Counted from the stretch's first letter, positions 1 to 64,000 are shown. The stretch: DNA of 64,000 nucleotides from a virus (IMGVR_UViG_3300033148_006102:96001-160000), one strand, 5' to 3'. Translations and numbers: made by a program. Notes: generated from the letters alone by a model not told the origin.

Positions 1-953
1 CATCATACGTACAGGATGCTATCGAAAATGCGATCTATGCACCGCAGAATCTGATCGCGAATCCGTTCATACTGTGGTCGCAAAATAATCCGAATACTGC
101 AGGTACACAGGTTCCGCACGATTATCTCAACGATCTGGTATTAACTATCGAAGACGCCGGCGACATGGGACCAGATGGTTGGTATCTGCTGAATGATATT
201 CCAGGAAGCGATATCGTTACCTTGAAGCGTCCGAAGATAACTGCTGTTCCGTACGAAGGTCGTGCGATTATGCAGATCACGGCTACGGACGCGGTTACTT
301 TCACGTTGGAACATCGGATACCTTTTACCGCGAATTTGGTCGGAGCAGGACTGACCTTCAGCTGCGATGTGCTATCACCTGTGGCTTCTGTTGAGTTACA
401 GTTGTTCAGATACGGGTTGGACGCAAGTCAAAACTTAGTAGCTACTGACTTTGGAGTGAGCGCTGTTCATGTGGGCAGTGAGGCGCGGATATTTGTGACA
501 ACATCAGATACCGCCATTACGCCAGTAACAATTGAAGACCTGTATATTGGCGCTCGGTTTTTTATTACCATGCCGGCAGGGGCCACAGTAACTCTCTCAC
601 GGCCGATGTTGGCAATCGGCGAATTTGACTCTGGTCTACCATTTGTGCCACCGGAAGACGTGGTTTCGAAAGCGCTTGGTTACTACGAACGTGTTCGTAT
701 GGTGTATTCGGGTTATGCGGATCAGTCAACCCTTATCACCGTGTCGGCACCGATTCAGCGTAAGTGGACCGAGATGGGCTCATTGGTTGTACAAGAAGCA
801 GCAAATGGACCGATAACAACCTTGTCAAATCTCGGTGCGCTGACACTGGCGTCATCGTATAAGCATATTCAGGCACAGGCCCGAACAAGTACAATCGGAC
901 CATGGGCTATGGATGGAGACTTTGAAGTAATCTTGCAACCGGAGATTGTCTAA
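1..953 (+). CDS. Tail fibre/baseplate-associated protein, 5'-truncated by the window edge
   Basis: The frame of the 165..953 ORF is open back to base 3 (SYVQDAIENAIYAPQNLIANPFILWSQ...). The NLIANPFxxW motif resembles the N-x-x-NG-x-F starts of the downstream fibre paralogues. Confidence 0.6.
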   Translation, partial: SYVQDAIENAIYAPQNLIANPFILWSQNNPNTAGTQVPHDYLNDLVLTIEDAGDMGPDGWYLLNDIPGSDIVTLKRPKITAVPYEGRAIMQITATDAVTFTLEHRIPFTANLVGAGLTFSCDVLSPVASVELQLFRYGLDASQNLVATDFGVSAVHVGSEARIFVTTSDTAITPVTIEDLYIGARFFITMPAGATVTLSRPMLAIGEFDSGLPFVPPEDVVSKALGYYERVRMVYSGYADQSTLITVSAPIQRKWTEMGSLVVQEAANGPITTLSNLGALTLASSYKHIQAQARTSTIGPWAMDGDFEVILQPEIV

Positions 954-1540
954 TGATCGTCAGGCAGAACCCTAACGCAGATCCGACTCGGCGTTCCTTC
1001 GAACGGCTGAACACTGCCGGCGACGCGCATCGTTTCGCCGCGGCTACGACAGGCTATCAAACGGTCATGCGGGCGAACGATATTGGTTATGGCCCGGTGG
1101 TGGATTTGGGTGGCGGATCGTACGAATTCACGTTGCCGTTTTCGTATCTGGTGGCAACTAACCAGCTCGAGGTTTACATCATTTCAGCAGGTACAGCGAA
1201 CAAGCTTATCAATACGTCAGTACTTGCAGCCGCAGATACCGCGAATTATATCGCGACGGCAGACAAGACCACAATTGAAGCCGGGCCGTATTTCGAAGAG
1301 AGTACCGGAGAAATGGTGATTGTGCACAATATTATACTGGATGATCTCATCTGGTTCTTAATCCCTCATACGAGTGTACCTGGAATCAGCCAAAACCGTG
1401 TTACGGTTGCGCCACAATCGGATCGTACTGCTCTGAAGTTCTTGGGGAGCGGCGATGGTTGGGAGTATGTGACGCCCGATGGTCAGCCAGGCCGGGTTTA
1501 TGTCACGAACAATCACCAACTCGTGGCCGAGAAACTCTAA
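953..1540 (+). CDS. Hypothetical virion (tail) protein
   Basis: 195 aa ORF, translationally coupled (TAATG) within the tail-fibre cluster. Confidence 0.55.
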   Translation: MIVRQNPNADPTRRSFERLNTAGDAHRFAAATTGYQTVMRANDIGYGPVVDLGGGSYEFTLPFSYLVATNQLEVYIISAGTANKLINTSVLAAADTANYIATADKTTIEAGPYFEESTGEMVIVHNIILDDLIWFLIPHTSVPGISQNRVTVAPQSDRTALKFLGSGDGWEYVTPDGQPGRVYVTNNHQLVAEKL

Positions 1541-1544
1541 ACGT

Positions 1545-1563
1545 GGGATTATAGCAAAGTCCA
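1545..1563. promoter_or_regulatory. Palindromic element copy 1 (GGGATTAT-AGC-AAAGTCCA)
   Basis: Matches the consensus GGGAYTAT-N3-ATARTCCC with 2 mismatches; ends 6 nt before the ATG at 1570. Confidence 0.55.
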
Positions 1564-1569
1564 AGATTC

Positions 1570-2559
1570 ATGCTGACAGCTGGAACATATGATGCGGTAA
1601 ACCTTTGTGTTAATGGAGGTTTTGACGAAGTAACACCTTCTGGGCTTGTACCAGCAGGCTGGGGAATTGAGGGTGCTGCACCAAATCCTGCGACGTATCC
1701 GTTGTGTTGTGATGAAGATGCGGAAGCATGCGTACCAGCCGTGCCTGTTTCGGAAGCGGAGATAACAAACTTTTTTGCTCGCCTAAGTGAGCCGGTTGAC
1801 TATCCAGGTTATAGGCATAAGTTAAACGTGGTTGTGCGGTCTGAAGATCCGACGAAAGGTGTGACGCTCTCGCATTGGGCAAATATGCGAAAGCAAAATA
1901 CTCGAGCATGGTCACGCCATTGGAAAACTACAGGGTACGTGGATCGCTATCCGTTTACGGTTGAGTTCAGCTTACGTGTGCTTCAAGGCGCAGGTACGAT
2001 CGAATTTCAATCGTTTGATATTACGGGTGGAGCAGTAACCGAACGTACAATCAACGCAGAAGTAAGCGAATGGGCTCGCTACAATGTACAGTTTACCTGG
2101 GATGGGTCATCTGCCATACCAGAGTCGGCTTTCTTACTGAAAGCTGTGCGAACCAGTGAAACATCGCAGTTTGAGTTTGAGATAACTGCGTTTCAGTGGA
2201 TTGCTGGGTATCACGATGACGCACGCTTTACAGGCGATCCTAGCTATCAAGTAACACCGCGGAACACGATCATTATGGTGATGGGTCCTGTGTGTCCGAT
2301 AGGTACGCGACCGCTGCGTGAAGTATATCCGGATGCTGAACAGCGATTTCCGCTTGGAGCATTAAACGGTACGTTGGCGACAGGAGGATCGGAATCACAC
2401 ACGCATGAGACTGGTGAACCGGTAAGTGGTTCAAATCGTCGCTTTACACGCGATGGTGGCGAAGAAGCGATGTCGCGAAATCCCCCACATAAACATGGAA
2501 CGAGTGAGGCACCTAACCGGCCGTATTCGTATGCGTTCAATTACTGTATTAAGCTATGA
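1570..2559 (+). CDS. Tail fibre-like protein with tail-collar/HxH tip domain (paralogue 1)
   Basis: N-terminal NLCVNGGF jelly-roll-like domain; C-terminal IIMVMGPVCPIG...HTHE...HKHG...YCIKL resembles collar plus His-x-His needle domains of short tail fibres. Confidence 0.65.
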   Translation: MLTAGTYDAVNLCVNGGFDEVTPSGLVPAGWGIEGAAPNPATYPLCCDEDAEACVPAVPVSEAEITNFFARLSEPVDYPGYRHKLNVVVRSEDPTKGVTLSHWANMRKQNTRAWSRHWKTTGYVDRYPFTVEFSLRVLQGAGTIEFQSFDITGGAVTERTINAEVSEWARYNVQFTWDGSSAIPESAFLLKAVRTSETSQFEFEITAFQWIAGYHDDARFTGDPSYQVTPRNTIIMVMGPVCPIGTRPLREVYPDAEQRFPLGALNGTLATGGSESHTHETGEPVSGSNRRFTRDGGEEAMSRNPPHKHGTSEAPNRPYSYAFNYCIKL

Positions 2560-4895
2560 CGAATAACAGAACAGAGTTTTTGCCTGTTGCGCATGCGCTA
2601 AACCGCGTACGAAATGGCGGCTTTCATCACGAGTACGCCTACTGGGAGGCTTCTAGTCTTGCAGGTCTACCGTCGCGGCAAGAGATTACGCCGTATGCAG
2701 AAAGCTATCCTAAGTGGACTGTGGGTGGGACTGAAGCAAAGGGTGTAAAGCAGATTCTGCTTGGTGTGCCTGGCTATCGACCAAGCTACGCACTCTGGTA
2801 CATCAGTGCTAAGTCGGTCAGCATACCCAATAATTACATGCAGATTACGGCCGTGCCGCGAGAAACGGAAGGTACGTTTCTTGCAAATGGCGGTGTAGTC
2901 GTTGGTTCGCGTGTGCGGCTGTACCAGATGGGTAATTCCGCACATGACGGTTATTGGCGCGTCATAGAGATCGTGAATGCCACGACAGTCAAAATTCGGC
3001 CTGAAGTAGGCGTTGTGGAACCAGCGGCTATTGCGCCAGCCGGAGTAGAGTATGTTGGTCGAGAAGTCGATCGTTATCGTTACCAGTTTGGGGCAGCGAT
3101 TACCTTCAAGGAAGAATACATTCCTGGTAAGTTTGACATAGCTGTCACTTTGTTCGCAGGAGACGACCCGACAGGTACAACGTATAAAATGGTTCACCGG
3201 CAAATGCCGTTTGAAGATCCGCTTTCTGTGCCAACGCCGGTTGTCGGCCTCAACGCAACTAAGACGGGCGGTAAGCACTTGCCGCCAACAGGTACGCCGG
3301 ACTGGGTACGTCATTATTTTGCTTTCGATTACGAATCAGAAGACTACTACGACCGCGCCGAATTCATGCTGGAAAGTTTGAATGCATCAGATTGGGAAGC
3401 CAGTGATATTGTAGTCGTACAGGGCGAGGTGCTGGCCTTACGAGTCAATGATACGGGCATAGCGACTAATAATGACTTACCCACGCCTACCGGTGTGGTC
3501 AACGTATGGACGCCGGATTTTGTTGAATATTCGACAGATCCATTAGACACGATGGCGCTCGGTGGAGAGGTCATACTGCATGTCGGTGACGTTTGTCCGC
3601 CAGGCTACAGTGAGGTGCTTTCGGCGCAGCGCATGTACAAACAGGATGGCAGCGGCGAAGCGATATATAATGTGCAGGCTGGTAATGCAAATGTGACGGT
3701 GGCGATGAAGTCGGGGTTTACTACGATTGCTGAAATCAAAATCGGTAATCCGGGTGGAACACCTTTTGACTACACCCAAAATGAGATTCAGCAAATGCTG
3801 CACGCTGGAATTCACCTTGAATTCGATACGGCGTTAACCACGGTGATGATGCTGCGGGTACAAGGAGCAACAGTATCCGCGCAGCGTGCTACATTTGAAG
3901 TAGGTATGCGGAAAGAACAAGCTGATGCGTTAACAGCGTATATTGCGGCAAATCCGGCAACAAACGTATATATTGCGCTATCCTCTTTCCAGCATTATGA
4001 CGATATGCGCACAATTACCCTCGAGATATTGGATTTGACTGGTGTAGTTCCCGCGGGTGTGGGTGTGGCCTCTGTCATGATTATGGATTCTCGTCGTGGC
4101 CAGCATTCTTTCACGATTTCCAATACTGGTGCAGGTCACACTAGCACGAGTATTGATAGTGCGCTAATTGCTTCGGAAGACGATTTGGCAGAAGCAATTG
4201 TGAAGTTGGTTAACCAAGAGTATTCGGGCGCATTCAATTTGCCGTACCTTAGCGCACAACAAGCGGATACTGTCGCAATTATCACAGTACCGGCAGATGC
4301 GGAAGTATCTGGTGAGGCGGTAGAAGGCGGAATAGCTATCGCGACGGATATCGTTTCTCCGAATTTACGTATTACGTCGACAGGCCACGGTATTCGCCCC
4401 GCGTTGATCAGCGAAGAGCCCGCGCATGTTGATGAAGAAAATGACGCGCCGGCGCCTTTTCCGGATAACAAGCTTCAGATAGAGGAACTACAACTGATTG
4501 TCGGGGACATTCTTGACTTTTTTGAGGTATACGATATTTCTACAGATCCGCCAACATTGGTTATTCCATCTCCCCGGCGTGTGAAGATCTCAAGCGTAGT
4601 ACGTAATTTGACTACCCGTGAGGAACACTATCTGGTTACGCAATTAAGCGGTGCAGCAGTGCCGGCTAATTGGGCGGAGTCAGTAGGCGGACCAGATCGG
4701 ACAAATCAGTTCCAGGTTTATCCTGTGCGTATTTTTGGACACGCACACCGAGCCAAAGGACTGATAGAAGGTTTTCAACACATACGTCTAGACGACGGGA
4801 GTATTACGTCATTTGGAGCAGGTCACTTCCACGATCTGGACCGGATTACGTCTTTACCACAATATTTACGTGTACGACTTTGTGAGAGGATCTGA
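2556..4895 (+). CDS. Tail fibre-like protein with collar/HxH motifs and large insertion (paralogue 2)
   Basis: NRVRNGGF start; GGEVILHVGDVCPPGY; GHAH...GHFH...LCERI end; about 350 aa inserted between the collar and tip motifs. Confidence 0.65.
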   Translation: MTNNRTEFLPVAHALNRVRNGGFHHEYAYWEASSLAGLPSRQEITPYAESYPKWTVGGTEAKGVKQILLGVPGYRPSYALWYISAKSVSIPNNYMQITAVPRETEGTFLANGGVVVGSRVRLYQMGNSAHDGYWRVIEIVNATTVKIRPEVGVVEPAAIAPAGVEYVGREVDRYRYQFGAAITFKEEYIPGKFDIAVTLFAGDDPTGTTYKMVHRQMPFEDPLSVPTPVVGLNATKTGGKHLPPTGTPDWVRHYFAFDYESEDYYDRAEFMLESLNASDWEASDIVVVQGEVLALRVNDTGIATNNDLPTPTGVVNVWTPDFVEYSTDPLDTMALGGEVILHVGDVCPPGYSEVLSAQRMYKQDGSGEAIYNVQAGNANVTVAMKSGFTTIAEIKIGNPGGTPFDYTQNEIQQMLHAGIHLEFDTALTTVMMLRVQGATVSAQRATFEVGMRKEQADALTAYIAANPATNVYIALSSFQHYDDMRTITLEILDLTGVVPAGVGVASVMIMDSRRGQHSFTISNTGAGHTSTSIDSALIASEDDLAEAIVKLVNQEYSGAFNLPYLSAQQADTVAIITVPADAEVSGEAVEGGIAIATDIVSPNLRITSTGHGIRPALISEEPAHVDEENDAPAPFPDNKLQIEELQLIVGDILDFFEVYDISTDPPTLVIPSPRRVKISSVVRNLTTREEHYLVTQLSGAAVPANWAESVGGPDRTNQFQVYPVRIFGHAHRAKGLIEGFQHIRLDDGSITSFGAGHFHDLDRITSLPQYLRVRLCERI

Positions 4896-5884
4896 TGGCC
4901 GACCAAGTCAATGTGTATTCGTCAACGCGCAACGGCATCAATCAGCTGCTAAACGGCAGTTTGCAGGCCATTGCTCGCGTGGTGGATTACGCCGATATGG
5001 CTTCGCCATTAACACCGTTTCGCGAAGGGGCCGTGCAAGATCCTGTATTGAATTCGGTGGTTAACATCGAAGAGGCCAAGCCGGCTTCCGAGACAATCGG
5101 CGGATGGAAATTCTGGGGTACTAAGGGACAAGCGTTTCATCGACGTACCCGTGGTGCCGGTGCCGTTCGTGATGGTGGCCATCGAGGGGGAGTATACGTC
5201 CAGGTTGACTTCTTGTTGGAAGGCACCATTTATATTGAGCAGCCGCTAGATCCTTTTGAGCATCTACTGTCACGGGTAATCACGTTTAGTGCAGGATTTG
5301 ATGCGGCAGAAGGTGCGGTTGACCTGCAACTACAACTCGTTGATGGTATAACTGTTGTAGCAGAATCCGACCCATTCTCGTCGGCTTTTCTGACTGGTTA
5401 TCAGCGGTTGAAGCTCGAAGCTACACTGGCAAATGATTTAAGCAGCTTGGCAGTACGGATTAAGGCCGTTGGTAAGCAAAATACAGCTTTTCGGTTTACT
5501 GATCTTTCGTTAAGTTTTGGTCAGCAGCGTTTGCTTGACACAGACTTGGCGCCAGATCTAGGTGAAATCGGCCGGCCAGGCGGCGCATTGATAATGGTGG
5601 TTGGCGATGCCTGTCCACCGGGATATCGCATCAATTGCGATCTTCTCAACCGGATCCCGTTCATGACGCACGGTGATATTTTAGCTGACGACGCGCAACG
5701 CGACACCGGCGAAGGTGGTGTATTTATTCACGATCATGGCGGAAGAAGTGGTCCTGCTATCGGGCATACGAAGGTGGCATACGGCGGAGGCACACATCTG
5801 TCGGGACACAGACATACTGTTGAAGCGTCGGATTTTACGCCACCTACGTTTCAGATCCTGTTCTGCGAGAAGATCGGTCCGTGA
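4895..5884 (+). CDS. Tail fibre-like protein with collar/HxH domain (paralogue 3)
   Basis: NQLLNGSL start; GGALIMVVGDACPPGY; HDH...HRH...FCEKI end. Confidence 0.65.
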   Translation: MADQVNVYSSTRNGINQLLNGSLQAIARVVDYADMASPLTPFREGAVQDPVLNSVVNIEEAKPASETIGGWKFWGTKGQAFHRRTRGAGAVRDGGHRGGVYVQVDFLLEGTIYIEQPLDPFEHLLSRVITFSAGFDAAEGAVDLQLQLVDGITVVAESDPFSSAFLTGYQRLKLEATLANDLSSLAVRIKAVGKQNTAFRFTDLSLSFGQQRLLDTDLAPDLGEIGRPGGALIMVVGDACPPGYRINCDLLNRIPFMTHGDILADDAQRDTGEGGVFIHDHGGRSGPAIGHTKVAYGGGTHLSGHRHTVEASDFTPPTFQILFCEKIGP

Positions 5885-6183
5885 GGAAGCGCCTTATACT
5901 GATATACGTTGAAGGTTGCAGTTTCTGCAAGCGTGAGCTCTATGGAGCTGCGGAACAGCTTGCGCATGAGATCGGATACGAGTTTTCGAAGCGTAAGCCT
6001 ACGATGCAAGAGCTGCAGACACGACGTTGGTCGGCTGGTTTTCCTGCTTTCGTGCTTGAGTGGGGACCGCACCAGCTGATTATGGTAGGTAACAAGGTTG
6101 TGCCCACGCTGGCTCGGTATACGGACGTTCTTCGGGAAGCTAATCTTACCCCGGCCGAATTAGCGCAGCACATCCAAACATAG
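5881..6183 (+). CDS. Thioredoxin/glutaredoxin-fold protein
   Basis: Hydrophobic strand followed by CSFC (CxxC) and a GFPAFVL cis-Pro-like motif; GTG start overlaps the upstream stop (GTGA). Confidence 0.7.
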   Translation: MRKRLILIYVEGCSFCKRELYGAAEQLAHEIGYEFSKRKPTMQELQTRRWSAGFPAFVLEWGPHQLIMVGNKVVPTLARYTDVLREANLTPAELAQHIQT

Positions 6184-6193
6184 GTGATGCGCT

Positions 6194-9100
6194 ATGGCAT
6201 TCCAGATGGTAACCGCGGCTCTCAAGACCGCATTTGAGGGACAGGCCTACTCCGAACAAGTTCTCGCAATCGAACCTACTGGTGCTATTACGTACAGCAT
6301 CGTATCCGGCGCGTTACCGAGTGGTGTTACGCTAACACCGGCTACTGGTGTTGTTTCAGGTACACCAGCTGCAGGTACCGTTGGAACGTATACGGTCAAG
6401 TTTGACGCGGATGACGGTGCCACAACCGTCCAGACAGGCAACCTAACCTTTTCAGTGCTACCGGCGGCCTACAACCGGGCAGCCGAATTTCTGTTGCAGA
6501 ACAAGGTGCAAGTCGGCGCCGATCATGTTTATGGATCTGGCGTCGATCGCGTAGATCTTGAACGGCACTTCTTTGATCTGCCGTCAGACAAAACATATGT
6601 TCACGATGCGATTCGAATTCTGATGCAATCGGTGGCGGGCTATCCGGCAACGGATCGGTCAGTTGATCAAGTAGCGCGGGATCTGAATACGGCAATTACA
6701 GCGATCAGCGGCAAGGTTTTTGCCGAAACAACAGCTGCATTGGTTGACGGAAATACTGCGGCCTTAACAGATATCGGCGGTAATCAAGCAACTTTCCAGA
6801 TGACGGGTGCGATTTACTTCGGTAAGTCTGGAAGCGCAGACGCGGCGACGTCCCGATCATACGTACGAATTACAGACCCAACCACAGAAGACGAATACAC
6901 GGATGACGATGGAAACGAGCTCGTTATCGCATCGATCTATGACGATCAGGCAGTACCAGTTGAAATTAATCCAGATTTAAATGGCGCAACGCAAGTTGAT
7001 AGCGACGGTTTCTATGTGGGTACGACGGTAACGGTTACGGTCGGTTTCTCTGCCGGTTCCACCAATCCAAAGACATACATTGCAGCGCAACCGGATACAA
7101 ATCTTGTCGTTAATTATGGTCTGAAGAAGACGTTCCAGACTTTGACAGAGGCCGCGCTTTTCCGCAAAGCAAATATTACTGGTGAGGTCGATGCTGACAT
7201 CAAACAGTACATTGCGGAAATTAAAGGTGACGATTACTTTGCCACGCCCGCGATTGACTTAGTTACAGCAGCGGCAGCTATTGCGGCGTCAGCTAAATTC
7301 CTTGTGATTGGTCCGTCTGGTCATTATGCGGACTTTGATACGGCGCTTGCGGCGATTCTCGCGGACACCACAACATACCCAGCTGGTAGCTATATTTTCA
7401 TGACATTGCCGCCAGGTGTGACACAGTATTTGTCAGCTGATCGTACAATTGATCGTGATTTATCTATTACAGCTGTATCAGTTGCACCAATTACTGGATC
7501 AGCTAGTACGTACATAGCCAAGGATGGTACGGCCAACCCGTATCGGATTCTTGTAAGCGGCGGCAATTTGTATCTGGATTTACGGAATGTTGGTCTGCGT
7601 TGTCAGGATACTGCACCGGATGCAAATAAAGAATTGATCTATGTTTCAGGCGCCAATGACTGCTATGTGCATTTCCAGGATTTCAATGGCGGCGGTCAGT
7701 GTTTATGGTCCGAGCATAACGCGGCAACGGCAGTTATTCGACAGGATGTGGCAGGCACAGGAACCATCCGTTGTACTGTGACTGATGGCTGTTTAATGTC
7801 GATCGTTGCTCCTGCGACATATGTAATTGATGTCGCAGCCGGTGGGTTGGCGTTTATTGCTGTGTATGGTGATGGCGATTGGGAAGATGGCGCTTTGAAC
7901 GGCGCTCCAGGCGCTATCGGTAGTATCGCGCAGTACACAGTCATACCGACTAAAACAACGCCATCGGTTTCTGGTGGTATGACACGATTACCGACAAGAC
8001 CTCCACACATGTCTGTGCCAGCTCGATCTTCAGATCCGACACCTAGTGCGGTTCCTGCGGATGATAACGGTATGATGTGGTACAACACCGCATCACACCT
8101 TATTCGAGCATGCATCAATTCGGTCTTTGTCAGCATGATGTCAAACCCGATGACTACACAGGGCGACATCATTACTGGTGCAGCTAGCGGTGTGCCACAA
8201 CGGTTAGCGCTTGGGACACAAAATTATGTGCTGGCCGCTGGCGCAACAGACCCACAATGGATGAACCTTGTACCAATTACTACGCAGGGTGACATCATTT
8301 ATGGGAATGCGACGCCGGTACCTGCCCGCTTGCCGATCGGTTCCACAGATCAGGTACTAACGGTGTCAGGCGGTCAACCAGCGTGGGCGGCCGCGACACC
8401 TCTTACTACAGCCGGCGACATAATCCGTGGTGATACCGCTTCTGGTGATCCAGAACGTCTAGCATTAGGCGCGGCTGGTACTGTGTTGACATCTGTTGGT
8501 GGTCAGGCCGCATGGGCAGTACCTGGCTCTGGGACCTGGACCATCAATAACACGCAAGTCATTCATGTATCGGAGAATGGAAACGATGGTACTGGAGACG
8601 GAAGCCCATACAAGCCGTACTTAACGGTATCAAAGGCATTGACCGTGCTTGCGGCTTCTGGACCAACAGCCATCATGGTGCACGGCGATATTACCGAAAC
8701 CGCGGCACTGGATTTAAGTGGTTACAGTGATTTGGCAATCATCGGAGATGGCCAGGGTGTTAGCCGTATTCTCAACGCAACGACAAATACGACCATGATC
8801 GTGCTGCCAACGGCCGCCAAGTCGAATATCGCGATCATGAACATCATGCTTGAAAACACGGACGATGATCCGGCTAGTCAGGCACTTCGGGTCGGTACAT
8901 CGGGCGCGGCAGGATCCTTGACGAACCTGATTATTCACAATGTGCACTGCAAGGCACGTGGTGGACAAGACGGTATCGTGCGCCTTTGGGTGGACAACGC
9001 AAGTGGCTCTTGGGCTTCGTCTTCGATCACGAACTTGAGTATCGAATGGGGTACGATACCAACGGCGCCAGCGGTCACGACCGGATTGGACCTAACAGAT

Positions 9101-10126
9101 CTGCTTGACGCGTCTGCATCAATTCTTATCGATGGATTGCAATTTGTGAATCTGGGTTGGAGTGGTGCACACTCTGTCGATGCGTATGCAGTTGAAGTTA
9201 TGAATTCGACGGTTTATAGCAAAGTCATCATTAACAATATGCAGATGGATGTAGCGCCGATCGGTACAGGTCAGCGCGTAGGTGTAAAAGGCACCGGGGC
9301 TTCTACCGTCACCGTACAAAATTCAAAGATTCGAATTGACGCCGGTAACGACATCACGGGCAATGTCTACGGCATGCTTTACTGTTTAGCGCTTAATAAT
9401 GACGTTACTATCTATCGTGAGTTTGATGCAGCGCCGGGTTCATCTAGTACGACAGCCGGGATCGGTGCATTATTGAGCGGTTCTACTGGTAACGTCGGCC
9501 GGGTAATACTGCATACAACAGGTACTTGGACTCTAGCTGAGCTCACCGTAGGCTATTTTTGCAGCGCATTAAATCAGCATTACGGTGAAAACACGGGCAT
9601 ACTGCTGTTGGGTGGTGATGGTGGTGATACGCTAACGGCCAACGCGGATTACGGCATAGGTGGAGTATATGTACTCGGTAGTTCGCAACCAAGCTACCAC
9701 GCTACGCTTACTGGTGTGCTAGATACTGTGCGCAGTACTGGTGCAGGAATAGCCACATTTACCAATTTCCAAGCTACTCACATCCGCGCTATAAGCGGTG
9801 CAACACATATCGGCCATTTAGTTTCCGTGATGCTGGACACCGATGCGGCCAATACCGCGCTCACTACTTGTGCTGCGCTGGCTTTGGGGAAGGCTACCTT
9901 AGCGAACACCGTGATCATAGGTTCTGGGGTGTTAGCTTTTGTGGATCGGGGCGCTACCAGTGCTGCATATGCGGGTCCGGCTGTGGTGCATCGTCCTGAA
10001 ACAGGTTTTGGCGGTAATCCTTCACTTGTTAGGCCGGCTAATAATCTGGCTTATTCGAAATTTACGAGCGCCACAGACGCGACGGTTGCGGCAGGTCTTT
10101 CGACCACTAACATGGGTACTGTCTAA
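6194..10126 (+). CDS. Large tail fibre/adhesin: N-terminal putative Ig (He_PIG-like) domain, 3 internal repeats, C-terminal beta-helix
   Basis: TYSIVSGALPSGVTLTPATGVVSGTP is He_PIG-like; three ~42-aa repeats (P-x-TTxGDII...RLxLG...VLT...W); HVSENGNDGTGDGSPYKPYLTVSKAL is typical of the start of pectin-lyase-like beta-helices; SD AGGTGA. Confidence 0.75.
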   Translation: MAFQMVTAALKTAFEGQAYSEQVLAIEPTGAITYSIVSGALPSGVTLTPATGVVSGTPAAGTVGTYTVKFDADDGATTVQTGNLTFSVLPAAYNRAAEFLLQNKVQVGADHVYGSGVDRVDLERHFFDLPSDKTYVHDAIRILMQSVAGYPATDRSVDQVARDLNTAITAISGKVFAETTAALVDGNTAALTDIGGNQATFQMTGAIYFGKSGSADAATSRSYVRITDPTTEDEYTDDDGNELVIASIYDDQAVPVEINPDLNGATQVDSDGFYVGTTVTVTVGFSAGSTNPKTYIAAQPDTNLVVNYGLKKTFQTLTEAALFRKANITGEVDADIKQYIAEIKGDDYFATPAIDLVTAAAAIAASAKFLVIGPSGHYADFDTALAAILADTTTYPAGSYIFMTLPPGVTQYLSADRTIDRDLSITAVSVAPITGSASTYIAKDGTANPYRILVSGGNLYLDLRNVGLRCQDTAPDANKELIYVSGANDCYVHFQDFNGGGQCLWSEHNAATAVIRQDVAGTGTIRCTVTDGCLMSIVAPATYVIDVAAGGLAFIAVYGDGDWEDGALNGAPGAIGSIAQYTVIPTKTTPSVSGGMTRLPTRPPHMSVPARSSDPTPSAVPADDNGMMWYNTASHLIRACINSVFVSMMSNPMTTQGDIITGAASGVPQRLALGTQNYVLAAGATDPQWMNLVPITTQGDIIYGNATPVPARLPIGSTDQVLTVSGGQPAWAAATPLTTAGDIIRGDTASGDPERLALGAAGTVLTSVGGQAAWAVPGSGTWTINNTQVIHVSENGNDGTGDGSPYKPYLTVSKALTVLAASGPTAIMVHGDITETAALDLSGYSDLAIIGDGQGVSRILNATTNTTMIVLPTAAKSNIAIMNIMLENTDDDPASQALRVGTSGAAGSLTNLIIHNVHCKARGGQDGIVRLWVDNASGSWASSSITNLSIEWGTIPTAPAVTTGLDLTDLLDASASILIDGLQFVNLGWSGAHSVDAYAVEVMNSTVYSKVIINNMQMDVAPIGTGQRVGVKGTGASTVTVQNSKIRIDAGNDITGNVYGMLYCLALNNDVTIYREFDAAPGSSSTTAGIGALLSGSTGNVGRVILHTTGTWTLAELTVGYFCSALNQHYGENTGILLLGGDGGDTLTANADYGIGGVYVLGSSQPSYHATLTGVLDTVRSTGAGIATFTNFQATHIRAISGATHIGHLVSVMLDTDAANTALTTCAALALGKATLANTVIIGSGVLAFVDRGATSAAYAGPAVVHRPETGFGGNPSLVRPANNLAYSKFTSATDATVAAGLSTTNMGTV

Positions 10127-10650
10127 TGAAGTATGCATACGAAAAAGCCACGGGCGAAATATACGAGCTTGATGATGCTGTTACAGATGAAAAATTCCCT
10201 GCGGAAGACTGGGAGTTTGATATCACTGTAGATTTCGAAGCATTGAGTGGTGTTCCGTATCACTATCGCGAAATTGTAGGCGGCGCTTTGGTGGAAATGG
10301 ATCAGGCCGGAAAAGATGCAGTAGATGCAGCAGCGTTGGCCGATTGGAAGGCGCAATGTAAAGCTAATCTGGCGCTGGAGTGCAAGGTTTACATCGAGAG
10401 CAAATGTCCGGCGCATAATCAGAACACGTTGAATGGGTTGTATGTTGAAGCCGCGACAAATCGCAAGGCACATATCAAGGAACTATGGGATTGGATCGAA
10501 ACAGTTATTGCATACAACCAAGGTAAGCAAGATGACATTGCCGAAGCTGCAGATGAGTCCGCAGCTTCGGCAATAACCCAGGATTTTGCCGCGTATGACG
10601 CAACCTGGCCAAATGTTACGATTGCGTCTGTCCGAGCAATTGAGGATTAG
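10126..10650 (+). CDS. Putative tail-fibre assembly/accessory protein
   Basis: 174 aa, acidic and helical, coupled (TAATG) directly behind the large fibre; assigned by position. Confidence 0.5.
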   Translation: MKYAYEKATGEIYELDDAVTDEKFPAEDWEFDITVDFEALSGVPYHYREIVGGALVEMDQAGKDAVDAAALADWKAQCKANLALECKVYIESKCPAHNQNTLNGLYVEAATNRKAHIKELWDWIETVIAYNQGKQDDIAEAADESAASAITQDFAAYDATWPNVTIASVRAIED

Positions 10651-10651
10651 T

Positions 10652-11251
10652 ATGGGACTGCTATCGGTAAAAGCACGACCAGAATTAGCGCGTGAGCCTT
10701 TATGGGAATACACGCCGCGTACGTTGTGTATACCGATGGCGCGGACGCATCCTGAGTTTAATGAGCAGTTGACCGATAAGCATATGGCGATGCTGGAAGA
10801 GGTCATCGCTGATGTCTGTGAGTACTTATCTAGTCTCGGATGTTTGTTCTTTCGAGATCCGGAAGGCGTAGACTTGGAGATTCGTATTTACGCGCACTGG
10901 ATTGATCCGACGATCAATCATGGTGTGGCACGTACAAACACTGAACAGCGACTTGCAGAGATCGAACTTAATATCGGAAAAATTCAGTACGGGTTTTTGA
11001 CGAAGGGCTTCCTTCGCGGATTAGTACTGCATGAAATCGGCCATGCTTTGGGCTTGGTCGTAACACCATCGGAGAGTGCAGAGAAGGCCGGTTCGTCGGA
11101 TCGGTCATTAAATCACTGTAGACATCTTACCTGCGCCATGACGCACACTAGGTTGGCGGGATGGTTCAGGCTCTTCTTAGCGTGGTTAGTTAGTCGACAA
11201 CAAACCTTCTGTTCTTCGTGCAAGAACTTCCTCGTGAGACGGCTACCATAG
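10652..11251 (+). CDS. Zinc metalloprotease (HExxH), archaemetzincin-like
   Basis: VLHEIGHALGL...HCRHLTCAM...FCSSC. The likely start is ATG 10652, right after the upstream TAG, rather than the ORF-track start at 10586. Confidence 0.7.
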   Translation: MGLLSVKARPELAREPLWEYTPRTLCIPMARTHPEFNEQLTDKHMAMLEEVIADVCEYLSSLGCLFFRDPEGVDLEIRIYAHWIDPTINHGVARTNTEQRLAEIELNIGKIQYGFLTKGFLRGLVLHEIGHALGLVVTPSESAEKAGSSDRSLNHCRHLTCAMTHTRLAGWFRLFLAWLVSRQQTFCSSCKNFLVRRLP

Positions 11252-11263
11252 AAAAGGAACACG

Positions 11264-11824
11264 ATGGACGAGTCGACTGTTGCAATTGTTATGGCGGCTT
11301 TGGCGTGCGTAAGCGTACTGGCATATACGGTGCGCTATGCGGTGAAGGCCTTGATTAGCACCAAAAACGACAAGGAAAACAAGAGCACAAATACTGCGGC
11401 GGATGTACTTCCATCGCGGGCTACGATAAAGATTGCACCACTGGAGCGGCAGATTAACACAATGGCCGCACAGGTAAGCACCTTAGCGACACAAGTTCAG
11501 GCGTTAGTGGACCGCCCGAGCTTTTTGACAGAAGATCAACAGGATATTCTCCGCCAGTTGTACCGGATGCACGATCAACTGGATAATGACGGCACACCAA
11601 TGTGCTACACACCACGGTCTTGGCGAGAATTGTTGATTGAGATTGTGCAGAAGATGCGGGATCTCTCTGCGACAGATGACACGATGATGAAGCTTATTGA
11701 TACCATCAGTAAGCGGTTGGACGAGATCACGCGGCAGCAGAACGAGCATGATAAAGCCATGCAGCAGTCGTACAATGAACTCGTGTCACGTTTAGAACGG
11801 GCAATAAGAGACTCACGGGGATAA
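11264..11824 (+). CDS. Single-TM membrane protein with coiled coil (holin/antiholin-like)
   Basis: N-terminal hydrophobic helix VAIVMAALACVSVLAYTVRYAV, then heptad-rich soluble region; good SD (AAGGA). Confidence 0.5.
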   Translation: MDESTVAIVMAALACVSVLAYTVRYAVKALISTKNDKENKSTNTAADVLPSRATIKIAPLERQINTMAAQVSTLATQVQALVDRPSFLTEDQQDILRQLYRMHDQLDNDGTPMCYTPRSWRELLIEIVQKMRDLSATDDTMMKLIDTISKRLDEITRQQNEHDKAMQQSYNELVSRLERAIRDSRG

Positions 11825-11827
11825 CCC

Positions 11828-12019
11828 ATGCCTAACACAGAAACTCTTTTTCCCGAAGCGCCGCCGGAGACTGAGCTTTTGGAAGAGCTCGACAAGATCG
11901 GTAAGGCTGCCAAGCGCCATCAGGCGACTGGTAAAAAGCTGCTAGAGCGCATTGCAAACGGCAATGGTCATAGTGAAGCAGCCGAAGAGGAAGTCGAGGA
12001 AGAGGACGAGGAAACATAG
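11828..12019 (+). CDS. Small acidic hypothetical protein
   Basis: 63 aa ORF that exactly fills the gap between its neighbours; Glu-rich tail. Confidence 0.55.
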   Translation: MPNTETLFPEAPPETELLEELDKIGKAAKRHQATGKKLLERIANGNGHSEAAEEEVEEEDEET

Positions 12020-12868
12020 ATGGCGACTATAGTCACTGTGACGGACATCTCAGGTGGAGATGTCGTGTTCGATCTCGTCTCCAGCGCAACGTACGATAAC
12101 GTGCGCGTGGAGTTTGTGCGCTTGAGTGATGGTACCCAGTTACAGGCTACCAACGAGTCACCGGCCGCAGCTATTACGGTGACCTTCACATCAACTGTCG
12201 GTGTGGCAATGATTGTGACGTTGACGCAGGCGGGCGCATTCGTGGAGTCTGCGCCACCGGTACTACTCGAAGGATCTGATTTCGGTGAGCTGGCGACATA
12301 TATTTGTTTCGAGCAGTCATCGTACGCACAGTATTACAACGTTTATCGTACGACGGTTTCGGTGGGTGTGTCTTCGAAGACTCTGTTAGGAACAACAGAA
12401 GTACCGTTCTTCAAAGACACAACAGCATACGCCGATGACGCTGCAGCTGCAGATACCCAGTATGATCCAACACCTGTAGTAGATGGCGAAGAACAAGGAC
12501 CAACCGCGTTAACGGAGCAAACGCGCCATGCGATGCCGACCTGTTTGGTGTATGGCGATGTAACCGATCTTTTTGGCCAAGCGTTGTATGGCCAAGAAGT
12601 ATCATTCCGGCCGCAGGATCAATTACGCGGTCAGATCCGTGGCCAGCGGCGCCAGTCTGTACATAACCGACAGATGACGTTCCGCCAGATAATTATGTCA
12701 CCGAGCCGTAAAGGACGATTCGGTGCGTATCTTCTGCAGGATGCGCGGGTAACGCTAGAAATAGGTGGAGGACCGCATTTCACGGACTTTGTGGTACCGC
12801 GACAGGCGAGCGCCAATCTTGCAGACCTTACACTGGTACCGAGGTTCAAGAGCGATACCCACGGTTAA
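12020..12868 (+). CDS. Virion structural protein, beta-sandwich domains
   Basis: Beta-rich; C-terminal domain (CLVYGDVTDLFGQAL...GRFGAYL) is paralogous to that of 12894..14219. Confidence 0.55.
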   Translation: MATIVTVTDISGGDVVFDLVSSATYDNVRVEFVRLSDGTQLQATNESPAAAITVTFTSTVGVAMIVTLTQAGAFVESAPPVLLEGSDFGELATYICFEQSSYAQYYNVYRTTVSVGVSSKTLLGTTEVPFFKDTTAYADDAAAADTQYDPTPVVDGEEQGPTALTEQTRHAMPTCLVYGDVTDLFGQALYGQEVSFRPQDQLRGQIRGQRRQSVHNRQMTFRQIIMSPSRKGRFGAYLLQDARVTLEIGGGPHFTDFVVPRQASANLADLTLVPRFKSDTHG

Positions 12869-12871
12869 CCT

Positions 12872-12890
12872 GGGACTATAGGATAATCCC
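12872..12890. promoter_or_regulatory. Palindromic element copy 2 (GGGACTAT-AGG-ATAATCCC)
   Basis: Full consensus match; ends 3 nt before the ATG at 12894; no SD is present. Confidence 0.65.
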
Positions 12891-12893
12891 AAA

Positions 12894-14219
12894 ATGGCAG
12901 TACCCGAATCCACAATGACGTTGGTGACGAAGACGTACAATTCGATTGCGGTCGATATTACGCCTCCACCATCGTATCCCGCGTACGCATATACCCGAGT
13001 TACTTGGGTTGATGTAGCAACTGGTACGACGGGTTATCAAGACATCATAGGTACCGGGACTGTCACGTTGACAGGCCTGCGATCACGTGCGTATCACATG
13101 GTCATGGCGCAGACTGTCAATACGTCAGGTGATGCGTCGATCATAACGAATAACAGCGCGTTGTTGACCATTACGCAGTTTGAGAGTGATACGATCCTTC
13201 AATCAAGTGTTGAGATCGACACGGTCAGCGTACAGCCGAACGGCTTAGTAAAAATCGAATACCGCTGTATTGCCATTGATAACGCATCCGGTGACCTTGT
13301 CGGCGCACGCTATGATCCAAGTGGCGGTGGTTTTTTGCGGATGACGCCGGCTGAAACAGATCCAGCCCATAGTGGTATTGACGGCCTTGCCTTCAGCATT
13401 GCACCAGGCACATCGCATGTGTACATGTGGAATGCGCTTGCAGATCTGGGCGAGGATTTCTTTGGGACTGTGGATGTGTCTTTAGTCTTTTGGATCAATG
13501 GTATAGAGACCGCGCCAGCTTACTTCAACAGCCTCTCTGTGGATTTCCGGGAAGTAGAATATCCGCAGGCCTTCATTGCGCCAGGCGATACGTTGACGTT
13601 GACATTTACAGCGTTCCATAATGGTGTGCCAGCAGATTTCGATGTCGTTCAGGTAACTGAAGTACGTGACCCAACAGGCGCAGTTGTCGCTGGCGGACCA
13701 TATGCGGCAACGCCACAAACAGGAACTGGTAATTACTCGGTAGATATCCCGATCGCGGGTGGCGCCACGCTGGGACAGTACGTCGCGCAGATCGATACCA
13801 ATACACCGGCGGTCGCACCTTTCACTCAACAGGCCCAGCTGAACAAAGCATTCTTTGTTGTTGCGGCATCGACGTATGGTCAGATCTGTACGCGGGATGA
13901 CGATACCGTAATCTTGTACGGACAGGTGTATGGACTCGATAAACAGCCGTTGGCATCAAAGACCGTCGTTTTCGAATATGTTACGGACACTGAGCATCTA
14001 TCCCGCGTAGGTTCGGACAATGTTGTGATCGAGACAGACACATTAGGTCATTTCTGCGCGGCGCTGATGCGGAAGGCAACAATTCGTATGTCGATTCCGT
14101 GCTACGAAATCCATCGTCGTATCATTCTCCCAGATGCGCCATATGCCGACTTCATCGCTTACGGCGACACACAGCCATCCATAGTTGCGCGTGACGCGTT
14201 TGGTCATCCTATACCGTAG
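12894..14219 (+). CDS. Virion structural protein with FN3/Ig-like domains
   Basis: N-terminal TYNSIAVDITPP...VTLTGLRSRAYHMVMAQ is FN3-like; C-terminal VILYGQVYGLDKQPL...GHFCAAL domain. Confidence 0.6.
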   Translation: MAVPESTMTLVTKTYNSIAVDITPPPSYPAYAYTRVTWVDVATGTTGYQDIIGTGTVTLTGLRSRAYHMVMAQTVNTSGDASIITNNSALLTITQFESDTILQSSVEIDTVSVQPNGLVKIEYRCIAIDNASGDLVGARYDPSGGGFLRMTPAETDPAHSGIDGLAFSIAPGTSHVYMWNALADLGEDFFGTVDVSLVFWINGIETAPAYFNSLSVDFREVEYPQAFIAPGDTLTLTFTAFHNGVPADFDVVQVTEVRDPTGAVVAGGPYAATPQTGTGNYSVDIPIAGGATLGQYVAQIDTNTPAVAPFTQQAQLNKAFFVVAASTYGQICTRDDDTVILYGQVYGLDKQPLASKTVVFEYVTDTEHLSRVGSDNVVIETDTLGHFCAALMRKATIRMSIPCYEIHRRIILPDAPYADFIAYGDTQPSIVARDAFGHPIP

Positions 14220-14221
14220 GT

Positions 14222-14267
14222 AAAAAATTTAGGCAACGGAAGACCGACGCATACGCGCCGGCCTCCG
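14222..14267 (-). terminator. Terminator-like hairpin for the minus-strand ORF
   Basis: On the - strand: CGGAGGCCGGCGC-GTAT-GCGTCGGTCTTCCG (13 bp, one bulge, three G-U pairs that would be A-C mismatches on +), then TTTTTT 9 nt downstream. Confidence 0.45.
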
Positions 14268-14282
14268 CTACCGCAGAGGTTG

Positions 14283-14588
14283 CTAACCTCGTGGCCCGTC
14301 GAGTAGTTGATTCAACTTCACGACGGCGGCTTTGCCGACAACTTCGCCGATCAGTGATGTAACGGCTGGAATGACCATAGATACTTTTTGACGTAGTTCT
14401 GGATCTAGCCGCAGAGCCTCAAGCACTAGCTCCGGTGTTGCTTGAAATGCCTTCAAAAGAGCTACGGAATCTACACTGATTCCACCTACCGATGAAAGTG
14501 GTTGTTGAACGCGACGTGCTACGACGCCATTTGTCATATTTACACCTCGGCAGGGCTCGAATACGTATTCGCCAGGTTTGAAATACAT
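14283..14588 (-). CDS. Hypothetical protein (lone antisense gene in the structural block)
   Basis: 101 aa; SD-like GGGGA upstream; fills an otherwise empty gap; followed by a strand-specific hairpin. Confidence 0.6.
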   Translation of the reverse strand: MYFKPGEYVFEPCRGVNMTNGVVARRVQQPLSSVGGISVDSVALLKAFQATPELVLEALRLDPELRQKVSMVIPAVTSLIGEVVGKAAVVKLNQLLDGPRG

Positions 14589-14608
14589 CGTTATTTCCCC
14601 ATACTGAT

Positions 14609-14766
14609 ATTGTTGGCAGCATTACCAACAATGGAAGTGTCTGCTGATCTGTAACTCACCGCGGATAAAACACATCGGTGAGTGCAGCGTATCGGTCCTG
14701 CAAAGGGCTGAAGCACAAATGCAGGGTTGCCGATCGCAGAGCGTCTCATACAATGCGTATGAGCGC
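14609..14766 (+). other. Densely structured intergenic segment (four consecutive stem-loops)
   Basis: Stems at 14609-14632, 14649-14687, 14691-14734 and 14741-14766 seen directly; function unknown. Confidence 0.45.
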
Positions 14767-14779
14767 AGTAGGAGAGTCA

Positions 14780-15568
14780 ATGAGTATTCCTTCCGGTGGA
14801 CGTACATATGATCTCGCCCATCCTTCTGAGGGCGATATGACGCAAGGCGTCTCAAAAGGTGAACGAACTGGTCAACGCGGTGGTGACACTGGCGCTGACG
14901 GTTATACTGTTGGTGCAGAACCCCGTAAGATTATCCTCCGGGATGATGTCCAAGAGGGCTTCCACTATCCCGAACGTGGTCCTGCGTATAATGAAGCGCA
15001 AGGTGAACGTAAGGATTTGGGGTTGCTTCGAAAGATGTTAACAAAGAGAAGCGGAGATAGCGGCATGACCTGTCTAGAACGCGTAAAGCAAGCGATTGAT
15101 GCGATGGCACCAAAATCGGCCGTCGCCCGAGCTGTGCAAGGGACAGCTCTGACTGGTACTTCTGCCATTGGTCGTGTGAAGGCAGCTCTGGACTTAGGCC
15201 AGAATCCTGCTCTTCAAACTGCCGGGCAGTTATCAATGCAGCAGCCTTCGCCGGCGTTGCCACAGGTCAATGAGCTTATGACGCAACTTGCGATGAAGCA
15301 GTTGCAGGAAGAGCTCAACAAATCGACAGAGGTTAACGATCCTGTTGAGGCGGAAAACGAGAGTCTTCGCCGACAAGTTGAAAACCTTCGTCTGAAGAAG
15401 GAACTACTGGAAAAGCAGCAGGAAATGGGAGCTTTGGCGCCGCAACAGCAGGGTGCAGCACCGGCACCACCTCCTGCAGAGGGAGGAATGCCTCCAGACT
15501 CAGCAGAGGCACAGCAGGCACCTGCTCCGCCGTTTGAACAGGCGTTGAGTCCTGGCCAAACGATGTAA
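14780..15568 (+). CDS. Q/P-rich head-associated or scaffold-like protein
   Basis: Likely start ATG 14780 after SD AGGAG (the ORF track starts at 14678); coiled coil plus a disordered P/Q/A tail. Confidence 0.6.
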   Translation: MSIPSGGRTYDLAHPSEGDMTQGVSKGERTGQRGGDTGADGYTVGAEPRKIILRDDVQEGFHYPERGPAYNEAQGERKDLGLLRKMLTKRSGDSGMTCLERVKQAIDAMAPKSAVARAVQGTALTGTSAIGRVKAALDLGQNPALQTAGQLSMQQPSPALPQVNELMTQLAMKQLQEELNKSTEVNDPVEAENESLRRQVENLRLKKELLEKQQEMGALAPQQQGAAPAPPPAEGGMPPDSAEAQQAPAPPFEQALSPGQTM

Positions 15569-15627
15569 AACCTCGCTTCATAGTCTTATGCCATTGATTG
15601 GCTATTTCTTGGCAGGTAGGAAGATCC

Positions 15628-16701
15628 ATGTTCAAAGTCGCAGGAAAAGTCATCGACCAGTATGATGATCCCAAGTTCTTCGAAGATGAAGAGATGTTGA
15701 AAGTGGCAGCGCAGGCAGGTGTGTTGCCGGAAGAACTTGATAAACTGCCGGACAGCGACTTTGCGCTGAAGATCGCCGGCCGCACCAAACTTCATCGGTA
15801 TTACCCGATCCGAAACAAGATTGCCACCATGATTTCTTTATGGGGTTTCGAAAGAATATCCCCGAGCCTACCCGAGGATGTGGCCGTGAATGCTGCCACT
15901 CATCTAAAGGAGGCCTGCGAACGGTTCGACATCGATCACCCGATTCGTAAATTGGCGGCCGATTCTGTCGACCCAGTTCTCGACCACCGTCTCATCCGCA
16001 CAGATACCAAGCTTTCTCGGGAAGCGTTGGTTCTTGATCTGAATCATAAGGTTGCGGCATATCTTGAGGAATTCGATTCATACGAACCCAGGGATCGGGT
16101 CACTCTTGCCAGTGAGCTCAAACTACTTGCGGATACGCTTGGTGAGAAGCTCGCTGACGCACGTGTCTTGGATTACGTACCAACAGAGGGTGTTGGGCCG
16201 TTATTCCATTTGGCTGTTAACCAGCGCGAAACCAAATTGGCCGGCGATGGTAAAGCTGCGGAGATCACGGAACTACGTAATCTTTTCACTGAGGAAATGG
16301 ACCCACGCAGTTGTGCTGAAGCGCTAACTGCTTTTGATAAGACCGCAGGATTGAACACCGAGCGAGATCGGCTGATTGATCCGTTCAAGGCTGCTTTTGG
16401 TGGACAGGACAAGTACGCCTTGTGCAGCCCTTTTGCGACATATGATCCGTGGTACTACAAGTTGATGTCACTTGCTTATAATGTGGATCTTCTGCGGGAT
16501 CATTTCACGCAGGAGTTTATCGATCGTTTCCAACGTGCTCCCCAGCAAGAATATGAGCGCGCGGATTCGGCTATTCAAGCACGTATTCGAGATTTGGTAG
16601 ATCGAGTTGTGGAGGATCGAGTAGAAGGTCTGCGGCCAGGTAAGGAACATACTTTCGATAAGAAACGGTACGTAGACGTACCAAATCGAGCGGCTGAATA
16701 G
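15628..16701 (+). CDS. Head-associated protein rich in K-x-A motifs
   Basis: Likely start ATG 15628 (SD AGGA); about 12 K-x-A motifs (KVAG, KVAA, KIAG, KIAT, KLAA, KLAD, KLAG, KTAG...). Confidence 0.65.
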   Translation: MFKVAGKVIDQYDDPKFFEDEEMLKVAAQAGVLPEELDKLPDSDFALKIAGRTKLHRYYPIRNKIATMISLWGFERISPSLPEDVAVNAATHLKEACERFDIDHPIRKLAADSVDPVLDHRLIRTDTKLSREALVLDLNHKVAAYLEEFDSYEPRDRVTLASELKLLADTLGEKLADARVLDYVPTEGVGPLFHLAVNQRETKLAGDGKAAEITELRNLFTEEMDPRSCAEALTAFDKTAGLNTERDRLIDPFKAAFGGQDKYALCSPFATYDPWYYKLMSLAYNVDLLRDHFTQEFIDRFQRAPQQEYERADSAIQARIRDLVDRVVEDRVEGLRPGKEHTFDKKRYVDVPNRAAE

Positions 16702-16702
16702 T

Positions 16703-17299
16703 GTGCTGGACGTCAACGCGAGTGCTGTAAAGATCTACGAGGCGATCAAGGCAAAAGTCCCTGATTGGCCAGACCCGCATATACCAATCGAGATCATTCG
16801 GCATCATCTGTTTGGTGCCGACGAAGCTGATGACCGCTTGATCGCGAAAGTGCAGGCGGTCAACGCCATATGTGTGAATGATAACTGGGCATCAGATTGG
16901 TTGCCCTTTGTATCGGTTGTTCTGTCATTGAACGGCGTGGAAGTAGATCCGGAGATGCTCGAGCCTCCGCTCGTGGGGCATCTGGCGTGTGCATTTCACA
17001 TGCTGCGTGATCTGGCAAAACATCGCGGTATTACATTGCCGCGGTTAACGAACGATATAGGCAATGTGGTACGAGCAGCATGTCGTGCAGAAGGCCTACT
17101 GCGGTATCCCGAGTCATTACGAGAGTTCGAACCGGCGTACAGTGTTGAAGATCGGGCGAATATTGCTCTAATCGATAAGACGCTGGAGCTAGCAAAGTCT
17201 CGTGACGATATTGATTGGGACGTTTTTCCAGCAGATGTGGTCTCCTACAATGTTGCTAAGTTGATTGATATCGACGAGTACTGCGATTCTGGAAGGTAA
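16703..17299 (+). CDS. Hypothetical protein upstream of portal
   Basis: 198 aa, GTG start, tightly packed between its neighbours. Confidence 0.6.
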   Translation: MLDVNASAVKIYEAIKAKVPDWPDPHIPIEIIRHHLFGADEADDRLIAKVQAVNAICVNDNWASDWLPFVSVVLSLNGVEVDPEMLEPPLVGHLACAFHMLRDLAKHRGITLPRLTNDIGNVVRAACRAEGLLRYPESLREFEPAYSVEDRANIALIDKTLELAKSRDDIDWDVFPADVVSYNVAKLIDIDEYCDSGR

Positions 17300-17302
17300 A
17301 AC

Positions 17303-19222
17303 ATGGCAGGTGGTACTACATTAAGCTCGACACCCGCCGGCCGCTTTACTGCGGAACCATCAGGCTTAAATAGAAATCGATATCCGCACCAGTTCTTCTC
17401 GTTGTCGGATGGGTTTATTCCGTCGACGACGAAGGAAATGATGCGTTGGGCGCTGTATTTGTACAGCACCAACCCCATCATCAACCAGATCTTCCGGAAG
17501 ATTGCGGGGTTCATCACAACCAAGATCATGGTTAGTGGCGATGCGGACGAAGATAAGCAAGTAGTTGAAGAATTCATCCATGATACGCTCAAACTGCCGC
17601 GGCAAGAGCGGCGCATGATGATCGACTACTTGTTGTATGGCAATGCGTTTGCCAAGTTCATTCCGCCGGCCGACAAGTACATGGTCTGTGACAAGTGCAA
17701 GGCGAAAACGCGCTTGGACGAAGTTGATAAGTGGACGTTTAAGAACATGCGCTTCTCCGGCACTTGTCCGAAGTGCGGCGCAAAAGGTACCAAAGAGCTC
17801 GCTGAGGAACCGATCAAAAACCGGAAGCGGGCGCGTTTGGTGCGTATTAATCCGCGTTATATCGACATCCACTACAACCCGCTAACAGAACAACGGCTAT
17901 ACATTTTCAATGTGCCGGCTGCGATTGAGCAAAGTCTCAAGCAAAGCAAAGATTACGTCCAGCGATGGTTTGTTGAAACTACGCCGCTTGATGTGATCAT
18001 GGCGATCAAGAAAAAGAAGGTCATCAAGTGGAACGAGCAGGAAGTATTTCACTTCCTCTTTGATTCAGCCTCGCGTGATGACGATACGTTCGGCGAGATC
18101 CCGTTATTACCCGTCTTCAAGCAGACCTGGCTACTACATACGCATTGGCGCGCGCAGGAAGCAATCTCGATTGAGCATATCACACCGTGGTTGCTCGTTA
18201 GTCCGGCGTCCGGGGGATCATCAGATGTCATGCACAGTTATGACATGGGACGCTGGACGAATTTCATGCGTCAGGCGTTTCTCAACTGGCGACGGGATCC
18301 CAATTACATTGCGCTCAGTCCGTTCCCGGTTACACAGGTGCAACTCCGCGGTGATGCGAAGGCGTTGGATACCTTCAACCAGCAGGAATTTTTGGTCAAA
18401 ATCATATCCGGCGGCATGGGCGTGCCGGAAGGTTTCATCTTTGGTGGCATGACCTGGAGCAGCGCGAGCGTTGAACTGCGGGCGCTTGAAAATGAATGGA
18501 TCAACCTGACTGCCCGGTTGGAAGAGTTCATCAAATGGGTTAAAACCAAGGCTGAGGCCATGCTGGATCTTCCGAAGGTGGAGATCGAGCACCAAGAATT
18601 CAAGATGGCCGATGATGTGCAGCAACGGCAACAAAGCCTACAGTTAGCTGCGCAAGGCGTGATTTCTCAGCAGCAGCTATGTCGTGACCTGGGTTATGAT
18701 TATGACGAAATGCTGCGCGAGAAGAAGCGTGAGCACGAAACAGATCAGTCTGGTGTGGCCATGCAGCAGAAGCGTGAGGCACAGGCACAAGCTGAAGTTT
18801 TGAAGATTCAAGGGCGGGTCCAGCTCGAACTTGAATTACAGCGTTTGAAGGAAACGCATAAGTTGCAACAGCAATTGGAAGCTGGTACAGTACCGGATAC
18901 ACCAACGGACTTTGGGAATGCCGGCCAGTTATCAGCGGTGAATGCACCAGGTCGTACAGACACGGTTCAGATCGGGCCAATGACATATTCCGAGGAACTG
19001 CTGCGGAACATGGCATCAAACTTCATGCGCACACGGCCGACAAACGAAATGCGCGAACGTGAACTGCGTACTTTGGAACTCGGAGATCCCGGTGGACGCG
19101 TACTTGCGAGAACGATTCGTAGGTATATGAAAGAAATCGAGGCGGAGTCGCGGAAGGCGGTTATGAACCCGTTACCGCAACAGAAGCCTGGTAAACGTAG
19201 TCCTCAGAATATGGTGATCTGA
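17303..19222 (+). CDS. Portal protein (with Zn-ribbon insertion)
   Basis: Portal-like helical architecture (NPIINQIFRKIAGF..., DYLLYGNAF, ISGGMGVPEGFIFGG); CDKC...CPKC insertion; located in the head module. Confidence 0.75.
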   Translation: MAGGTTLSSTPAGRFTAEPSGLNRNRYPHQFFSLSDGFIPSTTKEMMRWALYLYSTNPIINQIFRKIAGFITTKIMVSGDADEDKQVVEEFIHDTLKLPRQERRMMIDYLLYGNAFAKFIPPADKYMVCDKCKAKTRLDEVDKWTFKNMRFSGTCPKCGAKGTKELAEEPIKNRKRARLVRINPRYIDIHYNPLTEQRLYIFNVPAAIEQSLKQSKDYVQRWFVETTPLDVIMAIKKKKVIKWNEQEVFHFLFDSASRDDDTFGEIPLLPVFKQTWLLHTHWRAQEAISIEHITPWLLVSPASGGSSDVMHSYDMGRWTNFMRQAFLNWRRDPNYIALSPFPVTQVQLRGDAKALDTFNQQEFLVKIISGGMGVPEGFIFGGMTWSSASVELRALENEWINLTARLEEFIKWVKTKAEAMLDLPKVEIEHQEFKMADDVQQRQQSLQLAAQGVISQQQLCRDLGYDYDEMLREKKREHETDQSGVAMQQKREAQAQAEVLKIQGRVQLELELQRLKETHKLQQQLEAGTVPDTPTDFGNAGQLSAVNAPGRTDTVQIGPMTYSEELLRNMASNFMRTRPTNEMRERELRTLELGDPGGRVLARTIRRYMKEIEAESRKAVMNPLPQQKPGKRSPQNMVI

Positions 19223-19557
19223 TGCTCCACAAAGGCGTGCCCCGTAACCTAACATCGATACAACATGATATTCAAGATCTCGACGGATGCGTCACCTTCG
19301 CTATCTTGGATATGATGATTATGTCAGAACGCTTGCGTTGCGAAGAAATCCTGAACAACACAACGTCGTTTCAAGTGCTGAATGCTGACGAGCTCAAGAA
19401 GCAGTCGTCGGAAGGCGAACTCCACTACCATGTCATTTTGACTTATGTCGATCGGACGATCACAGTGGACGAAAGCTATCTTGAGAATCTCCGAGCACGC
19501 CGCAAAGCATTCGAGCAAACTGAAGCGAGGTTGGCAGCAACCGTGGCAAGTCAATAA
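19222..19557 (+). CDS. Hypothetical protein between portal and RNAP
   Basis: 111 aa, coupled to the portal stop (TGATG). Confidence 0.55.
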   Translation: MLHKGVPRNLTSIQHDIQDLDGCVTFAILDMMIMSERLRCEEILNNTTSFQVLNADELKKQSSEGELHYHVILTYVDRTITVDESYLENLRARRKAFEQTEARLAATVASQ

Positions 19558-19581
19558 GACTAGAATGCTAGTGGATTGAGA

Positions 19582-22500
19582 ATGAAGACGTTCAACAAAT
19601 CCACAGAGCTCGCGTATAACCGTATGCGCGCGAACGTCGTCGATCGAATATCGGCGATGTTTCCTATTGATACTCGCAAATACACGGTCACGGCGAAGAA
19701 CTTTCGCTGGATTGATAGCGCTGTCAACGATCTCAAACCCTTTCTTACAGCGAAGTTACGTAAAAATACTCTCGCGACACCATTGCGGGCGCACATCACG
19801 GTGAAGGACAAAAAGGGGAAGGTAGTCTACGAAGATAAGGACTTCCTGGTTACCGCGGTACCGAAGATGACGCCGCTAGGATCTTATGTAGTAAACGGGT
19901 CTGACGTTCAAACCATTACACAAGCGCGTCGTAAGCCTGGTATTTATACGTCACGCATGCCTAACGATAACATCTTGACACGTTTCAGCACTGCCGGCGG
20001 GGAGATCGGCATTATGCTGGACCGGCTTACTCGAGTATTCAAGGTTCGGGTGAGGGCGAAGTTCTTCCCGCTGTATTCAATTGCAGCGGCTGCTGGTGTG
20101 ACAGATGAAGAGTTGCGCAAGGCGTGGGGTGACGAACTTTACCGGATCAACAAACAGAAGGCCAAACCACTCAAGGATCAACAACGTTTCTGGCAGGCTA
20201 CACGGCGCGTTGCCTTACCGACGGACGCATCAGAAATTTCAGCCGGAATCAAGGCGTTCTTGGAGTCAAAACCACTGGATCCCAAAGTTACGAAGTTGAC
20301 CGTTGGCGAGGGTTTCGACGCGATAAATGCTCGTGCGCTTGTGGCGGCCTCAGAAGCAGCTTTGAAGGTACAGCAGGGTAAGCGTGAAGTTGACGACATG
20401 GAGTCGTTGGCATACAAGAACTACTACGGTATCGAAGACTTCGTGAGTGAAGCACTAGACCAAGCTACAAACAAGATTCGAAATCATATCGCCTACCTTC
20501 TGGATCGGACTGATAACGCTAAGCGTGCGCTTAGTCCCGAACTCTTTACTCAGCCTATTATGGGCGAGTTTACGCAGTCAGAGTTTTCACGATTTTCGTC
20601 ACAAAACAATCCGCTGGACATACTGGCGACAGATAATCTGGTGACCATTACCGGTCGTGGCGGTATCCAGAATCATCATGCCATTACCGAAGGTCTGCGG
20701 GCGCCGCATAGTACGCATCTTGGGTTTTACGATCCAACGCATACGCCAGAAGGTTGCCATGATTCTGAGACTGAAGTATTTACGGATAAGGGCTGGGTAA
20801 AGTGGCCTGATGTAACTGAGAACACTAGCTTCGCTTGTTTGATGGATGGAGATGTACTTGAGTACCATAAGGCTGAAGAGCTGCAGGTATATGACTGGAA
20901 TCAGCCTCTTTATGGATTTAAATCCAAGACCATTGAATATCTCGTCACAGCTAATCATCGCATGTGGGTTCGCCCAGATGATAGTGATCGCGGGCAGGGG
21001 TTACCGAAGTACCGCTTTGAAGCTGCCGAAGCTGCGCATTTGAAGCCACGTAAGGTTCGGTGTGGTGGGCATCTGGCGTATTACGGTAAACTAGTTAATC
21101 GTAGCACAATACGCTTAGCTGAGGTCCAGGGTGGGAGCGCTACAAAACAAGCCGACGCTTTTGATATTGAGGATTGGGCGGAATTCTTGGGATGGTATAT
21201 TTCCGAGGGTAGTACTTGGTACAAACCTGAAATCGGTAAGTATGCTGTACAGATTACTCAACGATTAGACGCGAATCCCGAAAACGTAGCTCGTATCGCT
21301 GCATTGTTGGATCGCATGCGACTTCCGTTCTCATTCAGTAAGCCCAAAACTTTTTCAATTTCACGGAAGCAACTGGCTGCGTATACGAAACAGTTTGGAA
21401 AATGCGATGAGAAGTTTTTACCTGAAGAGGTTTTTGAATGGCCTGTAGTTGCACGTGAGCGCTTGCTTGAAAGTCTGATGCTAGGTGATGGTCGAAAAGG
21501 TAAAACAAAAATCGGGTGGTTATCTGGAAGTGGCTATTGCACGACAAGTTTACGGCTAGCTAAAGATGTGGAACGTCTTTGTTTTGGGTTGGGGATTTCA
21601 ACACGTACCGTATTTGAACCAGACGAACGTGCAGTACATTACAAAGGTTGCTGGATTATACACTTGCATGTGTGCCACGAACGGACGCTCCGTAAAAGTA
21701 TGACAGCACAAGATTCTGGCTATTTCATGCAGGCATATAATGGCAAAGTGTATTGTGCTACGGTACCAGGTCATCGTTTGTATTGCCGTAGAAATGGTAA
21801 AGGTGGCTTCTGGTCAGGTAACTCTGGCATCGGAATCACAACACACATGGCGTCGGGTGTTGTGCGACAGGGCCAGGAATTGAAAAGCCCTTTCTTCGAT
21901 GTGCGTAACAAGTGGCGAGTAGTGAACCTGACGCCGACGCAGTTGATCGGTAAGGTCATCGCGTTTCCTGACCAAATTGACGCGAAGACGCGGAAGTTCA
22001 AAACCGCTACGGTTAACGTTATTCAGGACGACAAACAGAATCGTGTGCGTACGGATAAAGTCGATTACGCCATGATCGATAGCGCGATGGTGTTTGACCC
22101 TATCACGGGTATGATGCCGTTCTTGCAGAACACAGATGCGAACCGTGTGTTGATGAGCGCACGCCATATGGAGCAGGCGGTACCGCTGATTACACGAGAA
22201 GCGCCGCTGGTTTCCGCACGCGTAGGCGATACCGATATTACTCAAGAACAACGGCTTCATTACACCGGTGTTGGCTCACGGGCACCGGTGGCCGGCGAAG
22301 TTACTCGAGTAACAGCACAGAAAATCACGATTACCGATAAGGACGGAAAGAAGCACGTTGTTCCGATGCTTCGTGATTATCCGTTGAACAGCGAGCAGTA
22401 CTTTACCGAGGTCCCCGCGGTTAAAGCTGGGGACAAGGTAAAAGAAGGCGAAATACTGGCGGATAATAATTTTACCCATAACGGTAGTCTGGCGCTGGGT

Positions 22501-25500
22501 AAGAATTTGACCACAGTATTCATGCCCTATCGCGGACTGAATTTTGAGGACGGCATCGTCATTTCTGAAACGGGCGCGCACAAATTGTCGTCAGAACACA
22601 AGCACGAACTACAGCTTGAATTGGCGAAAAATGTGTTGTACGGCGTTGACAAGTTGTTTGCGATTCAGCCGGACGCCCAGCAGAACTATGATAGCAGTAA
22701 GTTTGATGAAAAGGGTTTACCCAAAGTCGGCGCTAAATTCCATCACGGCGAAATATTGTTGCCGGCTGTGCGAGAAGTGAAGGTAGATCCGACAAGTGAA
22801 TTCGCCCGCATCCACAAAAAATTGCGTAACCCTTATCGAGATGCTTCAATTGTGTGGGAGGAACCTGTCGAGGGCGAAGTAGTACATGTCGCAAAAACTT
22901 CAAAGTTTGTGTCGGTGCTATTGAAGACGATCGAGGCCGCTCAGGTTGGTGATAAGCTTAGTTCGCGCAATGCGAGTAAGGGCATCATTACTGCAATTAT
23001 ACCTGACAAAGAAGCGCCGCATATCAAAGGCGAGCCTGTCGATGTTATCTTTAATCCCTTTGGCGTACCCGGCCGTGTGAACCCCGGTTTGTTCATGGAG
23101 GCCGCCGCATCGAAGATCGCAGATAAAACAGGCCAGCCATACCTCATCCGACAATTTGATCCGAAAGTCAGTATGAACGATCAGCTGATATCGGAGCTGA
23201 AGAAGCACAAGTTGTCGGATACCGAAGAAGTCACAGATCCGTTGACTGAGACGACTCATTCGGATGTGCTTACTGGAAAAGTGTACTGGGGTAAGCTGAA
23301 GCACCATGTACGCAAAAAGTTCAGCGCACGTGGTTTGGATCATTACACACTCGAAGAGCGACCTGGAAAAGGACACCACGCGTCGGCACAGACTATTGGC
23401 GCATTAGATACATATGCATTGCTCGCGCACGGCGTACCGCATGTGATGACGGAATTTACAGGTCTCAAAGCGAATCGAAACGATGAATATTGGAATGCGC
23501 TACAGACAGGTGCACCTTTGCCGGCGCCAAAACGTCCGTTCGTGTTGACCAAGTTTGAGACCTACTTACGTGGCAGCGGAATAAATCTGAAGCGCGAAGG
23601 CACGAAGATCAAAGCGTTGCCGCTAACGGATAAGGACGTCACGACGATGTCCCAGGGTAAGATCAAGAATCCGTTAGTGGTAAATGCGAAGTCATTGAAT
23701 CCTGAACGTGGTGGATTATTTGACGAGGGGATAACTGGCGGCTTCAACGCCAACAATTGGAATCACATAGACTTGGCAGAACCGGTGCCAAATCCACTCT
23801 ATGAGGTTCCCATTGTTACTCTAACCGGTATCAAGAAAACGGAGTACGAATCGATTCTTGCCGGCCAGCTTTATGTGACGCGTGGTGGTACATTGGGTAC
23901 ACGCCAAGTGGAGAACGCGGTCACAGGCGGAGCCGGAATCAAACGTTTGCTTGAGATGATCGATGTTGCGCGTGAATACAAGAAAGCGAAAGCACAGGTC
24001 CTGACAGCAAAGAAGGCCGATCTGGCCCGGCTCTACAAGAAGCTGAAGTATTTGACGGCGCTCAAAGATCTCAAACTGACGCCGGTTGAGGCGTACGTGA
24101 TGCACAAAATGCCGGTCGTTCCGACATCGTTTAGACCGGTAACGGCATTACCAGATGGCAGTCTGAATGTGGCTGACATTAATCATGGGTATCGAGAGGT
24201 GCTCATGGTTAACGACCAACTCAAGAAACTCAAGCAGGACGGCATCGATGATGAGCACTTGGTTCCACTTCGACGCGGCTTATATGGCGCGGTGTCCGGT
24301 ACAATTGGCCTCACCGAACCTCTCACGCGATCAGCGAATTTTAAAGGTTTCATTAGTACAATTGCTGGACGCCAAAATAAAAGTGGCATGTTTCAAGGCC
24401 AACTGGTTTCACGGCGCCAAGATTTATCAGGCCGGTCTACCGTCATCCCCGAGCCCACATACGGGATGGATGAAGTCGGCTTGCCTCGTGAGATGGTTTA
24501 CACGATATACCGTCCGCTCATTGTTCGAGAACTCGTTACAACGCTCCGCGTTAAGCCTCTTGAAGCTCGAAAGCTGATTGAGGAAAACGACCCAAGAGTT
24601 GCGCATGTTGCACGGGAACTGGTAAAGCTCCACCCAGTATTACTGAACCGCGCGCCAACGTTGCATAAGTTCTCCATCATGGGCCTGAAGCCGCGGATCA
24701 TCGAAGGTAAAGCGATCAAGGTGAATCCGCTTATCATCAACGGTATGAACATGGACTTTGACGGTGACTCAAGCGCGGTACATCCCGTTATATCGCTTGA
24801 TGCGCGTCAGGAAGTCTTGGAGAAAATGCTGCCCAGTAAGAATCTGATGTCTCCGCGAGACCGACAGCGCATCGTGCCGAATATTTCGCGTGAAACGGTA
24901 CTGGGTCTCTGGATGATGACCCGTCCGGTGTATCCGTCTGATATTCAGATCATGCATGGCGTGAAGGCGCTGCGCCTCATTGATGAAGGCAAAACTCGAG
25001 TAAACACCCGCATAATGTATCGCGGTAAGCCTACCACACCTGGCTTTTTCTTAGTTCGCGCTGCAGTGCCCGCGTATGTCGATATGGATCCCGGCAAAGA
25101 AGTTACCGGTAAAATGGTTGAGGGTTGGATTCAGCAGATCGCAAAGAAGAGTCCATCTGATGCGGCTCGTGTGCTCAATGACTTGAAGAACCTGGGTAAC
25201 TACTATGTCAGCCGTATTGGTTATTCAGTATCACTGAACGACATGTCCGCCGGTCAAGCCGAGCGTGATCGTATTATGCGCCGATTGGTTAGAAATCTCC
25301 GCCAAGAAGGCATGAAGATGGAGGTTTTCCAGCGTGGCATCGGTGAACTGAATAAGTTGATGAAGCGTCAGAAGAAAAATCGTCTGGTGCAGATGGTTAA
25401 TTCCGGTGCGCTATCCAAGGCTGACGCGATGCGGAAGATGATCTTGCCGGCCGTCGCGGTGACAGATTACAAAGGCAAAGTGGTACCGCTGCTACTTGAA

Positions 25501-26703
25501 AAGTCGTATGCACAAGGAATGCCGTTAAATCAATGGTGGGCGACGGTACCAGGTGCGCGTAAGGGCCTCGCAGATAAAGGCCTATCTACTGCGGATACAG
25601 GCGCTTTTACTAAGGAATTGATGAACACGGCGATTACGCAAATTATTCGCGAGCACGACTGCGGCACAACTGGCTACATAGAAATTGACCGGGATGACCC
25701 ACATATTCTTGGTCGTACGTTGGCGACGGGGAGCAAGAAGGGCCAACAGATTACCGCAGACATGGTGAAGCGTCTTCCGAAAAAGGTCAAGGTACGCTCA
25801 CCGCTTAAATGTCAGTCGAAGGATGGTATTTGTCAGCTGTGCTATGGTTTGGATGAGCATAACGCGCTACCAGTGATTGGCCGTAATATCGGCGTAGTCG
25901 CGGCGCACACAATCAGCGAACCGGCGACACAGTTAACACTGAAGGCTTTTCATACATCTGGTTCTGCCGGCGTACAGCAGTTTGGCTTCGATCGCGTGAA
26001 ACAAGTGTTTTCGCTTCCGGAGAATATTAAAGGTAAAGCGATCCTAGCACTCGAAGATGACAAGGTCACAGAACTACGTCGCTCGCCATTGGGCGGGCAC
26101 GACATAATCACTGAAAAAGGTCACAGCTATTACTGTGATACGTTTGTCGGTACGGCCGTGAAGAAAGGACAAAAGATCAAGAAAGGGCAGCAGTTGTCCG
26201 AACGCGGTACGTTGAAGATTCAAGAAGTGGCTGAATTACGTGGTATCGAAACTGCGCAAAAGCAGCTCGTCAACGATATGCATGCGGCATACGCTGCCGG
26301 CGGTGTGCATATTGACAAGAAAATTTTTGAAACAGTGGCGCGGCCAATGGCGACGAAAGTCAAGGTCACAAACCCAGGCGATGGTGAATTCAAGTACAAC
26401 GTACACGAAGGCGACACATATCAATCGAGTACTGTGGAGAACTGGAATAAGACTTTGTCACGTAAGATTGAGTTTGAACCGATCGTAATGGGTATGAATC
26501 GCGTACCGTTTGTGGGCGAAGATTTCATTGCTCCGCTCATGTATCAGAGATTACCGCGGACGCTGACGCAAGCGCCGGCAATGGGTATGCAGACTGATAT
26601 TGTCACTGGACACGTTATTCCGTCTCATGTATTTGGTACATTACCAGAGCGCGCGCAAAAGCTTAAAACTGATGCGCAGAAGAAGCTTCTAGCGGTCAAA
26701 TAG
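19582..26703 (+). CDS. rpoBC: Fused beta-beta' multisubunit DNA-directed RNA polymerase with intein
   Basis: Beta motifs DANRVLMSARHMEQAVPL, GLNFEDGIVISE, GDKLSSRNASKG, NPFGVPGRVN, KLKHHVRKKFSARG. Beta' motifs LNRAPTLH, NMDFDGD (catalytic), GARKGLADKGLSTA (bridge helix), CQSKDGICQLCYG, ISEPATQLTLKAFHTSG (trigger loop). Single ORF; start is ATG 19582 or TTG 19576. Confidence 0.95.
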   Translation: MKTFNKSTELAYNRMRANVVDRISAMFPIDTRKYTVTAKNFRWIDSAVNDLKPFLTAKLRKNTLATPLRAHITVKDKKGKVVYEDKDFLVTAVPKMTPLGSYVVNGSDVQTITQARRKPGIYTSRMPNDNILTRFSTAGGEIGIMLDRLTRVFKVRVRAKFFPLYSIAAAAGVTDEELRKAWGDELYRINKQKAKPLKDQQRFWQATRRVALPTDASEISAGIKAFLESKPLDPKVTKLTVGEGFDAINARALVAASEAALKVQQGKREVDDMESLAYKNYYGIEDFVSEALDQATNKIRNHIAYLLDRTDNAKRALSPELFTQPIMGEFTQSEFSRFSSQNNPLDILATDNLVTITGRGGIQNHHAITEGLRAPHSTHLGFYDPTHTPEGCHDSETEVFTDKGWVKWPDVTENTSFACLMDGDVLEYHKAEELQVYDWNQPLYGFKSKTIEYLVTANHRMWVRPDDSDRGQGLPKYRFEAAEAAHLKPRKVRCGGHLAYYGKLVNRSTIRLAEVQGGSATKQADAFDIEDWAEFLGWYISEGSTWYKPEIGKYAVQITQRLDANPENVARIAALLDRMRLPFSFSKPKTFSISRKQLAAYTKQFGKCDEKFLPEEVFEWPVVARERLLESLMLGDGRKGKTKIGWLSGSGYCTTSLRLAKDVERLCFGLGISTRTVFEPDERAVHYKGCWIIHLHVCHERTLRKSMTAQDSGYFMQAYNGKVYCATVPGHRLYCRRNGKGGFWSGNSGIGITTHMASGVVRQGQELKSPFFDVRNKWRVVNLTPTQLIGKVIAFPDQIDAKTRKFKTATVNVIQDDKQNRVRTDKVDYAMIDSAMVFDPITGMMPFLQNTDANRVLMSARHMEQAVPLITREAPLVSARVGDTDITQEQRLHYTGVGSRAPVAGEVTRVTAQKITITDKDGKKHVVPMLRDYPLNSEQYFTEVPAVKAGDKVKEGEILADNNFTHNGSLALGKNLTTVFMPYRGLNFEDGIVISETGAHKLSSEHKHELQLELAKNVLYGVDKLFAIQPDAQQNYDSSKFDEKGLPKVGAKFHHGEILLPAVREVKVDPTSEFARIHKKLRNPYRDASIVWEEPVEGEVVHVAKTSKFVSVLLKTIEAAQVGDKLSSRNASKGIITAIIPDKEAPHIKGEPVDVIFNPFGVPGRVNPGLFMEAAASKIADKTGQPYLIRQFDPKVSMNDQLISELKKHKLSDTEEVTDPLTETTHSDVLTGKVYWGKLKHHVRKKFSARGLDHYTLEERPGKGHHASAQTIGALDTYALLAHGVPHVMTEFTGLKANRNDEYWNALQTGAPLPAPKRPFVLTKFETYLRGSGINLKREGTKIKALPLTDKDVTTMSQGKIKNPLVVNAKSLNPERGGLFDEGITGGFNANNWNHIDLAEPVPNPLYEVPIVTLTGIKKTEYESILAGQLYVTRGGTLGTRQVENAVTGGAGIKRLLEMIDVAREYKKAKAQVLTAKKADLARLYKKLKYLTALKDLKLTPVEAYVMHKMPVVPTSFRPVTALPDGSLNVADINHGYREVLMVNDQLKKLKQDGIDDEHLVPLRRGLYGAVSGTIGLTEPLTRSANFKGFISTIAGRQNKSGMFQGQLVSRRQDLSGRSTVIPEPTYGMDEVGLPREMVYTIYRPLIVRELVTTLRVKPLEARKLIEENDPRVAHVARELVKLHPVLLNRAPTLHKFSIMGLKPRIIEGKAIKVNPLIINGMNMDFDGDSSAVHPVISLDARQEVLEKMLPSKNLMSPRDRQRIVPNISRETVLGLWMMTRPVYPSDIQIMHGVKALRLIDEGKTRVNTRIMYRGKPTTPGFFLVRAAVPAYVDMDPGKEVTGKMVEGWIQQIAKKSPSDAARVLNDLKNLGNYYVSRIGYSVSLNDMSAGQAERDRIMRRLVRNLRQEGMKMEVFQRGIGELNKLMKRQKKNRLVQMVNSGALSKADAMRKMILPAVAVTDYKGKVVPLLLEKSYAQGMPLNQWWATVPGARKGLADKGLSTADTGAFTKELMNTAITQIIREHDCGTTGYIEIDRDDPHILGRTLATGSKKGQQITADMVKRLPKKVKVRSPLKCQSKDGICQLCYGLDEHNALPVIGRNIGVVAAHTISEPATQLTLKAFHTSGSAGVQQFGFDRVKQVFSLPENIKGKAILALEDDKVTELRRSPLGGHDIITEKGHSYYCDTFVGTAVKKGQKIKKGQQLSERGTLKIQEVAELRGIETAQKQLVNDMHAAYAAGGVHIDKKIFETVARPMATKVKVTNPGDGEFKYNVHEGDTYQSSTVENWNKTLSRKIEFEPIVMGMNRVPFVGEDFIAPLMYQRLPRTLTQAPAMGMQTDIVTGHVIPSHVFGTLPERAQKLKTDAQKKLLAVK
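20755..21822 (+). mobile_element. Intein with LAGLIDADG homing endonuclease in the RNAP beta part
   Basis: EG|CHDSETEVFTDKGW (block A), LVTANHRMWV (block B), WAEFLGWYISEGS and LLESLMLGDG (LAGLIDADG blocks), YNGKVYCATVP...WSGN|S (blocks F/G, +1 Ser); 356 aa; removal restores HTPEG-SGIGITTHMA. Confidence 0.92.
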
Positions 26704-26721
26704 GGATTATGGCATAGTCCC
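26703..26721. promoter_or_regulatory. Palindromic element copy 3 (GGGATTAT-GGC-ATAGTCCC)
   Basis: Full consensus match; overlaps the RNAP stop; ends 8 nt before the ATG at 26730; contains an extended -10-like TGGCATAGT. Confidence 0.65.
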
Positions 26722-26729
26722 AGAAAATC

Positions 26730-27956
26730 ATGGAAATACTAGTTGGTAGAATTATTGAGGCGTATCCGGTCGAAGGTCGGTACGACATAAGCGTCGATGG
26801 CAAAGCCAAAGTCGGGGCGTATCCGATTGAATCAGGTATAGTTTCAACCTGGGAAAAGCATGAGAATGTTGCAGTAGTCAAACTGGCCACAGGCTACTAC
26901 ATTCTTGGTCGGCGATGGAATCCCAGAACACGTCCAGCTGGGTTGGATAATGAGATTGACAAGCAAGTTGAGGAGCTCAATAAAGCCACTCGAGATCTAC
27001 TGCGTCAGCTGGTCAATCCTGAAGAGGATCCACCCTCGCCACGTCCGACACGTCGCCCAGATGACATTAAGACCGTGCCTGCCAAAGGCGAGAAGGTTAT
27101 ATCTAATGGAAAAGGTGTAGCCCATTTACGCAAGGACGGTTCTTGGTTAATACGTGCGGCCGAATTCTGCTTCACACTCTGGGACGCTACTAGGTATGTT
27201 TGCCAGACTGTTGCTAAAAAGATGGTCTGGATTGTGCCTGGGATTAAGACGTGGATGGAAGGTGAGGCCACTGCGCCATTCGTCGGGCATGCCTATCACG
27301 AAACACAGATTTCGCCGACACTGAGTAAGTTGGCACAAGATCTGATCAAATTGCAGGCGGGTTTTCATCCCACAGCGTTAACGACGCCAGGTATTGAATT
27401 AGCCGTCGGGCAGTTTTTGCGTGTCAGTTTTGATGCGAATGAAGGTATTTACAAGCTGCGAGTTATTAATCCGGCCGATCCGTCAGGCGCAACGGATTTC
27501 GCAACGATGCAGCTGGATCAAACGCAGATTGATCTGAAGACATTACTGGGTCAAGTCACTGTCACACCAGAAGAAGTCACGATTAAAGACGGCGAATCAA
27601 TCATATCGGTGAAGCCGGAATCGATTGATGTAGCTACTGTGAGTCAAACTGAGAGTGCGACAACGCGTACAGTTACGGACGGTACACATACACATAGCGT
27701 GGATTCGTATACGCAGACGGTGGCGAATGCGCGAACTGTAACTGTAGCTACTGGGAGTGAAACGAAGAACATCGCGGCCGGCGCATCGACAGAAACAATC
27801 GGCGCTGGAGCAAAGACGATCAATGTGCTGGCCGGAGCTTTCGTGGTCAACGCGGTGGCCGGCACTATAGTGTTAAACAGCCCTACTATTCAATTGCAGG
27901 GTGATTTGGACGTCAAGGGCAAGATTAGCCAACGCGGCGAGGTTATTCACGAGTAG
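26730..27956 (+). CDS. Baseplate central spike (gp5/gpV/VgrG-like)
   Basis: N-terminal OB-fold-like GRIIEAYPVEGRYDISV; C-terminal Thr/Val-rich beta-helix repeats ending IQLQGDLDVKGKI. Confidence 0.65.
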   Translation: MEILVGRIIEAYPVEGRYDISVDGKAKVGAYPIESGIVSTWEKHENVAVVKLATGYYILGRRWNPRTRPAGLDNEIDKQVEELNKATRDLLRQLVNPEEDPPSPRPTRRPDDIKTVPAKGEKVISNGKGVAHLRKDGSWLIRAAEFCFTLWDATRYVCQTVAKKMVWIVPGIKTWMEGEATAPFVGHAYHETQISPTLSKLAQDLIKLQAGFHPTALTTPGIELAVGQFLRVSFDANEGIYKLRVINPADPSGATDFATMQLDQTQIDLKTLLGQVTVTPEEVTIKDGESIISVKPESIDVATVSQTESATTRTVTDGTHTHSVDSYTQTVANARTVTVATGSETKNIAAGASTETIGAGAKTINVLAGAFVVNAVAGTIVLNSPTIQLQGDLDVKGKISQRGEVIHE

Positions 27957-27964
27957 GAACTGCT

Positions 27965-29773
27965 ATGGGTACAGATCTATTTCTTTCGACGCCGGAAGAG
28001 ACTATCGCGCAGCAGCGTAATGACGATGTCAAGCAAGCTGCGGTAACCCTTCCACCTGATGAGGCTGAATGGGTACCTACGATTATTGACGACCTGCAGA
28101 TGCAGTTTCCGGAGTTGGGTTATTCCAGCTTGCGCGTAAACTTCAATGCGAAAAACGCAAACGAAGGCGTGGCGACAGGTGACATCCAGGTCGACGAGCG
28201 CATGTCCATTCCGTTTGTTGTGGATAAGTTCAAGCTACAGCCATTTGACATGTTCCTACACGACAGCGAACTGTACCCGATGACGCGGCGTTCACTGTCG
28301 AATGTATTGAACAACAAAGCGGAATTTGGCGAACTGGTCGAACCGGGCCGTGGTGAGACAAGCGATGCCTTCTTGACAAATGCTTTGCCGCCGTTTGACG
28401 GAAAGTACACGTTTGCTGGTCTTGGTGTGTACGACGGCAAGAACGTTGTCGATGTATTGGAGCATGTGCCTGATCACTTGGCGCAGTTGGCGATTAAGCA
28501 GGGCCAGCATATTCGGAAACTGGCACAGGCCAAGCCGAGCGAAGAACCCATACGCAAAGTAGCGAACACACGCTTTCGTAAGAAGACGTTGCGGGTGATC
28601 GATCCTGACGTGGATCTCAACAAGCTTGCCGTTGATACACCTGGTGTGTACGACGTTCCTGCAGTGGGGCATCGTAAGTTGGCTTGCTATGCTTTTACGC
28701 ACCAGCTGGATGACATAGGTTTTAAGATTGTTGAAGCACCTATGATTTGTGCGCTCAACGGCGTCGGATTCAGCAAGTTAGCCGAGTTTGTGTCGTACGG
28801 TGAGAATCGTGGCGACGATGAAATGCTTGAGAAATTGGCTGAACCGGAGCCGGGTAAAACCTACTGCTTTGTTTTTGGCCACAATGGCGAGTATGCCTGC
28901 ACGCAGCCATATACGATTAAGGCGGCAAGTGATGGTTTGGTGATTACCGCCGGCGGAATGCGTATCGTTGCTAATGAGGCGCTCAAGACGCCGGTGAAGA
29001 CTGCGGAATGCCTTACATTACCAGGGAAGGCGTTGATTGGTTTGGAGACTGAACGCAACCCAATCATCCCTTATACCATCACGCAGGCGGCGAAAATTGC
29101 AACACGGGATGCTGTAACACTGCAGTATAACGCACCAGATAGCACTTATACTTTGCGAGGTGTAAAGCACGCGGGATTTGACATCCCGATGCAGCAACAT
29201 AGGATGTTCAATGTGTTGAAGCCGTACTATGAAGCGGAGAGCTTGAAGGCTGGGTTGCTCAAGGCTGCGCGAGTAGGGTCGGTCTTCATTAACGACAACA
29301 TAGAACCAGAGGAGTGGGAGGCCTGGGAGCAGGCTGAGCTCCACGACGAGGCACAGAAGAAGTACCTCGGCGACTACATCAAGACTGCCAGCTTTGCATG
29401 GCCGTCAAATGTGATGAAGCGAGCCTGTATCCATGCGGGTCTGCTGGTCGACGCCTTTGAAAAGGACATGTTAGCATATGAATCGACGTTGGGTCAGTGT
29501 TTCTCGAAGGTTGCCGAAGGGGATTCCGTCGGCGGTCATGATTCAGTTGATTCATTACTCAGCATTAATTTCCTTAACGAGGAAACGCTGTATCGATATA
29601 TCGACAGCATTGATACGCTGAAACAAGCGCGGCAGGTTTGTCTGCGTATGTTGCTAGCAAGTCGTATCGGTCTACCAGTACCTGCAGCACCTCTTCGTGC
29701 GGCCGCATTTGCTCTGGATGAAGTTGTCAACAATCTGGAGCGACTACGTCAGATCGTAGGCATGCGGCGCTAA
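27965..29773 (+). CDS. Large head-associated protein rich in K-x-A motifs
   Basis: 602 aa with about 17 K-x-A motifs (KQAA, KLAQ, KVAN, KLAV, KLAE x2, KTAE, KIAT, KHAG, KTAS, KVAE...); SD AGGA. Confidence 0.65.
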   Translation: MGTDLFLSTPEETIAQQRNDDVKQAAVTLPPDEAEWVPTIIDDLQMQFPELGYSSLRVNFNAKNANEGVATGDIQVDERMSIPFVVDKFKLQPFDMFLHDSELYPMTRRSLSNVLNNKAEFGELVEPGRGETSDAFLTNALPPFDGKYTFAGLGVYDGKNVVDVLEHVPDHLAQLAIKQGQHIRKLAQAKPSEEPIRKVANTRFRKKTLRVIDPDVDLNKLAVDTPGVYDVPAVGHRKLACYAFTHQLDDIGFKIVEAPMICALNGVGFSKLAEFVSYGENRGDDEMLEKLAEPEPGKTYCFVFGHNGEYACTQPYTIKAASDGLVITAGGMRIVANEALKTPVKTAECLTLPGKALIGLETERNPIIPYTITQAAKIATRDAVTLQYNAPDSTYTLRGVKHAGFDIPMQQHRMFNVLKPYYEAESLKAGLLKAARVGSVFINDNIEPEEWEAWEQAELHDEAQKKYLGDYIKTASFAWPSNVMKRACIHAGLLVDAFEKDMLAYESTLGQCFSKVAEGDSVGGHDSVDSLLSINFLNEETLYRYIDSIDTLKQARQVCLRMLLASRIGLPVPAAPLRAAAFALDEVVNNLERLRQIVGMRR

Positions 29774-30987
29774 TGGCGAAGAAAAAAGTCAAATCGAAAC
29801 GTAAGTTGCTCAAGCGGCGACCCCGGCGTATGTCGGAAGATGAACTGCTTGAGGAATTTGGCATTGCCCGCAACGTTCTCTACCAGAGCTTTGATATTAA
29901 GATCCTCAATCTCAAACGAGACGAACAGTTTGGTATAACCTTCTACTACGTACCGTCGTCGGCGAAGCCGTTGCTTCAGATGTTGGGTGCGCATCCGCTA
30001 AGTATCGTAGACGCAATTAACGCGAAGACCGAAGCATGGGATGAAGAGGCTGCGGTATGGCGTAAAGAAAAGGATCTACCGTCTCGGAAGATAATGAGTA
30101 CAGCGGCAGTTGGAGAAGCTTTGGGGCGACCACGCCCACAACGCCTACCTTGTCCGCCCTATTTCCCTTTCATGATGCTGTTGATTTTTACGCGTAAGGA
30201 TCAATACGTATTTGACGAGTTAGTTCGACGTAATCTGGTTAAGGGTCGTCCGCCACTCATGTCTTTGCGCAGGATCAAACGATGGCGGGCAGAGCTGCGT
30301 CGTCGAGTATCACCGCCGTTGCAGAAAATGTTGGACGGCAAGATGCCCAAGTCGTTGCCAGAACGGAAAGCATGGGAGCTGTACCTCAAGTCTCTGGGAG
30401 TAGATCCGGAATATCAGTTGGTCACGCTGTTTAATCCGGTGTTCCAGGATAATTATGTACGAGTTGGCTTTGAGGCCTTGCTCATGTGTCGTACGACAAT
30501 GGGCCGCAAGGTGGTTATAGCAGAACGCTACTACAACTTACCATATTCGCAGGAGGAAATTGAAGCGTACCTGAACTTGTTTTATCGGATCAGTCATTTA
30601 CATCCAGCTGATCAGGAACTTTACTTAGAGAGTTTGCCAGCGACGGAGAGAGAACAAAAGCGTGATGCGCTGACGATGCCGTTCGACAAGTTTATGGTCA
30701 CATATCGGATTCCTACAAAGAATCCGGAGGGAGATACGGTGCGAGTTATGATGTATGATGCTTCACACGTTTGTTTGAAACTACATCCGAGCATGCCTGG
30801 CTACGAAAAGGCCGTGGACCAGGCAGTTCGTGCTTTCTCACGTATAACGACTCTGGCACGGGATTTGGAATTGCCTGTGTCGAAGCCACGACGCCCATGG
30901 GCACCGGTGAAGAAGATTGGGAACATTCGGGATTTTAAGCGGGTTGTCCGTACAGCAGGAGGCGGAGGATCAAACTCCGGCTCATGA
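29773..30987 (+). CDS. Hypothetical protein directly upstream of TerL (possible small terminase/packaging factor)
   Basis: 404 aa, basic N-terminus MAKKKVKSKRKLLKRRP; function inferred from position only. Confidence 0.55.
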   Translation: MAKKKVKSKRKLLKRRPRRMSEDELLEEFGIARNVLYQSFDIKILNLKRDEQFGITFYYVPSSAKPLLQMLGAHPLSIVDAINAKTEAWDEEAAVWRKEKDLPSRKIMSTAAVGEALGRPRPQRLPCPPYFPFMMLLIFTRKDQYVFDELVRRNLVKGRPPLMSLRRIKRWRAELRRRVSPPLQKMLDGKMPKSLPERKAWELYLKSLGVDPEYQLVTLFNPVFQDNYVRVGFEALLMCRTTMGRKVVIAERYYNLPYSQEEIEAYLNLFYRISHLHPADQELYLESLPATEREQKRDALTMPFDKFMVTYRIPTKNPEGDTVRVMMYDASHVCLKLHPSMPGYEKAVDQAVRAFSRITTLARDLELPVSKPRRPWAPVKKIGNIRDFKRVVRTAGGGGSNSGS

Positions 30988-32725
30988 TTCGGAGTTCGAC
31001 GAATCGTATGTTCCTGTACGCTGTGCGTATGACGTAGTACCTGAAGAGCTTGCAGCTCCAGAGGACGAGTATCTCTACTCCGGACCTCGTGATAAGTCAC
31101 GTCCAGATCTTTTGATAGACGAATACCGGAATATACCGCCATTATACGATGGTGCGGATGTCCTGCGGTATTCGGATGTTGCCGCGCAGTATCTGTTCGT
31201 TATGGGCCGACCGTTCAATCTGATAGATCGGCCATTTCTGCGTGAGATTATGGACATTGACTCTCGCGAGACGCACTTGCAGTGCGGTCGCCAGGTCGGT
31301 AAGTCCATTACGATGGCGTCGGAGCTGATTATTCACGGTACTGGCGTCCCAAACTACCCACAACTGTACGTAACGCCACGAGGTGGGCAGGCATCTGTTT
31401 TCTCGCGTGACGTGTTCAACGCTATCTGTAAGGACTCTCCGGAGATTATTCCGTTTGTATCAGGTGAGGCTACTTGGCAGGTGAACGCCCGCGAGTTCAC
31501 AAACAGATCTCGTACATATTTCCGTTCGGCCTTTCACACACCTGACGCTATTCGCGGAATTACGGCAGGTCGTATCATTTACGACGAACGACAGGACTTG
31601 GTATCTGATTTTGTTGCAGTCATTAACGAATGCGCTGCCAACTTCCCTGATCGTCGTACAAAATTCGTCGGTACACCAAAATCCAAATCGAACATGCTAA
31701 GCCGCGATTTTTATAAGTCGACGGCATGCGAATGGTTGGTGCGTTGTGACGCATGCAATCATTACAACTACCAAGACATGTCGATTATTGGTGATACTGG
31801 TTATATCTGTCAGAAGTGCGGCAAGCCAATTGACGTTAGTAGCGGTTGTTGGGTACCAGCGAATCCGTCCAAGGTCGGTGATTCAAACGGTTATCGAATC
31901 ACCCAGATGATGAACCCGAATGTTAGTTTTGCAGACGTCAAGCGAAAGATTGAGGATCAGGCGTCTACCGAGCTGACAGTCCATAACGAGATTTTCGGGT
32001 TACCGTACGACGAAGGTGCTCTGGTTATTTCGGAAGAGGACGTCGCCCAATGCTGCCAAGGCTACACAATGGCGCCGCGTACTGGAAAACGGTATCCATT
32101 CCGTCTCTTCGCTGGTGTTGACTGGGGTGGAGGAAACCAGGAGAACCAGCAGGCAAGCTATACGGTTATGTGTATCGGGGGTTTTCGTGGTGAGCAGTTC
32201 AAAGTCGTGCACTTTACGAAGTTTGAGAGACACGAAGCAGACATTTACCGACAGCCAGAATATATTAACGACATTGGCCGTAAATTCCGAATCCATCGCA
32301 TGGTGGGTGACTATGGTTTCGGGACGATCAATAACCGTCGGTTGGTCAACGACTACGGATGGTCCCCTTTCTCGATGATGGAAGCACAGGCCACGAATGC
32401 TCGTGAATATGTGAAATGGATCAGGGCAGGTCGTTGGGGTTACAATCGTACAGAAGCATGTATCAAGATCATCGATTCCATCAAACAGCACAGAATAGAC
32501 TTTCCGCGTTGGGAAGACATGAAGCCATTTGTGTCGGATTTTACGGGAATCTTTGTCGAGACTGACGCCCGTGGAAATATCACATTCGATCACAATACGC
32601 CAGACGACGCGTTCATGGCGCTGTTTTACTGCTATCTGGCCGCTACGTTGGATCTCAAGGGTGTTTCCCGCTATGCCATCGAAAATTGGGCATCGGGTGT
32701 CAATAATCCTATTTACATGCAATAG
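30917..32725 (+). CDS. terL: Terminase large subunit
   Basis: Walker A LQCGRQVGKS, Walker B IIYDERQD, CDAC...CQKC Zn ribbon, nuclease AGVDWGG and DDAFMA; start uncertain (TTG 30917). Confidence 0.9.
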   Translation: MGTFGILSGLSVQQEAEDQTPAHDSEFDESYVPVRCAYDVVPEELAAPEDEYLYSGPRDKSRPDLLIDEYRNIPPLYDGADVLRYSDVAAQYLFVMGRPFNLIDRPFLREIMDIDSRETHLQCGRQVGKSITMASELIIHGTGVPNYPQLYVTPRGGQASVFSRDVFNAICKDSPEIIPFVSGEATWQVNAREFTNRSRTYFRSAFHTPDAIRGITAGRIIYDERQDLVSDFVAVINECAANFPDRRTKFVGTPKSKSNMLSRDFYKSTACEWLVRCDACNHYNYQDMSIIGDTGYICQKCGKPIDVSSGCWVPANPSKVGDSNGYRITQMMNPNVSFADVKRKIEDQASTELTVHNEIFGLPYDEGALVISEEDVAQCCQGYTMAPRTGKRYPFRLFAGVDWGGGNQENQQASYTVMCIGGFRGEQFKVVHFTKFERHEADIYRQPEYINDIGRKFRIHRMVGDYGFGTINNRRLVNDYGWSPFSMMEAQATNAREYVKWIRAGRWGYNRTEACIKIIDSIKQHRIDFPRWEDMKPFVSDFTGIFVETDARGNITFDHNTPDDAFMALFYCYLAATLDLKGVSRYAIENWASGVNNPIYMQ

Positions 32726-32734
32726 TGCCCACTT

Positions 32735-32787
32735 TCCCTCACACATTTGGCTATACAGTTAAGAGAAGAACCGGTTCTTGTGAGGGA
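32735..32787 (+). promoter_or_regulatory. Hairpin pairing the SD of gene 32793
   Basis: TCCCTCACA (32735-43) is the exact reverse complement of TGTGAGGGA (32779-87), which contains the SD; internal 14-bp palindrome AAGAACCGGTTCTT. Confidence 0.5.
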
Positions 32788-32792
32788 CGCAT

Positions 32793-34406
32793 ATGCGCGC
32801 CATGTTTACCTTAATATCGGAAGCGCTCGACGACGGACGCCTGTCGAAAAATGCAGCGATATCGCCGTCGCGTTATAAAGGCCAGAGTCCACAAGCGCCG
32901 CTACCGCAACAGGCATATACGTCTGGGCTGGAAGCGATGAAGGGACATGCGGACGTACAGCAGGCTGTTAATCGTGCTTTGCTGGAGCGCTTACCAAAAG
33001 TTGAAAAGCAGCCTAAGCCGGAATCGACTTACGAGCAAACTATGGCGCGACGAATGGCGCGTGGTGGCCAAGCAATGCCGACGGCGCAACCTACAGATAT
33101 TTTACCGCCGCAGCAGGCAAGTCCGTTTGCGCGTGCGCTGTCCAAACTGAAAGGTTTGTTTGTTGAGGCGAGCGACAGAATGGAGAAGAGCGCACTCTTC
33201 GAACAGTTGAAGGGCAAACTTCGTCGGACGCCCCAGCAAAAGCTGATTGAAGATGTTATCAAGAGCATTCCGCAAGAAGAGCACGTCAAGGCCAAGCAAA
33301 CAGAAGATCCGCTCCGGTACTTAGTGGAGCAGGCTGCGCCGAGATATTACTTGGGCGACGTCATGCGGAACCTCGGGCAAGGCAATGTTGAGTGGGGCGC
33401 GAATATGTTGACGCGCGAACTCCAAGAAAAAGCTTTGCCGACTGAAAAGCCTTTTCACGAAGCATTGTACGAAGCGCTGAAAGATCCACATGAAAAGGCG
33501 ACGCAAACGGCGGATCTGCAGGGGCTTCTTGGCGGCGCAGGTTTAGGGTTAGGTGGTCTATCCCTGTTACAGCAATTTATGGGCGGTGATCAGGAACCCA
33601 CCCAACAGCCAGATTATCGAGCGATGGCTATGGAAGCACAACAGCCAACTTTGGGCCAGATGGTAACCAAAAAAGTTGCCGCGGATAAACTGGCGGCGAT
33701 AGGTCAAAGAACGGCGTATGCTGGTGGACGTTCTGCGCTACCCGAAGGAATGGCCACTTTGGCGCCTGCGGGTTATGAAGATGGCGCACCGGTCATGGAT
33801 TGGTTCGATCCGAATAATCCGGAAGATGTGCAGCATTTGCCTGAATTCTTGCGCACAGGCTTTGGCGCAATGGGACGATCTGTTGATCCATCTGCGCTTG
33901 CACCGGCTATGCGGCATGAATCAAAGTCGGGGTTAGGTCGGGTATTGTCGACGCTGATAAATCCATATGCTGCTATGCGTAGATCTTCTTTACCAGTTGT
34001 TGGTACGGGAGCTGGACAGCAGGCACGTCAGGCAATGGCGGGATTAGCGTCGGCAGTTGGGCAGCCAGGTACGTCACAGCATCAGGCCTTACAACAAATC
34101 GCAGGCGGTAAGCGGCTGGATCGTGGCGCATTTGCTGCGATGCTGCCAGAAATTAAATCGCGTATCGCACAAATGACTGGACGTGGCGGGCGCGATATTG
34201 GTGGCCAAGCACAGCAACTTTTGGAAATGGCCGGCGGCGGAGCGCCAGGTGCGCGGGCATTTGGTGTAGCACAAGGGCCAATGGGCAATATTAATACTGG
34301 TGGAACACAAGCGCCGATGCAGGTTCCGTGGATGAAACTGATGGGCGGCGCAGCAGGATTGATTTTACTCAATCGTCTTATGCAGAACATGGGTCTGGGA
34401 AGATAG
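32793..34406 (+). CDS. Putative internal head/ejection protein (Q/G-rich, K-x-A motifs)
   Basis: EKSA, KKVAADKLAA motifs; Gly-zipper segments LQGLLGGAGLGLGGLSLL and MKLMGGAAGLILL. Confidence 0.55.
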   Translation: MRAMFTLISEALDDGRLSKNAAISPSRYKGQSPQAPLPQQAYTSGLEAMKGHADVQQAVNRALLERLPKVEKQPKPESTYEQTMARRMARGGQAMPTAQPTDILPPQQASPFARALSKLKGLFVEASDRMEKSALFEQLKGKLRRTPQQKLIEDVIKSIPQEEHVKAKQTEDPLRYLVEQAAPRYYLGDVMRNLGQGNVEWGANMLTRELQEKALPTEKPFHEALYEALKDPHEKATQTADLQGLLGGAGLGLGGLSLLQQFMGGDQEPTQQPDYRAMAMEAQQPTLGQMVTKKVAADKLAAIGQRTAYAGGRSALPEGMATLAPAGYEDGAPVMDWFDPNNPEDVQHLPEFLRTGFGAMGRSVDPSALAPAMRHESKSGLGRVLSTLINPYAAMRRSSLPVVGTGAGQQARQAMAGLASAVGQPGTSQHQALQQIAGGKRLDRGAFAAMLPEIKSRIAQMTGRGGRDIGGQAQQLLEMAGGGAPGARAFGVAQGPMGNINTGGTQAPMQVPWMKLMGGAAGLILLNRLMQNMGLGR

Positions 34407-34409
34407 CTT

Positions 34410-35780
34410 ATGTTTACTCAACAGGATGTGGACATCAGCGCCAAGCAGGCTGTCGAGGCATTCGTGCAAGATAGCGTGCCGCTCAGCGAATCGATCGCGA
34501 AGATCGCCGAAGAGCGTGAGCTGAACCCAAACAAGATTGCTCGAATCGTAGAGGCCGCGAATCATATGGCGAATCATGCCCTTCGCAAGACCGCGGAGGA
34601 CATGCGCTTTACGTTCAAATTAGCTTCAGTGGAGGACGTTCGCAATCTGTTGGATAACACCGGCGCGGATGCGCGTGCTTACAAAAAGGCATCAGCGCTG
34701 TCTGGTATCGGCGAACATGAAAAGACCGCAGGCGCACAAGAACCGGAATTCGTCCGTACTGCGGCTGACGGGTATAACGATCCAGATACTCGTTTGACCA
34801 TGTTCAAAATGGCGTTGCGTCAGATTGTTGCGCGTGCGAACAAGTATGCAACGGACGAAGAGTCTGCGGCTAAGTATGCCGAAATCAAGATCATGGAGCG
34901 ACGTGAGCAATTGGCGGACGAACTCCGTCCATTCGCGTTGGAGCATGAGCTGGATAAGGTTGCGGCGGTAATCGCCACGCGTTACAGCCGGCCCAACGCA
35001 GAGATGTTACTTGAGCATGTTCGTGACATTGTTGAACCAATGTCCAAGAAGATGCATTTCAAAGCGGCGCATGAGTCAGACCTGGCGATGCTGCGGTTGC
35101 CGGAAGGTGACGAAGTGCAGGCCAACGTACCGCGTATCAACGGTAATCACCCGATGGTAGTTGCGTTGGATGACATCAAGGGCTTGGAGTATGACCGGGA
35201 TCGTCGGCGTGCGACGTCGAATTGTCACCGGATGTATTCAAATGCGGGTGTGACCGCGTTGTACGATCTGAACGACAACGATAGCGTGCATCGTTTCGTA
35301 CTTGAGCAGGTCATGCGCTTCCGCGATCGTTTTAAGGATGCTCCGAAGATTGCCATAGATGGTATGGCTGAGGCGCTCAAGAACGCGGCCGAGGATCTCC
35401 TATCACACTTGGATGATGCCCAGGTTGAGAAGGTTGGGCGTTATATGGAAGTCGATGGTCCAGAGTACGGCTTCTTGTACGCCATGATGAAGGTTGCACA
35501 GGAAGATCCGGGCTTCGGCCTGAAACTTGGCCTAGCGTTTGATAAGCATGCTCAGCAGGATCTTTCAGCGTTGTTAGGGTCATCCATCGGTAACGAAGGT
35601 ATTGGCCGGTCGGCTGCGTCTTTAACAGGCGGAACTATGACGTTGAAGGGGCTCATCGACGTAATCTCGAAAGCCTTTACTGATCCTCGCACTGGCGTTC
35701 AAAAGGCGCCTTGGAGCTCTGCGGTACTTGGACCAAAGGGCGCAGTTCCTGAATACGTAGCACAGCAATACGGTGAATAA
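34410..35780 (+). CDS. Head-associated protein with K-x-A motifs
   Basis: KQAV, KIAE, KTAE, KLAS, KKAS, EKTA, KVAA, KVAQ, KHAQ; C-terminal Gly-rich segment. Confidence 0.6.
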   Translation: MFTQQDVDISAKQAVEAFVQDSVPLSESIAKIAEERELNPNKIARIVEAANHMANHALRKTAEDMRFTFKLASVEDVRNLLDNTGADARAYKKASALSGIGEHEKTAGAQEPEFVRTAADGYNDPDTRLTMFKMALRQIVARANKYATDEESAAKYAEIKIMERREQLADELRPFALEHELDKVAAVIATRYSRPNAEMLLEHVRDIVEPMSKKMHFKAAHESDLAMLRLPEGDEVQANVPRINGNHPMVVALDDIKGLEYDRDRRRATSNCHRMYSNAGVTALYDLNDNDSVHRFVLEQVMRFRDRFKDAPKIAIDGMAEALKNAAEDLLSHLDDAQVEKVGRYMEVDGPEYGFLYAMMKVAQEDPGFGLKLGLAFDKHAQQDLSALLGSSIGNEGIGRSAASLTGGTMTLKGLIDVISKAFTDPRTGVQKAPWSSAVLGPKGAVPEYVAQQYGE

Positions 35781-36400
35781 TGCTGAAGGTTGCAGACCAT
35801 CATCTGCTGTACGAAGGCGTACCAGAAGAAATGACTGCAGCAGACAGGCAGCAGCTGGCGCGTGTCTGCGGTATTGCCAAACGTGCAGCCAGCCAAGGTG
35901 ACGATATCGGCATACTTGAGGCCGTTACGGAAGCCATGCAGGGTCTCAGTCACGAGGCTGTCGAGGACGTCAAAGTGGCTGTCGAAGAAGTGCTTCCTTC
36001 AATAGATCCTGAGTTTGCCAAGGTTGCATCAAATATTGCTCGAGGACTGGGCCTGCTTTTGGGTACCGGTACGCTGCTTCGTTCGGGCCTAAATAAGGCG
36101 CAACGGCAGGAACGATTTAAGCAATCATTCATGCAAATGTTGCAGCGTAATCCTCATTTGAAAGATCGGCCGAATGAGGTGTCGGAGGCTTTCCAGGTGT
36201 TGTCGACGTACGCGCCATCACTAGCTGTGGATCCGATTGCCAGTGGTCATTTCGTATCAAACGTGATGCGACTGGGTCAAGGTGCGATCAGTCCAGCCAT
36301 GATCAAAGAGTTGATTGAGACCGAGTCGGCAAAGAGCGGAGATCCGCAAGCGCAGATGATGGATTTTGCACGTAGTTTGATGAGCATGAGGGATCAATGA
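35780..36400 (+). CDS. Head-associated protein with K-x-A motifs
   Basis: KVAD, KRAA, KVAV, KVAS, followed by IARGLGLLLGTGTLL. Confidence 0.6.
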   Translation: MLKVADHHLLYEGVPEEMTAADRQQLARVCGIAKRAASQGDDIGILEAVTEAMQGLSHEAVEDVKVAVEEVLPSIDPEFAKVASNIARGLGLLLGTGTLLRSGLNKAQRQERFKQSFMQMLQRNPHLKDRPNEVSEAFQVLSTYAPSLAVDPIASGHFVSNVMRLGQGAISPAMIKELIETESAKSGDPQAQMMDFARSLMSMRDQ

Positions 36401-37278
36401 GCGACGCGGCACTATCAGACTATATGAATACGAAAGTCGATGCTCCGACCGCTTTCGAAATTCCTCGTGAAAACGCACTTGAACGAACCACGATGCCAAC
36501 CAATCAACTGGTTGATGCTTTGCAGCGTAGGAAAGTTGTGAAAAAAGAAGCTGAAGAATTTGTGGGCAAGCTCAAAATTGGTGAGTTCATTGAGTATAAT
36601 CTGGGATTATCCCATAGTCCCACAAAAATAGCGTACATGCCTGCTTTGATGCCGGATATCGGCGGCGCGCTCGGCGGCGCGCTCGGAAAAGCTTGGGGCG
36701 GTATTAAACGCTTGTTTGTTGAGCCAGGCTCATCTGCACCGTCAGCTTTGACTGGAAAAGGCGTGCAGCGATTAGTTAGTAATCCCGCAACACGACAGAT
36801 GATACAAGCCGGCATTCGAAAAGGTACACAACAACATTTTCAGAGCGGGATACAGCAGCAGCAACAAATAACACCACGGCAGCAGCGACAGATTCAGCGC
36901 CGCTACCGTCAGTTAGCTGCTCGTCGGAATGTGCGACCAGGTCAAGGCCAACAGCAACCTCCTGCACAGCAGGCACAGCAGGCACAGCAGCCACCAGCCC
37001 AGCAACAACCTCCCGCACAGCAACCCCAGCAGGCACAGCAGGCACAGCAAGCACCGACTAACCTTCAGACATTGCTGTCGGATCCGAATATCGGGAATTT
37101 TTTGCAGTCGACATCGGGCATGATTAACCGCCTATTCCCCGCACAGGGAACCGGCTGGAAAGGCATGCTAACACAGGTAGCTACGCCCATATTGATGAAT
37201 ATGTTGATGCCGGCAAGAGGTGGCGGCGGTCCGCGGATGCCAGGATATAGTTACGGTGGAATTGGAGGCCGATATTGA
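36397..37278 (+). CDS. Q-rich putative internal head/ejection protein
   Basis: KIA followed by IGGALGGALGKAWGG; long Q/P/A low-complexity tract. Confidence 0.55.
   Translation: MSDAALSDYMNTKVDAPTAFEIPRENALERTTMPTNQLVDALQRRKVVKKEAEEFVGKLKIGEFIEYNLGLSHSPTKIAYMPALMPDIGGALGGALGKAWGGIKRLFVEPGSSAPSALTGKGVQRLVSNPATRQMIQAGIRKGTQQHFQSGIQQQQQITPRQQRQIQRRYRQLAARRNVRPGQGQQQPPAQQAQQAQQPPAQQQPPAQQPQQAQQAQQAPTNLQTLLSDPNIGNFLQSTSGMINRLFPAQGTGWKGMLTQVATPILMNMLMPARGGGGPRMPGYSYGGIGGRY
36950..37055 (+). repeat. Coding low-complexity tandem repeats (CAGGCACAG / QQPPAQ units)
   Basis: Repeated caacctcc(t/c)gcacagca and gcacagcaggcacagca units; also a perfect 12-nt tandem GGCGGCGCGCTC x2 at 36661-36684. Confidence 0.7.
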
Positions 37279-38819
37279 TCATCAAAACTGACATAGGCGG
37301 CTGCTGGGTAGACGGCGAACCTACCTATCTCGTGCTGGGCACGCGTCAGTTCGAGAAGATCGCGTCGTCGGAAATCTATATTCCAGCACGAATGAAATTA
37401 GCGGTTGACGCGTATCAGCCAGATGATGATCACGCTGGCGTCATCATTCACGGTTTGGGTAGTTCTGAGTATTGGGGACAGAATCGAAACGGCGACTTGT
37501 TCCCGGAGCAATGGGAAAAGCAGGCCAATCTCATTAATGATGATCCGACGAAGATGTGGGGTTATCACACCTTTGAGAAGAACGCATTCCCATTCCGGAA
37601 TCACAATAACAAGGATCCAAAATTTGCGCTTGGTCCGAAGGTTGTGTGCGCAGCATGGAATCCGAAGATGCATCGTGTCGAGGTCCTCGCGAAGATTGCA
37701 CGAGCAGTCGCGCCGGATATTGCAGATAAGATTGATGCTGATGAACCATTGATGTGGTCAATGGGCGCCAAGGTTCCATTCGATGTATGTACAGGTTGTG
37801 GTCATCGTGCGAAGACGGCTATGGAATATTGTGACTGTCTTCGCTTTAAGCGGGGTCAGATCACGCCGAAGGGTATCAAGATCGGCATGGAGAATCCGAA
37901 GCCGAATTTCTTCGATATTTCACAAGTAGGACGCGGCGCAGATATTTCCGCATATTCTTTGGCGAAGGTTGCTGGACTTGCTAACTGGAGTGATGCGACG
38001 TGTGATCAAAAGCCTCAGTTCAACGTGCCAGCAGAAAAAACTTCAGTACTTTTTTCTGACAAAATAGGTCAGCGTGATTCGACTGCTGCAATCGATAAGG
38101 AAATTCCGATGACTTCCGGAGATGCGACACCAGAGGAGGCGATCGGTCCAGAAGACATCGATGAAGAAACACTCAACCCTTGCCAAGAAGCAGTAGCAAA
38201 CACAATGCATCGGGCGCCGGCGCAGGCCACCATCATGATTCGCATGCGTGGAGAAGGCGCAGAAAAAATTCTTCCGATGCTTGCGCAACTCGGAATTATT
38301 CCAACGCCTGGTGAGGTAAAAGCGGCTGGTTGGTGCGTCAAAGATGTGCCTGAGAAACTTGCATTTACCTCCGGACAGACTACACAGTTATATGACCTCG
38401 TAGCACTGATTCCGCAAAGATCATTATTCGGACCAGTGTTGGGAGATCGGCTTCTCAAACAGGGATTATATGAGGGGCCGTGGCAGGATGGGAGTGATCC
38501 TGTCTACCGCGCAGTTGTCCAATGCTATATGAAGACGGCTGCGGACCCGAAAGCCCTGGGTGCATGGATCAGCACCATTAATCCCAAAGCGATTATGGCT
38601 CATATTGACCATGATCGTGGAACGGTCAAGGAGGCAGTTAGCTCGAATACGGCCGTTAAACTGATGTTAGTCCCGATGATCCTTGGTGGGATTTATTCTC
38701 ACAAGGAAGCACAGGGTGAAAAGCTTAGCGGTATGGAGAGATTTATTGCTACGAATCCTTTGGCCGCTGGAATGTCGTTGAATTACCTGGCAATGAAATT
38801 GTTAGGTAGGAAAAAGTAG
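37275..38819 (+). CDS. Prohead (maturation) protease with Zn ribbon and C-terminal extension
   Basis: FRNHNN (candidate catalytic His), WSMGAKVPFDVCTGCG (candidate catalytic Ser plus Zn ribbon), FFDISQVGRGAD resembling the HK97/assemblin-type E-x-S-x-V-x-x-PA motif; upstream of the scaffold and MCP genes. Confidence 0.75.
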   Translation: MIIKTDIGGCWVDGEPTYLVLGTRQFEKIASSEIYIPARMKLAVDAYQPDDDHAGVIIHGLGSSEYWGQNRNGDLFPEQWEKQANLINDDPTKMWGYHTFEKNAFPFRNHNNKDPKFALGPKVVCAAWNPKMHRVEVLAKIARAVAPDIADKIDADEPLMWSMGAKVPFDVCTGCGHRAKTAMEYCDCLRFKRGQITPKGIKIGMENPKPNFFDISQVGRGADISAYSLAKVAGLANWSDATCDQKPQFNVPAEKTSVLFSDKIGQRDSTAAIDKEIPMTSGDATPEEAIGPEDIDEETLNPCQEAVANTMHRAPAQATIMIRMRGEGAEKILPMLAQLGIIPTPGEVKAAGWCVKDVPEKLAFTSGQTTQLYDLVALIPQRSLFGPVLGDRLLKQGLYEGPWQDGSDPVYRAVVQCYMKTAADPKALGAWISTINPKAIMAHIDHDRGTVKEAVSSNTAVKLMLVPMILGGIYSHKEAQGEKLSGMERFIATNPLAAGMSLNYLAMKLLGRKK

Positions 38820-38866
38820 CAAGTTATTCGTGCCATGTGGCATAGTTTCAAGGAATCGGAGAAACA

Positions 38867-39370
38867 ATGAATCGAGAAGAGATCATTGCTGCGTTGAAGG
38901 ACGTCGTGGATGCCGAAAAGACGGCAGAGGATTCAACGCCCGCGAACGTTGAGCCGGAAAAAACTCCTGACGAGCAAAAAACTGCGGAAGAGCAGAAGAC
39001 TGCCGAGCAGGAAAAGATTGCGGCGCAGGCCAAGGTCGCCGGTTATCTGGGTCGTCTTGTTGCCCAGTCTTTCGTCGCAGAGACCATCAAGCTTGCTCAG
39101 AAGCTTGGCGGATCCGGACAGAATGCTGTTGCCACACCAGGTGGTAAGGAGCATGAGGTAAAGGGAACGGGCGGCGCCGGTAGCCAGCTCGCTTCGCAGG
39201 CCGATGCTATTGGCACGACCAAGAAGACCCCGCCGGATGAGGCCAACTCCAAGCATCTCAAAGAAGATGATGCGATGGCCGGACGCCCTGGCGCTGTCAA
39301 CAAGTCTCAGAACACAGATTCTGAGAAGAGCGTTGGCGGTTCCAAGCTGAATCTCGGCTCCGCTGCATAG
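38867..39370 (+). CDS. Scaffold-like/internal head protein
   Basis: EKTAED, QKTAEEQKTAEQEKIAAQ, KLAQ; low complexity; strong SD GGAG. Confidence 0.6.
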   Translation: MNREEIIAALKDVVDAEKTAEDSTPANVEPEKTPDEQKTAEEQKTAEQEKIAAQAKVAGYLGRLVAQSFVAETIKLAQKLGGSGQNAVATPGGKEHEVKGTGGAGSQLASQADAIGTTKKTPPDEANSKHLKEDDAMAGRPGAVNKSQNTDSEKSVGGSKLNLGSAA

Positions 39371-39434
39371 CTAATCGTTTAACCACGATTACTTGTGCTT
39401 GGACAATACTTGGCACGTCTACTTAAAAGGACGG

Positions 39435-39851
39435 ATGATGGATATTGCTGCGCTAGCGGAATTAGTCCAAAAGAAGCTTGCCAAAGGACAAGCTGGTGAA
39501 GATGTCGTTTATGAAAACGACACTTCAGTGGACGCTCAGGGAGTAGAGCACGAAGGTACGGTCTACGAAGTCAAGACCGCCCAAGAAAAGGTTCAGTCCA
39601 CGCCGCTGAATACGGAACTCATTCAAGAGACCGTGAAGCAGGCTGCCCTGATTGGCGACAATTATATGGGCGAGGACAAGGATCTTTTCAAGGCTGCGGT
39701 TGACAGCATTCTGATGATGAAATCCGCGGATGTTTCGATCTGTGAAGACAGTGATCTGGATACCGCGGAAGACATTATGAAGGCTGCTGGCTTGCTCGTT
39801 GATCGCATCAACGCGCGCCGTCCGGTCGCGGAAGCTACTTCCGAGGAATAA
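39435..39851 (+). CDS. Small acidic head-associated protein
   Basis: Start moved to ATG 39435 (SD AAGG); KTAQ, KQAA, KSAD, KAAG motifs. Confidence 0.6.
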   Translation: MMDIAALAELVQKKLAKGQAGEDVVYENDTSVDAQGVEHEGTVYEVKTAQEKVQSTPLNTELIQETVKQAALIGDNYMGEDKDLFKAAVDSILMMKSADVSICEDSDLDTAEDIMKAAGLLVDRINARRPVAEATSEE

Positions 39852-39904
39852 CGGGTAGGTCAATACCATAGGCCTACCTCACGAGACCCGTGAGGAGAAA
39901 CACT

Positions 39905-40228
39905 GTGGATAAGGTTGCAGAACAGTTGCAAGGCATGCTGACAGAGGGCGAAGCCATCCTCGAAAAGCAGGCGTTTGAGGCGTCTATCACTGCACTTGAG
40001 AATGGCCTTCCGGAAGATCAGCAAGAAAAGCTTGCGGGTATCTTCAATGAGCTGCACAAGATGTTCGGCGAACAATACAGCCCGAATGCGCTGTTGAAAG
40101 TCGCCGAGGATCTGCTGAATGAACAGCAGGCTCAGGAAGAAGACCCCGAGTTCAAGAAGCAGGCTGAACTGAGCTATCAGCTTGGCGAATTGGCTGCTGA
40201 AGCACTCGTAGAGAAGTTGCGGTCATAA
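39905..40228 (+). CDS. Small acidic head-associated protein
   Basis: Start moved to GTG 39905 (SD GAGGAG); KVAE x2, KQAF, KLAG, KQAE. Confidence 0.6.
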   Translation: MDKVAEQLQGMLTEGEAILEKQAFEASITALENGLPEDQQEKLAGIFNELHKMFGEQYSPNALLKVAEDLLNEQQAQEEDPEFKKQAELSYQLGELAAEALVEKLRS

Positions 40229-40229
40229 C

Positions 40230-40430
40230 ATGCCGACGATCAACGACCTGGTGAATGATGTCAAGAAGCATGCGCCGTCCGACAAAAAAGAAAAGTCGGC
40301 CGAAGCGCAAGAGGAAGACTTCGAAGCATTAGATAAACACCAGGGCGAGGTGAAGATCGGTCTTTATCGGGTCTTGAAGCTGGCAGAGAGCTTAACGGCC
40401 GTTACGCCATCGAGCGCCGCCAGCGCATGA
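40230..40430 (+). CDS. Small head-associated protein
   Basis: 66 aa; KHAP, KSAE, KLAE. Confidence 0.55.
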   Translation: MPTINDLVNDVKKHAPSDKKEKSAEAQEEDFEALDKHQGEVKIGLYRVLKLAESLTAVTPSSAASA

Positions 40431-40443
40431 TGAAGGCGGAGTT

Positions 40444-40797
40444 GTGGCTGACCGGGATGAAGTTACGCACCAGCTGAAGATTGCAGCCGAGAGAATCAAA
40501 GGCGACGCATTAACGATTCAGTCGCTGACGCGATTCAAGGAAGCAGCCGAGCTGGTTTTAGGCTTAATCGCGGAAGGACGGCTAGATCCGTCAGACGGGC
40601 GACGAAAAATCGCTACACTGATGGAAGCAGAGGATTTCGAGTTGGAGAAACGAGCAATCGAACTTCTTCAACAAAGTACCCAGTCGGAACCGGTGTTCGG
40701 TCGGCTGGAAGAAGCTTCTGAAAAGGTTGCCGTAGAGGAAGCAACCGCGGAGGATGCCCTCATTCATGAGCTTCGGGATATCAATGGGTACATGTAG
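40444..40797 (+). CDS. Scaffold-like protein
   Basis: 117 aa, helical; KIAA, KEAA, KIAT, KRAI, KVAV; C-terminal helix EDALIHELR. Confidence 0.55.
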   Translation: MADRDEVTHQLKIAAERIKGDALTIQSLTRFKEAAELVLGLIAEGRLDPSDGRRKIATLMEAEDFELEKRAIELLQQSTQSEPVFGRLEEASEKVAVEEATAEDALIHELRDINGYM

Positions 40798-40826
40798 ACC
40801 CTTTTCTAACTTTAAGGGATAATGAT

Positions 40827-41444
40827 ATGGGACAGATCAACGACACCACTGGCATTCCGAAGACGGAATCCATTGTGCGTATCCAGAAGAACGTTGAAGC
40901 TGTAACGTTCGCAACACTGCGACGCGGATCTGATACTATCATCGAAGGCGGCCTGCTCGTTCGCGGTACGGACAACGTAGCGCGTGCACCAGAACCGCTT
41001 GTCGCTGATAATACAACTACTCGCGTAGCAGGCGGTAACATCACCGAGCTGAACGCTTTGATCAGCTGGATCCATCCGGATCACACCAGCAGCGTACGCC
41101 AGCTTACGGTTGGCGCCGTTGGCGGCTACGACCCGATCGTAGAGCTCAACGATGCGTTGATGGCGGCTATCGAGGGTGATGGTCTGATCGTCGGCTTGCC
41201 GCTGACGGCACGCTTCTTTAACAATGGCGACCTTGCAACACTGCGTACTGCAGATCCTTGCAACTTGGTCCTCAAGGGCCAGAGCGCAGGTGCTCCAGAA
41301 CGCGTGGGTGAAACCGTTATCGGTTTGTCGTCAGCAGGTGCAGGTGGTATTGCGACGGATGAGCGCAAGATCGGCACCAAAGCGTATGTCGACGGCGATG
41401 TAATGTACTTCCGGTTCAACTCGACGCTCGTTATCGGCGCATAG
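40827..41444 (+). CDS. Putative capsid decoration/cement protein
   Basis: Beta/Gly-rich 205 aa protein immediately upstream of the MCP; assigned by position. Confidence 0.5.
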   Translation: MGQINDTTGIPKTESIVRIQKNVEAVTFATLRRGSDTIIEGGLLVRGTDNVARAPEPLVADNTTTRVAGGNITELNALISWIHPDHTSSVRQLTVGAVGGYDPIVELNDALMAAIEGDGLIVGLPLTARFFNNGDLATLRTADPCNLVLKGQSAGAPERVGETVIGLSSAGAGGIATDERKIGTKAYVDGDVMYFRFNSTLVIGA

Positions 41445-41517
41445 AGTTGGCTTGAAGCGGTTGTGTTGCTTTTTTTGAATTAGTGCCTGCCAGGCACATA
41501 AGACAAGGAAGAAGACC

Positions 41518-42648
41518 ATGGCACTTGATGCTGCTGAATTCAATGGCCTCTTCTTTGGCGCCATGAAGCAAGGTGACGCGGGGATCGAAAAGCTTTCGGC
41601 TTCGCTTGGAACATACATCCAGGAGAAGATTCGTGAGTCTGGTTTTGCCCGCCGCATCCTTGACACTCAGACTGTGACGCCACAAGAGTGCCAGATTAGC
41701 CCGGAACACAACGGGCTAGAGTTCCTCGTACCGCTCGAGCCACAGACCGTGGCCCAGCGGGTGACTTTCCGTGGTGAACCGGATCACACTTGGATCGAGA
41801 AGAAAATCTTCCCGATTCGGTTTGAGACGATCATGACGGACGAGTTCAACAAGACCGAGGAAGAATTGATGGCTCACCGTGAGCCTGTGCTCAAGATCAT
41901 TGAGCAAAACTCGGTTAAGGACATCCAGGAGCAGGAGGACGTGTCCTTCCTGACCCAGGTGAAGGCTGCTGCTTTCGCGTCCACCTATCGCCTCAACCGC
42001 GTCGCGGTTGGTGCCGGCGGTGTTGTCGGTTTCACGACCGGCGCACAGGTCGATGCGTTCTTCAAGTCTGGCGCGACGCCAGCCAATCCGGAGAACTCCA
42101 ATATCGTCCTCTCCGCCAACACTTACTTCCGTCGTGATGTACTGACGGAACTTTCTCAGATTCTGACCATGCGTCAGCTCGAGCTCAAGGTGTTCTTGCT
42201 CCACAAGTACAACTTTGATGAGACGCTGCGCTGGTTCGCAGATGAAATCGGCCACCAGGTTGCCAACTCCATCACCATTGATGGGTACAAGGAATCAACC
42301 GTCGGTGGTTTCACGTTCATCACCACGATCAAGACGAACCGCGAGCTCGTCCGTGCCGGCCATATCTACGGATTCGCCGACAAGGCCGCTCTCGGCAAGT
42401 TCCTGATCCTGACCGGAACCAAGTTCTGGATCAACAAGCGCCGTAACGTTATCACGATGGCCGGATGGGAAACCATCGGTGCCGGTATTGGTAACATCAA
42501 CGGCTGCGCGATCCTGCTGCTTGCCGGTTCCGTTCCGCTGGACGTGAACGTGCCTTCTGATGTGAATGCTGCTGTCGGTGCGCCGACCACCATCCGGATT
42601 TATCCGATCGGGGTGGCAAGAGCCGGAGGTGCTTTACCGCATCAGTAA
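41518..42648 (+). CDS. Major capsid protein (HK97-fold, inferred)
   Basis: 376 aa after the protease/scaffold genes; QEKIRESGFARRIL, EQNSVKDIQEQEDVSFL (spine-helix-like); strongly biased (C-ending) codons consistent with high expression. Confidence 0.8.
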   Translation: MALDAAEFNGLFFGAMKQGDAGIEKLSASLGTYIQEKIRESGFARRILDTQTVTPQECQISPEHNGLEFLVPLEPQTVAQRVTFRGEPDHTWIEKKIFPIRFETIMTDEFNKTEEELMAHREPVLKIIEQNSVKDIQEQEDVSFLTQVKAAAFASTYRLNRVAVGAGGVVGFTTGAQVDAFFKSGATPANPENSNIVLSANTYFRRDVLTELSQILTMRQLELKVFLLHKYNFDETLRWFADEIGHQVANSITIDGYKESTVGGFTFITTIKTNRELVRAGHIYGFADKAALGKFLILTGTKFWINKRRNVITMAGWETIGAGIGNINGCAILLLAGSVPLDVNVPSDVNAAVGAPTTIRIYPIGVARAGGALPHQ

Positions 42649-42675
42649 CAGATGATAAAGGGCCTATCCATTAGG

Positions 42676-42744
42676 ATAGACCTCCATAAAAAATGACAGT
42701 GATCGGCATAACGCTGATCACTGTCATTTTTTATGGAGGTCTAT
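42676..42744 (+). promoter_or_regulatory. Perfect 29-bp inverted repeat sequestering the SD of the HNH gene
   Basis: ATAGACCTCCATAAAAAATGACAGTGATC / 11-nt loop / GATCACTGTCATTTTTTATGGAGGTCTAT; GGAGG lies in the right arm; ATG is 2 nt past the stem. Confidence 0.85.
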
Positions 42745-42745
42745 T

Positions 42746-43471
42746 ATGTGTGAAGAGCTTTGGAAAGTTGTAGCTGGGTTTGAGGGTATGTATGAAGTGT
42801 CATCTCATGGCCGAATTCGAAGTTTGCAGCAAAAGGATCAAAAAGGAAATCCTATCTTTCGGATAATGAAGTGGCGTTTTAGTCGTGGATACCCACGCGT
42901 ACATTTCACGAAGAAGGGTAAGAGCACGCAACATTGTATACATGTGTTGGTTTTGGAAGCGTTTGTAGGTCCGCGACCAGAAGGCATGCTAGGTTGCCAC
43001 AATGATGGTGATAGGGCATATAACCATCCTCATAATCTTCGTTGGGATACTCATGAAGCAAATATGAAAGATTTGCAGAAGCATGGGTCGCTGGCAGGTG
43101 ATCGTAATCCATATTCAAAATTAACGGAAGACAATGTGCATGCGATCAGAAAGATGATTGCGGAAGGCATGGTTTACGGCCAAATAGCTGAAAAGTTTGA
43201 TGTGTGTCGTGGAACAATTAAAGATATTGCTCGTAAACGATCTTGGTCACATTTGCCCGATGATAATGACTACGTTGATCGTGTTGAGAATGAACGCAAG
43301 AAACGACGTGGTGCAAATGTGGCGCGGGCCATTCTTACCGAAGAGGATATTCCTGTGATTCGGCAATTGATTGCTGATGGTATGTTGCAAAAGGACGTGG
43401 CCAAAAAATATGGTGTGTCGCCGATTACAATCTCAGCCATCAACACAGGTCGCTTGTGGTCGCATGTCTAG
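42746..43471 (+). CDS. Free-standing HNH homing endonuclease (NUMOD4-HNH-2xHTH)
   Basis: WKVVAGFEGMYEVSSHGRIRS (NUMOD4-like), HVLVLEAFVG...CHNDGDRAYNHPHNLRWDT (HNH), two C-terminal repeats (KLTEDNVHAIR...WSHL; ILTEEDIPVIR...WSHV); AT-richer than its flanks. Confidence 0.9.
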   Translation: MCEELWKVVAGFEGMYEVSSHGRIRSLQQKDQKGNPIFRIMKWRFSRGYPRVHFTKKGKSTQHCIHVLVLEAFVGPRPEGMLGCHNDGDRAYNHPHNLRWDTHEANMKDLQKHGSLAGDRNPYSKLTEDNVHAIRKMIAEGMVYGQIAEKFDVCRGTIKDIARKRSWSHLPDDNDYVDRVENERKKRRGANVARAILTEEDIPVIRQLIADGMLQKDVAKKYGVSPITISAINTGRLWSHV

Positions 43472-43540
43472 TTGCGCAAAGCACTTAATGGAGATATAGT
43501 CTCTGTCGTCCATTCTTTGTTTCTATAGTGAGAGGAAATC

Positions 43541-44314
43541 ATGCCAGACTTTGCTGATCGTTCACAACTACTTATCAAGAATGTGAGTGATATCAACGGC
43601 CACCCACGCCCCATTCGATTGCATTTACCAGCGTGTCCAGAATTGCGGCCTGGCGAGCAGGTTATCGCCTTTCGCTATGAGTTGAACATGCATGACATTG
43701 AACGCTATATCATGCGCGGAGACGTGCAGGTGGCGCCCACAACAGCGAAGGTTGGACATATTCAGCGCCGTGCCGGCCAATTGACTCCGAATGCACAACA
43801 AAGTCCTGTATTACTTCCGTCGCCGTTCCCATCCTTGGGTGATTACGACGTTAATAAGCCGCGGCCGCATGATGTGGATCCTGCTGATTTGGCGCGTGCT
43901 GATATGATCACGGAAGAGGATCTGACAGCTGGTGTCGAAGCTTTGGAAGACGAAGCGACGGGTTATGAAACTATCCGCGAAGAATTCGTTAAAAAGTTAG
44001 AAGAGGAACCGACACCACAAGGTTCATCGTTGGCGGGTGGACTGGACGGCGATATTGTGGTTGATAGCGATGATGACGAGCCAAAAGAGCCTGCGGATGA
44101 TCTGACAGAAGACGAGGCAGCTGAAATAACAGATTCACCACCATCAGAGGCTGAGGAAGATCAGGAACTGGAGGAACAGGAACAGGAGCCGGAACCGGAA
44201 CCGGAGCCGGAACCGGAGGAAACAAAACCAGAACCGGAGCCCAAGCCTAAGCCAAAACGCGCTACTTCGAAGAAAAAGACTTATTCGAAGCGTCGTATTA
44301 AAAGAAAGAAATAG
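43541..44314 (+). CDS. Hypothetical protein with acidic/EP-repeat and basic C-terminal tail
   Basis: 257 aa; EPEPEP repeats followed by KPKPKRATSKKKTYSKRRIKRKK. Confidence 0.6.
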   Translation: MPDFADRSQLLIKNVSDINGHPRPIRLHLPACPELRPGEQVIAFRYELNMHDIERYIMRGDVQVAPTTAKVGHIQRRAGQLTPNAQQSPVLLPSPFPSLGDYDVNKPRPHDVDPADLARADMITEEDLTAGVEALEDEATGYETIREEFVKKLEEEPTPQGSSLAGGLDGDIVVDSDDDEPKEPADDLTEDEAAEITDSPPSEAEEDQELEEQEQEPEPEPEPEPEETKPEPEPKPKPKRATSKKKTYSKRRIKRKK

Positions 44315-44317
44315 CCC

Positions 44318-44863
44318 ATGGCCGACGACAGAGCATCACCAAATGTCCCGCACAAAAACGAGGACATTGAAGGTACCCGTGACGGTCGGGGCAGTTTCTG
44401 GCCAACGCCACCGCATGAGTGGATAGAGGCGTTACGTGACTACTTACGCGATTACGCTGAGGACAATGACCTGTTGGACTTTACGCAGGAACACTCCGAT
44501 GCACAGCTACGCAAGGCGTGGGGTAAAGCGCTGGTTGACTGGAATTCGTCCCCGCCGCTCATCCCAGCAGTAAACTTTACAGCGCATCCGGCTCGTTTCT
44601 TATTGCTGCTCAAAGCGTGTGTTGAGGTCTTGCGATCCGTGTCGTTTAAGTTGATGCGGAATGAAGTCAGCTTTAACGCAGGTTCTGTAAGTTACGATAT
44701 TCGTGTTCAATGGCAGCGCTATGAACGAGCAATCGGTGCGTTAACCGACGAGTACGAACAGAAGAAAGCCGCTGTGAAGGTAGCGATCAATATGGGTCGC
44801 GCATTCGGCGACAGCTTCTCTGAATTCCATCGAATCGGGATTGGCATAGATCAGGCAACATAA
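44318..44863 (+). CDS. Head-tail connector/adaptor protein
   Basis: Helical 181 aa protein downstream of the MCP; VSFNAGSVSYD segment is typical of adaptor beta-hairpins. Confidence 0.6.
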   Translation: MADDRASPNVPHKNEDIEGTRDGRGSFWPTPPHEWIEALRDYLRDYAEDNDLLDFTQEHSDAQLRKAWGKALVDWNSSPPLIPAVNFTAHPARFLLLLKACVEVLRSVSFKLMRNEVSFNAGSVSYDIRVQWQRYERAIGALTDEYEQKKAAVKVAINMGRAFGDSFSEFHRIGIGIDQAT

Positions 44864-45726
44864 TGCATGACCCACTGCAAGTAGCCCGCAACGATACTGC
44901 GAGCATTCCGCAGACAGTAGAAGTGACGCCCGAAGGCACCTTCTTTGAGCCTATCGAAGTCACGGCCGTGAACGCTCGGAATATATTGATTCAATGGTTC
45001 TTGCTACCCACCAATGAAAACACGGCTACGCTCACGTACGAGATCTACCGAGCCTTTTCACGAGTTGGGCCATACACCCAGATCGGGACTGCACCTGGCA
45101 CGCAATTTTACTTCTTAGATAATGACGTGCCAGCGGTCAGTAAATGGGATGAAGTTTGGTATCTGGTTGCTGCGATTCTGCCGGATTCAACTTTGCAGTA
45201 TAGCGACCCGAATCATATGCGAGGGATCCCACCAGGCCGTATTCTGGCGATCAATGATCAAGCACGTATCGTTTACTGCACGCATAATGGTGTCGGGGTC
45301 CTGGTATATAAACGACGACGAGAGGGTAATAAATGCGGTCTGTGTTGGGATGCTATTCAAGGCATTTCAACAGATGATGCATGTCCCATATGTTTTGGTA
45401 CCGGATTGGTGCAGGGCTACTATCCGCCGGTTCGTACGCGCTGTTTAATCACGCCGACGATGCAAAAGATCGACTACCATTCGCACCAGCATGCGTCGGC
45501 GATTGCCCAAGCTAATATGCTGCGATATCCTCGAGTACAACCAAACGACGTCTTGTATGAAGAAAATAGCTCACGTTGGTGGTATGTGGGGACTGTCGCA
45601 CCAAACGAAGATAATCGCATTTTGGTGACGCAAGACGTGACATTAAAGCAGGCCGATCCTCATGACAAGATTGTAGATTTGCTTGCCGCAGATGTTGCCG
45701 GAAACCTACTTTTACCTGTTGTCTGA
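44863..45726 (+). CDS. Neck/head-closure protein with FN3-like N-terminus and Zn ribbon
   Basis: TYEIYRAFSRVGPYTQIG...FLD (FN3-like), CGLCWD...CPICFGTG, then YPRVQPNDVLYEE...WYV beta-barrel-like C-terminus. Confidence 0.6.
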   Translation: MHDPLQVARNDTASIPQTVEVTPEGTFFEPIEVTAVNARNILIQWFLLPTNENTATLTYEIYRAFSRVGPYTQIGTAPGTQFYFLDNDVPAVSKWDEVWYLVAAILPDSTLQYSDPNHMRGIPPGRILAINDQARIVYCTHNGVGVLVYKRRREGNKCGLCWDAIQGISTDDACPICFGTGLVQGYYPPVRTRCLITPTMQKIDYHSHQHASAIAQANMLRYPRVQPNDVLYEENSSRWWYVGTVAPNEDNRILVTQDVTLKQADPHDKIVDLLAADVAGNLLLPVV

Positions 45727-45779
45727 CTACACTGATGGTGTACGTGTTTGCGTCAATTGTTTTGTTTCGGAGATAACAC

Positions 45780-46313
45780 ATGAGCGACCATGATCCTGCC
45801 ACTGAGGCACTGTTAGCTGATTTGCAGCACATCAACGAAACGCCTGCAATCAAGCTGGCTGAAGAAGTTGGTGCGCCTACAATCGGTATGGAGGCAGCCG
45901 ATTATTTGGCCAACTCCATTGATGAGGATGCGAACCAAGTCAAGCAGGCAAATGATCTGCGTGAGGGCATCATTGACGACGAAACCCTGAAGCTCGCTGC
46001 GGAAAAAGCAGCTGAGGATAAAGGGGAAGACGATGATGAAGGGGAAGAGAAGGGCAAGAAAGCTCCTCCTTTCGGCAAGCAGCACGGAAAAGGCAAAGGC
46101 AAAGGTGACTGCAAGATGGCGGAAGAAGAGGATCTTCCGTGGGGCAAAGAAGCGGCCGATTTGCCGCCGGCTCTCGATCTGGAATTCTGGACGCAGACTG
46201 GTCCAGAAGAGGTCACAACCAAGTTTGCCGAGGGCTTCATGGAAGAGCTGCAGTCCCACGGCGATGAGTTCGGCAAGGCCTATGACGATATCCTAGCCGT
46301 AGCAGTTCGGTAA
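45780..46313 (+). CDS. Acidic K-x-A-rich protein (predicted internal head protein)
   Basis: Seven K-x-A motifs in 177 aa; SD GGAG. Confidence 0.6.
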   Translation: MSDHDPATEALLADLQHINETPAIKLAEEVGAPTIGMEAADYLANSIDEDANQVKQANDLREGIIDDETLKLAAEKAAEDKGEDDDEGEEKGKKAPPFGKQHGKGKGKGDCKMAEEEDLPWGKEAADLPPALDLEFWTQTGPEEVTTKFAEGFMEELQSHGDEFGKAYDDILAVAVR

Positions 46314-46326
46314 ATATCGTCAATCT

Positions 46327-46345
46327 GGTGTTATGCCATAATCCC
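46327..46345. promoter_or_regulatory. Palindromic element copy 4 (GGTGTTAT-GCC-ATAATCCC)
   Basis: Right half is an exact match and the left half has 2 mismatches; contains TGCCATAAT (extended -10-like); 10 nt before the ATG at 46356. Confidence 0.55.
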
Positions 46346-46355
46346 AGGTAAGCTC

Positions 46356-47018
46356 ATGGCTATTCGAGTTTGGAGATATCACGTTGACATCGAGCGCAGG
46401 CGTCCTCTTACACAAGGGGCGCCTGGCTCTGCCAGCGATATGCCTGGCGATCAGGAATTGGAGCTCAAGCTTCAGCAACTCGGGTCGCGGGCAACCGGTT
46501 TACTCAATTACACAGCTGCGCCTCTCACCACAGAAACTTTCACCATTAATGACGGTGATACTGTTCCGGGCGGTTATACGTTTGAGTACGATACGTCACG
46601 TCGTGCCGAAAATGGTGCATTGCTTTCTAGCGGCAATACTGCCATTGACATCTCTGCAGATCCGACGAATCTTCATTACGCGATGGAGCAAACGGTCAAG
46701 GCTATCAATGTCTGCCCCGTTAAAGTTTCTGCGAAGATATACACGGAGCAGGACACTTCTGGTGCTGGTGGTGCGCCAAACGGCATTATTCAATTGATCC
46801 ATCATAAACCTGGTGTAATTGGTAATAAGGCGCTTGCCGAGGCCAGTACAGTAATGACAGTTACTGGTATGTCTGATGGCGGTAATGCGCCGACAGCTGT
46901 AAACACGCTTTCTGCACAGTTCCTTGGTACAGAAGGTACCACTTTTGTAATCGTCTGGGATGACGCCGCTGTTGCTAAGCGCGCGCCCGGAGATGAAGCG
47001 ACGACCTTCCCACCATAG
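46356..47018 (+). CDS. Tail-associated protein carrying the same beta-domain as the sheath insertions
   Basis: RATGLLNY...FTINDG...FEYD...AIDIS...KAIN...GNKA...MSDGG aligns by eye with the inserted sheath domains. Confidence 0.55.
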   Translation: MAIRVWRYHVDIERRRPLTQGAPGSASDMPGDQELELKLQQLGSRATGLLNYTAAPLTTETFTINDGDTVPGGYTFEYDTSRRAENGALLSSGNTAIDISADPTNLHYAMEQTVKAINVCPVKVSAKIYTEQDTSGAGGAPNGIIQLIHHKPGVIGNKALAEASTVMTVTGMSDGGNAPTAVNTLSAQFLGTEGTTFVIVWDDAAVAKRAPGDEATTFPP

Positions 47019-47030
47019 TAGAGATGTCCG

Positions 47031-47729
47031 ATGGCCAATGACCCAGTTGCGTACCAAGAGCAGCTCATTGGGCAGGTTGGACTTGATGAGGATCTGCTCA
47101 ACAATGAGATGTTGAGGCCGCTGGCTTTTGCCCGCCGCTTAATTGTCGACGGGATTAAGGGTATGTTTTCCCAAGAATGGTGGGGACCAAATAATACTTG
47201 CCGTAATCCCTTTATCTTCAAATCCAAGGACGGCGATAATGCACCAGATAGCCTGCTACATATTCACGTGGAGCAGGCTGAAGAACAGACGCTCGAAGAT
47301 GGCCGGTATTACATTATCGTGGCAAGCGGACCGACGGCGTTTGAACGTACAGCTATCGGTAATTTCGCTGGTAATATGATCGCAACACCAAGTGATCGTG
47401 GCGACTACACCGCTATGGTCAGTTCGTCGGTGAACATCACGTGTAAGGCAAAGAAGTGGCCGAAGGCAGAATTGCTTGCGCAGTACGTGGCGCTATTTCT
47501 ATTGTTCTTCCAACCAATTCTTCGTCACCGGAGTGCCGCCTTCTCTGTTGGGAATCCGACGGTTTCTGCTAAACAGATAAGTGACGATACCGGGTCACAG
47601 TCACAGCGAAATGACTATGTTGTTAGCATGCCAGTGTCAATGTCTTTGACGTGGACCCTAGCAGACGAAAACATGGACTTGTTGAGGAAAATCGCTACTC
47701 AAGAGGGCTTTCCTCCAAATTGCGTATAA
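47031..47729 (+). CDS. Tail terminator/completion protein
   Basis: Immediately upstream of the sheath; alpha/beta pattern (VNITCKAKKWPKAELLAQYV); assigned by position. Confidence 0.55.
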   Translation: MANDPVAYQEQLIGQVGLDEDLLNNEMLRPLAFARRLIVDGIKGMFSQEWWGPNNTCRNPFIFKSKDGDNAPDSLLHIHVEQAEEQTLEDGRYYIIVASGPTAFERTAIGNFAGNMIATPSDRGDYTAMVSSSVNITCKAKKWPKAELLAQYVALFLLFFQPILRHRSAAFSVGNPTVSAKQISDDTGSQSQRNDYVVSMPVSMSLTWTLADENMDLLRKIATQEGFPPNCV

Positions 47730-47738
47730 GGTGAGAAC

Positions 47739-50570
47739 ATGGCAAATCCCGGAGCTATTCGTCGTCCATTTGTTGACGTGTATCAGATCTACCGGCAGTC
47801 GACACCGATCCTGCCACGTGTGGATCTGCCTGTTGTTGTGATCGGTTTGTGCCGGCAGGTTGTGTACGAAGAAAGCGCGGGTTCGCATGCGCTGGGTTCG
47901 ACAACTGTGCTAAATATTCCAGGCATCACAACCTACAGTGCGTCCATAGTTGACGTGGCCGCGATTGGTGGCGAGTACGTTGCACAGAATTCGGACGGTT
48001 CGCGCGATAGTGTGTCTTCGCCAGCGCTTCCACAACTGTTCTTTGTCGATCCTACATACGGCCGTTATACACTTCAGAGTACAGACTTTACCGTTAACGC
48101 GTCGGCTGGAACTGTTACGATCGCATCGGGATTGAATCCTGTTTACGATATTTTGACGGGCACACGTGGCGCGTACAGTGCAGAAGGCGTGTCTCCAGCC
48201 GTAGGCGCCCAACGCGTCTTTACGGACACCAATGTTCCGTCCACCTACGGCGATTTTGTTACAGCTGGTGTGGCGGCAGGTGACCAGATCGTCCTGGCTG
48301 ATGGCAATACTTTTGATGTGGTATCAGTCGTAAATGATTTCACACTGATTGTCACGGATGGCGCTGGTTCTACCTTAACACCGACCAGTACTGGCACGAA
48401 TCAATCTTACACGGTTCGTAAGACCATGACGTCAGGCTCAGGTACGATTCTGATGTCTTACGCCGCGAATCGTAGCGACTACGCGAACCAGTTGCTCGAG
48501 CTCACCAACCAGAACGAAGTCTTTGATGTGCTGGGACCATCTATTCCGCTGAATCCATTGGCGATGGCGGTAGATTTGGTGATGCGCAATTCACAAACGC
48601 GTGTATTCGCGTTGATGCTATCAAGTGACGATCTTACAGGTCACTTGGCTGCGTTGGATGTGTTAACGAATAGTCGTGATGTTTACGGTCTAGTTCCACT
48701 GACTGAGGATCAGACTATTTTGGCGGAATACTTGACGCATGTTCTCGCCATGTCGGACCCGATTAAGGCACGTGAACGCGTGTTATGGCGTACCGCATAC
48801 ATGGTTGTTCAGGCGACACGTGACGCCGCTGAATCTTTCCATTCAGTCGCTGTAACCGGCGTCGACAACGAGACTGTTACATTCTCCGTTACGCCGGGTA
48901 ATTCGAACATCCAGAATTTCGGCGTTGTTGTGGGCGATGTACTGACAGATAACGAAACTGGTGGTACTGGGCGTATTTTGGCTGTTACGCCAGCGGGCGC
49001 AGCAGTCGATGATGACTGCGTGCTTACAATAGCAGTACCAAACACCATTCCTGACAATGCTGTTGCCGCGACCGGCGCTTTCACATGCCAAGATGGCGAC
49101 AAATTTAACGATGGTGATTACCTTGAGCTGATCGATGGTGAAGGTACCACAAAGCGTTTTGAGTTCGACAAAACCGGACTTAACACGCCTGGTGCCGGTA
49201 ACATCGAAATCGATATTTCAACGGCGGCTACTTCAGCCGCGGCAAATGACGGCGATTTCACCTGCGACGTGAAAGCAAACTTTGCTAACAATGAATGGGT
49301 GCGCATAGAAGACGTACTGGGTAACCAATCAACGTATGAAGTCAAGAAGGACGGTACGTTTGTACAGAGCGTGTCCGGCAGCATTGTTGTCGATATTTCG
49401 GGTGTCGGCGTTGTGTCCGGTGCAGATGTCGCGGATGAATTCCGTACGGCTATTACCAACGACACCACGATAAATATCACGCCAAGTGGTGCGACAGCTG
49501 TTGTGGCGATGGCGCAGGATGGCGAAAGCACGGACGGCAATACAACGGTAACGCTCGGTGGCACACCAACCGGTCTATTAGGTAAGACCGATTTTTCGAA
49601 TGGTGCCGACGGTACTGCTGCAGAGATTGTTCCGATCGTGAATGCGGCCATCATCGCGACTGGCATCAAGATCACGACGGACATCACTGGTACGCCGATT
49701 AACGCGTTGACCCAGCAGATCTTGGGCGCGGCTGGTAACACAGCTTCACCGACGTACACACCATTTGCGTCTGGTACTGGTATCACAGCCATCACGACCT
49801 TCTCCGGTGGCACTGGCTCGAACTGGGTTGATTGGATTATCCAGAGTCAGGCGTTGACCACTGATCAACAGGCCATAGCAATTGCGCAGCACACAGATGA
49901 TATGGACTGCATGCGCGTGCGGAACCTGTGGCCGGATGACATGGATATGGTCTTCGGTGATACGTCTGCGGGTATTACAGCACAGTCAGGTGCCGGCTTC
50001 TGGGGCGGCGATGATGTTATCTGGCTGAACGCCGGTGGTTATTGGGGTTGCCTGATGGAGGCTGCGAAGCGTGCTCGGATTCGTCCGGGTCTGCCGCTTA
50101 CCGGTCAGCCAGGCGCAGGTATCTTCCGTCTCCGCGGCGTTGAAGATAGGTTTACGCGCGACCAGCTTGATCGCATTGTATCTACTGGTACGTACTTGCT
50201 TGAGCAGCCTACGGGCGAAGGTGGCGCAGTATCAGCTGTTATCGCGACTACGTCCGATGACAGTGATTTGAGTGTGGCCTACGAGATGGGTATCTCGCAG
50301 GTTGACTTGTATACCAAACTGTTGCGCCGTACGGTACGGCCGCTGTTTGGACGGCACGCGCTGGACTCCAACTTCTTGGCGGTTCTTGGAGCCAAGGCTG
50401 AGGCAGTTGGTAATCTAATGACGCGTCCGGAAGCACAGAACGCAGAATCAGTCAGCATTCGTTCACTGACACGTGATCCGAACAATCGTGATCAGATCAT
50501 CATGGATGTGAACTTTGTGCAGCTATCGGCGGCGAATGGCGGGGTCGTACGGATCTACGTCACAGCATAA
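47739..50570 (+). CDS. Contractile tail sheath protein with multiple inserted domains
   Basis: C-terminal sheath core (ALDVLTNSRDVYGLVPLT, RFTRDQLDRIVSTGTYLLEQ, RDPNNRDQIIMDVNFV); directly upstream of the tube gene. Confidence 0.85.
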   Translation: MANPGAIRRPFVDVYQIYRQSTPILPRVDLPVVVIGLCRQVVYEESAGSHALGSTTVLNIPGITTYSASIVDVAAIGGEYVAQNSDGSRDSVSSPALPQLFFVDPTYGRYTLQSTDFTVNASAGTVTIASGLNPVYDILTGTRGAYSAEGVSPAVGAQRVFTDTNVPSTYGDFVTAGVAAGDQIVLADGNTFDVVSVVNDFTLIVTDGAGSTLTPTSTGTNQSYTVRKTMTSGSGTILMSYAANRSDYANQLLELTNQNEVFDVLGPSIPLNPLAMAVDLVMRNSQTRVFALMLSSDDLTGHLAALDVLTNSRDVYGLVPLTEDQTILAEYLTHVLAMSDPIKARERVLWRTAYMVVQATRDAAESFHSVAVTGVDNETVTFSVTPGNSNIQNFGVVVGDVLTDNETGGTGRILAVTPAGAAVDDDCVLTIAVPNTIPDNAVAATGAFTCQDGDKFNDGDYLELIDGEGTTKRFEFDKTGLNTPGAGNIEIDISTAATSAAANDGDFTCDVKANFANNEWVRIEDVLGNQSTYEVKKDGTFVQSVSGSIVVDISGVGVVSGADVADEFRTAITNDTTINITPSGATAVVAMAQDGESTDGNTTVTLGGTPTGLLGKTDFSNGADGTAAEIVPIVNAAIIATGIKITTDITGTPINALTQQILGAAGNTASPTYTPFASGTGITAITTFSGGTGSNWVDWIIQSQALTTDQQAIAIAQHTDDMDCMRVRNLWPDDMDMVFGDTSAGITAQSGAGFWGGDDVIWLNAGGYWGCLMEAAKRARIRPGLPLTGQPGAGIFRLRGVEDRFTRDQLDRIVSTGTYLLEQPTGEGGAVSAVIATTSDDSDLSVAYEMGISQVDLYTKLLRRTVRPLFGRHALDSNFLAVLGAKAEAVGNLMTRPEAQNAESVSIRSLTRDPNNRDQIIMDVNFVQLSAANGGVVRIYVTA

Positions 50571-50582
50571 CGAGGATTCACA

Positions 50583-51362
50583 ATGGCATGCATTGAAACT
50601 TGGAACTGGGCTAGTCAGCACGTACAGACCGAGATCAAGAACGGACGTTATGTGTCCGCAGAATCTGCTTTGGTTCTCGCAGGACCGCCGCGCATTGACA
50701 TGCTCGAAGGTATTGACCCAGGTGTAGAAACACTTGGTGCGTCGTCAGTAGCGTTGGGCCAGGAACGTGAGAATAATGCTGAGTTATTCGGCATAGGACT
50801 GATGTCCGACTTCAACGTCACACAGAATCACCCGCTACGCCGACTCTTCGAGATTGGTTCGAAGCGTTCGTACTTCATTGTTGGCCGTACATTCACACGG
50901 TTCCAGATGGGCCGCGTGAAGTTCTATGGTCCGTCGTTACTACGTGTGCTGTACGCTTACTACCCGCTTGATCGTATCCTGCATGATGCTGCTGCCAGTG
51001 CATTGTATCTGTACTCCCCGCGTGCTGATTGGGGCGAGGACAATCCTGCGCAAATCAAAGCATACGACGCACCAGGTTATGGTGACGATCGTAGCAAGGA
51101 TGCGACCGGCAAGTCGAATCGTGATTTCTGGATCAATTTCCAGTCGCAGATCTTCAGTCAGCCGCTGGGAATTTGCGTCCTGCTCAGAACTGCCGATGAT
51201 TACAACTACGGCGCGTTCTACATGCAGAACACATATCTCGAAAATCATACTTTCAATATCAACTCTGATCAGGTTATGATGGCCGAAGCAGTTACAGGCG
51301 AGTCAGACAACATACGCCCGATTCAGTTGTTGAGTCAGGAAGAGACGCTCGCCGCGGCCTAG
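50583..51362 (+). CDS. Tail tube protein
   Basis: Follows the sheath; IGLMSDFNVTQNHPLRRLFEIGSKRSYFIVG...GAFYMQNTYLENHTFNI pattern. Confidence 0.7.
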   Translation: MACIETWNWASQHVQTEIKNGRYVSAESALVLAGPPRIDMLEGIDPGVETLGASSVALGQERENNAELFGIGLMSDFNVTQNHPLRRLFEIGSKRSYFIVGRTFTRFQMGRVKFYGPSLLRVLYAYYPLDRILHDAAASALYLYSPRADWGEDNPAQIKAYDAPGYGDDRSKDATGKSNRDFWINFQSQIFSQPLGICVLLRTADDYNYGAFYMQNTYLENHTFNINSDQVMMAEAVTGESDNIRPIQLLSQEETLAAA

Positions 51363-51377
51363 TAGCCTGAGGCAAAT

Positions 51378-51923
51378 ATGAGTGATAAGCCGCCGATCGA
51401 TGTCTTCGGCGAAGAGGACATTGATCCAAACGACAGCTCGATAAAAGAGTTGTTCCCCACCTTTGAGGTGCCGGTAGACAGCGCTTTCGCCATAAACCAG
51501 GCGGAAGGCCAGCTGGATACCTATGGTAAAATTTCTAAGAAATATCTTCGGCTAGCCGTCGTCCAGGTCGACATGGGGGCAACAAATCCCCATGGCGTAC
51601 CTGGTGGTGAAATGGGCTGCGCTACGATCCATTACGTACCTTATATGGTGATGGAGAAACAGGCTGCTTCGACGATGGGGCCGATGCCTAGTCATGAATA
51701 TGTTCCACTGGGTGGCAAACAAACAATGACGCTGCCGTATTTTGCGTTCGACGAACACGCCGCCGGTAAGTGGGAGAATGTATCCCTCAAACAGATAGAC
51801 AGCTGGTTTACGGAGTTGATAGCCAGTGCAGAGGTATTGCCACGCGTTCCGCTGCCGAAGCAGTTGTTGGCAATGGGTGACATGTTGCCGAAGATCCTGA
51901 AGGATCGTATGCCGGAGAGCTGA
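51378..51923 (+). CDS. Hypothetical protein after tail tube
   Basis: 181 aa, SD-like GAGG. Confidence 0.55.
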   Translation: MSDKPPIDVFGEEDIDPNDSSIKELFPTFEVPVDSAFAINQAEGQLDTYGKISKKYLRLAVVQVDMGATNPHGVPGGEMGCATIHYVPYMVMEKQAASTMGPMPSHEYVPLGGKQTMTLPYFAFDEHAAGKWENVSLKQIDSWFTELIASAEVLPRVPLPKQLLAMGDMLPKILKDRMPES

Positions 51924-51924
51924 T

Positions 51925-52125
51925 ATGGAAAAGTACGGCGTTGTAGACAAGTGTCCAGTGTGCCATAAACCGATCAATGTTGAACGGGTTAAAGTGGCGA
52001 ACAAATTCGAGCATTACGAAGAAACCCAGAGGAGTTGTACACGATGTGGATACCGGGATGTGGTGGACCATCAGAAAATGGCCCCGTTGCGAGAAACCGA
52101 CGATACCGGCATAGGCGGGGTCTAG
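51925..52125 (+). CDS. Small Zn-finger protein
   Basis: CPVCH...CTRCG in 66 aa. Confidence 0.55.
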   Translation: MEKYGVVDKCPVCHKPINVERVKVANKFEHYEETQRSCTRCGYRDVVDHQKMAPLRETDDTGIGGV

Positions 52126-52619
52126 GTAACGTAACGTGTACTATGACGCCGAAAGTAGCCGCTCGGTTGTACGACGCGGCTAGCATGTACAAAGATGTAT
52201 CTCAAGCGCGTATCGTGCGCTGGCTGCTGTACGACTACATCAGAGATCCATTTCCTTTAAAGGTTGATCGATCCATTGAGCGTAGAGAGCTCACCTTTTT
52301 ACTAGAAGCCGAACCATATCATAAGCTGCGCCAGATGAAGGCGGAGCACGGGAGCCTGCGGCATGTATATGGAGCTATCGTAGAAGCAGCGTACGATTGG
52401 CTATACGATGTCGCTTGGATGGAACATGAAGATTATGTGACGCTGTGTAGGTTGAAGACTTATGACGATCCAGGATCTTTCACCGAGGGAACAGCAGATT
52501 TTCGCCGAAACACTGAAAGGGGCACGCTTCAAGTTCCCGGAAAGCGGCGAATTCAACTCGCATATTGGCCGTTTTCATTACGTCACCAACAAGGCCGAAC
52601 AGCTACAGTTGTTTGGTAA
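52044..52619 (+). CDS. Putative tandem ribbon-helix-helix DNA-binding protein
   Basis: SD GAGGAG 9 nt before ATG 52044; two strand-helix-helix units (NVTCTMTPKVAARLYDAA...SQARIVRWLL; ELTFLLEAEPYHKLRQM...GAIVEAAYDWL); overlaps both neighbours. Confidence 0.45.
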   Translation: MWIPGCGGPSENGPVARNRRYRHRRGLGNVTCTMTPKVAARLYDAASMYKDVSQARIVRWLLYDYIRDPFPLKVDRSIERRELTFLLEAEPYHKLRQMKAEHGSLRHVYGAIVEAAYDWLYDVAWMEHEDYVTLCRLKTYDDPGSFTEGTADFRRNTERGTLQVPGKRRIQLAYWPFSLRHQQGRTATVVW

Positions 52620-52908
52620 TAGCAACGCTTCGGATAAAACGGAGAAGTCAGAAACCTGGCGAATTCGTATCAGCGTGAATTATACGAAGCCAGCTTATTT
52701 CGAAGCCTTCCAACGTTGGGTCGTCGAATTTGTGCAAAAGCATTTTGACAAGATGCAGATCATTGGTAGGATCGTACACGAGACCGGAGAAGATCTCGGG
52801 ATCAAACCGCAGGCGGATTTGCTTCTGGAGATGATTCCACCTCGTCAGGTCGATCTGGTCCGGGAAACATTGTTGCAAGGTATAATGGAGCATTTTGGAA
52901 AAGAATGA
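52462..52908 (+). CDS. Hypothetical protein
   Basis: 148 aa, coupled (ATGA) to the sigma gene. Confidence 0.55.
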   Translation: MTIQDLSPREQQIFAETLKGARFKFPESGEFNSHIGRFHYVTNKAEQLQLFGNSNASDKTEKSETWRIRISVNYTKPAYFEAFQRWVVEFVQKHFDKMQIIGRIVHETGEDLGIKPQADLLLEMIPPRQVDLVRETLLQGIMEHFGKE

Positions 52909-53681
52909 TTCAACCGGCTAGGCTGGAGCCTGACTCCCCACTAGCCCAATTCTTCAGGGATACGTCTGGCAGTGTAGTCCTGAATAAGACCGACGAGCGA
53001 CATCTACTCTACTTAGCTCAAATCGGAGAATCCAAAGCTGCGCAAAAGCTGGCGTTTGCGAATTTGCGTCTGGTCATTACGATCGTTTCCGCGTTCTTCA
53101 AGAAGTATCAGCCTCATCGTTCCAAGCCCGAATCACTGTTCCTTGACTGCGTAATGGCAGGTGTTGAGGGCGTTTACAAGGCCGCGGGTAAATTTGACAT
53201 TACCAAGGGTACAAAGTTTTCTACCTACGTGGTATGGTGGATAAAACATTATGTGCGCAGTGAACTGGTGTTTGACCGCAATGCCACGCAGCCAATCCGG
53301 GTTTTGACAGACATGTCAAAAATCCAGACAGCTATCGTGGACCACGATTCAGTACCAGATTTGGCGGATACCTACGTTGCGCGGGATTTGCCGGCGGAAG
53401 ATGTCGATTACGACACACCGAAGATAACTTGGGAAATGGTGGAATTACTCGAGACCTGTGAAGAGTTGAGCAGTAAGCACCGCAAGATCTTGACAGAACA
53501 TTACGGCCTCTACAATGTGAATCCCAAGACCTACAAGGCATTAGCACAGGAAATGGGCCTCACTACCGAGCGCGTTCGTCAGCTCGAAAATGAGGCCCTT
53601 CGTATCCTGTACTTAAAGATGTCAAAGCCTGCGTTCAACCGGCTAGAGGACACGTTCGAAGAGCATGGGTGTCTGGTCTAG
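52905..53681 (+). CDS. Sigma70-family RNA polymerase sigma factor
   Basis: Region 2 ANLRLVITIV...GVEGVYKAAGKFDITKGTKFSTYVVWWIK; region 4 KTYKALAQEMGLTTERVRQLENEAL; region 3 appears shortened. Confidence 0.9.
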   Translation: MIQPARLEPDSPLAQFFRDTSGSVVLNKTDERHLLYLAQIGESKAAQKLAFANLRLVITIVSAFFKKYQPHRSKPESLFLDCVMAGVEGVYKAAGKFDITKGTKFSTYVVWWIKHYVRSELVFDRNATQPIRVLTDMSKIQTAIVDHDSVPDLADTYVARDLPAEDVDYDTPKITWEMVELLETCEELSSKHRKILTEHYGLYNVNPKTYKALAQEMGLTTERVRQLENEALRILYLKMSKPAFNRLEDTFEEHGCLV

Positions 53682-55408
53682 TCGTCATCAAAGAACGTGC
53701 TCAAGGCCATGTTATGCGCGTAAGCGCCTTTACCTTCGACCTCTTTCAGCTTTTCAGTCAGTTCCGAACGAAGCGCTGTATCGCCGTCGTCGATCACTTC
53801 CTTTAGCTGAGACATCATATCATCGCTGTCCGCGTGTAACCTGTTGAGCTCGTCTTGGAGGATCTCAGGTAACTGTTCGACGCCTGCGTCACCGATCAAT
53901 TCCTTACGGACAGTGGCCGGCAACTTCAACTCGTCATCCAGTTTGCGGATCTGATCAGCCATTTTCTTGAAAGTACGGCTTTGTTTGTCGTCTGGGACAT
54001 CTTCGCCGCCTATGGCTTCACTCGGCTTTACTCGACCGTCATCACTTTTCTTGGCCTTGGCCTTGGATTTGGTCTTGGTCTTTTTGGCAACAGGCTTCTT
54101 CGGTTCGTCGTTCTGGGATTCTTCTATAGTCCCAGCTTTCGGATCCTTCGGATGTGTGATCAGGTTCTTACGATCGCCGAAGTACGCCTCCCACAGTGGA
54201 GAGAAGTCAACAGCTAATTCGTCCAGATCTTTTTGTGCACACTTTGCGAACTTGGCCGCGACCTTCTTATCCTGTGCGCAGATCATGCCTCCGCCCTTGA
54301 TCTTGAAGACCTTGACGCCCAAGGCTTGCTTCTCAGCTTCCTGTGCGTTCAGATCGTCAATTACGAGGACCTTGACCTGATGCCCCTTCTCAAACGCGTC
54401 GATGCCAAGCTTGAGGCTCGTGATCTTGGCGTCGCCTGGCGTACCGACACTGTAGGCGCTACCGTAGCGATAAAGCAGGTTTTCAAGACACGACTGTTTG
54501 TCATGCCACTGCTGTAGTACGACGCCGGTCTTCACGATAGAGTTAAAGAGATCGGCTGCAGTCTTGTTCAGCTTGAACTTGAAATCGACTTCGAGCTCGT
54601 CTTCGTCGGTACCCTTCTTGCTGTCCTTTTCCGCCTTGCCTTTTTGCTCATTACGCAATTCGTCGATTATTTGATCATAGGCGAGTGGTTTGGTGTTCTC
54701 CGGATTCAGATGCGGTAGCAGCTTATCAGTGAACTCGGTACCATTCATGATGCCGTCTTGCTGTGTCTGTGTCTTCAAAAGGCGCACAGCGGAGAGAAGA
54801 CGATTGACAGCAGCGCCGGACAATAACGACAAGTCAACTTTGGATTCGATGAGCGTGCTTACACATCCCACGTAAAGCTTGAATACGCGGATTTTGTAAT
54901 TGAGCTCATTGATGACCATGTTTTCAGTCCATGGCTCTTCCTGGCCGGCGGAATAGTGCGCAATATGGTCCGGCATGGTGCGGGAGAGCTGAAAGGCACG
55001 AATCATGGTTTCCAAGCTGACGCTGTCGCGTTGCTTGAGCAAGGTTTCACTGCGCTGACGTAACCGAGCGGGAGTCAGATTCAGTCGGGTACCCTGGAAA
55101 GGCTCTTTATCACCAAAGAGTTTGAGCAGGTCGATTTCGTGCTCAGGTATGACGGTTGCCGCAGCCTTAATAGCTTTGGAACCTGCTTTGCTTTTGTACT
55201 GTTTCTTGCCCGTTTTGATGTCGATGATGTTACTGGGCTGACCATTGTCGGAAGCTTTGGTGCGCTTGACAACTTTCTTGCTTGTTTTCTTACTGGCCTT
55301 TTTACCAGTTTTCTTCGACGTCTTCTTTGCTGTTTTCTTAGCTGTTTTCTTCGACGTCTTCCTCTTCGACGTTTTCTTCGACGTCTTCTTCACGGTACGT
55401 GCCATCAA
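53678..55408 (-). CDS. Hypothetical DNA-binding protein with histone-H1-like N-terminus
   Basis: About ten KKT(S/A)-type repeats at the N-terminus; further Lys-rich tract KKPVAKKTKTKSKAKAKK. Confidence 0.6.
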   Translation of the reverse strand: MMARTVKKTSKKTSKRKTSKKTAKKTAKKTSKKTGKKASKKTSKKVVKRTKASDNGQPSNIIDIKTGKKQYKSKAGSKAIKAAATVIPEHEIDLLKLFGDKEPFQGTRLNLTPARLRQRSETLLKQRDSVSLETMIRAFQLSRTMPDHIAHYSAGQEEPWTENMVINELNYKIRVFKLYVGCVSTLIESKVDLSLLSGAAVNRLLSAVRLLKTQTQQDGIMNGTEFTDKLLPHLNPENTKPLAYDQIIDELRNEQKGKAEKDSKKGTDEDELEVDFKFKLNKTAADLFNSIVKTGVVLQQWHDKQSCLENLLYRYGSAYSVGTPGDAKITSLKLGIDAFEKGHQVKVLVIDDLNAQEAEKQALGVKVFKIKGGGMICAQDKKVAAKFAKCAQKDLDELAVDFSPLWEAYFGDRKNLITHPKDPKAGTIEESQNDEPKKPVAKKTKTKSKAKAKKSDDGRVKPSEAIGGEDVPDDKQSRTFKKMADQIRKLDDELKLPATVRKELIGDAGVEQLPEILQDELNRLHADSDDMMSQLKEVIDDGDTALRSELTEKLKEVEGKGAYAHNMALSTFFDDD

Positions 55409-56314
55409 TTACTCCTTTTCCACACGTTTGACGCGAGACTTGTTGATGGAAAAACATTGGTCGACATGGATGCACGTTTTCGCGAGCATCGATGTTTGAC
55501 TAGTACAAGCCTTCGATAACGGCTTGATCGAATTATTCTTGGCCGCAGTTTCCACAGCTGCCAAGCTTTGATATACCCAAGTCCATACATTGGGATCATA
55601 CGGAACTAGGAATCCGCCGCCAGCGATTTTTGCTTGTTCTGGGTCGGCATAACACACGATAGCCTGCTTAATTCCGAGCAAGTGCATGTAGATGTTTACT
55701 TGAATGTAGTGAGGTCGAGCGACGTTGCGGATGCTTTCGAAGTTGAAGTTTCCCTTGCTCTTAACTTCAATTACGTACCACTCACCTTGATAGAAGAATA
55801 CACCGTCGACAGAGCCGACAAGGATACCAGTGATATCTGGGAACGAGTAGTGAACCTTGAGTTCGATATACTCGTAATGCTTGTTACCGCATACGCATTT
55901 GCCTGGAAAGGCGCTGAAGCGGTAAATACGGTTGCAGTGTTTGCAGCGCCAATCTCCGAAAAAAGCTCCAGAATAGCCCAGCCATTTTTGGATCATGGCA
56001 TGGACCGTGTGACCACGATCGAAGAGACGCTGCGCTGCAGCCGGTACAGGCACAGGCATTTTACGTATGCCCTTTTTGATAGCCTGCAGGTCGTAGAAGC
56101 GACGCATAGGACACCAGTACGCCATTTCTGTGACGTGCAGCTCACTGTGATCCCCGCGGTCAGAGCCTACCTCTCGGTTACGTGTTTGGATGCATTTGTT
56201 AAGGACTTTATTCATGTCAAACGGCAAGGTGCGTCGTTTGACATCAGGGAGTCCACGATCCAGTGACACGTTTTTGAGGGCGCCTACCGCGTCGGCTACT
56301 GTCAGTATGCTCAT
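55409..56314 (-). CDS. PD-(D/E)XK (Cas4/YqaJ-like) exonuclease
   Basis: LHVTEMAYWCPMR, GHTVH, GSVDG...VIEVKS, HYIQVNIYM, C-terminal CxxxxxxxxxxC...C. Confidence 0.8.
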   Translation of the reverse strand: MSILTVADAVGALKNVSLDRGLPDVKRRTLPFDMNKVLNKCIQTRNREVGSDRGDHSELHVTEMAYWCPMRRFYDLQAIKKGIRKMPVPVPAAAQRLFDRGHTVHAMIQKWLGYSGAFFGDWRCKHCNRIYRFSAFPGKCVCGNKHYEYIELKVHYSFPDITGILVGSVDGVFFYQGEWYVIEVKSKGNFNFESIRNVARPHYIQVNIYMHLLGIKQAIVCYADPEQAKIAGGGFLVPYDPNVWTWVYQSLAAVETAAKNNSIKPLSKACTSQTSMLAKTCIHVDQCFSINKSRVKRVEKE

Positions 56315-56315
56315 G

Positions 56316-56813
56316 TTAAATCCATCCAGCAGCTTCCATGAGGCGAAGTAGTGTGCGTTCCGGCAGAACGAAGAACGTGTTGTCCTTCAGCACGGTAGCC
56401 GGAATGTTGTACTTCAACGCAAAGATCATGTCTGCTGACTGGTGCGTTTGGAAGGCCTGGTTTTGGGCCTTGTGTAACTTTTGAATGCTCAGCGAGAAAC
56501 TGAGCGTCTTGTTTTCAATAAGTTTGGTTTCAACCAATATGTTATCTAGTAACTTTCCGTCGCCCTTCGCCACGCCGGCGCCGCTTCCAGGTATGGATGC
56601 AGCATGTAGAAGATCGTTGATTTGATCTTCTGTTTTACGGCTACGTTTCAATCGACGTTTACGCTCTGCTTTGGTGGTTTTGGCTGCTGTTTCTTGCGCA
56701 GCACGGCGTCGGCGGTTAAACCGCTCAGCCGAGCCTGGCTTGATGCTATCCAAGACCTGATCAAAGAGGCTTTCGTCGTTCGAGCTCGGCGGATTTGAGG
56801 ACGACGACACCAT
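56316..56813 (-). CDS. Holliday-junction-resolvase-like PD-(D/E)XK nuclease
   Basis: PGSGAGVAKGDG...LVETK motif. Confidence 0.6.
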   Translation of the reverse strand: MVSSSSNPPSSNDESLFDQVLDSIKPGSAERFNRRRRAAQETAAKTTKAERKRRLKRSRKTEDQINDLLHAASIPGSGAGVAKGDGKLLDNILVETKLIENKTLSFSLSIQKLHKAQNQAFQTHQSADMIFALKYNIPATVLKDNTFFVLPERTLLRLMEAAGWI

Positions 56814-58131
56814 CGGTCCTTTCGTGTTCGATGTTCAGTTTGTAGAACGGGTTATAGTCAAAACGATCTGCGATGTGATAATCCAGTGCAGTCGTACTGA
56901 GTTTCATAGGGAAGATTATCGCACGCATGGCAAGCTGCAGGTCCTGACCGTGCAGCGCGTCTTTGACCGCTCCCTTATTCGGGAATGTACGGCCGAAGAA
57001 CGTGTAGTTCTTACCCTTGGATACTATGAGTTCAAGTGCGTTGGCGATGTTGTAGAGTATTTCGTTCTCATTGCACTCGCCAGGTGCATACCCTGCATAG
57101 TTATCGAGATACAGGCGCCAACTAGCCTTGCCACCTGCAGCACCGAAAGTATTACGACGGACATTGACATCGATTACTTTGCGGACATTGTGCTCGACAT
57201 CTTTCTTTTCTATGCCGTCGTTTACCTTGCCGGACATGAAACGCACGTCAGTACATATCACATGCGTTAGGTTTTTTCCACCAGTGGTTGTAGCAGGATC
57301 TTTCCTTGTTGACCCGACCAGCATGCGCAGCTGGTTGGTGTATAAGGTGGTCACGTGCATAGGCACAGAGCCGTATAGATCAACTAGATCGGGGTCGACT
57401 TCGGTAACCATGTTGAAGCCGTGCTTATGATTTGCGGCCAGAATAAAGGCGTTCAGCTTTTGCACGCCTACAGCGTGACGCGCTTGTTGACCCGAATCAG
57501 TAAGCGTGACTTCTGACTGTAGCTGTGCGACAGGGTCTACAGCAATGCAGTCGATGTACCCATTTGAAATAAAATTGTGTAGCGGACTACCGACTTGTTC
57601 AAAAGAGAAGGCTTCGCCGCGACGGAAGCATTCAGGATCCAGAATGACACCGTTACGCTCCGCCCAAGCAGAATCGTATCGACCCTCTGGTGAGAGCAAG
57701 ATAACGCGCCTACGGATGTTGGCACCGCATTTACAGGTGGTCTGCACTTCACCAGTCTCGAAATCACGGAATTCGATGATTGGGGTATAGCAACGGCGGC
57801 AGGTTCGTTGAATGGAACCAATCGTCGCGTAAAGTGTGCTTGTTTTGCCACCTTCTGCGATTCCCCAGTACTGGGTGAAATGACCATCGAGAATGCCGCC
57901 ACCAAGGGCGATATCAAAGCGAATGCGCCAGGTAGGAATGCGTGGTACAAAGATGCGGTTGTATTTTTCTTCGTCTTTGCTGATCCACGAATGCCCGTCG
58001 GCCTCCTTAGTGAAGGCTTTGGTGCGTGCCGCGTTTTGAGCCGTTAGATCTTTTTTGGCAGCATTGGTAGTCTGGGCAGGCCTACGCTTGATCGTGCGGC
58101 TAGCTTTCTTGCTCGATTTCTTTTTAGCCAT
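56761..58131 (-). CDS. recA: RecA/UvsX-like recombinase with Zn-ribbon insertion
   Basis: FDIALGGGI, Walker A GIAEGGKT, Walker B IAVD, YTNQLR...TTGGKNL; CRRC...CKC inserted after the Walker A helix. Confidence 0.85.
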   Translation of the reverse strand: MAKKKSSKKASRTIKRRPAQTTNAAKKDLTAQNAARTKAFTKEADGHSWISKDEEKYNRIFVPRIPTWRIRFDIALGGGILDGHFTQYWGIAEGGKTSTLYATIGSIQRTCRRCYTPIIEFRDFETGEVQTTCKCGANIRRRVILLSPEGRYDSAWAERNGVILDPECFRRGEAFSFEQVGSPLHNFISNGYIDCIAVDPVAQLQSEVTLTDSGQQARHAVGVQKLNAFILAANHKHGFNMVTEVDPDLVDLYGSVPMHVTTLYTNQLRMLVGSTRKDPATTTGGKNLTHVICTDVRFMSGKVNDGIEKKDVEHNVRKVIDVNVRRNTFGAAGGKASWRLYLDNYAGYAPGECNENEILYNIANALELIVSKGKNYTFFGRTFPNKGAVKDALHGQDLQLAMRAIIFPMKLSTTALDYHIADRFDYNPFYKLNIEHERTDGVVVLKSAELERRKPL

Positions 58132-58690
58132 TGAACAGTTCTTCCGGAGTCACACCTGTGTCTACGCCAAATTCTTTTGCGACGATCAGTTGTGCACTCA
58201 ATAGGTGGTTAGCAAGGATGCTGTTTGCGTGTTCATGTAAACGCAATGCATCGTCAATTGTCGCGTCTTCGACATCAAATGTCAGATATAGCGCAATATA
58301 GAGAGAACCATACTTTGGCTGAATTGTAGGCAGCTTGAGACCTAGTTCAGCTGATACCTTTCGTAATGCGTGTTTTGGTAAATCTGCTGGCGCAGGCGTC
58401 TCTATACGTGGTTCCGGTTGTGATGTGGCCGGTTTTGGCTGCTTGGGAGCATCCACTACTTCGACTTTATCTACGGTGACACGGCTGGAGACCTTCTTCT
58501 TTTTGCGCATTGGCGCCTTTGTCTTGATCTTTTTCTTCGTCGCGTGCGAAGGGCCTTTCTTTTTCTTCATCAGCGTTTCTTTCTCCGAGACCGTAAGCGG
58601 TCGCGTGTGTTCGTGAATAACGTCAGGACGCTGTTCGTGCTCCTGACGAGTAATTCGATACAAGATCGTGCCGGACTTGACTACGCACAT
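58124..58690 (-). CDS. Hypothetical protein with Lys-rich tract (start uncertain: 58570, 58690 or 58780)
   Basis: Basic MKKKKG...RKKKK tract, then a globular C-terminus; stop overlaps the recA start. Confidence 0.5.
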   Translation of the reverse strand: MCVVKSGTILYRITRQEHEQRPDVIHEHTRPLTVSEKETLMKKKKGPSHATKKKIKTKAPMRKKKKVSSRVTVDKVEVVDAPKQPKPATSQPEPRIETPAPADLPKHALRKVSAELGLKLPTIQPKYGSLYIALYLTFDVEDATIDDALRLHEHANSILANHLLSAQLIVAKEFGVDTGVTPEELFNG

Positions 58691-60138
58691 AGCTTGAGTC
58701 CAGTCTTGTCTACTATGCGCGCACCGATCTGTCGGTACTTGCGTATACGAGCTCGAGCGCGCGTAACCAGTGCTGGACAATTCACGTCGACGATGTCCAG
58801 TACAATGGGATCTAGTTTTCCGGGTAAACTACGTTGAATCCGTCCTATTGGTTGCCGGGGATCCGTGTCCGGAAGAAGCTGAATCATACAATCAAGATGG
58901 GTGATGTTAAGCCCCCTTTTGTTTTTACCAATGGTGCCGAGGACAAGCTGCGCATCACGGCCGGCAGTCTTCAGTTCAGCGGCACTGGACTTGCCATGTC
59001 GAAGAGCTGTGATCACGTCGTAACCGCGTTCGTCCCACATTTCCTTCAACATTTCGATGTGATCTGACCAGTGGGATAGAGCGAGTACCTTCCGTCCTTC
59101 TGAAATAGCCCACTCAATTTTGCGCAGTAGAAACAGATTGCGCTCGTCCATTTGTTGGATGAACTGTGTGAGCCGCTTTGAATCAACTGAAATGTCCCAG
59201 TTACCCGCTTCGTCGCGTTCCATGATGAAGTCGCGTTCTTCGTCTGTGAGCGTGTATGGGAGCATATAGATGGTCGGTCGCATATTATCTGTCGGCATTG
59301 AAACGAAGTTGTCGCCAATGATGCCGTAGATGAGCTCTTCCAGACCATCATTTCGATCGACTGTGGCCGTGAGTCCGAGCGCCTTGGTCCAGCGCACGCC
59401 CATGATAGCCTCTGAGAATTTGTCAGCCGCGTACACATCCACTTCATCGAAGATCGCCAGATCTGTTTTGATGACTGGTCCTTCGGGCGCCGTATTACGC
59501 ATGAGCGTCTGCACGGTGGTGACGAGGACATCCCACTTATGTGGGTTGCGACTGTATGTATGGAATGAGCGCGTTACCTTCAGTTTGGGAAGGAAGCGCT
59601 TTATTTCTTCCGGCCATTGCTTGGTGAGGTCAGAGGTGTTGACCACAACCAGCGTAGTTCGCGGCCGTAGTTGGGATATCATCCAGATACCACCGACGGT
59701 TTTGCCACTACCACAAGGCGCAGAACCTACAACGTAGCCATCTTTCAACATAGGTGGCAACAGCGTATCCTGCCATCCAAGTTGATGCTTACGCAATGGT
59801 AGCGCCAGTTCGAAATCCTTTTCCGGCCGTTCTGATTCTGAAAACGGCGCGAAGAGTATGCGTTCTTTGGCTTCAGGCTTGAGATGGTTGTTTGCCCAAT
59901 CTCGTGCCCAGCGCGGAACAATCAAACCGGTTTTGGTGATTGCGTATGCGTAGATTCGATGATCTACTTTGACTCGTCGATTCTTTTTAGCATCCCATTT
60001 ATGTTCGATGGGCGCCCGTCGGTGAAACCTGGAGATAAACACTAGCCGTCGCTTCGTCTCTTCAATGGCGTCTTCAGATTTGAAGGCGTCGTATGGGACG
60101 GCGACAGGGCCATTTACGATAATTGGTAATTTGCTCAT
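58681..60138 (-). CDS. Superfamily 2 helicase (UvsW/ResIII-like)
   Basis: LRKHQ, APCGSGKT, FDEVD, GLTAT, GLNI, QPIGRIQR. Confidence 0.9.
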   Translation of the reverse strand: MSKLPIIVNGPVAVPYDAFKSEDAIEETKRRLVFISRFHRRAPIEHKWDAKKNRRVKVDHRIYAYAITKTGLIVPRWARDWANNHLKPEAKERILFAPFSESERPEKDFELALPLRKHQLGWQDTLLPPMLKDGYVVGSAPCGSGKTVGGIWMISQLRPRTTLVVVNTSDLTKQWPEEIKRFLPKLKVTRSFHTYSRNPHKWDVLVTTVQTLMRNTAPEGPVIKTDLAIFDEVDVYAADKFSEAIMGVRWTKALGLTATVDRNDGLEELIYGIIGDNFVSMPTDNMRPTIYMLPYTLTDEERDFIMERDEAGNWDISVDSKRLTQFIQQMDERNLFLLRKIEWAISEGRKVLALSHWSDHIEMLKEMWDERGYDVITALRHGKSSAAELKTAGRDAQLVLGTIGKNKRGLNITHLDCMIQLLPDTDPRQPIGRIQRSLPGKLDPIVLDIVDVNCPALVTRARARIRKYRQIGARIVDKTGLKLCA

Positions 60139-62759
60139 GCGCGTAACTCAGCGAATATCTGCTTTCCGTATTCGGTCAATCCGCCAGGCGTACCACCATC
60201 CGGTGACTCCCATGTAAAGAAGGATTCACCAGTGAATGGCATACGCTTAGCGACCCACTCTTTCCACTCAGGTGTCCACTCAATGTCATCAATGTTTTTG
60301 TCTTTTGAAATTCCCCAGCAGTTACCGTATTTGACGCCAGCTTCGACTGGAAGCGGCAAGTCCCAGAAAGGATATTCCATGAAAGCTTTAACGAGATATG
60401 CAAGTTCTGGTGCGAGTTCCTCATCACATTCGATAACGATTTCGTCGTGAATCTGCATCAGAATTTCTGCGCGGCCGCGGTATCGTTCGTGTTGCAGAAT
60501 GTAATGATCAAAGAAGAAGATCATGACTTTCAGCAGGTCTGCTCCGCTACCTTGTACGTATGTGTTTACGAGATTGCCTGGTGATACCTGCGATTGCTTG
60601 TCCCAAAAGCGTATGCGTCCGGAAAGTGGTAATTCGTATATGCGGCAGCCTTGTTTCCACATGGCGTGCAGACCGTAGCCGTAGTCTTTGATTTCGCCAT
60701 ATGCTTCGTTGAATCGTTTGTGTACTTCTTTTGCGACTTTTTCGTCAACACCTGTTGAGATCCGGAATCGTTCGGCGCCACCCATGTAAACCATCAGGAA
60801 GTTCGCAGACTTAGCGATTTTGTCCCGGTCCATGTCAATTTCTGTGGCCGTACGAGTATGCAGGTCTGCTGTGTAACGACGTAGTCCATTGGGCAGGGTC
60901 TCGTATTTATTGTATTCGTCGATCATGGCTTTTACGCCGCAGATGGATGCGACAAGGCGAAGCTCGATCTGGCTGTAGTCAGCGACGACCATTGCTTTGC
61001 CACGGCGGGCGACGAATCCATGTCGCATACGTTTGCCGATTTTGGACCGACTAGGAATGTTCTGCAGGTTTGGGTTCTTGGAGCTCATGCGGCCGGTATC
61101 AGTACCGGTCGTATTGATAACTCCGTGCAGGATGTTGCCCTTTTTGCCACCCAATTTAACAGCGAATGTGGTGAAGAGCAGCTTCTTGGATCTGTAATCT
61201 TTGATTTTATCAATAATCGGGTGGTCCACGAAGCGGAGCACATCCTTACCTGTCTTGTACTGTGGGACGTGCACAGGCTTTTCAGGTTCTTGTGGCTTTT
61301 CGGGTTTAACTGGTGGCTTTGGTGGCTCCGTGTAGTCGATCTGTCGGTCATTACTGTCTGCGCCTACGCCAGTAGCTGATGTGATGGCACCCTCGTCGTT
61401 TTCAGCCATGACGGCTTCATACTCTTCGAGCGCCTCTTTGTACTGTGCGTATTCTTCCGCGTAGGCAGTTAACGCACCTTCGTATTCTTTCAGTAGCACT
61501 GGGTATATTTCGAGATCCTGTTCGTATTTGGTCTCTAGCTTTTCTTTGCGTGTCTTGGACGGTTCGGTCTCTTCAAGTTCACCTGTATTTGGCTTCAAAC
61601 GCAGGTGAATGAAGAGCATGTCTGATACGTCTGCTGGACTGTTCAGAGAGAAGTAGGTGCCTTCCAGATACGGACATCGTTTCCACAAGATCTCGTGAAT
61701 TTCGTTGTACAGAGTTTCAATGGTCGGAGCGATATCGTTTTCGGCGATATCTTGGAATATGCTGCGATCTAGTTTGATACCGCGAATATGTGCCCACACA
61801 AAAATTTCACGAATACGGCGTTCGATGACAGCCCAGTTGGCGAGCGAGCCACGATATTCTTGCTCGTCAACTATTCTGTTTCTGAGTTTGTTGTAGAGCC
61901 TGTATGTGTACTTCGCGTCGTCTTTGGCATAGCTGATGCATTCATCCTCCCACAAGGCATGCCGCTTGCGTACTTCCTCACGCCAGGCTTGCAGCTGAAG
62001 GCGAATATACTCCCAGAAAGTATCCACATCTACGTGGTAGTCACGGTAGGCCGCGTTCAGTTCTTTCTTTTTGGCAGCACGTGCTTTTTTGCGGGCGAGA
62101 TACTCTTTTTTATCCAGTTCGCCGCTTTCCATGCGTGCCTTTTCGCCGGCCTCCTCTTCGTTCCATTTGGCTTTCTGTACGTTGTTGCGCTCACGCATAC
62201 GGCGACGGCGCTCATTGTCAATTTTGTTGTAGTATGTCTTGAGTTTTTTGGGATCCTGCCAAGTGGCTGCACGTTTACGCAGATCCATGATGCGCATAAT
62301 ATGCGGGTGCTCAATATACGTTTCCTTGTAGGAACGCATCTTCACACCCAGATCCTTTTTGACACGTTCTTTCAGGCCGTGAACGGCACCGCCGCGTACA
62401 GCCGACCCGGCTCCACGATTGTCGTCTAACCAGCTGAGTACCATGCCGTCGCATACTATGACACGCCATTTCTGGAACGGGAGAACCGTTCGGTGAAGCA
62501 GCGTACAGTCATAGTATGCGTTCCACATGATGCAACGAATGTCGCGCATCTTCAGAAGATCTACCACCAACAGTAGATTCTCCTGTGTTGGTAATACGGC
62601 GATAGTACGACGGCCGGTGTGCATGGTTATCAGCTCAAGTTCAGCGGTCCATGCATTCTTGCTGGATGCCTCTGTATCGAGTGAGAACACACCATTCTTG
62701 ACGACTTCGGAAACGAAGCCTTGTATGTCATATGCGCTAGCGGTGCTCGAATAGGCCAT
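60135..62759 (-). CDS. polA: Family A DNA polymerase with 3'-5' exonuclease
   Basis: Exo I LDTE, Exo II NAYYD, Exo III YAKDD; TGRMSSKNPNLQNIP, motif A ADYSQIELR, motif B AKSANF..Y, NTYVQGSGAD, motif C QIHDEI. Confidence 0.95.
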   Translation of the reverse strand: MAYSSTASAYDIQGFVSEVVKNGVFSLDTEASSKNAWTAELELITMHTGRRTIAVLPTQENLLLVVDLLKMRDIRCIMWNAYYDCTLLHRTVLPFQKWRVIVCDGMVLSWLDDNRGAGSAVRGGAVHGLKERVKKDLGVKMRSYKETYIEHPHIMRIMDLRKRAATWQDPKKLKTYYNKIDNERRRRMRERNNVQKAKWNEEEAGEKARMESGELDKKEYLARKKARAAKKKELNAAYRDYHVDVDTFWEYIRLQLQAWREEVRKRHALWEDECISYAKDDAKYTYRLYNKLRNRIVDEQEYRGSLANWAVIERRIREIFVWAHIRGIKLDRSIFQDIAENDIAPTIETLYNEIHEILWKRCPYLEGTYFSLNSPADVSDMLFIHLRLKPNTGELEETEPSKTRKEKLETKYEQDLEIYPVLLKEYEGALTAYAEEYAQYKEALEEYEAVMAENDEGAITSATGVGADSNDRQIDYTEPPKPPVKPEKPQEPEKPVHVPQYKTGKDVLRFVDHPIIDKIKDYRSKKLLFTTFAVKLGGKKGNILHGVINTTGTDTGRMSSKNPNLQNIPSRSKIGKRMRHGFVARRGKAMVVADYSQIELRLVASICGVKAMIDEYNKYETLPNGLRRYTADLHTRTATEIDMDRDKIAKSANFLMVYMGGAERFRISTGVDEKVAKEVHKRFNEAYGEIKDYGYGLHAMWKQGCRIYELPLSGRIRFWDKQSQVSPGNLVNTYVQGSGADLLKVMIFFFDHYILQHERYRGRAEILMQIHDEIVIECDEELAPELAYLVKAFMEYPFWDLPLPVEAGVKYGNCWGISKDKNIDDIEWTPEWKEWVAKRMPFTGESFFTWESPDGGTPGGLTEYGKQIFAELRA

Positions 62760-62772
62760 GATAAGCGATCAA

Positions 62773-63966
62773 TTACTTGGAGGTTGCGCCCTTACGTCTA
62801 CGACGCTTGATTTTGCGCTTGGGTTTTTCGGCTTCTGGTTCCGGTTCGGGTTCCGGGTCAGCCTTCTTGTTCTTGCCGCGTGAGGCTTTGTTCTTCAATG
62901 CCTGCTTTGCTTCCTCACTAGCTTCGAACGCCTTTTCATCGTCGAGTGCTTCGTTGTCTGCACCGGCATCGTCTTCTGTGGCGCCTTCATCTTCACCTGG
63001 CTCGTCGATTTCAGGCTCTTCGGCATCATTGCCATTTTCGAGCTGATCATAGAGTTCTTCGAGGTCTTCGACATCGAGTGTGAGAGGAGAGCCGTTTTCT
63101 TCGAAGCGAATCATTTCGCCTTCGTCGTTTTCGACCCATGCTTCGCCATCACGAGTAACCCATGCGTCATCAATCCATAGGCAGGCGTTACCTTCTTCAT
63201 CCATCCAATATTCAAAGGACTCACCGTTATACTCAACGGTGTTGCCCGTTTTATCTTCGTCGTCGGCGACATCGTCCTCATCATCATCATCATCATCTGG
63301 CGCATCGTCAGATGCTTTGTTGGCGAATTCTTGTGCGAATTCACTGCCGTCAGCATCAGCATCATCTGATACGTCATTCTCAGTATCAGGCTGCTCGAAT
63401 TCCGTGTCGGCCGAGCTGAAGAAGTCTTCGTTGCTCGTGTCGTTGTCACCGCCATCGAAAATCTGCTCGCCATCTTTGATCGCCCAACCTGTAGGACCAA
63501 GGTTGTGGTCTTTGCGCATCTTCAGATGGAAGTCCAGTACTTCTTGTTTCTGTTCGTCGTCGAGGAAGGGGTAGACCTTCTTCATGTCTGCGGCTGTCTG
63601 TGCCTTGAACTGACGACGATTAGGACTGTGCTCACGACGAATTTCGTTGAGCTGCTTGATCATGCCCTGAAGCTTTGCTTCCGTGTACAACGGCACAACC
63701 TGGTTGGTAGCGGGATCTTCCATCCCGGTCACACAGAGCCAGTTTTCACCGATACTGACACGGGAATCATTTGCCCAACGTTTGACCTGGAACGTGGTAC
63801 CCAGCGCTGAGCCGTGTTGTACGAATGTTGGGTCAAGGGTGTCGGTGAAGATGTTCCAGTGATTGGAACCAATGCGAATCTCAACCAAGGCTAGTTGTGC
63901 GTCGGTTTCCTTGGTCTCTTTGCCCTTCTGGTACTTGTACGGGTGTACGATGACCCAGAAAGCCAT
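62773..63966 (-). CDS. Acidic protein upstream of the polymerase (possible SSB/replication accessory)
   Basis: Beta-rich aromatic N-terminus, very Asp/Glu-rich C-terminal half, basic tail; SSB role inferred from position and composition only. Confidence 0.45.
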   Translation of the reverse strand: MAFWVIVHPYKYQKGKETKETDAQLALVEIRIGSNHWNIFTDTLDPTFVQHGSALGTTFQVKRWANDSRVSIGENWLCVTGMEDPATNQVVPLYTEAKLQGMIKQLNEIRREHSPNRRQFKAQTAADMKKVYPFLDDEQKQEVLDFHLKMRKDHNLGPTGWAIKDGEQIFDGGDNDTSNEDFFSSADTEFEQPDTENDVSDDADADGSEFAQEFANKASDDAPDDDDDDEDDVADDEDKTGNTVEYNGESFEYWMDEEGNACLWIDDAWVTRDGEAWVENDEGEMIRFEENGSPLTLDVEDLEELYDQLENGNDAEEPEIDEPGEDEGATEDDAGADNEALDDEKAFEASEEAKQALKNKASRGKNKKADPEPEPEPEAEKPKRKIKRRRRKGATSK

Positions 63967-64000
63967 GATAGCCTGAATCGCGCCTGTCAGATCTGAGTCG

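Follow-up and report, generated by a model that had tools for sequence, protein, structure and literature searches.

K-x-A, a motif dense in head-module proteins of an uncultured phage, as a probable prohead protease cleavage code

Introduction

Does the short motif Lys-x-Ala (K-x-A), which recurs in the head proteins of a large uncultured phage, act as the recognition code of its prohead protease? The original prediction, made from the window (the whole 64,000-nucleotide stretch of viral DNA analyzed here, IMGVR_UViG_3300033148_006102:96001-160000), answered that a protease specific for K-x-A, or for a variant with Ser in place of Ala, processes more than a dozen head proteins, and that the motif predicts which proteins are packaged inside the capsid. 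Such codes have precedents. In phage T4, gp21 (MEROPS S77; motif L/I-x-E) cuts gp22, gp67, and gp68 at multiple points, the pieces leaving the head, and itself bears the motif near its own ends; the propeptides of phiKZ and SPN3US contain redundant motif copies; and herpesvirus assemblin (MEROPS S21) cuts its R- and M-sites after Ala, with a small residue next (e.g., PrV YLQA/T and VQA/S).

Results

We screened the 238 open reading frames (ORFs) of the 195-kb phage genome by comparing the K-x-A count of each protein with those of 2000 composition-matched shuffles. Only eight ORFs showed an excess at p<=0.01, each reaching p<=0.0015, and all eight sit in one structural block, the head module of the window:

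15598..16701, + strand: K-x-A-dense acidic protein (367 aa, pI 5.2; 13 K-x-A versus 2.5 expected, p<=0.0005)
27965..29773, + strand: K-x-A-dense protein (602 aa, pI 5.2; 17 versus 3.5)
34410..35780, + strand: K-x-A-dense, all-helical, scaffold-like protein (456 aa; 18 versus 3.7)
37275..38819, + strand: prohead protease (514 aa; 13 versus 4.1; PHROG 18299 head maturation protease, E 1.5e-5)
39393..39851, + strand: small acidic K-x-A-dense protein (152 aa, pI 4.4; 6 versus 1.3)
39890..40228, + strand: small acidic K-x-A-dense protein (112 aa, pI 4.4; 5 versus 0.9)
40444..40797, + strand: small acidic K-x-A-dense protein (117 aa, pI 4.6; 5 versus 0.8)
45780..46313, + strand: very acidic K-x-A-dense protein (177 aa, pI 4.3; 8 versus 2.1, p 0.0015)

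Three further proteins were marginally enriched:

35780..36400, + strand: 206-aa protein (4 versus 1.0, p 0.015)
38867..39370, + strand: small scaffold-like protein with KTAEEQ/KIAAQA repeats (167 aa; 6 versus 2.8, p 0.04)
44318-44863: marginal protein (3 versus 0.8, p 0.04)

The overabundance first noticed in the head proteins is thus confirmed and far exceeds chance, the marked proteins carrying the motif four to five times as often as expected at random, although the marked set (eight clear and three marginal members) falls short of "more than a dozen." The individual counts proposed earlier were nearly right: about 12 for 15628..16701 (13 in the ORF from 15598), about 17 for 27965..29773 (exactly 17), and 7 for 45780..46313, which is indeed enriched but has 8. 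The marked proteins are Ala-rich, with pI values of 4.3 to 5.5 (Asp and Glu make up 25% of 45780-46313). In 15598-16701, which lies two genes upstream of the portal gene and has no PHROG or Pfam match, all 13 copies fall within residues 13 to 274; in 27965-29773, for which a search of a 5.8-billion-protein database found only 3 homologues, they are distributed over the full length; and in 39890-40228 they lie at residues 8, 26, 47, 70, and 90.

Several other genes of the block are unmarked or serve as landmarks:

17303..19222, + strand: portal protein (BLASTP E 3e-56 to Arash gp204, annotated as portal protein; 3 K-x-A versus 2.9 expected)
19576..26703, + strand: fused RNA polymerase beta/beta'-like protein (2375 aa; PHROG RNA polymerase beta subunit families; 8 versus 15)
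30917-32725: terminase
41518..42648, + strand: major capsid protein (MCP; 376 aa; PHROG 2522 major head protein, E 3.7e-11; 2 versus 1.7)

The motif had been said to recur in every ORF from 32793 to 40797, but 32793-34406 (4 versus 3.4 expected) and 36397-37278 (2 versus 1.2) were unenriched. Its scarcity in the 943-aa protein originally called the sheath (1 versus 1.4) and in the fibre-region ORFs (0 to 2 each) was borne out.

The signal is confined to one residue pair at one spacing. Within the eight proteins, which total 2,497 aa, K.A occurred 85 times, versus 19 each for KA and K..A, 13 for K...A, and 18 for A.K; with AxxK included, all such rearrangements numbered 11 to 20. Substituted residues fared no better (R.A, 8; K.G, 8; K.S, 5), ExA and QxA were not enriched, and no ORF enriched in K-x-S or K-x-G was found. 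The Ser variant of the proposed K-x-A(/S) rule is represented only by a single MCP site. When all 400 residue pairs were scanned at gaps 0 to 3 in ten marked proteins, KxA stood out with 95 copies versus 22.7 expected (z 17.5); the runner-up pair reached z 4.4, and no partner pair with helical periodicity was enriched. At the DNA level, AARNNNGCN occurred 95 times in frame 0 but once and twice in the other two frames and 4 to 7 times per frame on the opposite strand, and Lys and Ala codon usage at K-x-A was the same as elsewhere; the excess is selected at the protein level, not at the DNA level. Lys within the motif accounts for 49% of all Lys in the marked proteins, where sites occur about once per 25 aa, and spacings of <=9 aa are too few (7 observed versus 23 expected).

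The candidate enzyme, 37275-38819, lies in the head-morphogenesis module with terminase, scaffold-like genes, and the MCP gene, and no other protease gene was seen in that module. From its N terminus it comprises a propeptide, a catalytic domain (approximately aa 34 to 229, nt 37374-37961; AF2 pLDDT 89 to 97 across residues 34 to 229) with a Cys-rich insert, a disordered linker (230 to 292), and a helical C-terminal domain. Foldseek alone gave a weak match (E 0.2), but VIA-align matched the model to T4 gp21 (5jbl_A; Z 10.1, rmsd 2.7 A over 136 residues) with a score far exceeding those of the next unrelated rows, and to the herpesvirus proteases of VZV (Z 7.7), HCMV (Z 5.9), and KSHV (Z 5.3). 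The modeled protease thus shares the beta-barrel-like fold of T4 gp21 and herpesvirus assemblin. Since it matched no Pfam family at E<=0.01 (Peptidase_S77, S78, the family of HK97 gp4, and S21 were looked for), no PDB sequence at E<=10, and only PHROG 18299, it forms a distinct sequence family within that fold. Among 44 homologues (22 to 53% identity), H110 and S162, 52 residues apart, are invariant (44/44) and are the predicted catalytic His and Ser, in assemblin order. S162 is the serine of the WSMG motif, which, like FEKIA-SS, LAKVA-GL, and the MCP motif EKLS-AS, was present as originally described.

The catalytic domain is bracketed by two copies of the motif:

37356..37364, + strand: N-terminal bracket site K28-I-A30 (FEKIA/SS), where the protease is predicted to cut itself ahead of the catalytic domain
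37965..37973, + strand: C-terminal bracket site K231-V-A233 (LAKVA/GL), whose predicted cleavage would release the protease domain from the linker and helical tail

At the N-terminal site, which Arash, D69, and phage G share, K and A are each kept in 38 of 44 homologues and the following residue is S, G, or A in 42 of 44; at the C-terminal site, K is invariant (44/44), all but one homologue have A (43/44), and 38/44 have L two residues before K. K28-I-A30 lies within a segment of pLDDT<50 (residues 23 to 33), and K231-V-A233 opens the disordered segment 230 to 292 (pLDDT<50). Hence both edge motifs do lie at the domain borders, as proposed, conserved like catalytic residues yet placed in predicted disordered linkers just beyond the folded domain. 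This layout is that of the T4 gp21 propeptides and the herpesvirus R-site. In total, the 44 homologues carry 492 K-x-A versus 168 expected; in the protease studied here, copies at residues 82, 102, 116, 140, and 180 fall in the folded domain itself.

We then scanned the head modules of nine relatives with the same gene synteny (Salmonella phage Arash, Vibrio phage D69, Bacillus phage G, and six metagenomic phages; L001 to L009). K-x-A was the top gap-1 pair in eight of the nine (L002 to L009) and second in L001, with z values of 4.3 to 10, and the enriched proteins group around the protease gene. The motif and this protease family thus co-occur across Bacillus/Lysinibacillus, Salmonella, and Vibrio hosts. 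The homologue of 27965-29773 in L009 (54-2291) has 16 K-x-A versus 5.2 expected, and syntenic small proteins retain K-x-A density although BLAST similarity is lost.

The family of 34410-35780 is large (237 representatives). Its AF2 model is all helix (helices of <=54 residues) with a confident N-terminal domain (residues 1 to 86). In an alignment of the query and 99 homologues (100 rows, ~20% identity), K-x-A numbered 978 versus 331 expected, was enriched at p<=0.01 in 83/100 rows, and was the top pair among the homologues; a few sites are kept in position (K31 in 82/100 rows, K186 in 65, K60 in 62, and K105 in 58). L/I/M-x-K and K-x-x-S were likewise enriched among the 99 homologues, which extends the motif to hydrophobic-x-K-x-A-S and makes it resemble herpesvirus A/S sites. 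As for positional conservation generally, the bracket sites and the MCP column hold, but most substrate sites do not: the motif Lys was kept in 20/58 cases versus 21/70 for other Lys, and single substrate sites were conserved no better than other Lys or Ala. For most substrates, the conserved feature is accordingly the density of K-x-A rather than its position, a turnover expected for redundant degradation sites.

Discussion

One short motif is common to the protease's own termini and to many head proteins, as is characteristic of prohead-protease codes. Because K-x-A occurs at four- to fivefold excess in 8 to 11 head proteins and at both protease edges, it is most likely the protease's cut site. 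We consider it probable, from sequence and structural models, that K-x-A is a P3-Lys/P1-Ala cleavage code by which acidic, helical core or scaffold proteins are shredded into peptides of ~20 aa. Three points are inferred: cutting at the motif, the position of the scissile bond after Ala (predicted from sequence), and the role of 37275-38819 as the enzyme. The published Arash and phage G work covered here reports no cleavage sites, the Arash supplement consists of gene and protein sequences only, and our literature search found no published description of a K-x-A cutting rule.

In the proposed scheme, the protease would enter the prohead as a zymogen, and cuts after Ala30 and Ala233 would free the catalytic domain (~aa 31 to 233). 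It would then cleave each accessible K-x-A just behind its Ala, taking Lys as P3 and Ala as P1 and favoring L/V/I/T at P2, and so reduce 8 to 11 acidic, largely helical core or scaffold proteins (~2,500 to 2,900 aa) to peptides with a median of ~21 residues, which would leave the shell or stay as internal peptides. Many sites lie in predicted helices or in the folded domain of the protease and could be cut only after unfolding, if at all. With about one site in every 25 aa, these acidic helical proteins look more like scaffold or core that is shredded than like cargo that is retained; hence, contrary to the original prediction, the motif would predict prohead entry and contact with the protease, not packaging in the virion. 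The idea of a K-x-A-specific prohead protease with many marked head proteins is otherwise supported by every computational test named with the original prediction (enrichment over shuffles, enrichment in relatives, and positional conservation of the bracket and MCP sites) and by the fold, if not for so large a set.

T4 gp21 is the best structural match, and the two systems share a short motif with P3 and P1 determinants, many head substrates, and a protease gene adjoining scaffold-like and MCP genes. Unlike in T4 (P1 Glu, P3 Leu/Ile), P1 would be Ala and P3 Lys here, and the enzyme differs from gp21 in its 514-aa length, its Cys-rich catalytic insert, its long helical C-terminal domain, and its lack of Pfam-level similarity. 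The phages of phiKZ gp175 and SPN3US gp245 likewise combine a large head, a virion-associated multisubunit RNA polymerase, and many processed head proteins, but their motifs (S/A/G-x-E and A-x-E) have P1 Glu, and mostly N-terminal propeptides are removed while mature proteins remain, unlike the shredding proposed here. With assemblin the protease shares the fold, a predicted cut after Ala followed by a small residue, and the order of protease domain, release site, linker, and scaffold-like C-terminal part; a herpesvirus polyprotein, however, offers just two or a few sites, with no P3 Lys requirement, and the herpesvirus enzyme has a His-Ser-His triad, compared with invariant H110 and S162 here. 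Since the fixed residues are Lys and Ala and neither ExA nor QxA is enriched, K-x-A would be a new specificity variant outside the Glu-specific cleavage group. Its density is much above that shown for any characterized system. Lacking an experimentally characterized parallel, such density could also serve another purpose.

One such purpose, which we regard as unlikely, is docking: K-x-A would bind core proteins to the inner shell, the portal, or the protease, with multivalency giving the density. Conservation of density rather than position is typical of multivalent short linear motifs, many sites lie in helices, and K-x-A is far denser here than is A-x-E in SPN3US, where cleavage is established by experiment (z 2.0 over the head region in the same unbiased pair scan). 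Yet the two best-conserved copies occupy disordered linkers at the protease domain borders, where homologous proteases cut themselves, and two fixed residues with one between reproduce the P3/P1 pattern of T4, phiKZ, and SPN3US sites; targeting and cleavage are moreover compatible, as with the T4 capsid targeting sequence.

Cleavage by an enzyme other than 37275-38819, from the host or the phage, seems less probable still. Some phages rely on a host protease for head maturation, as Staphylococcus phage 80alpha does on Prp, and the link drawn here between enzyme and motif is a prediction; but the motif travels with this protease family across three host groups, both flanks the protease domain and abounds within the protease in 44 homologues, and shares its module with no other protease gene seen. 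Marking of Lys for modification or cross-linking inside the head (acylation, methylation, or an isopeptide bond) is just as improbable: it would suit the large share of Lys found in the motif and the strict preference for Lys over Arg, but the module shows no obvious modifying enzyme, we know of no phage system with K-x-A-type Lys marking for modification, and neither the conserved bracket sites nor the small residue after Ala would be explained. Finally, although the marked proteins are helical and Ala-rich and whole-protein shuffles ignore local composition, a functionless by-product of Lys- and Ala-rich amphipathic helices is effectively refuted by the internal control pairs, the pair scan with its missing helical partners, the restriction to 8/238 ORFs, and the non-helical setting of the best-conserved copies.

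Returning to the cleavage code, we note a candidate N-terminal processing site in the otherwise unenriched MCP:

nt 41590-41598: K25-L-S27/A28 (EKLS/AS), a variant of the motif

Of 10 homologues, seven have K-x-A and one has K-L-G in the column aligned with K-L-S, and the MCP N terminus would probably be trimmed here by ~27 residues. The MCP motifs at K149 and K289, as well as those of the portal, presumably must escape cutting.

Identification of the head block

The window covers bases 96001-160000 of a single 195,108-bp contig. Database matches within the head block identified the features listed below, and nearly all remaining ORFs of the block had no Pfam or PHROG match.

Recognizable features of the head block
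17303-19222, portal (BLASTP E 3e-56 to the portal of Salmonella phage Arash)
19576-26703, fused RNA polymerase beta/beta'-like protein, 2375 aa (PHROG RNA polymerase families)
30917-32725, large terminase (Pfam GpA_ATPase)
37275-38819, + strand, head maturation protease, 514 aa, weakly recognizable (PHROG 18299)
41518-42648, major capsid protein (PHROG 2522)

A nucleotide-level search of the reference phage collection returned no similar phage. At the protein level, homologues of the protease were found in Vibrio phages D69, D148, and D181 (35-37% identity), Arash (42%), Bacillus phage G (gp19, 29%), and cluster C mycobacteriophages (about 30%).

K-x-A is in excess in eight head-module proteins

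For each of 55 translated ORFs in the window, the number of K-x-A (Lys-x-Ala) occurrences was set against that in 2000 shuffles of the protein. The original prediction of a K-x-A enrichment over shuffled sequences was borne out, with eight proteins lying far above chance.

K-x-A occurrences, observed versus expected
15598-16701: 13 versus 2.5
27965-29773: 17 versus 3.5
34410-35780: 18 versus 3.7
37275-38819 (protease): 13 versus 4.1
39393-39851: 6 versus 1.3
39890-40228: 5 versus 0.9
40444-40797: 5 versus 0.8
45780-46313: 8 versus 2.1

The excess was marginal in 35780-36400, 38867-39370, and 44318-44863, which together with the eight are termed marked proteins below. The motif had also been said to recur in every ORF from 32793 to 40797, but this was too broad, as no enrichment was observed in 32793-34406 and 36397-37278. 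Across the whole genome (238 ORFs, simple caller), p ≤ 0.01 for K-x-A was reached only in the same eight proteins.

When all 400 residue pairs were scanned at gaps of 0 to 3 in ten of the marked proteins, K-x-A reached a z of 17.5 (95 versus 22.7 expected), and every other pair remained at ≤4.4. More specifically, K.A occurred 85 times within the eight proteins, compared with 19 (KA), 19 (K..A), 13 (K...A), and 18 (A.K) for altered spacing or order, and with 8 (R.A), 8 (K.G), and 5 (K.S) for substituted residues. As all of these motif controls fall far below K.A, the signal requires the spacing, the order, the Lys, and the Ala, and these same controls exclude the possibility that the excess is an artefact of helical composition. 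At the DNA level, AARNNNGCN was found 95 times in the reading frame, once and twice in the other two frames, and 4 to 7 times in each frame of the opposite strand, and the choice of Lys and Ala codons at the motif matched usage elsewhere. A DNA-level motif was thus ruled out, and this frame-restricted pattern with normal codon use indicates selection at the protein level. An origin through repeats or paralogy was likewise ruled out, site contexts being unrelated except for KTAEEQ repeats in 38867-39370.

Within the marked proteins, 49% of the Lys residues sit in K-x-A. The residue between K and A showed a mild preference for L, V, I, or T, and the Ala for being followed by E, A, or G and then by E or D; a hydrophobic residue was present 2 or 3 positions ahead of the K at 65% of sites (50% expected). 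No ORF was enriched for K-x-G or K-x-S as co-motifs. Depletion of K-x-A in the shell, portal, and RNA polymerase proteins was not significant; the RNA polymerase carried 8 versus 15 expected, and the corresponding Arash and D69 subunits were at expectation. An excess of R-x-A was detected in one unrelated ORF of the genome only (449-3166, + strand, outside the window; 905 aa; 18 versus 8.2, p ≤ 0.005).

The protease has a gp21-like fold bracketed by conserved K-x-A sites

Forty-four homologues of the protease, mostly metagenomic, were retrieved from a large protein database and used as the AlphaFold2 alignment. In the resulting model, residues 34-229 formed a confidently predicted domain (pLDDT 89-97) and the C-terminal part was helical, with low-confidence segments at 1-16, 23-33, and 230-292. 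No match was obtained against PDB sequences. A structural search against representatives placed T4 gp21 at the top (5jbl_A; Z 10.1, rmsd 2.7 Å, 136 residues), followed by the proteases of varicella-zoster virus (Z 7.7), cytomegalovirus (Z 5.9), and KSHV (Z 5.3); a Foldseek comparison of the full-length model with the PDB gave weak gp21 rows only. The serine of the WSMG motif, singled out in the original prediction, corresponds to S162 and is invariant, together with H110, in the homologue alignment.

Two K-x-A sites, FEKIA|SS (K28-x-A30) and LAKVA|GL (K231-V-A233), fall in predicted disordered segments directly outside the protease fold. The first was kept in 38/44 homologues, with S, G, or A as the following residue in 42/44; at the second, the K was present in 44/44 and the A in 43/44. 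Both sites also occur in Arash gp222, phage G gp19, and the homologue from D69. Conservation on a par with that of the catalytic pair, in linkers at both domain borders, is the pattern that autoprocessing sites would be expected to show. Outside the alignable domain, the homologues contained 492 K-x-A versus 168 expected.

The catalytic domain also holds a Cys cluster at residues 172-188 (37788-37838; C172-x2-C175 ... C186-x-C188), the first three Cys of which are nearly invariant in the 44 homologues and the last of which is replaced by His in Arash, D69, and phage G. The cluster looks like a zinc-ribbon insertion in the gp21-like fold. Three members of the homologue set (P0011, P0012, and P0046; 683-878 aa) match Pfam Hom_end_hint, Hint_2, and LAGLIDADG_3, and are intein-interrupted head protease genes.

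At the N terminus of the major capsid protein, the column of the variant site EKLS|AS (K25-S27) contained K-x-A in 7 of 10 capsid homologues and K-L-G in one; Arash gp226 and the D69 capsid homologue have K-E-A. This pattern fits the removal of a short N-terminal peptide, which the protein may undergo, and could also be that of a conserved N-arm.

Substrate candidates retain motif density rather than position

The pI values of the marked proteins are acidic (4.3-5.5), and neither Pfam nor PHROG gave a match for eight of them. When the 456-aa substrate candidate 34410-35780 was used as the query of an exhaustive profile-free search, 237 representatives were found. In a 100-sequence alignment that includes the query, to which the homologues are about 20% identical, K-x-A occurred 978 times versus 331 expected; 83 of the 100 were individually significant, and none fell below 1.5-fold. 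Several positions were conserved (e.g., K31 in 82/100). L/I/M-x-K and K-x-x-S were enriched too in the 99 homologues remaining when the query was excluded, which suggests that the signal may extend to hydrophobic-x-K-x-A-S. The predicted structure consists of helices alone, some as long as 54 residues, and its N-terminal domain is small and confident; as modeled the protein is scaffold-like, and a BFVD fold search with this model gave no meaningful match.

Orthologues sharing 27-38% identity were compared between this phage and L009, one of nine relatives' head loci; the set comprised four pairs of candidate substrates and one of proteases. Positional conservation held for the protease bracket sites, which are near-invariant, and failed for motif Lys in general, which were retained at 20/58 versus 21/70 for other Lys. 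Where the motif Lys was retained, the Ala was retained in 16/20. Syntenic small acidic proteins retained K-x-A density and had lost BLAST similarity. Such maintenance of density while positions turn over is expected of redundant degradation sites. Short spacings between K-x-A (≤9 residues) were strongly under-represented (7 versus 23 expected), and cutting at every K-x-A would give a median fragment of 21 residues.

The K-x-A excess extends to relatives carrying the protease

An unbiased pair scan, in which the motif was not presupposed, was applied to the head regions of Arash, D69, phage G, and six protease-bearing metagenomic contigs. K-x-A was the leading gap-1 pair in 8/9 head regions (z 4.3-10.1); in Arash, it was a close second (z 4.4). 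The K-x-A-enriched proteins of these relatives cluster near the protease gene; in Arash, gp220, gp223, and gp225 are K-x-A-dense. In the region from Mycobacterium phage Cali, K-x-A was enriched only in the 1286-aa gp93 (14 versus 7.1), which bears the protease domain; the leading pair was R-x-A (z 4.2), and the C-terminal bracket site was not recognizable.

Cali gp93 (13767-17627 of the Cali locus, L010) is annotated as a tape measure protein. Its N-terminal ~250 residues are homologous to the prohead protease, and its gene immediately precedes that of the major head protein. A protease-scaffold fusion is more likely than a tape measure.

Comparison with known cleavage systems and interpretation

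In the literature covered, all T4-type prohead proteases cleave after Glu, the motif being L/I-x-E in T4 and S/A/G-x-E in phiKZ/SPN3US. In T4, the motif of gp21 also occurs close to the termini of the protease itself, and gp21 cleaves gp22, gp67, and gp68 into fragments, and the herpesvirus protease releases itself at the R-site (e.g., YLQA|T). The proposed K-x-A code has a two-determinant geometry in common with T4 and phiKZ/SPN3US and an Ala at P1 in common with herpesvirus assemblin, whereas P1 is Glu in T4, phiKZ, and SPN3US. We found no literature on a K-x-A cleavage rule, and no processing sites are reported in the literature covered on Arash and phage G. In SPN3US, cleavage after A-x-E is experimentally established, and an identical scan of its head region gave A-x-E a z of 2.0, with p ≤ 0.01 in one protein. 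Since this signal is weaker, K-x-A is much denser than the motif of a proven system, which strengthens our observation; by the same calibration, a reading in which proteins are shredded exceeds anything demonstrated for a phage.

In Table 2 of PMC10585845, which reports the Arash virion proteome, the "coverage" values mismatch the unique-peptide counts (e.g., 100% from 2 peptides) and cannot be sequence coverage; 116/272 Arash proteins were called structural. Given this mismatch and the number of proteins detected, nothing on processing can be inferred from these data. "Structural protein" annotations in the Arash record should be used with caution.

The most economical reading of these sequence patterns makes K-x-A a probable cleavage code in which P3 is Lys and P1 is Ala. 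The protease would first free its own domain and would then dismantle core and scaffold proteins, much as T4 gp21 does with gp22, gp67, and gp68. Alternatively, K-x-A may be a docking motif that is left uncut, may be cut by another enzyme, or may signal lysine modification, but each of these is less consistent with the bracket sites and with the co-inheritance of motif and protease. For a broader account, we judge the chances to be evenly balanced: across a widespread clade of large phages including phage G, Arash, marine Vibrio phages, and hundreds of uncultured genomes, a T4-fold protease would have switched from Glu at P1 to a herpesvirus-like Ala at P1 plus Lys at P3, and a saturating "shredding code", with a site roughly every 25 residues and short spacings disfavoured, would reduce the whole multi-protein prohead core to ~20-aa peptides.

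If true, the Lys-x-Ala rule would represent a new specificity within the T4-type fold, with a P1 residue shared with the distantly related herpesvirus enzymes, and the shredding code would allow the internal proteins present transiently in the heads of this clade's uncultured phages to be read directly from sequence. The signal suffices to pick out head-core and scaffold proteins from genomes almost devoid of database matches, and it applies to cultured phages too (Arash, Vibrio D69/D148/D181, and phage G). It would also provide a defined protease and site pair for engineering capsid-targeted cargo in these phages, analogous to the T4 capsid targeting sequence.

Additional features of the locus

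The RNA polymerase-like gene (19576-26703), two genes past the portal, is a single ORF matched along its length by several phage RNA polymerase beta-subunit families. Arash has two separate proteins in its place, gp206 (1525 aa) and gp216 (606 aa), which ranked first and fifth, respectively, by spectrum count in an Arash particle preparation. An HNH homing-endonuclease gene (42746-43471) immediately follows the gene for the major capsid protein, and the arrangement in Cali is alike, with HNH gp96 after the major head protein gp95 (L010, 19297-20214). A 258-aa ORF (52905-53681) matched a family of RNA polymerase sigma factors (PHROG 351, E 3.7e-29) and is the final + strand ORF ahead of a block of - strand ORFs beginning at 53678.
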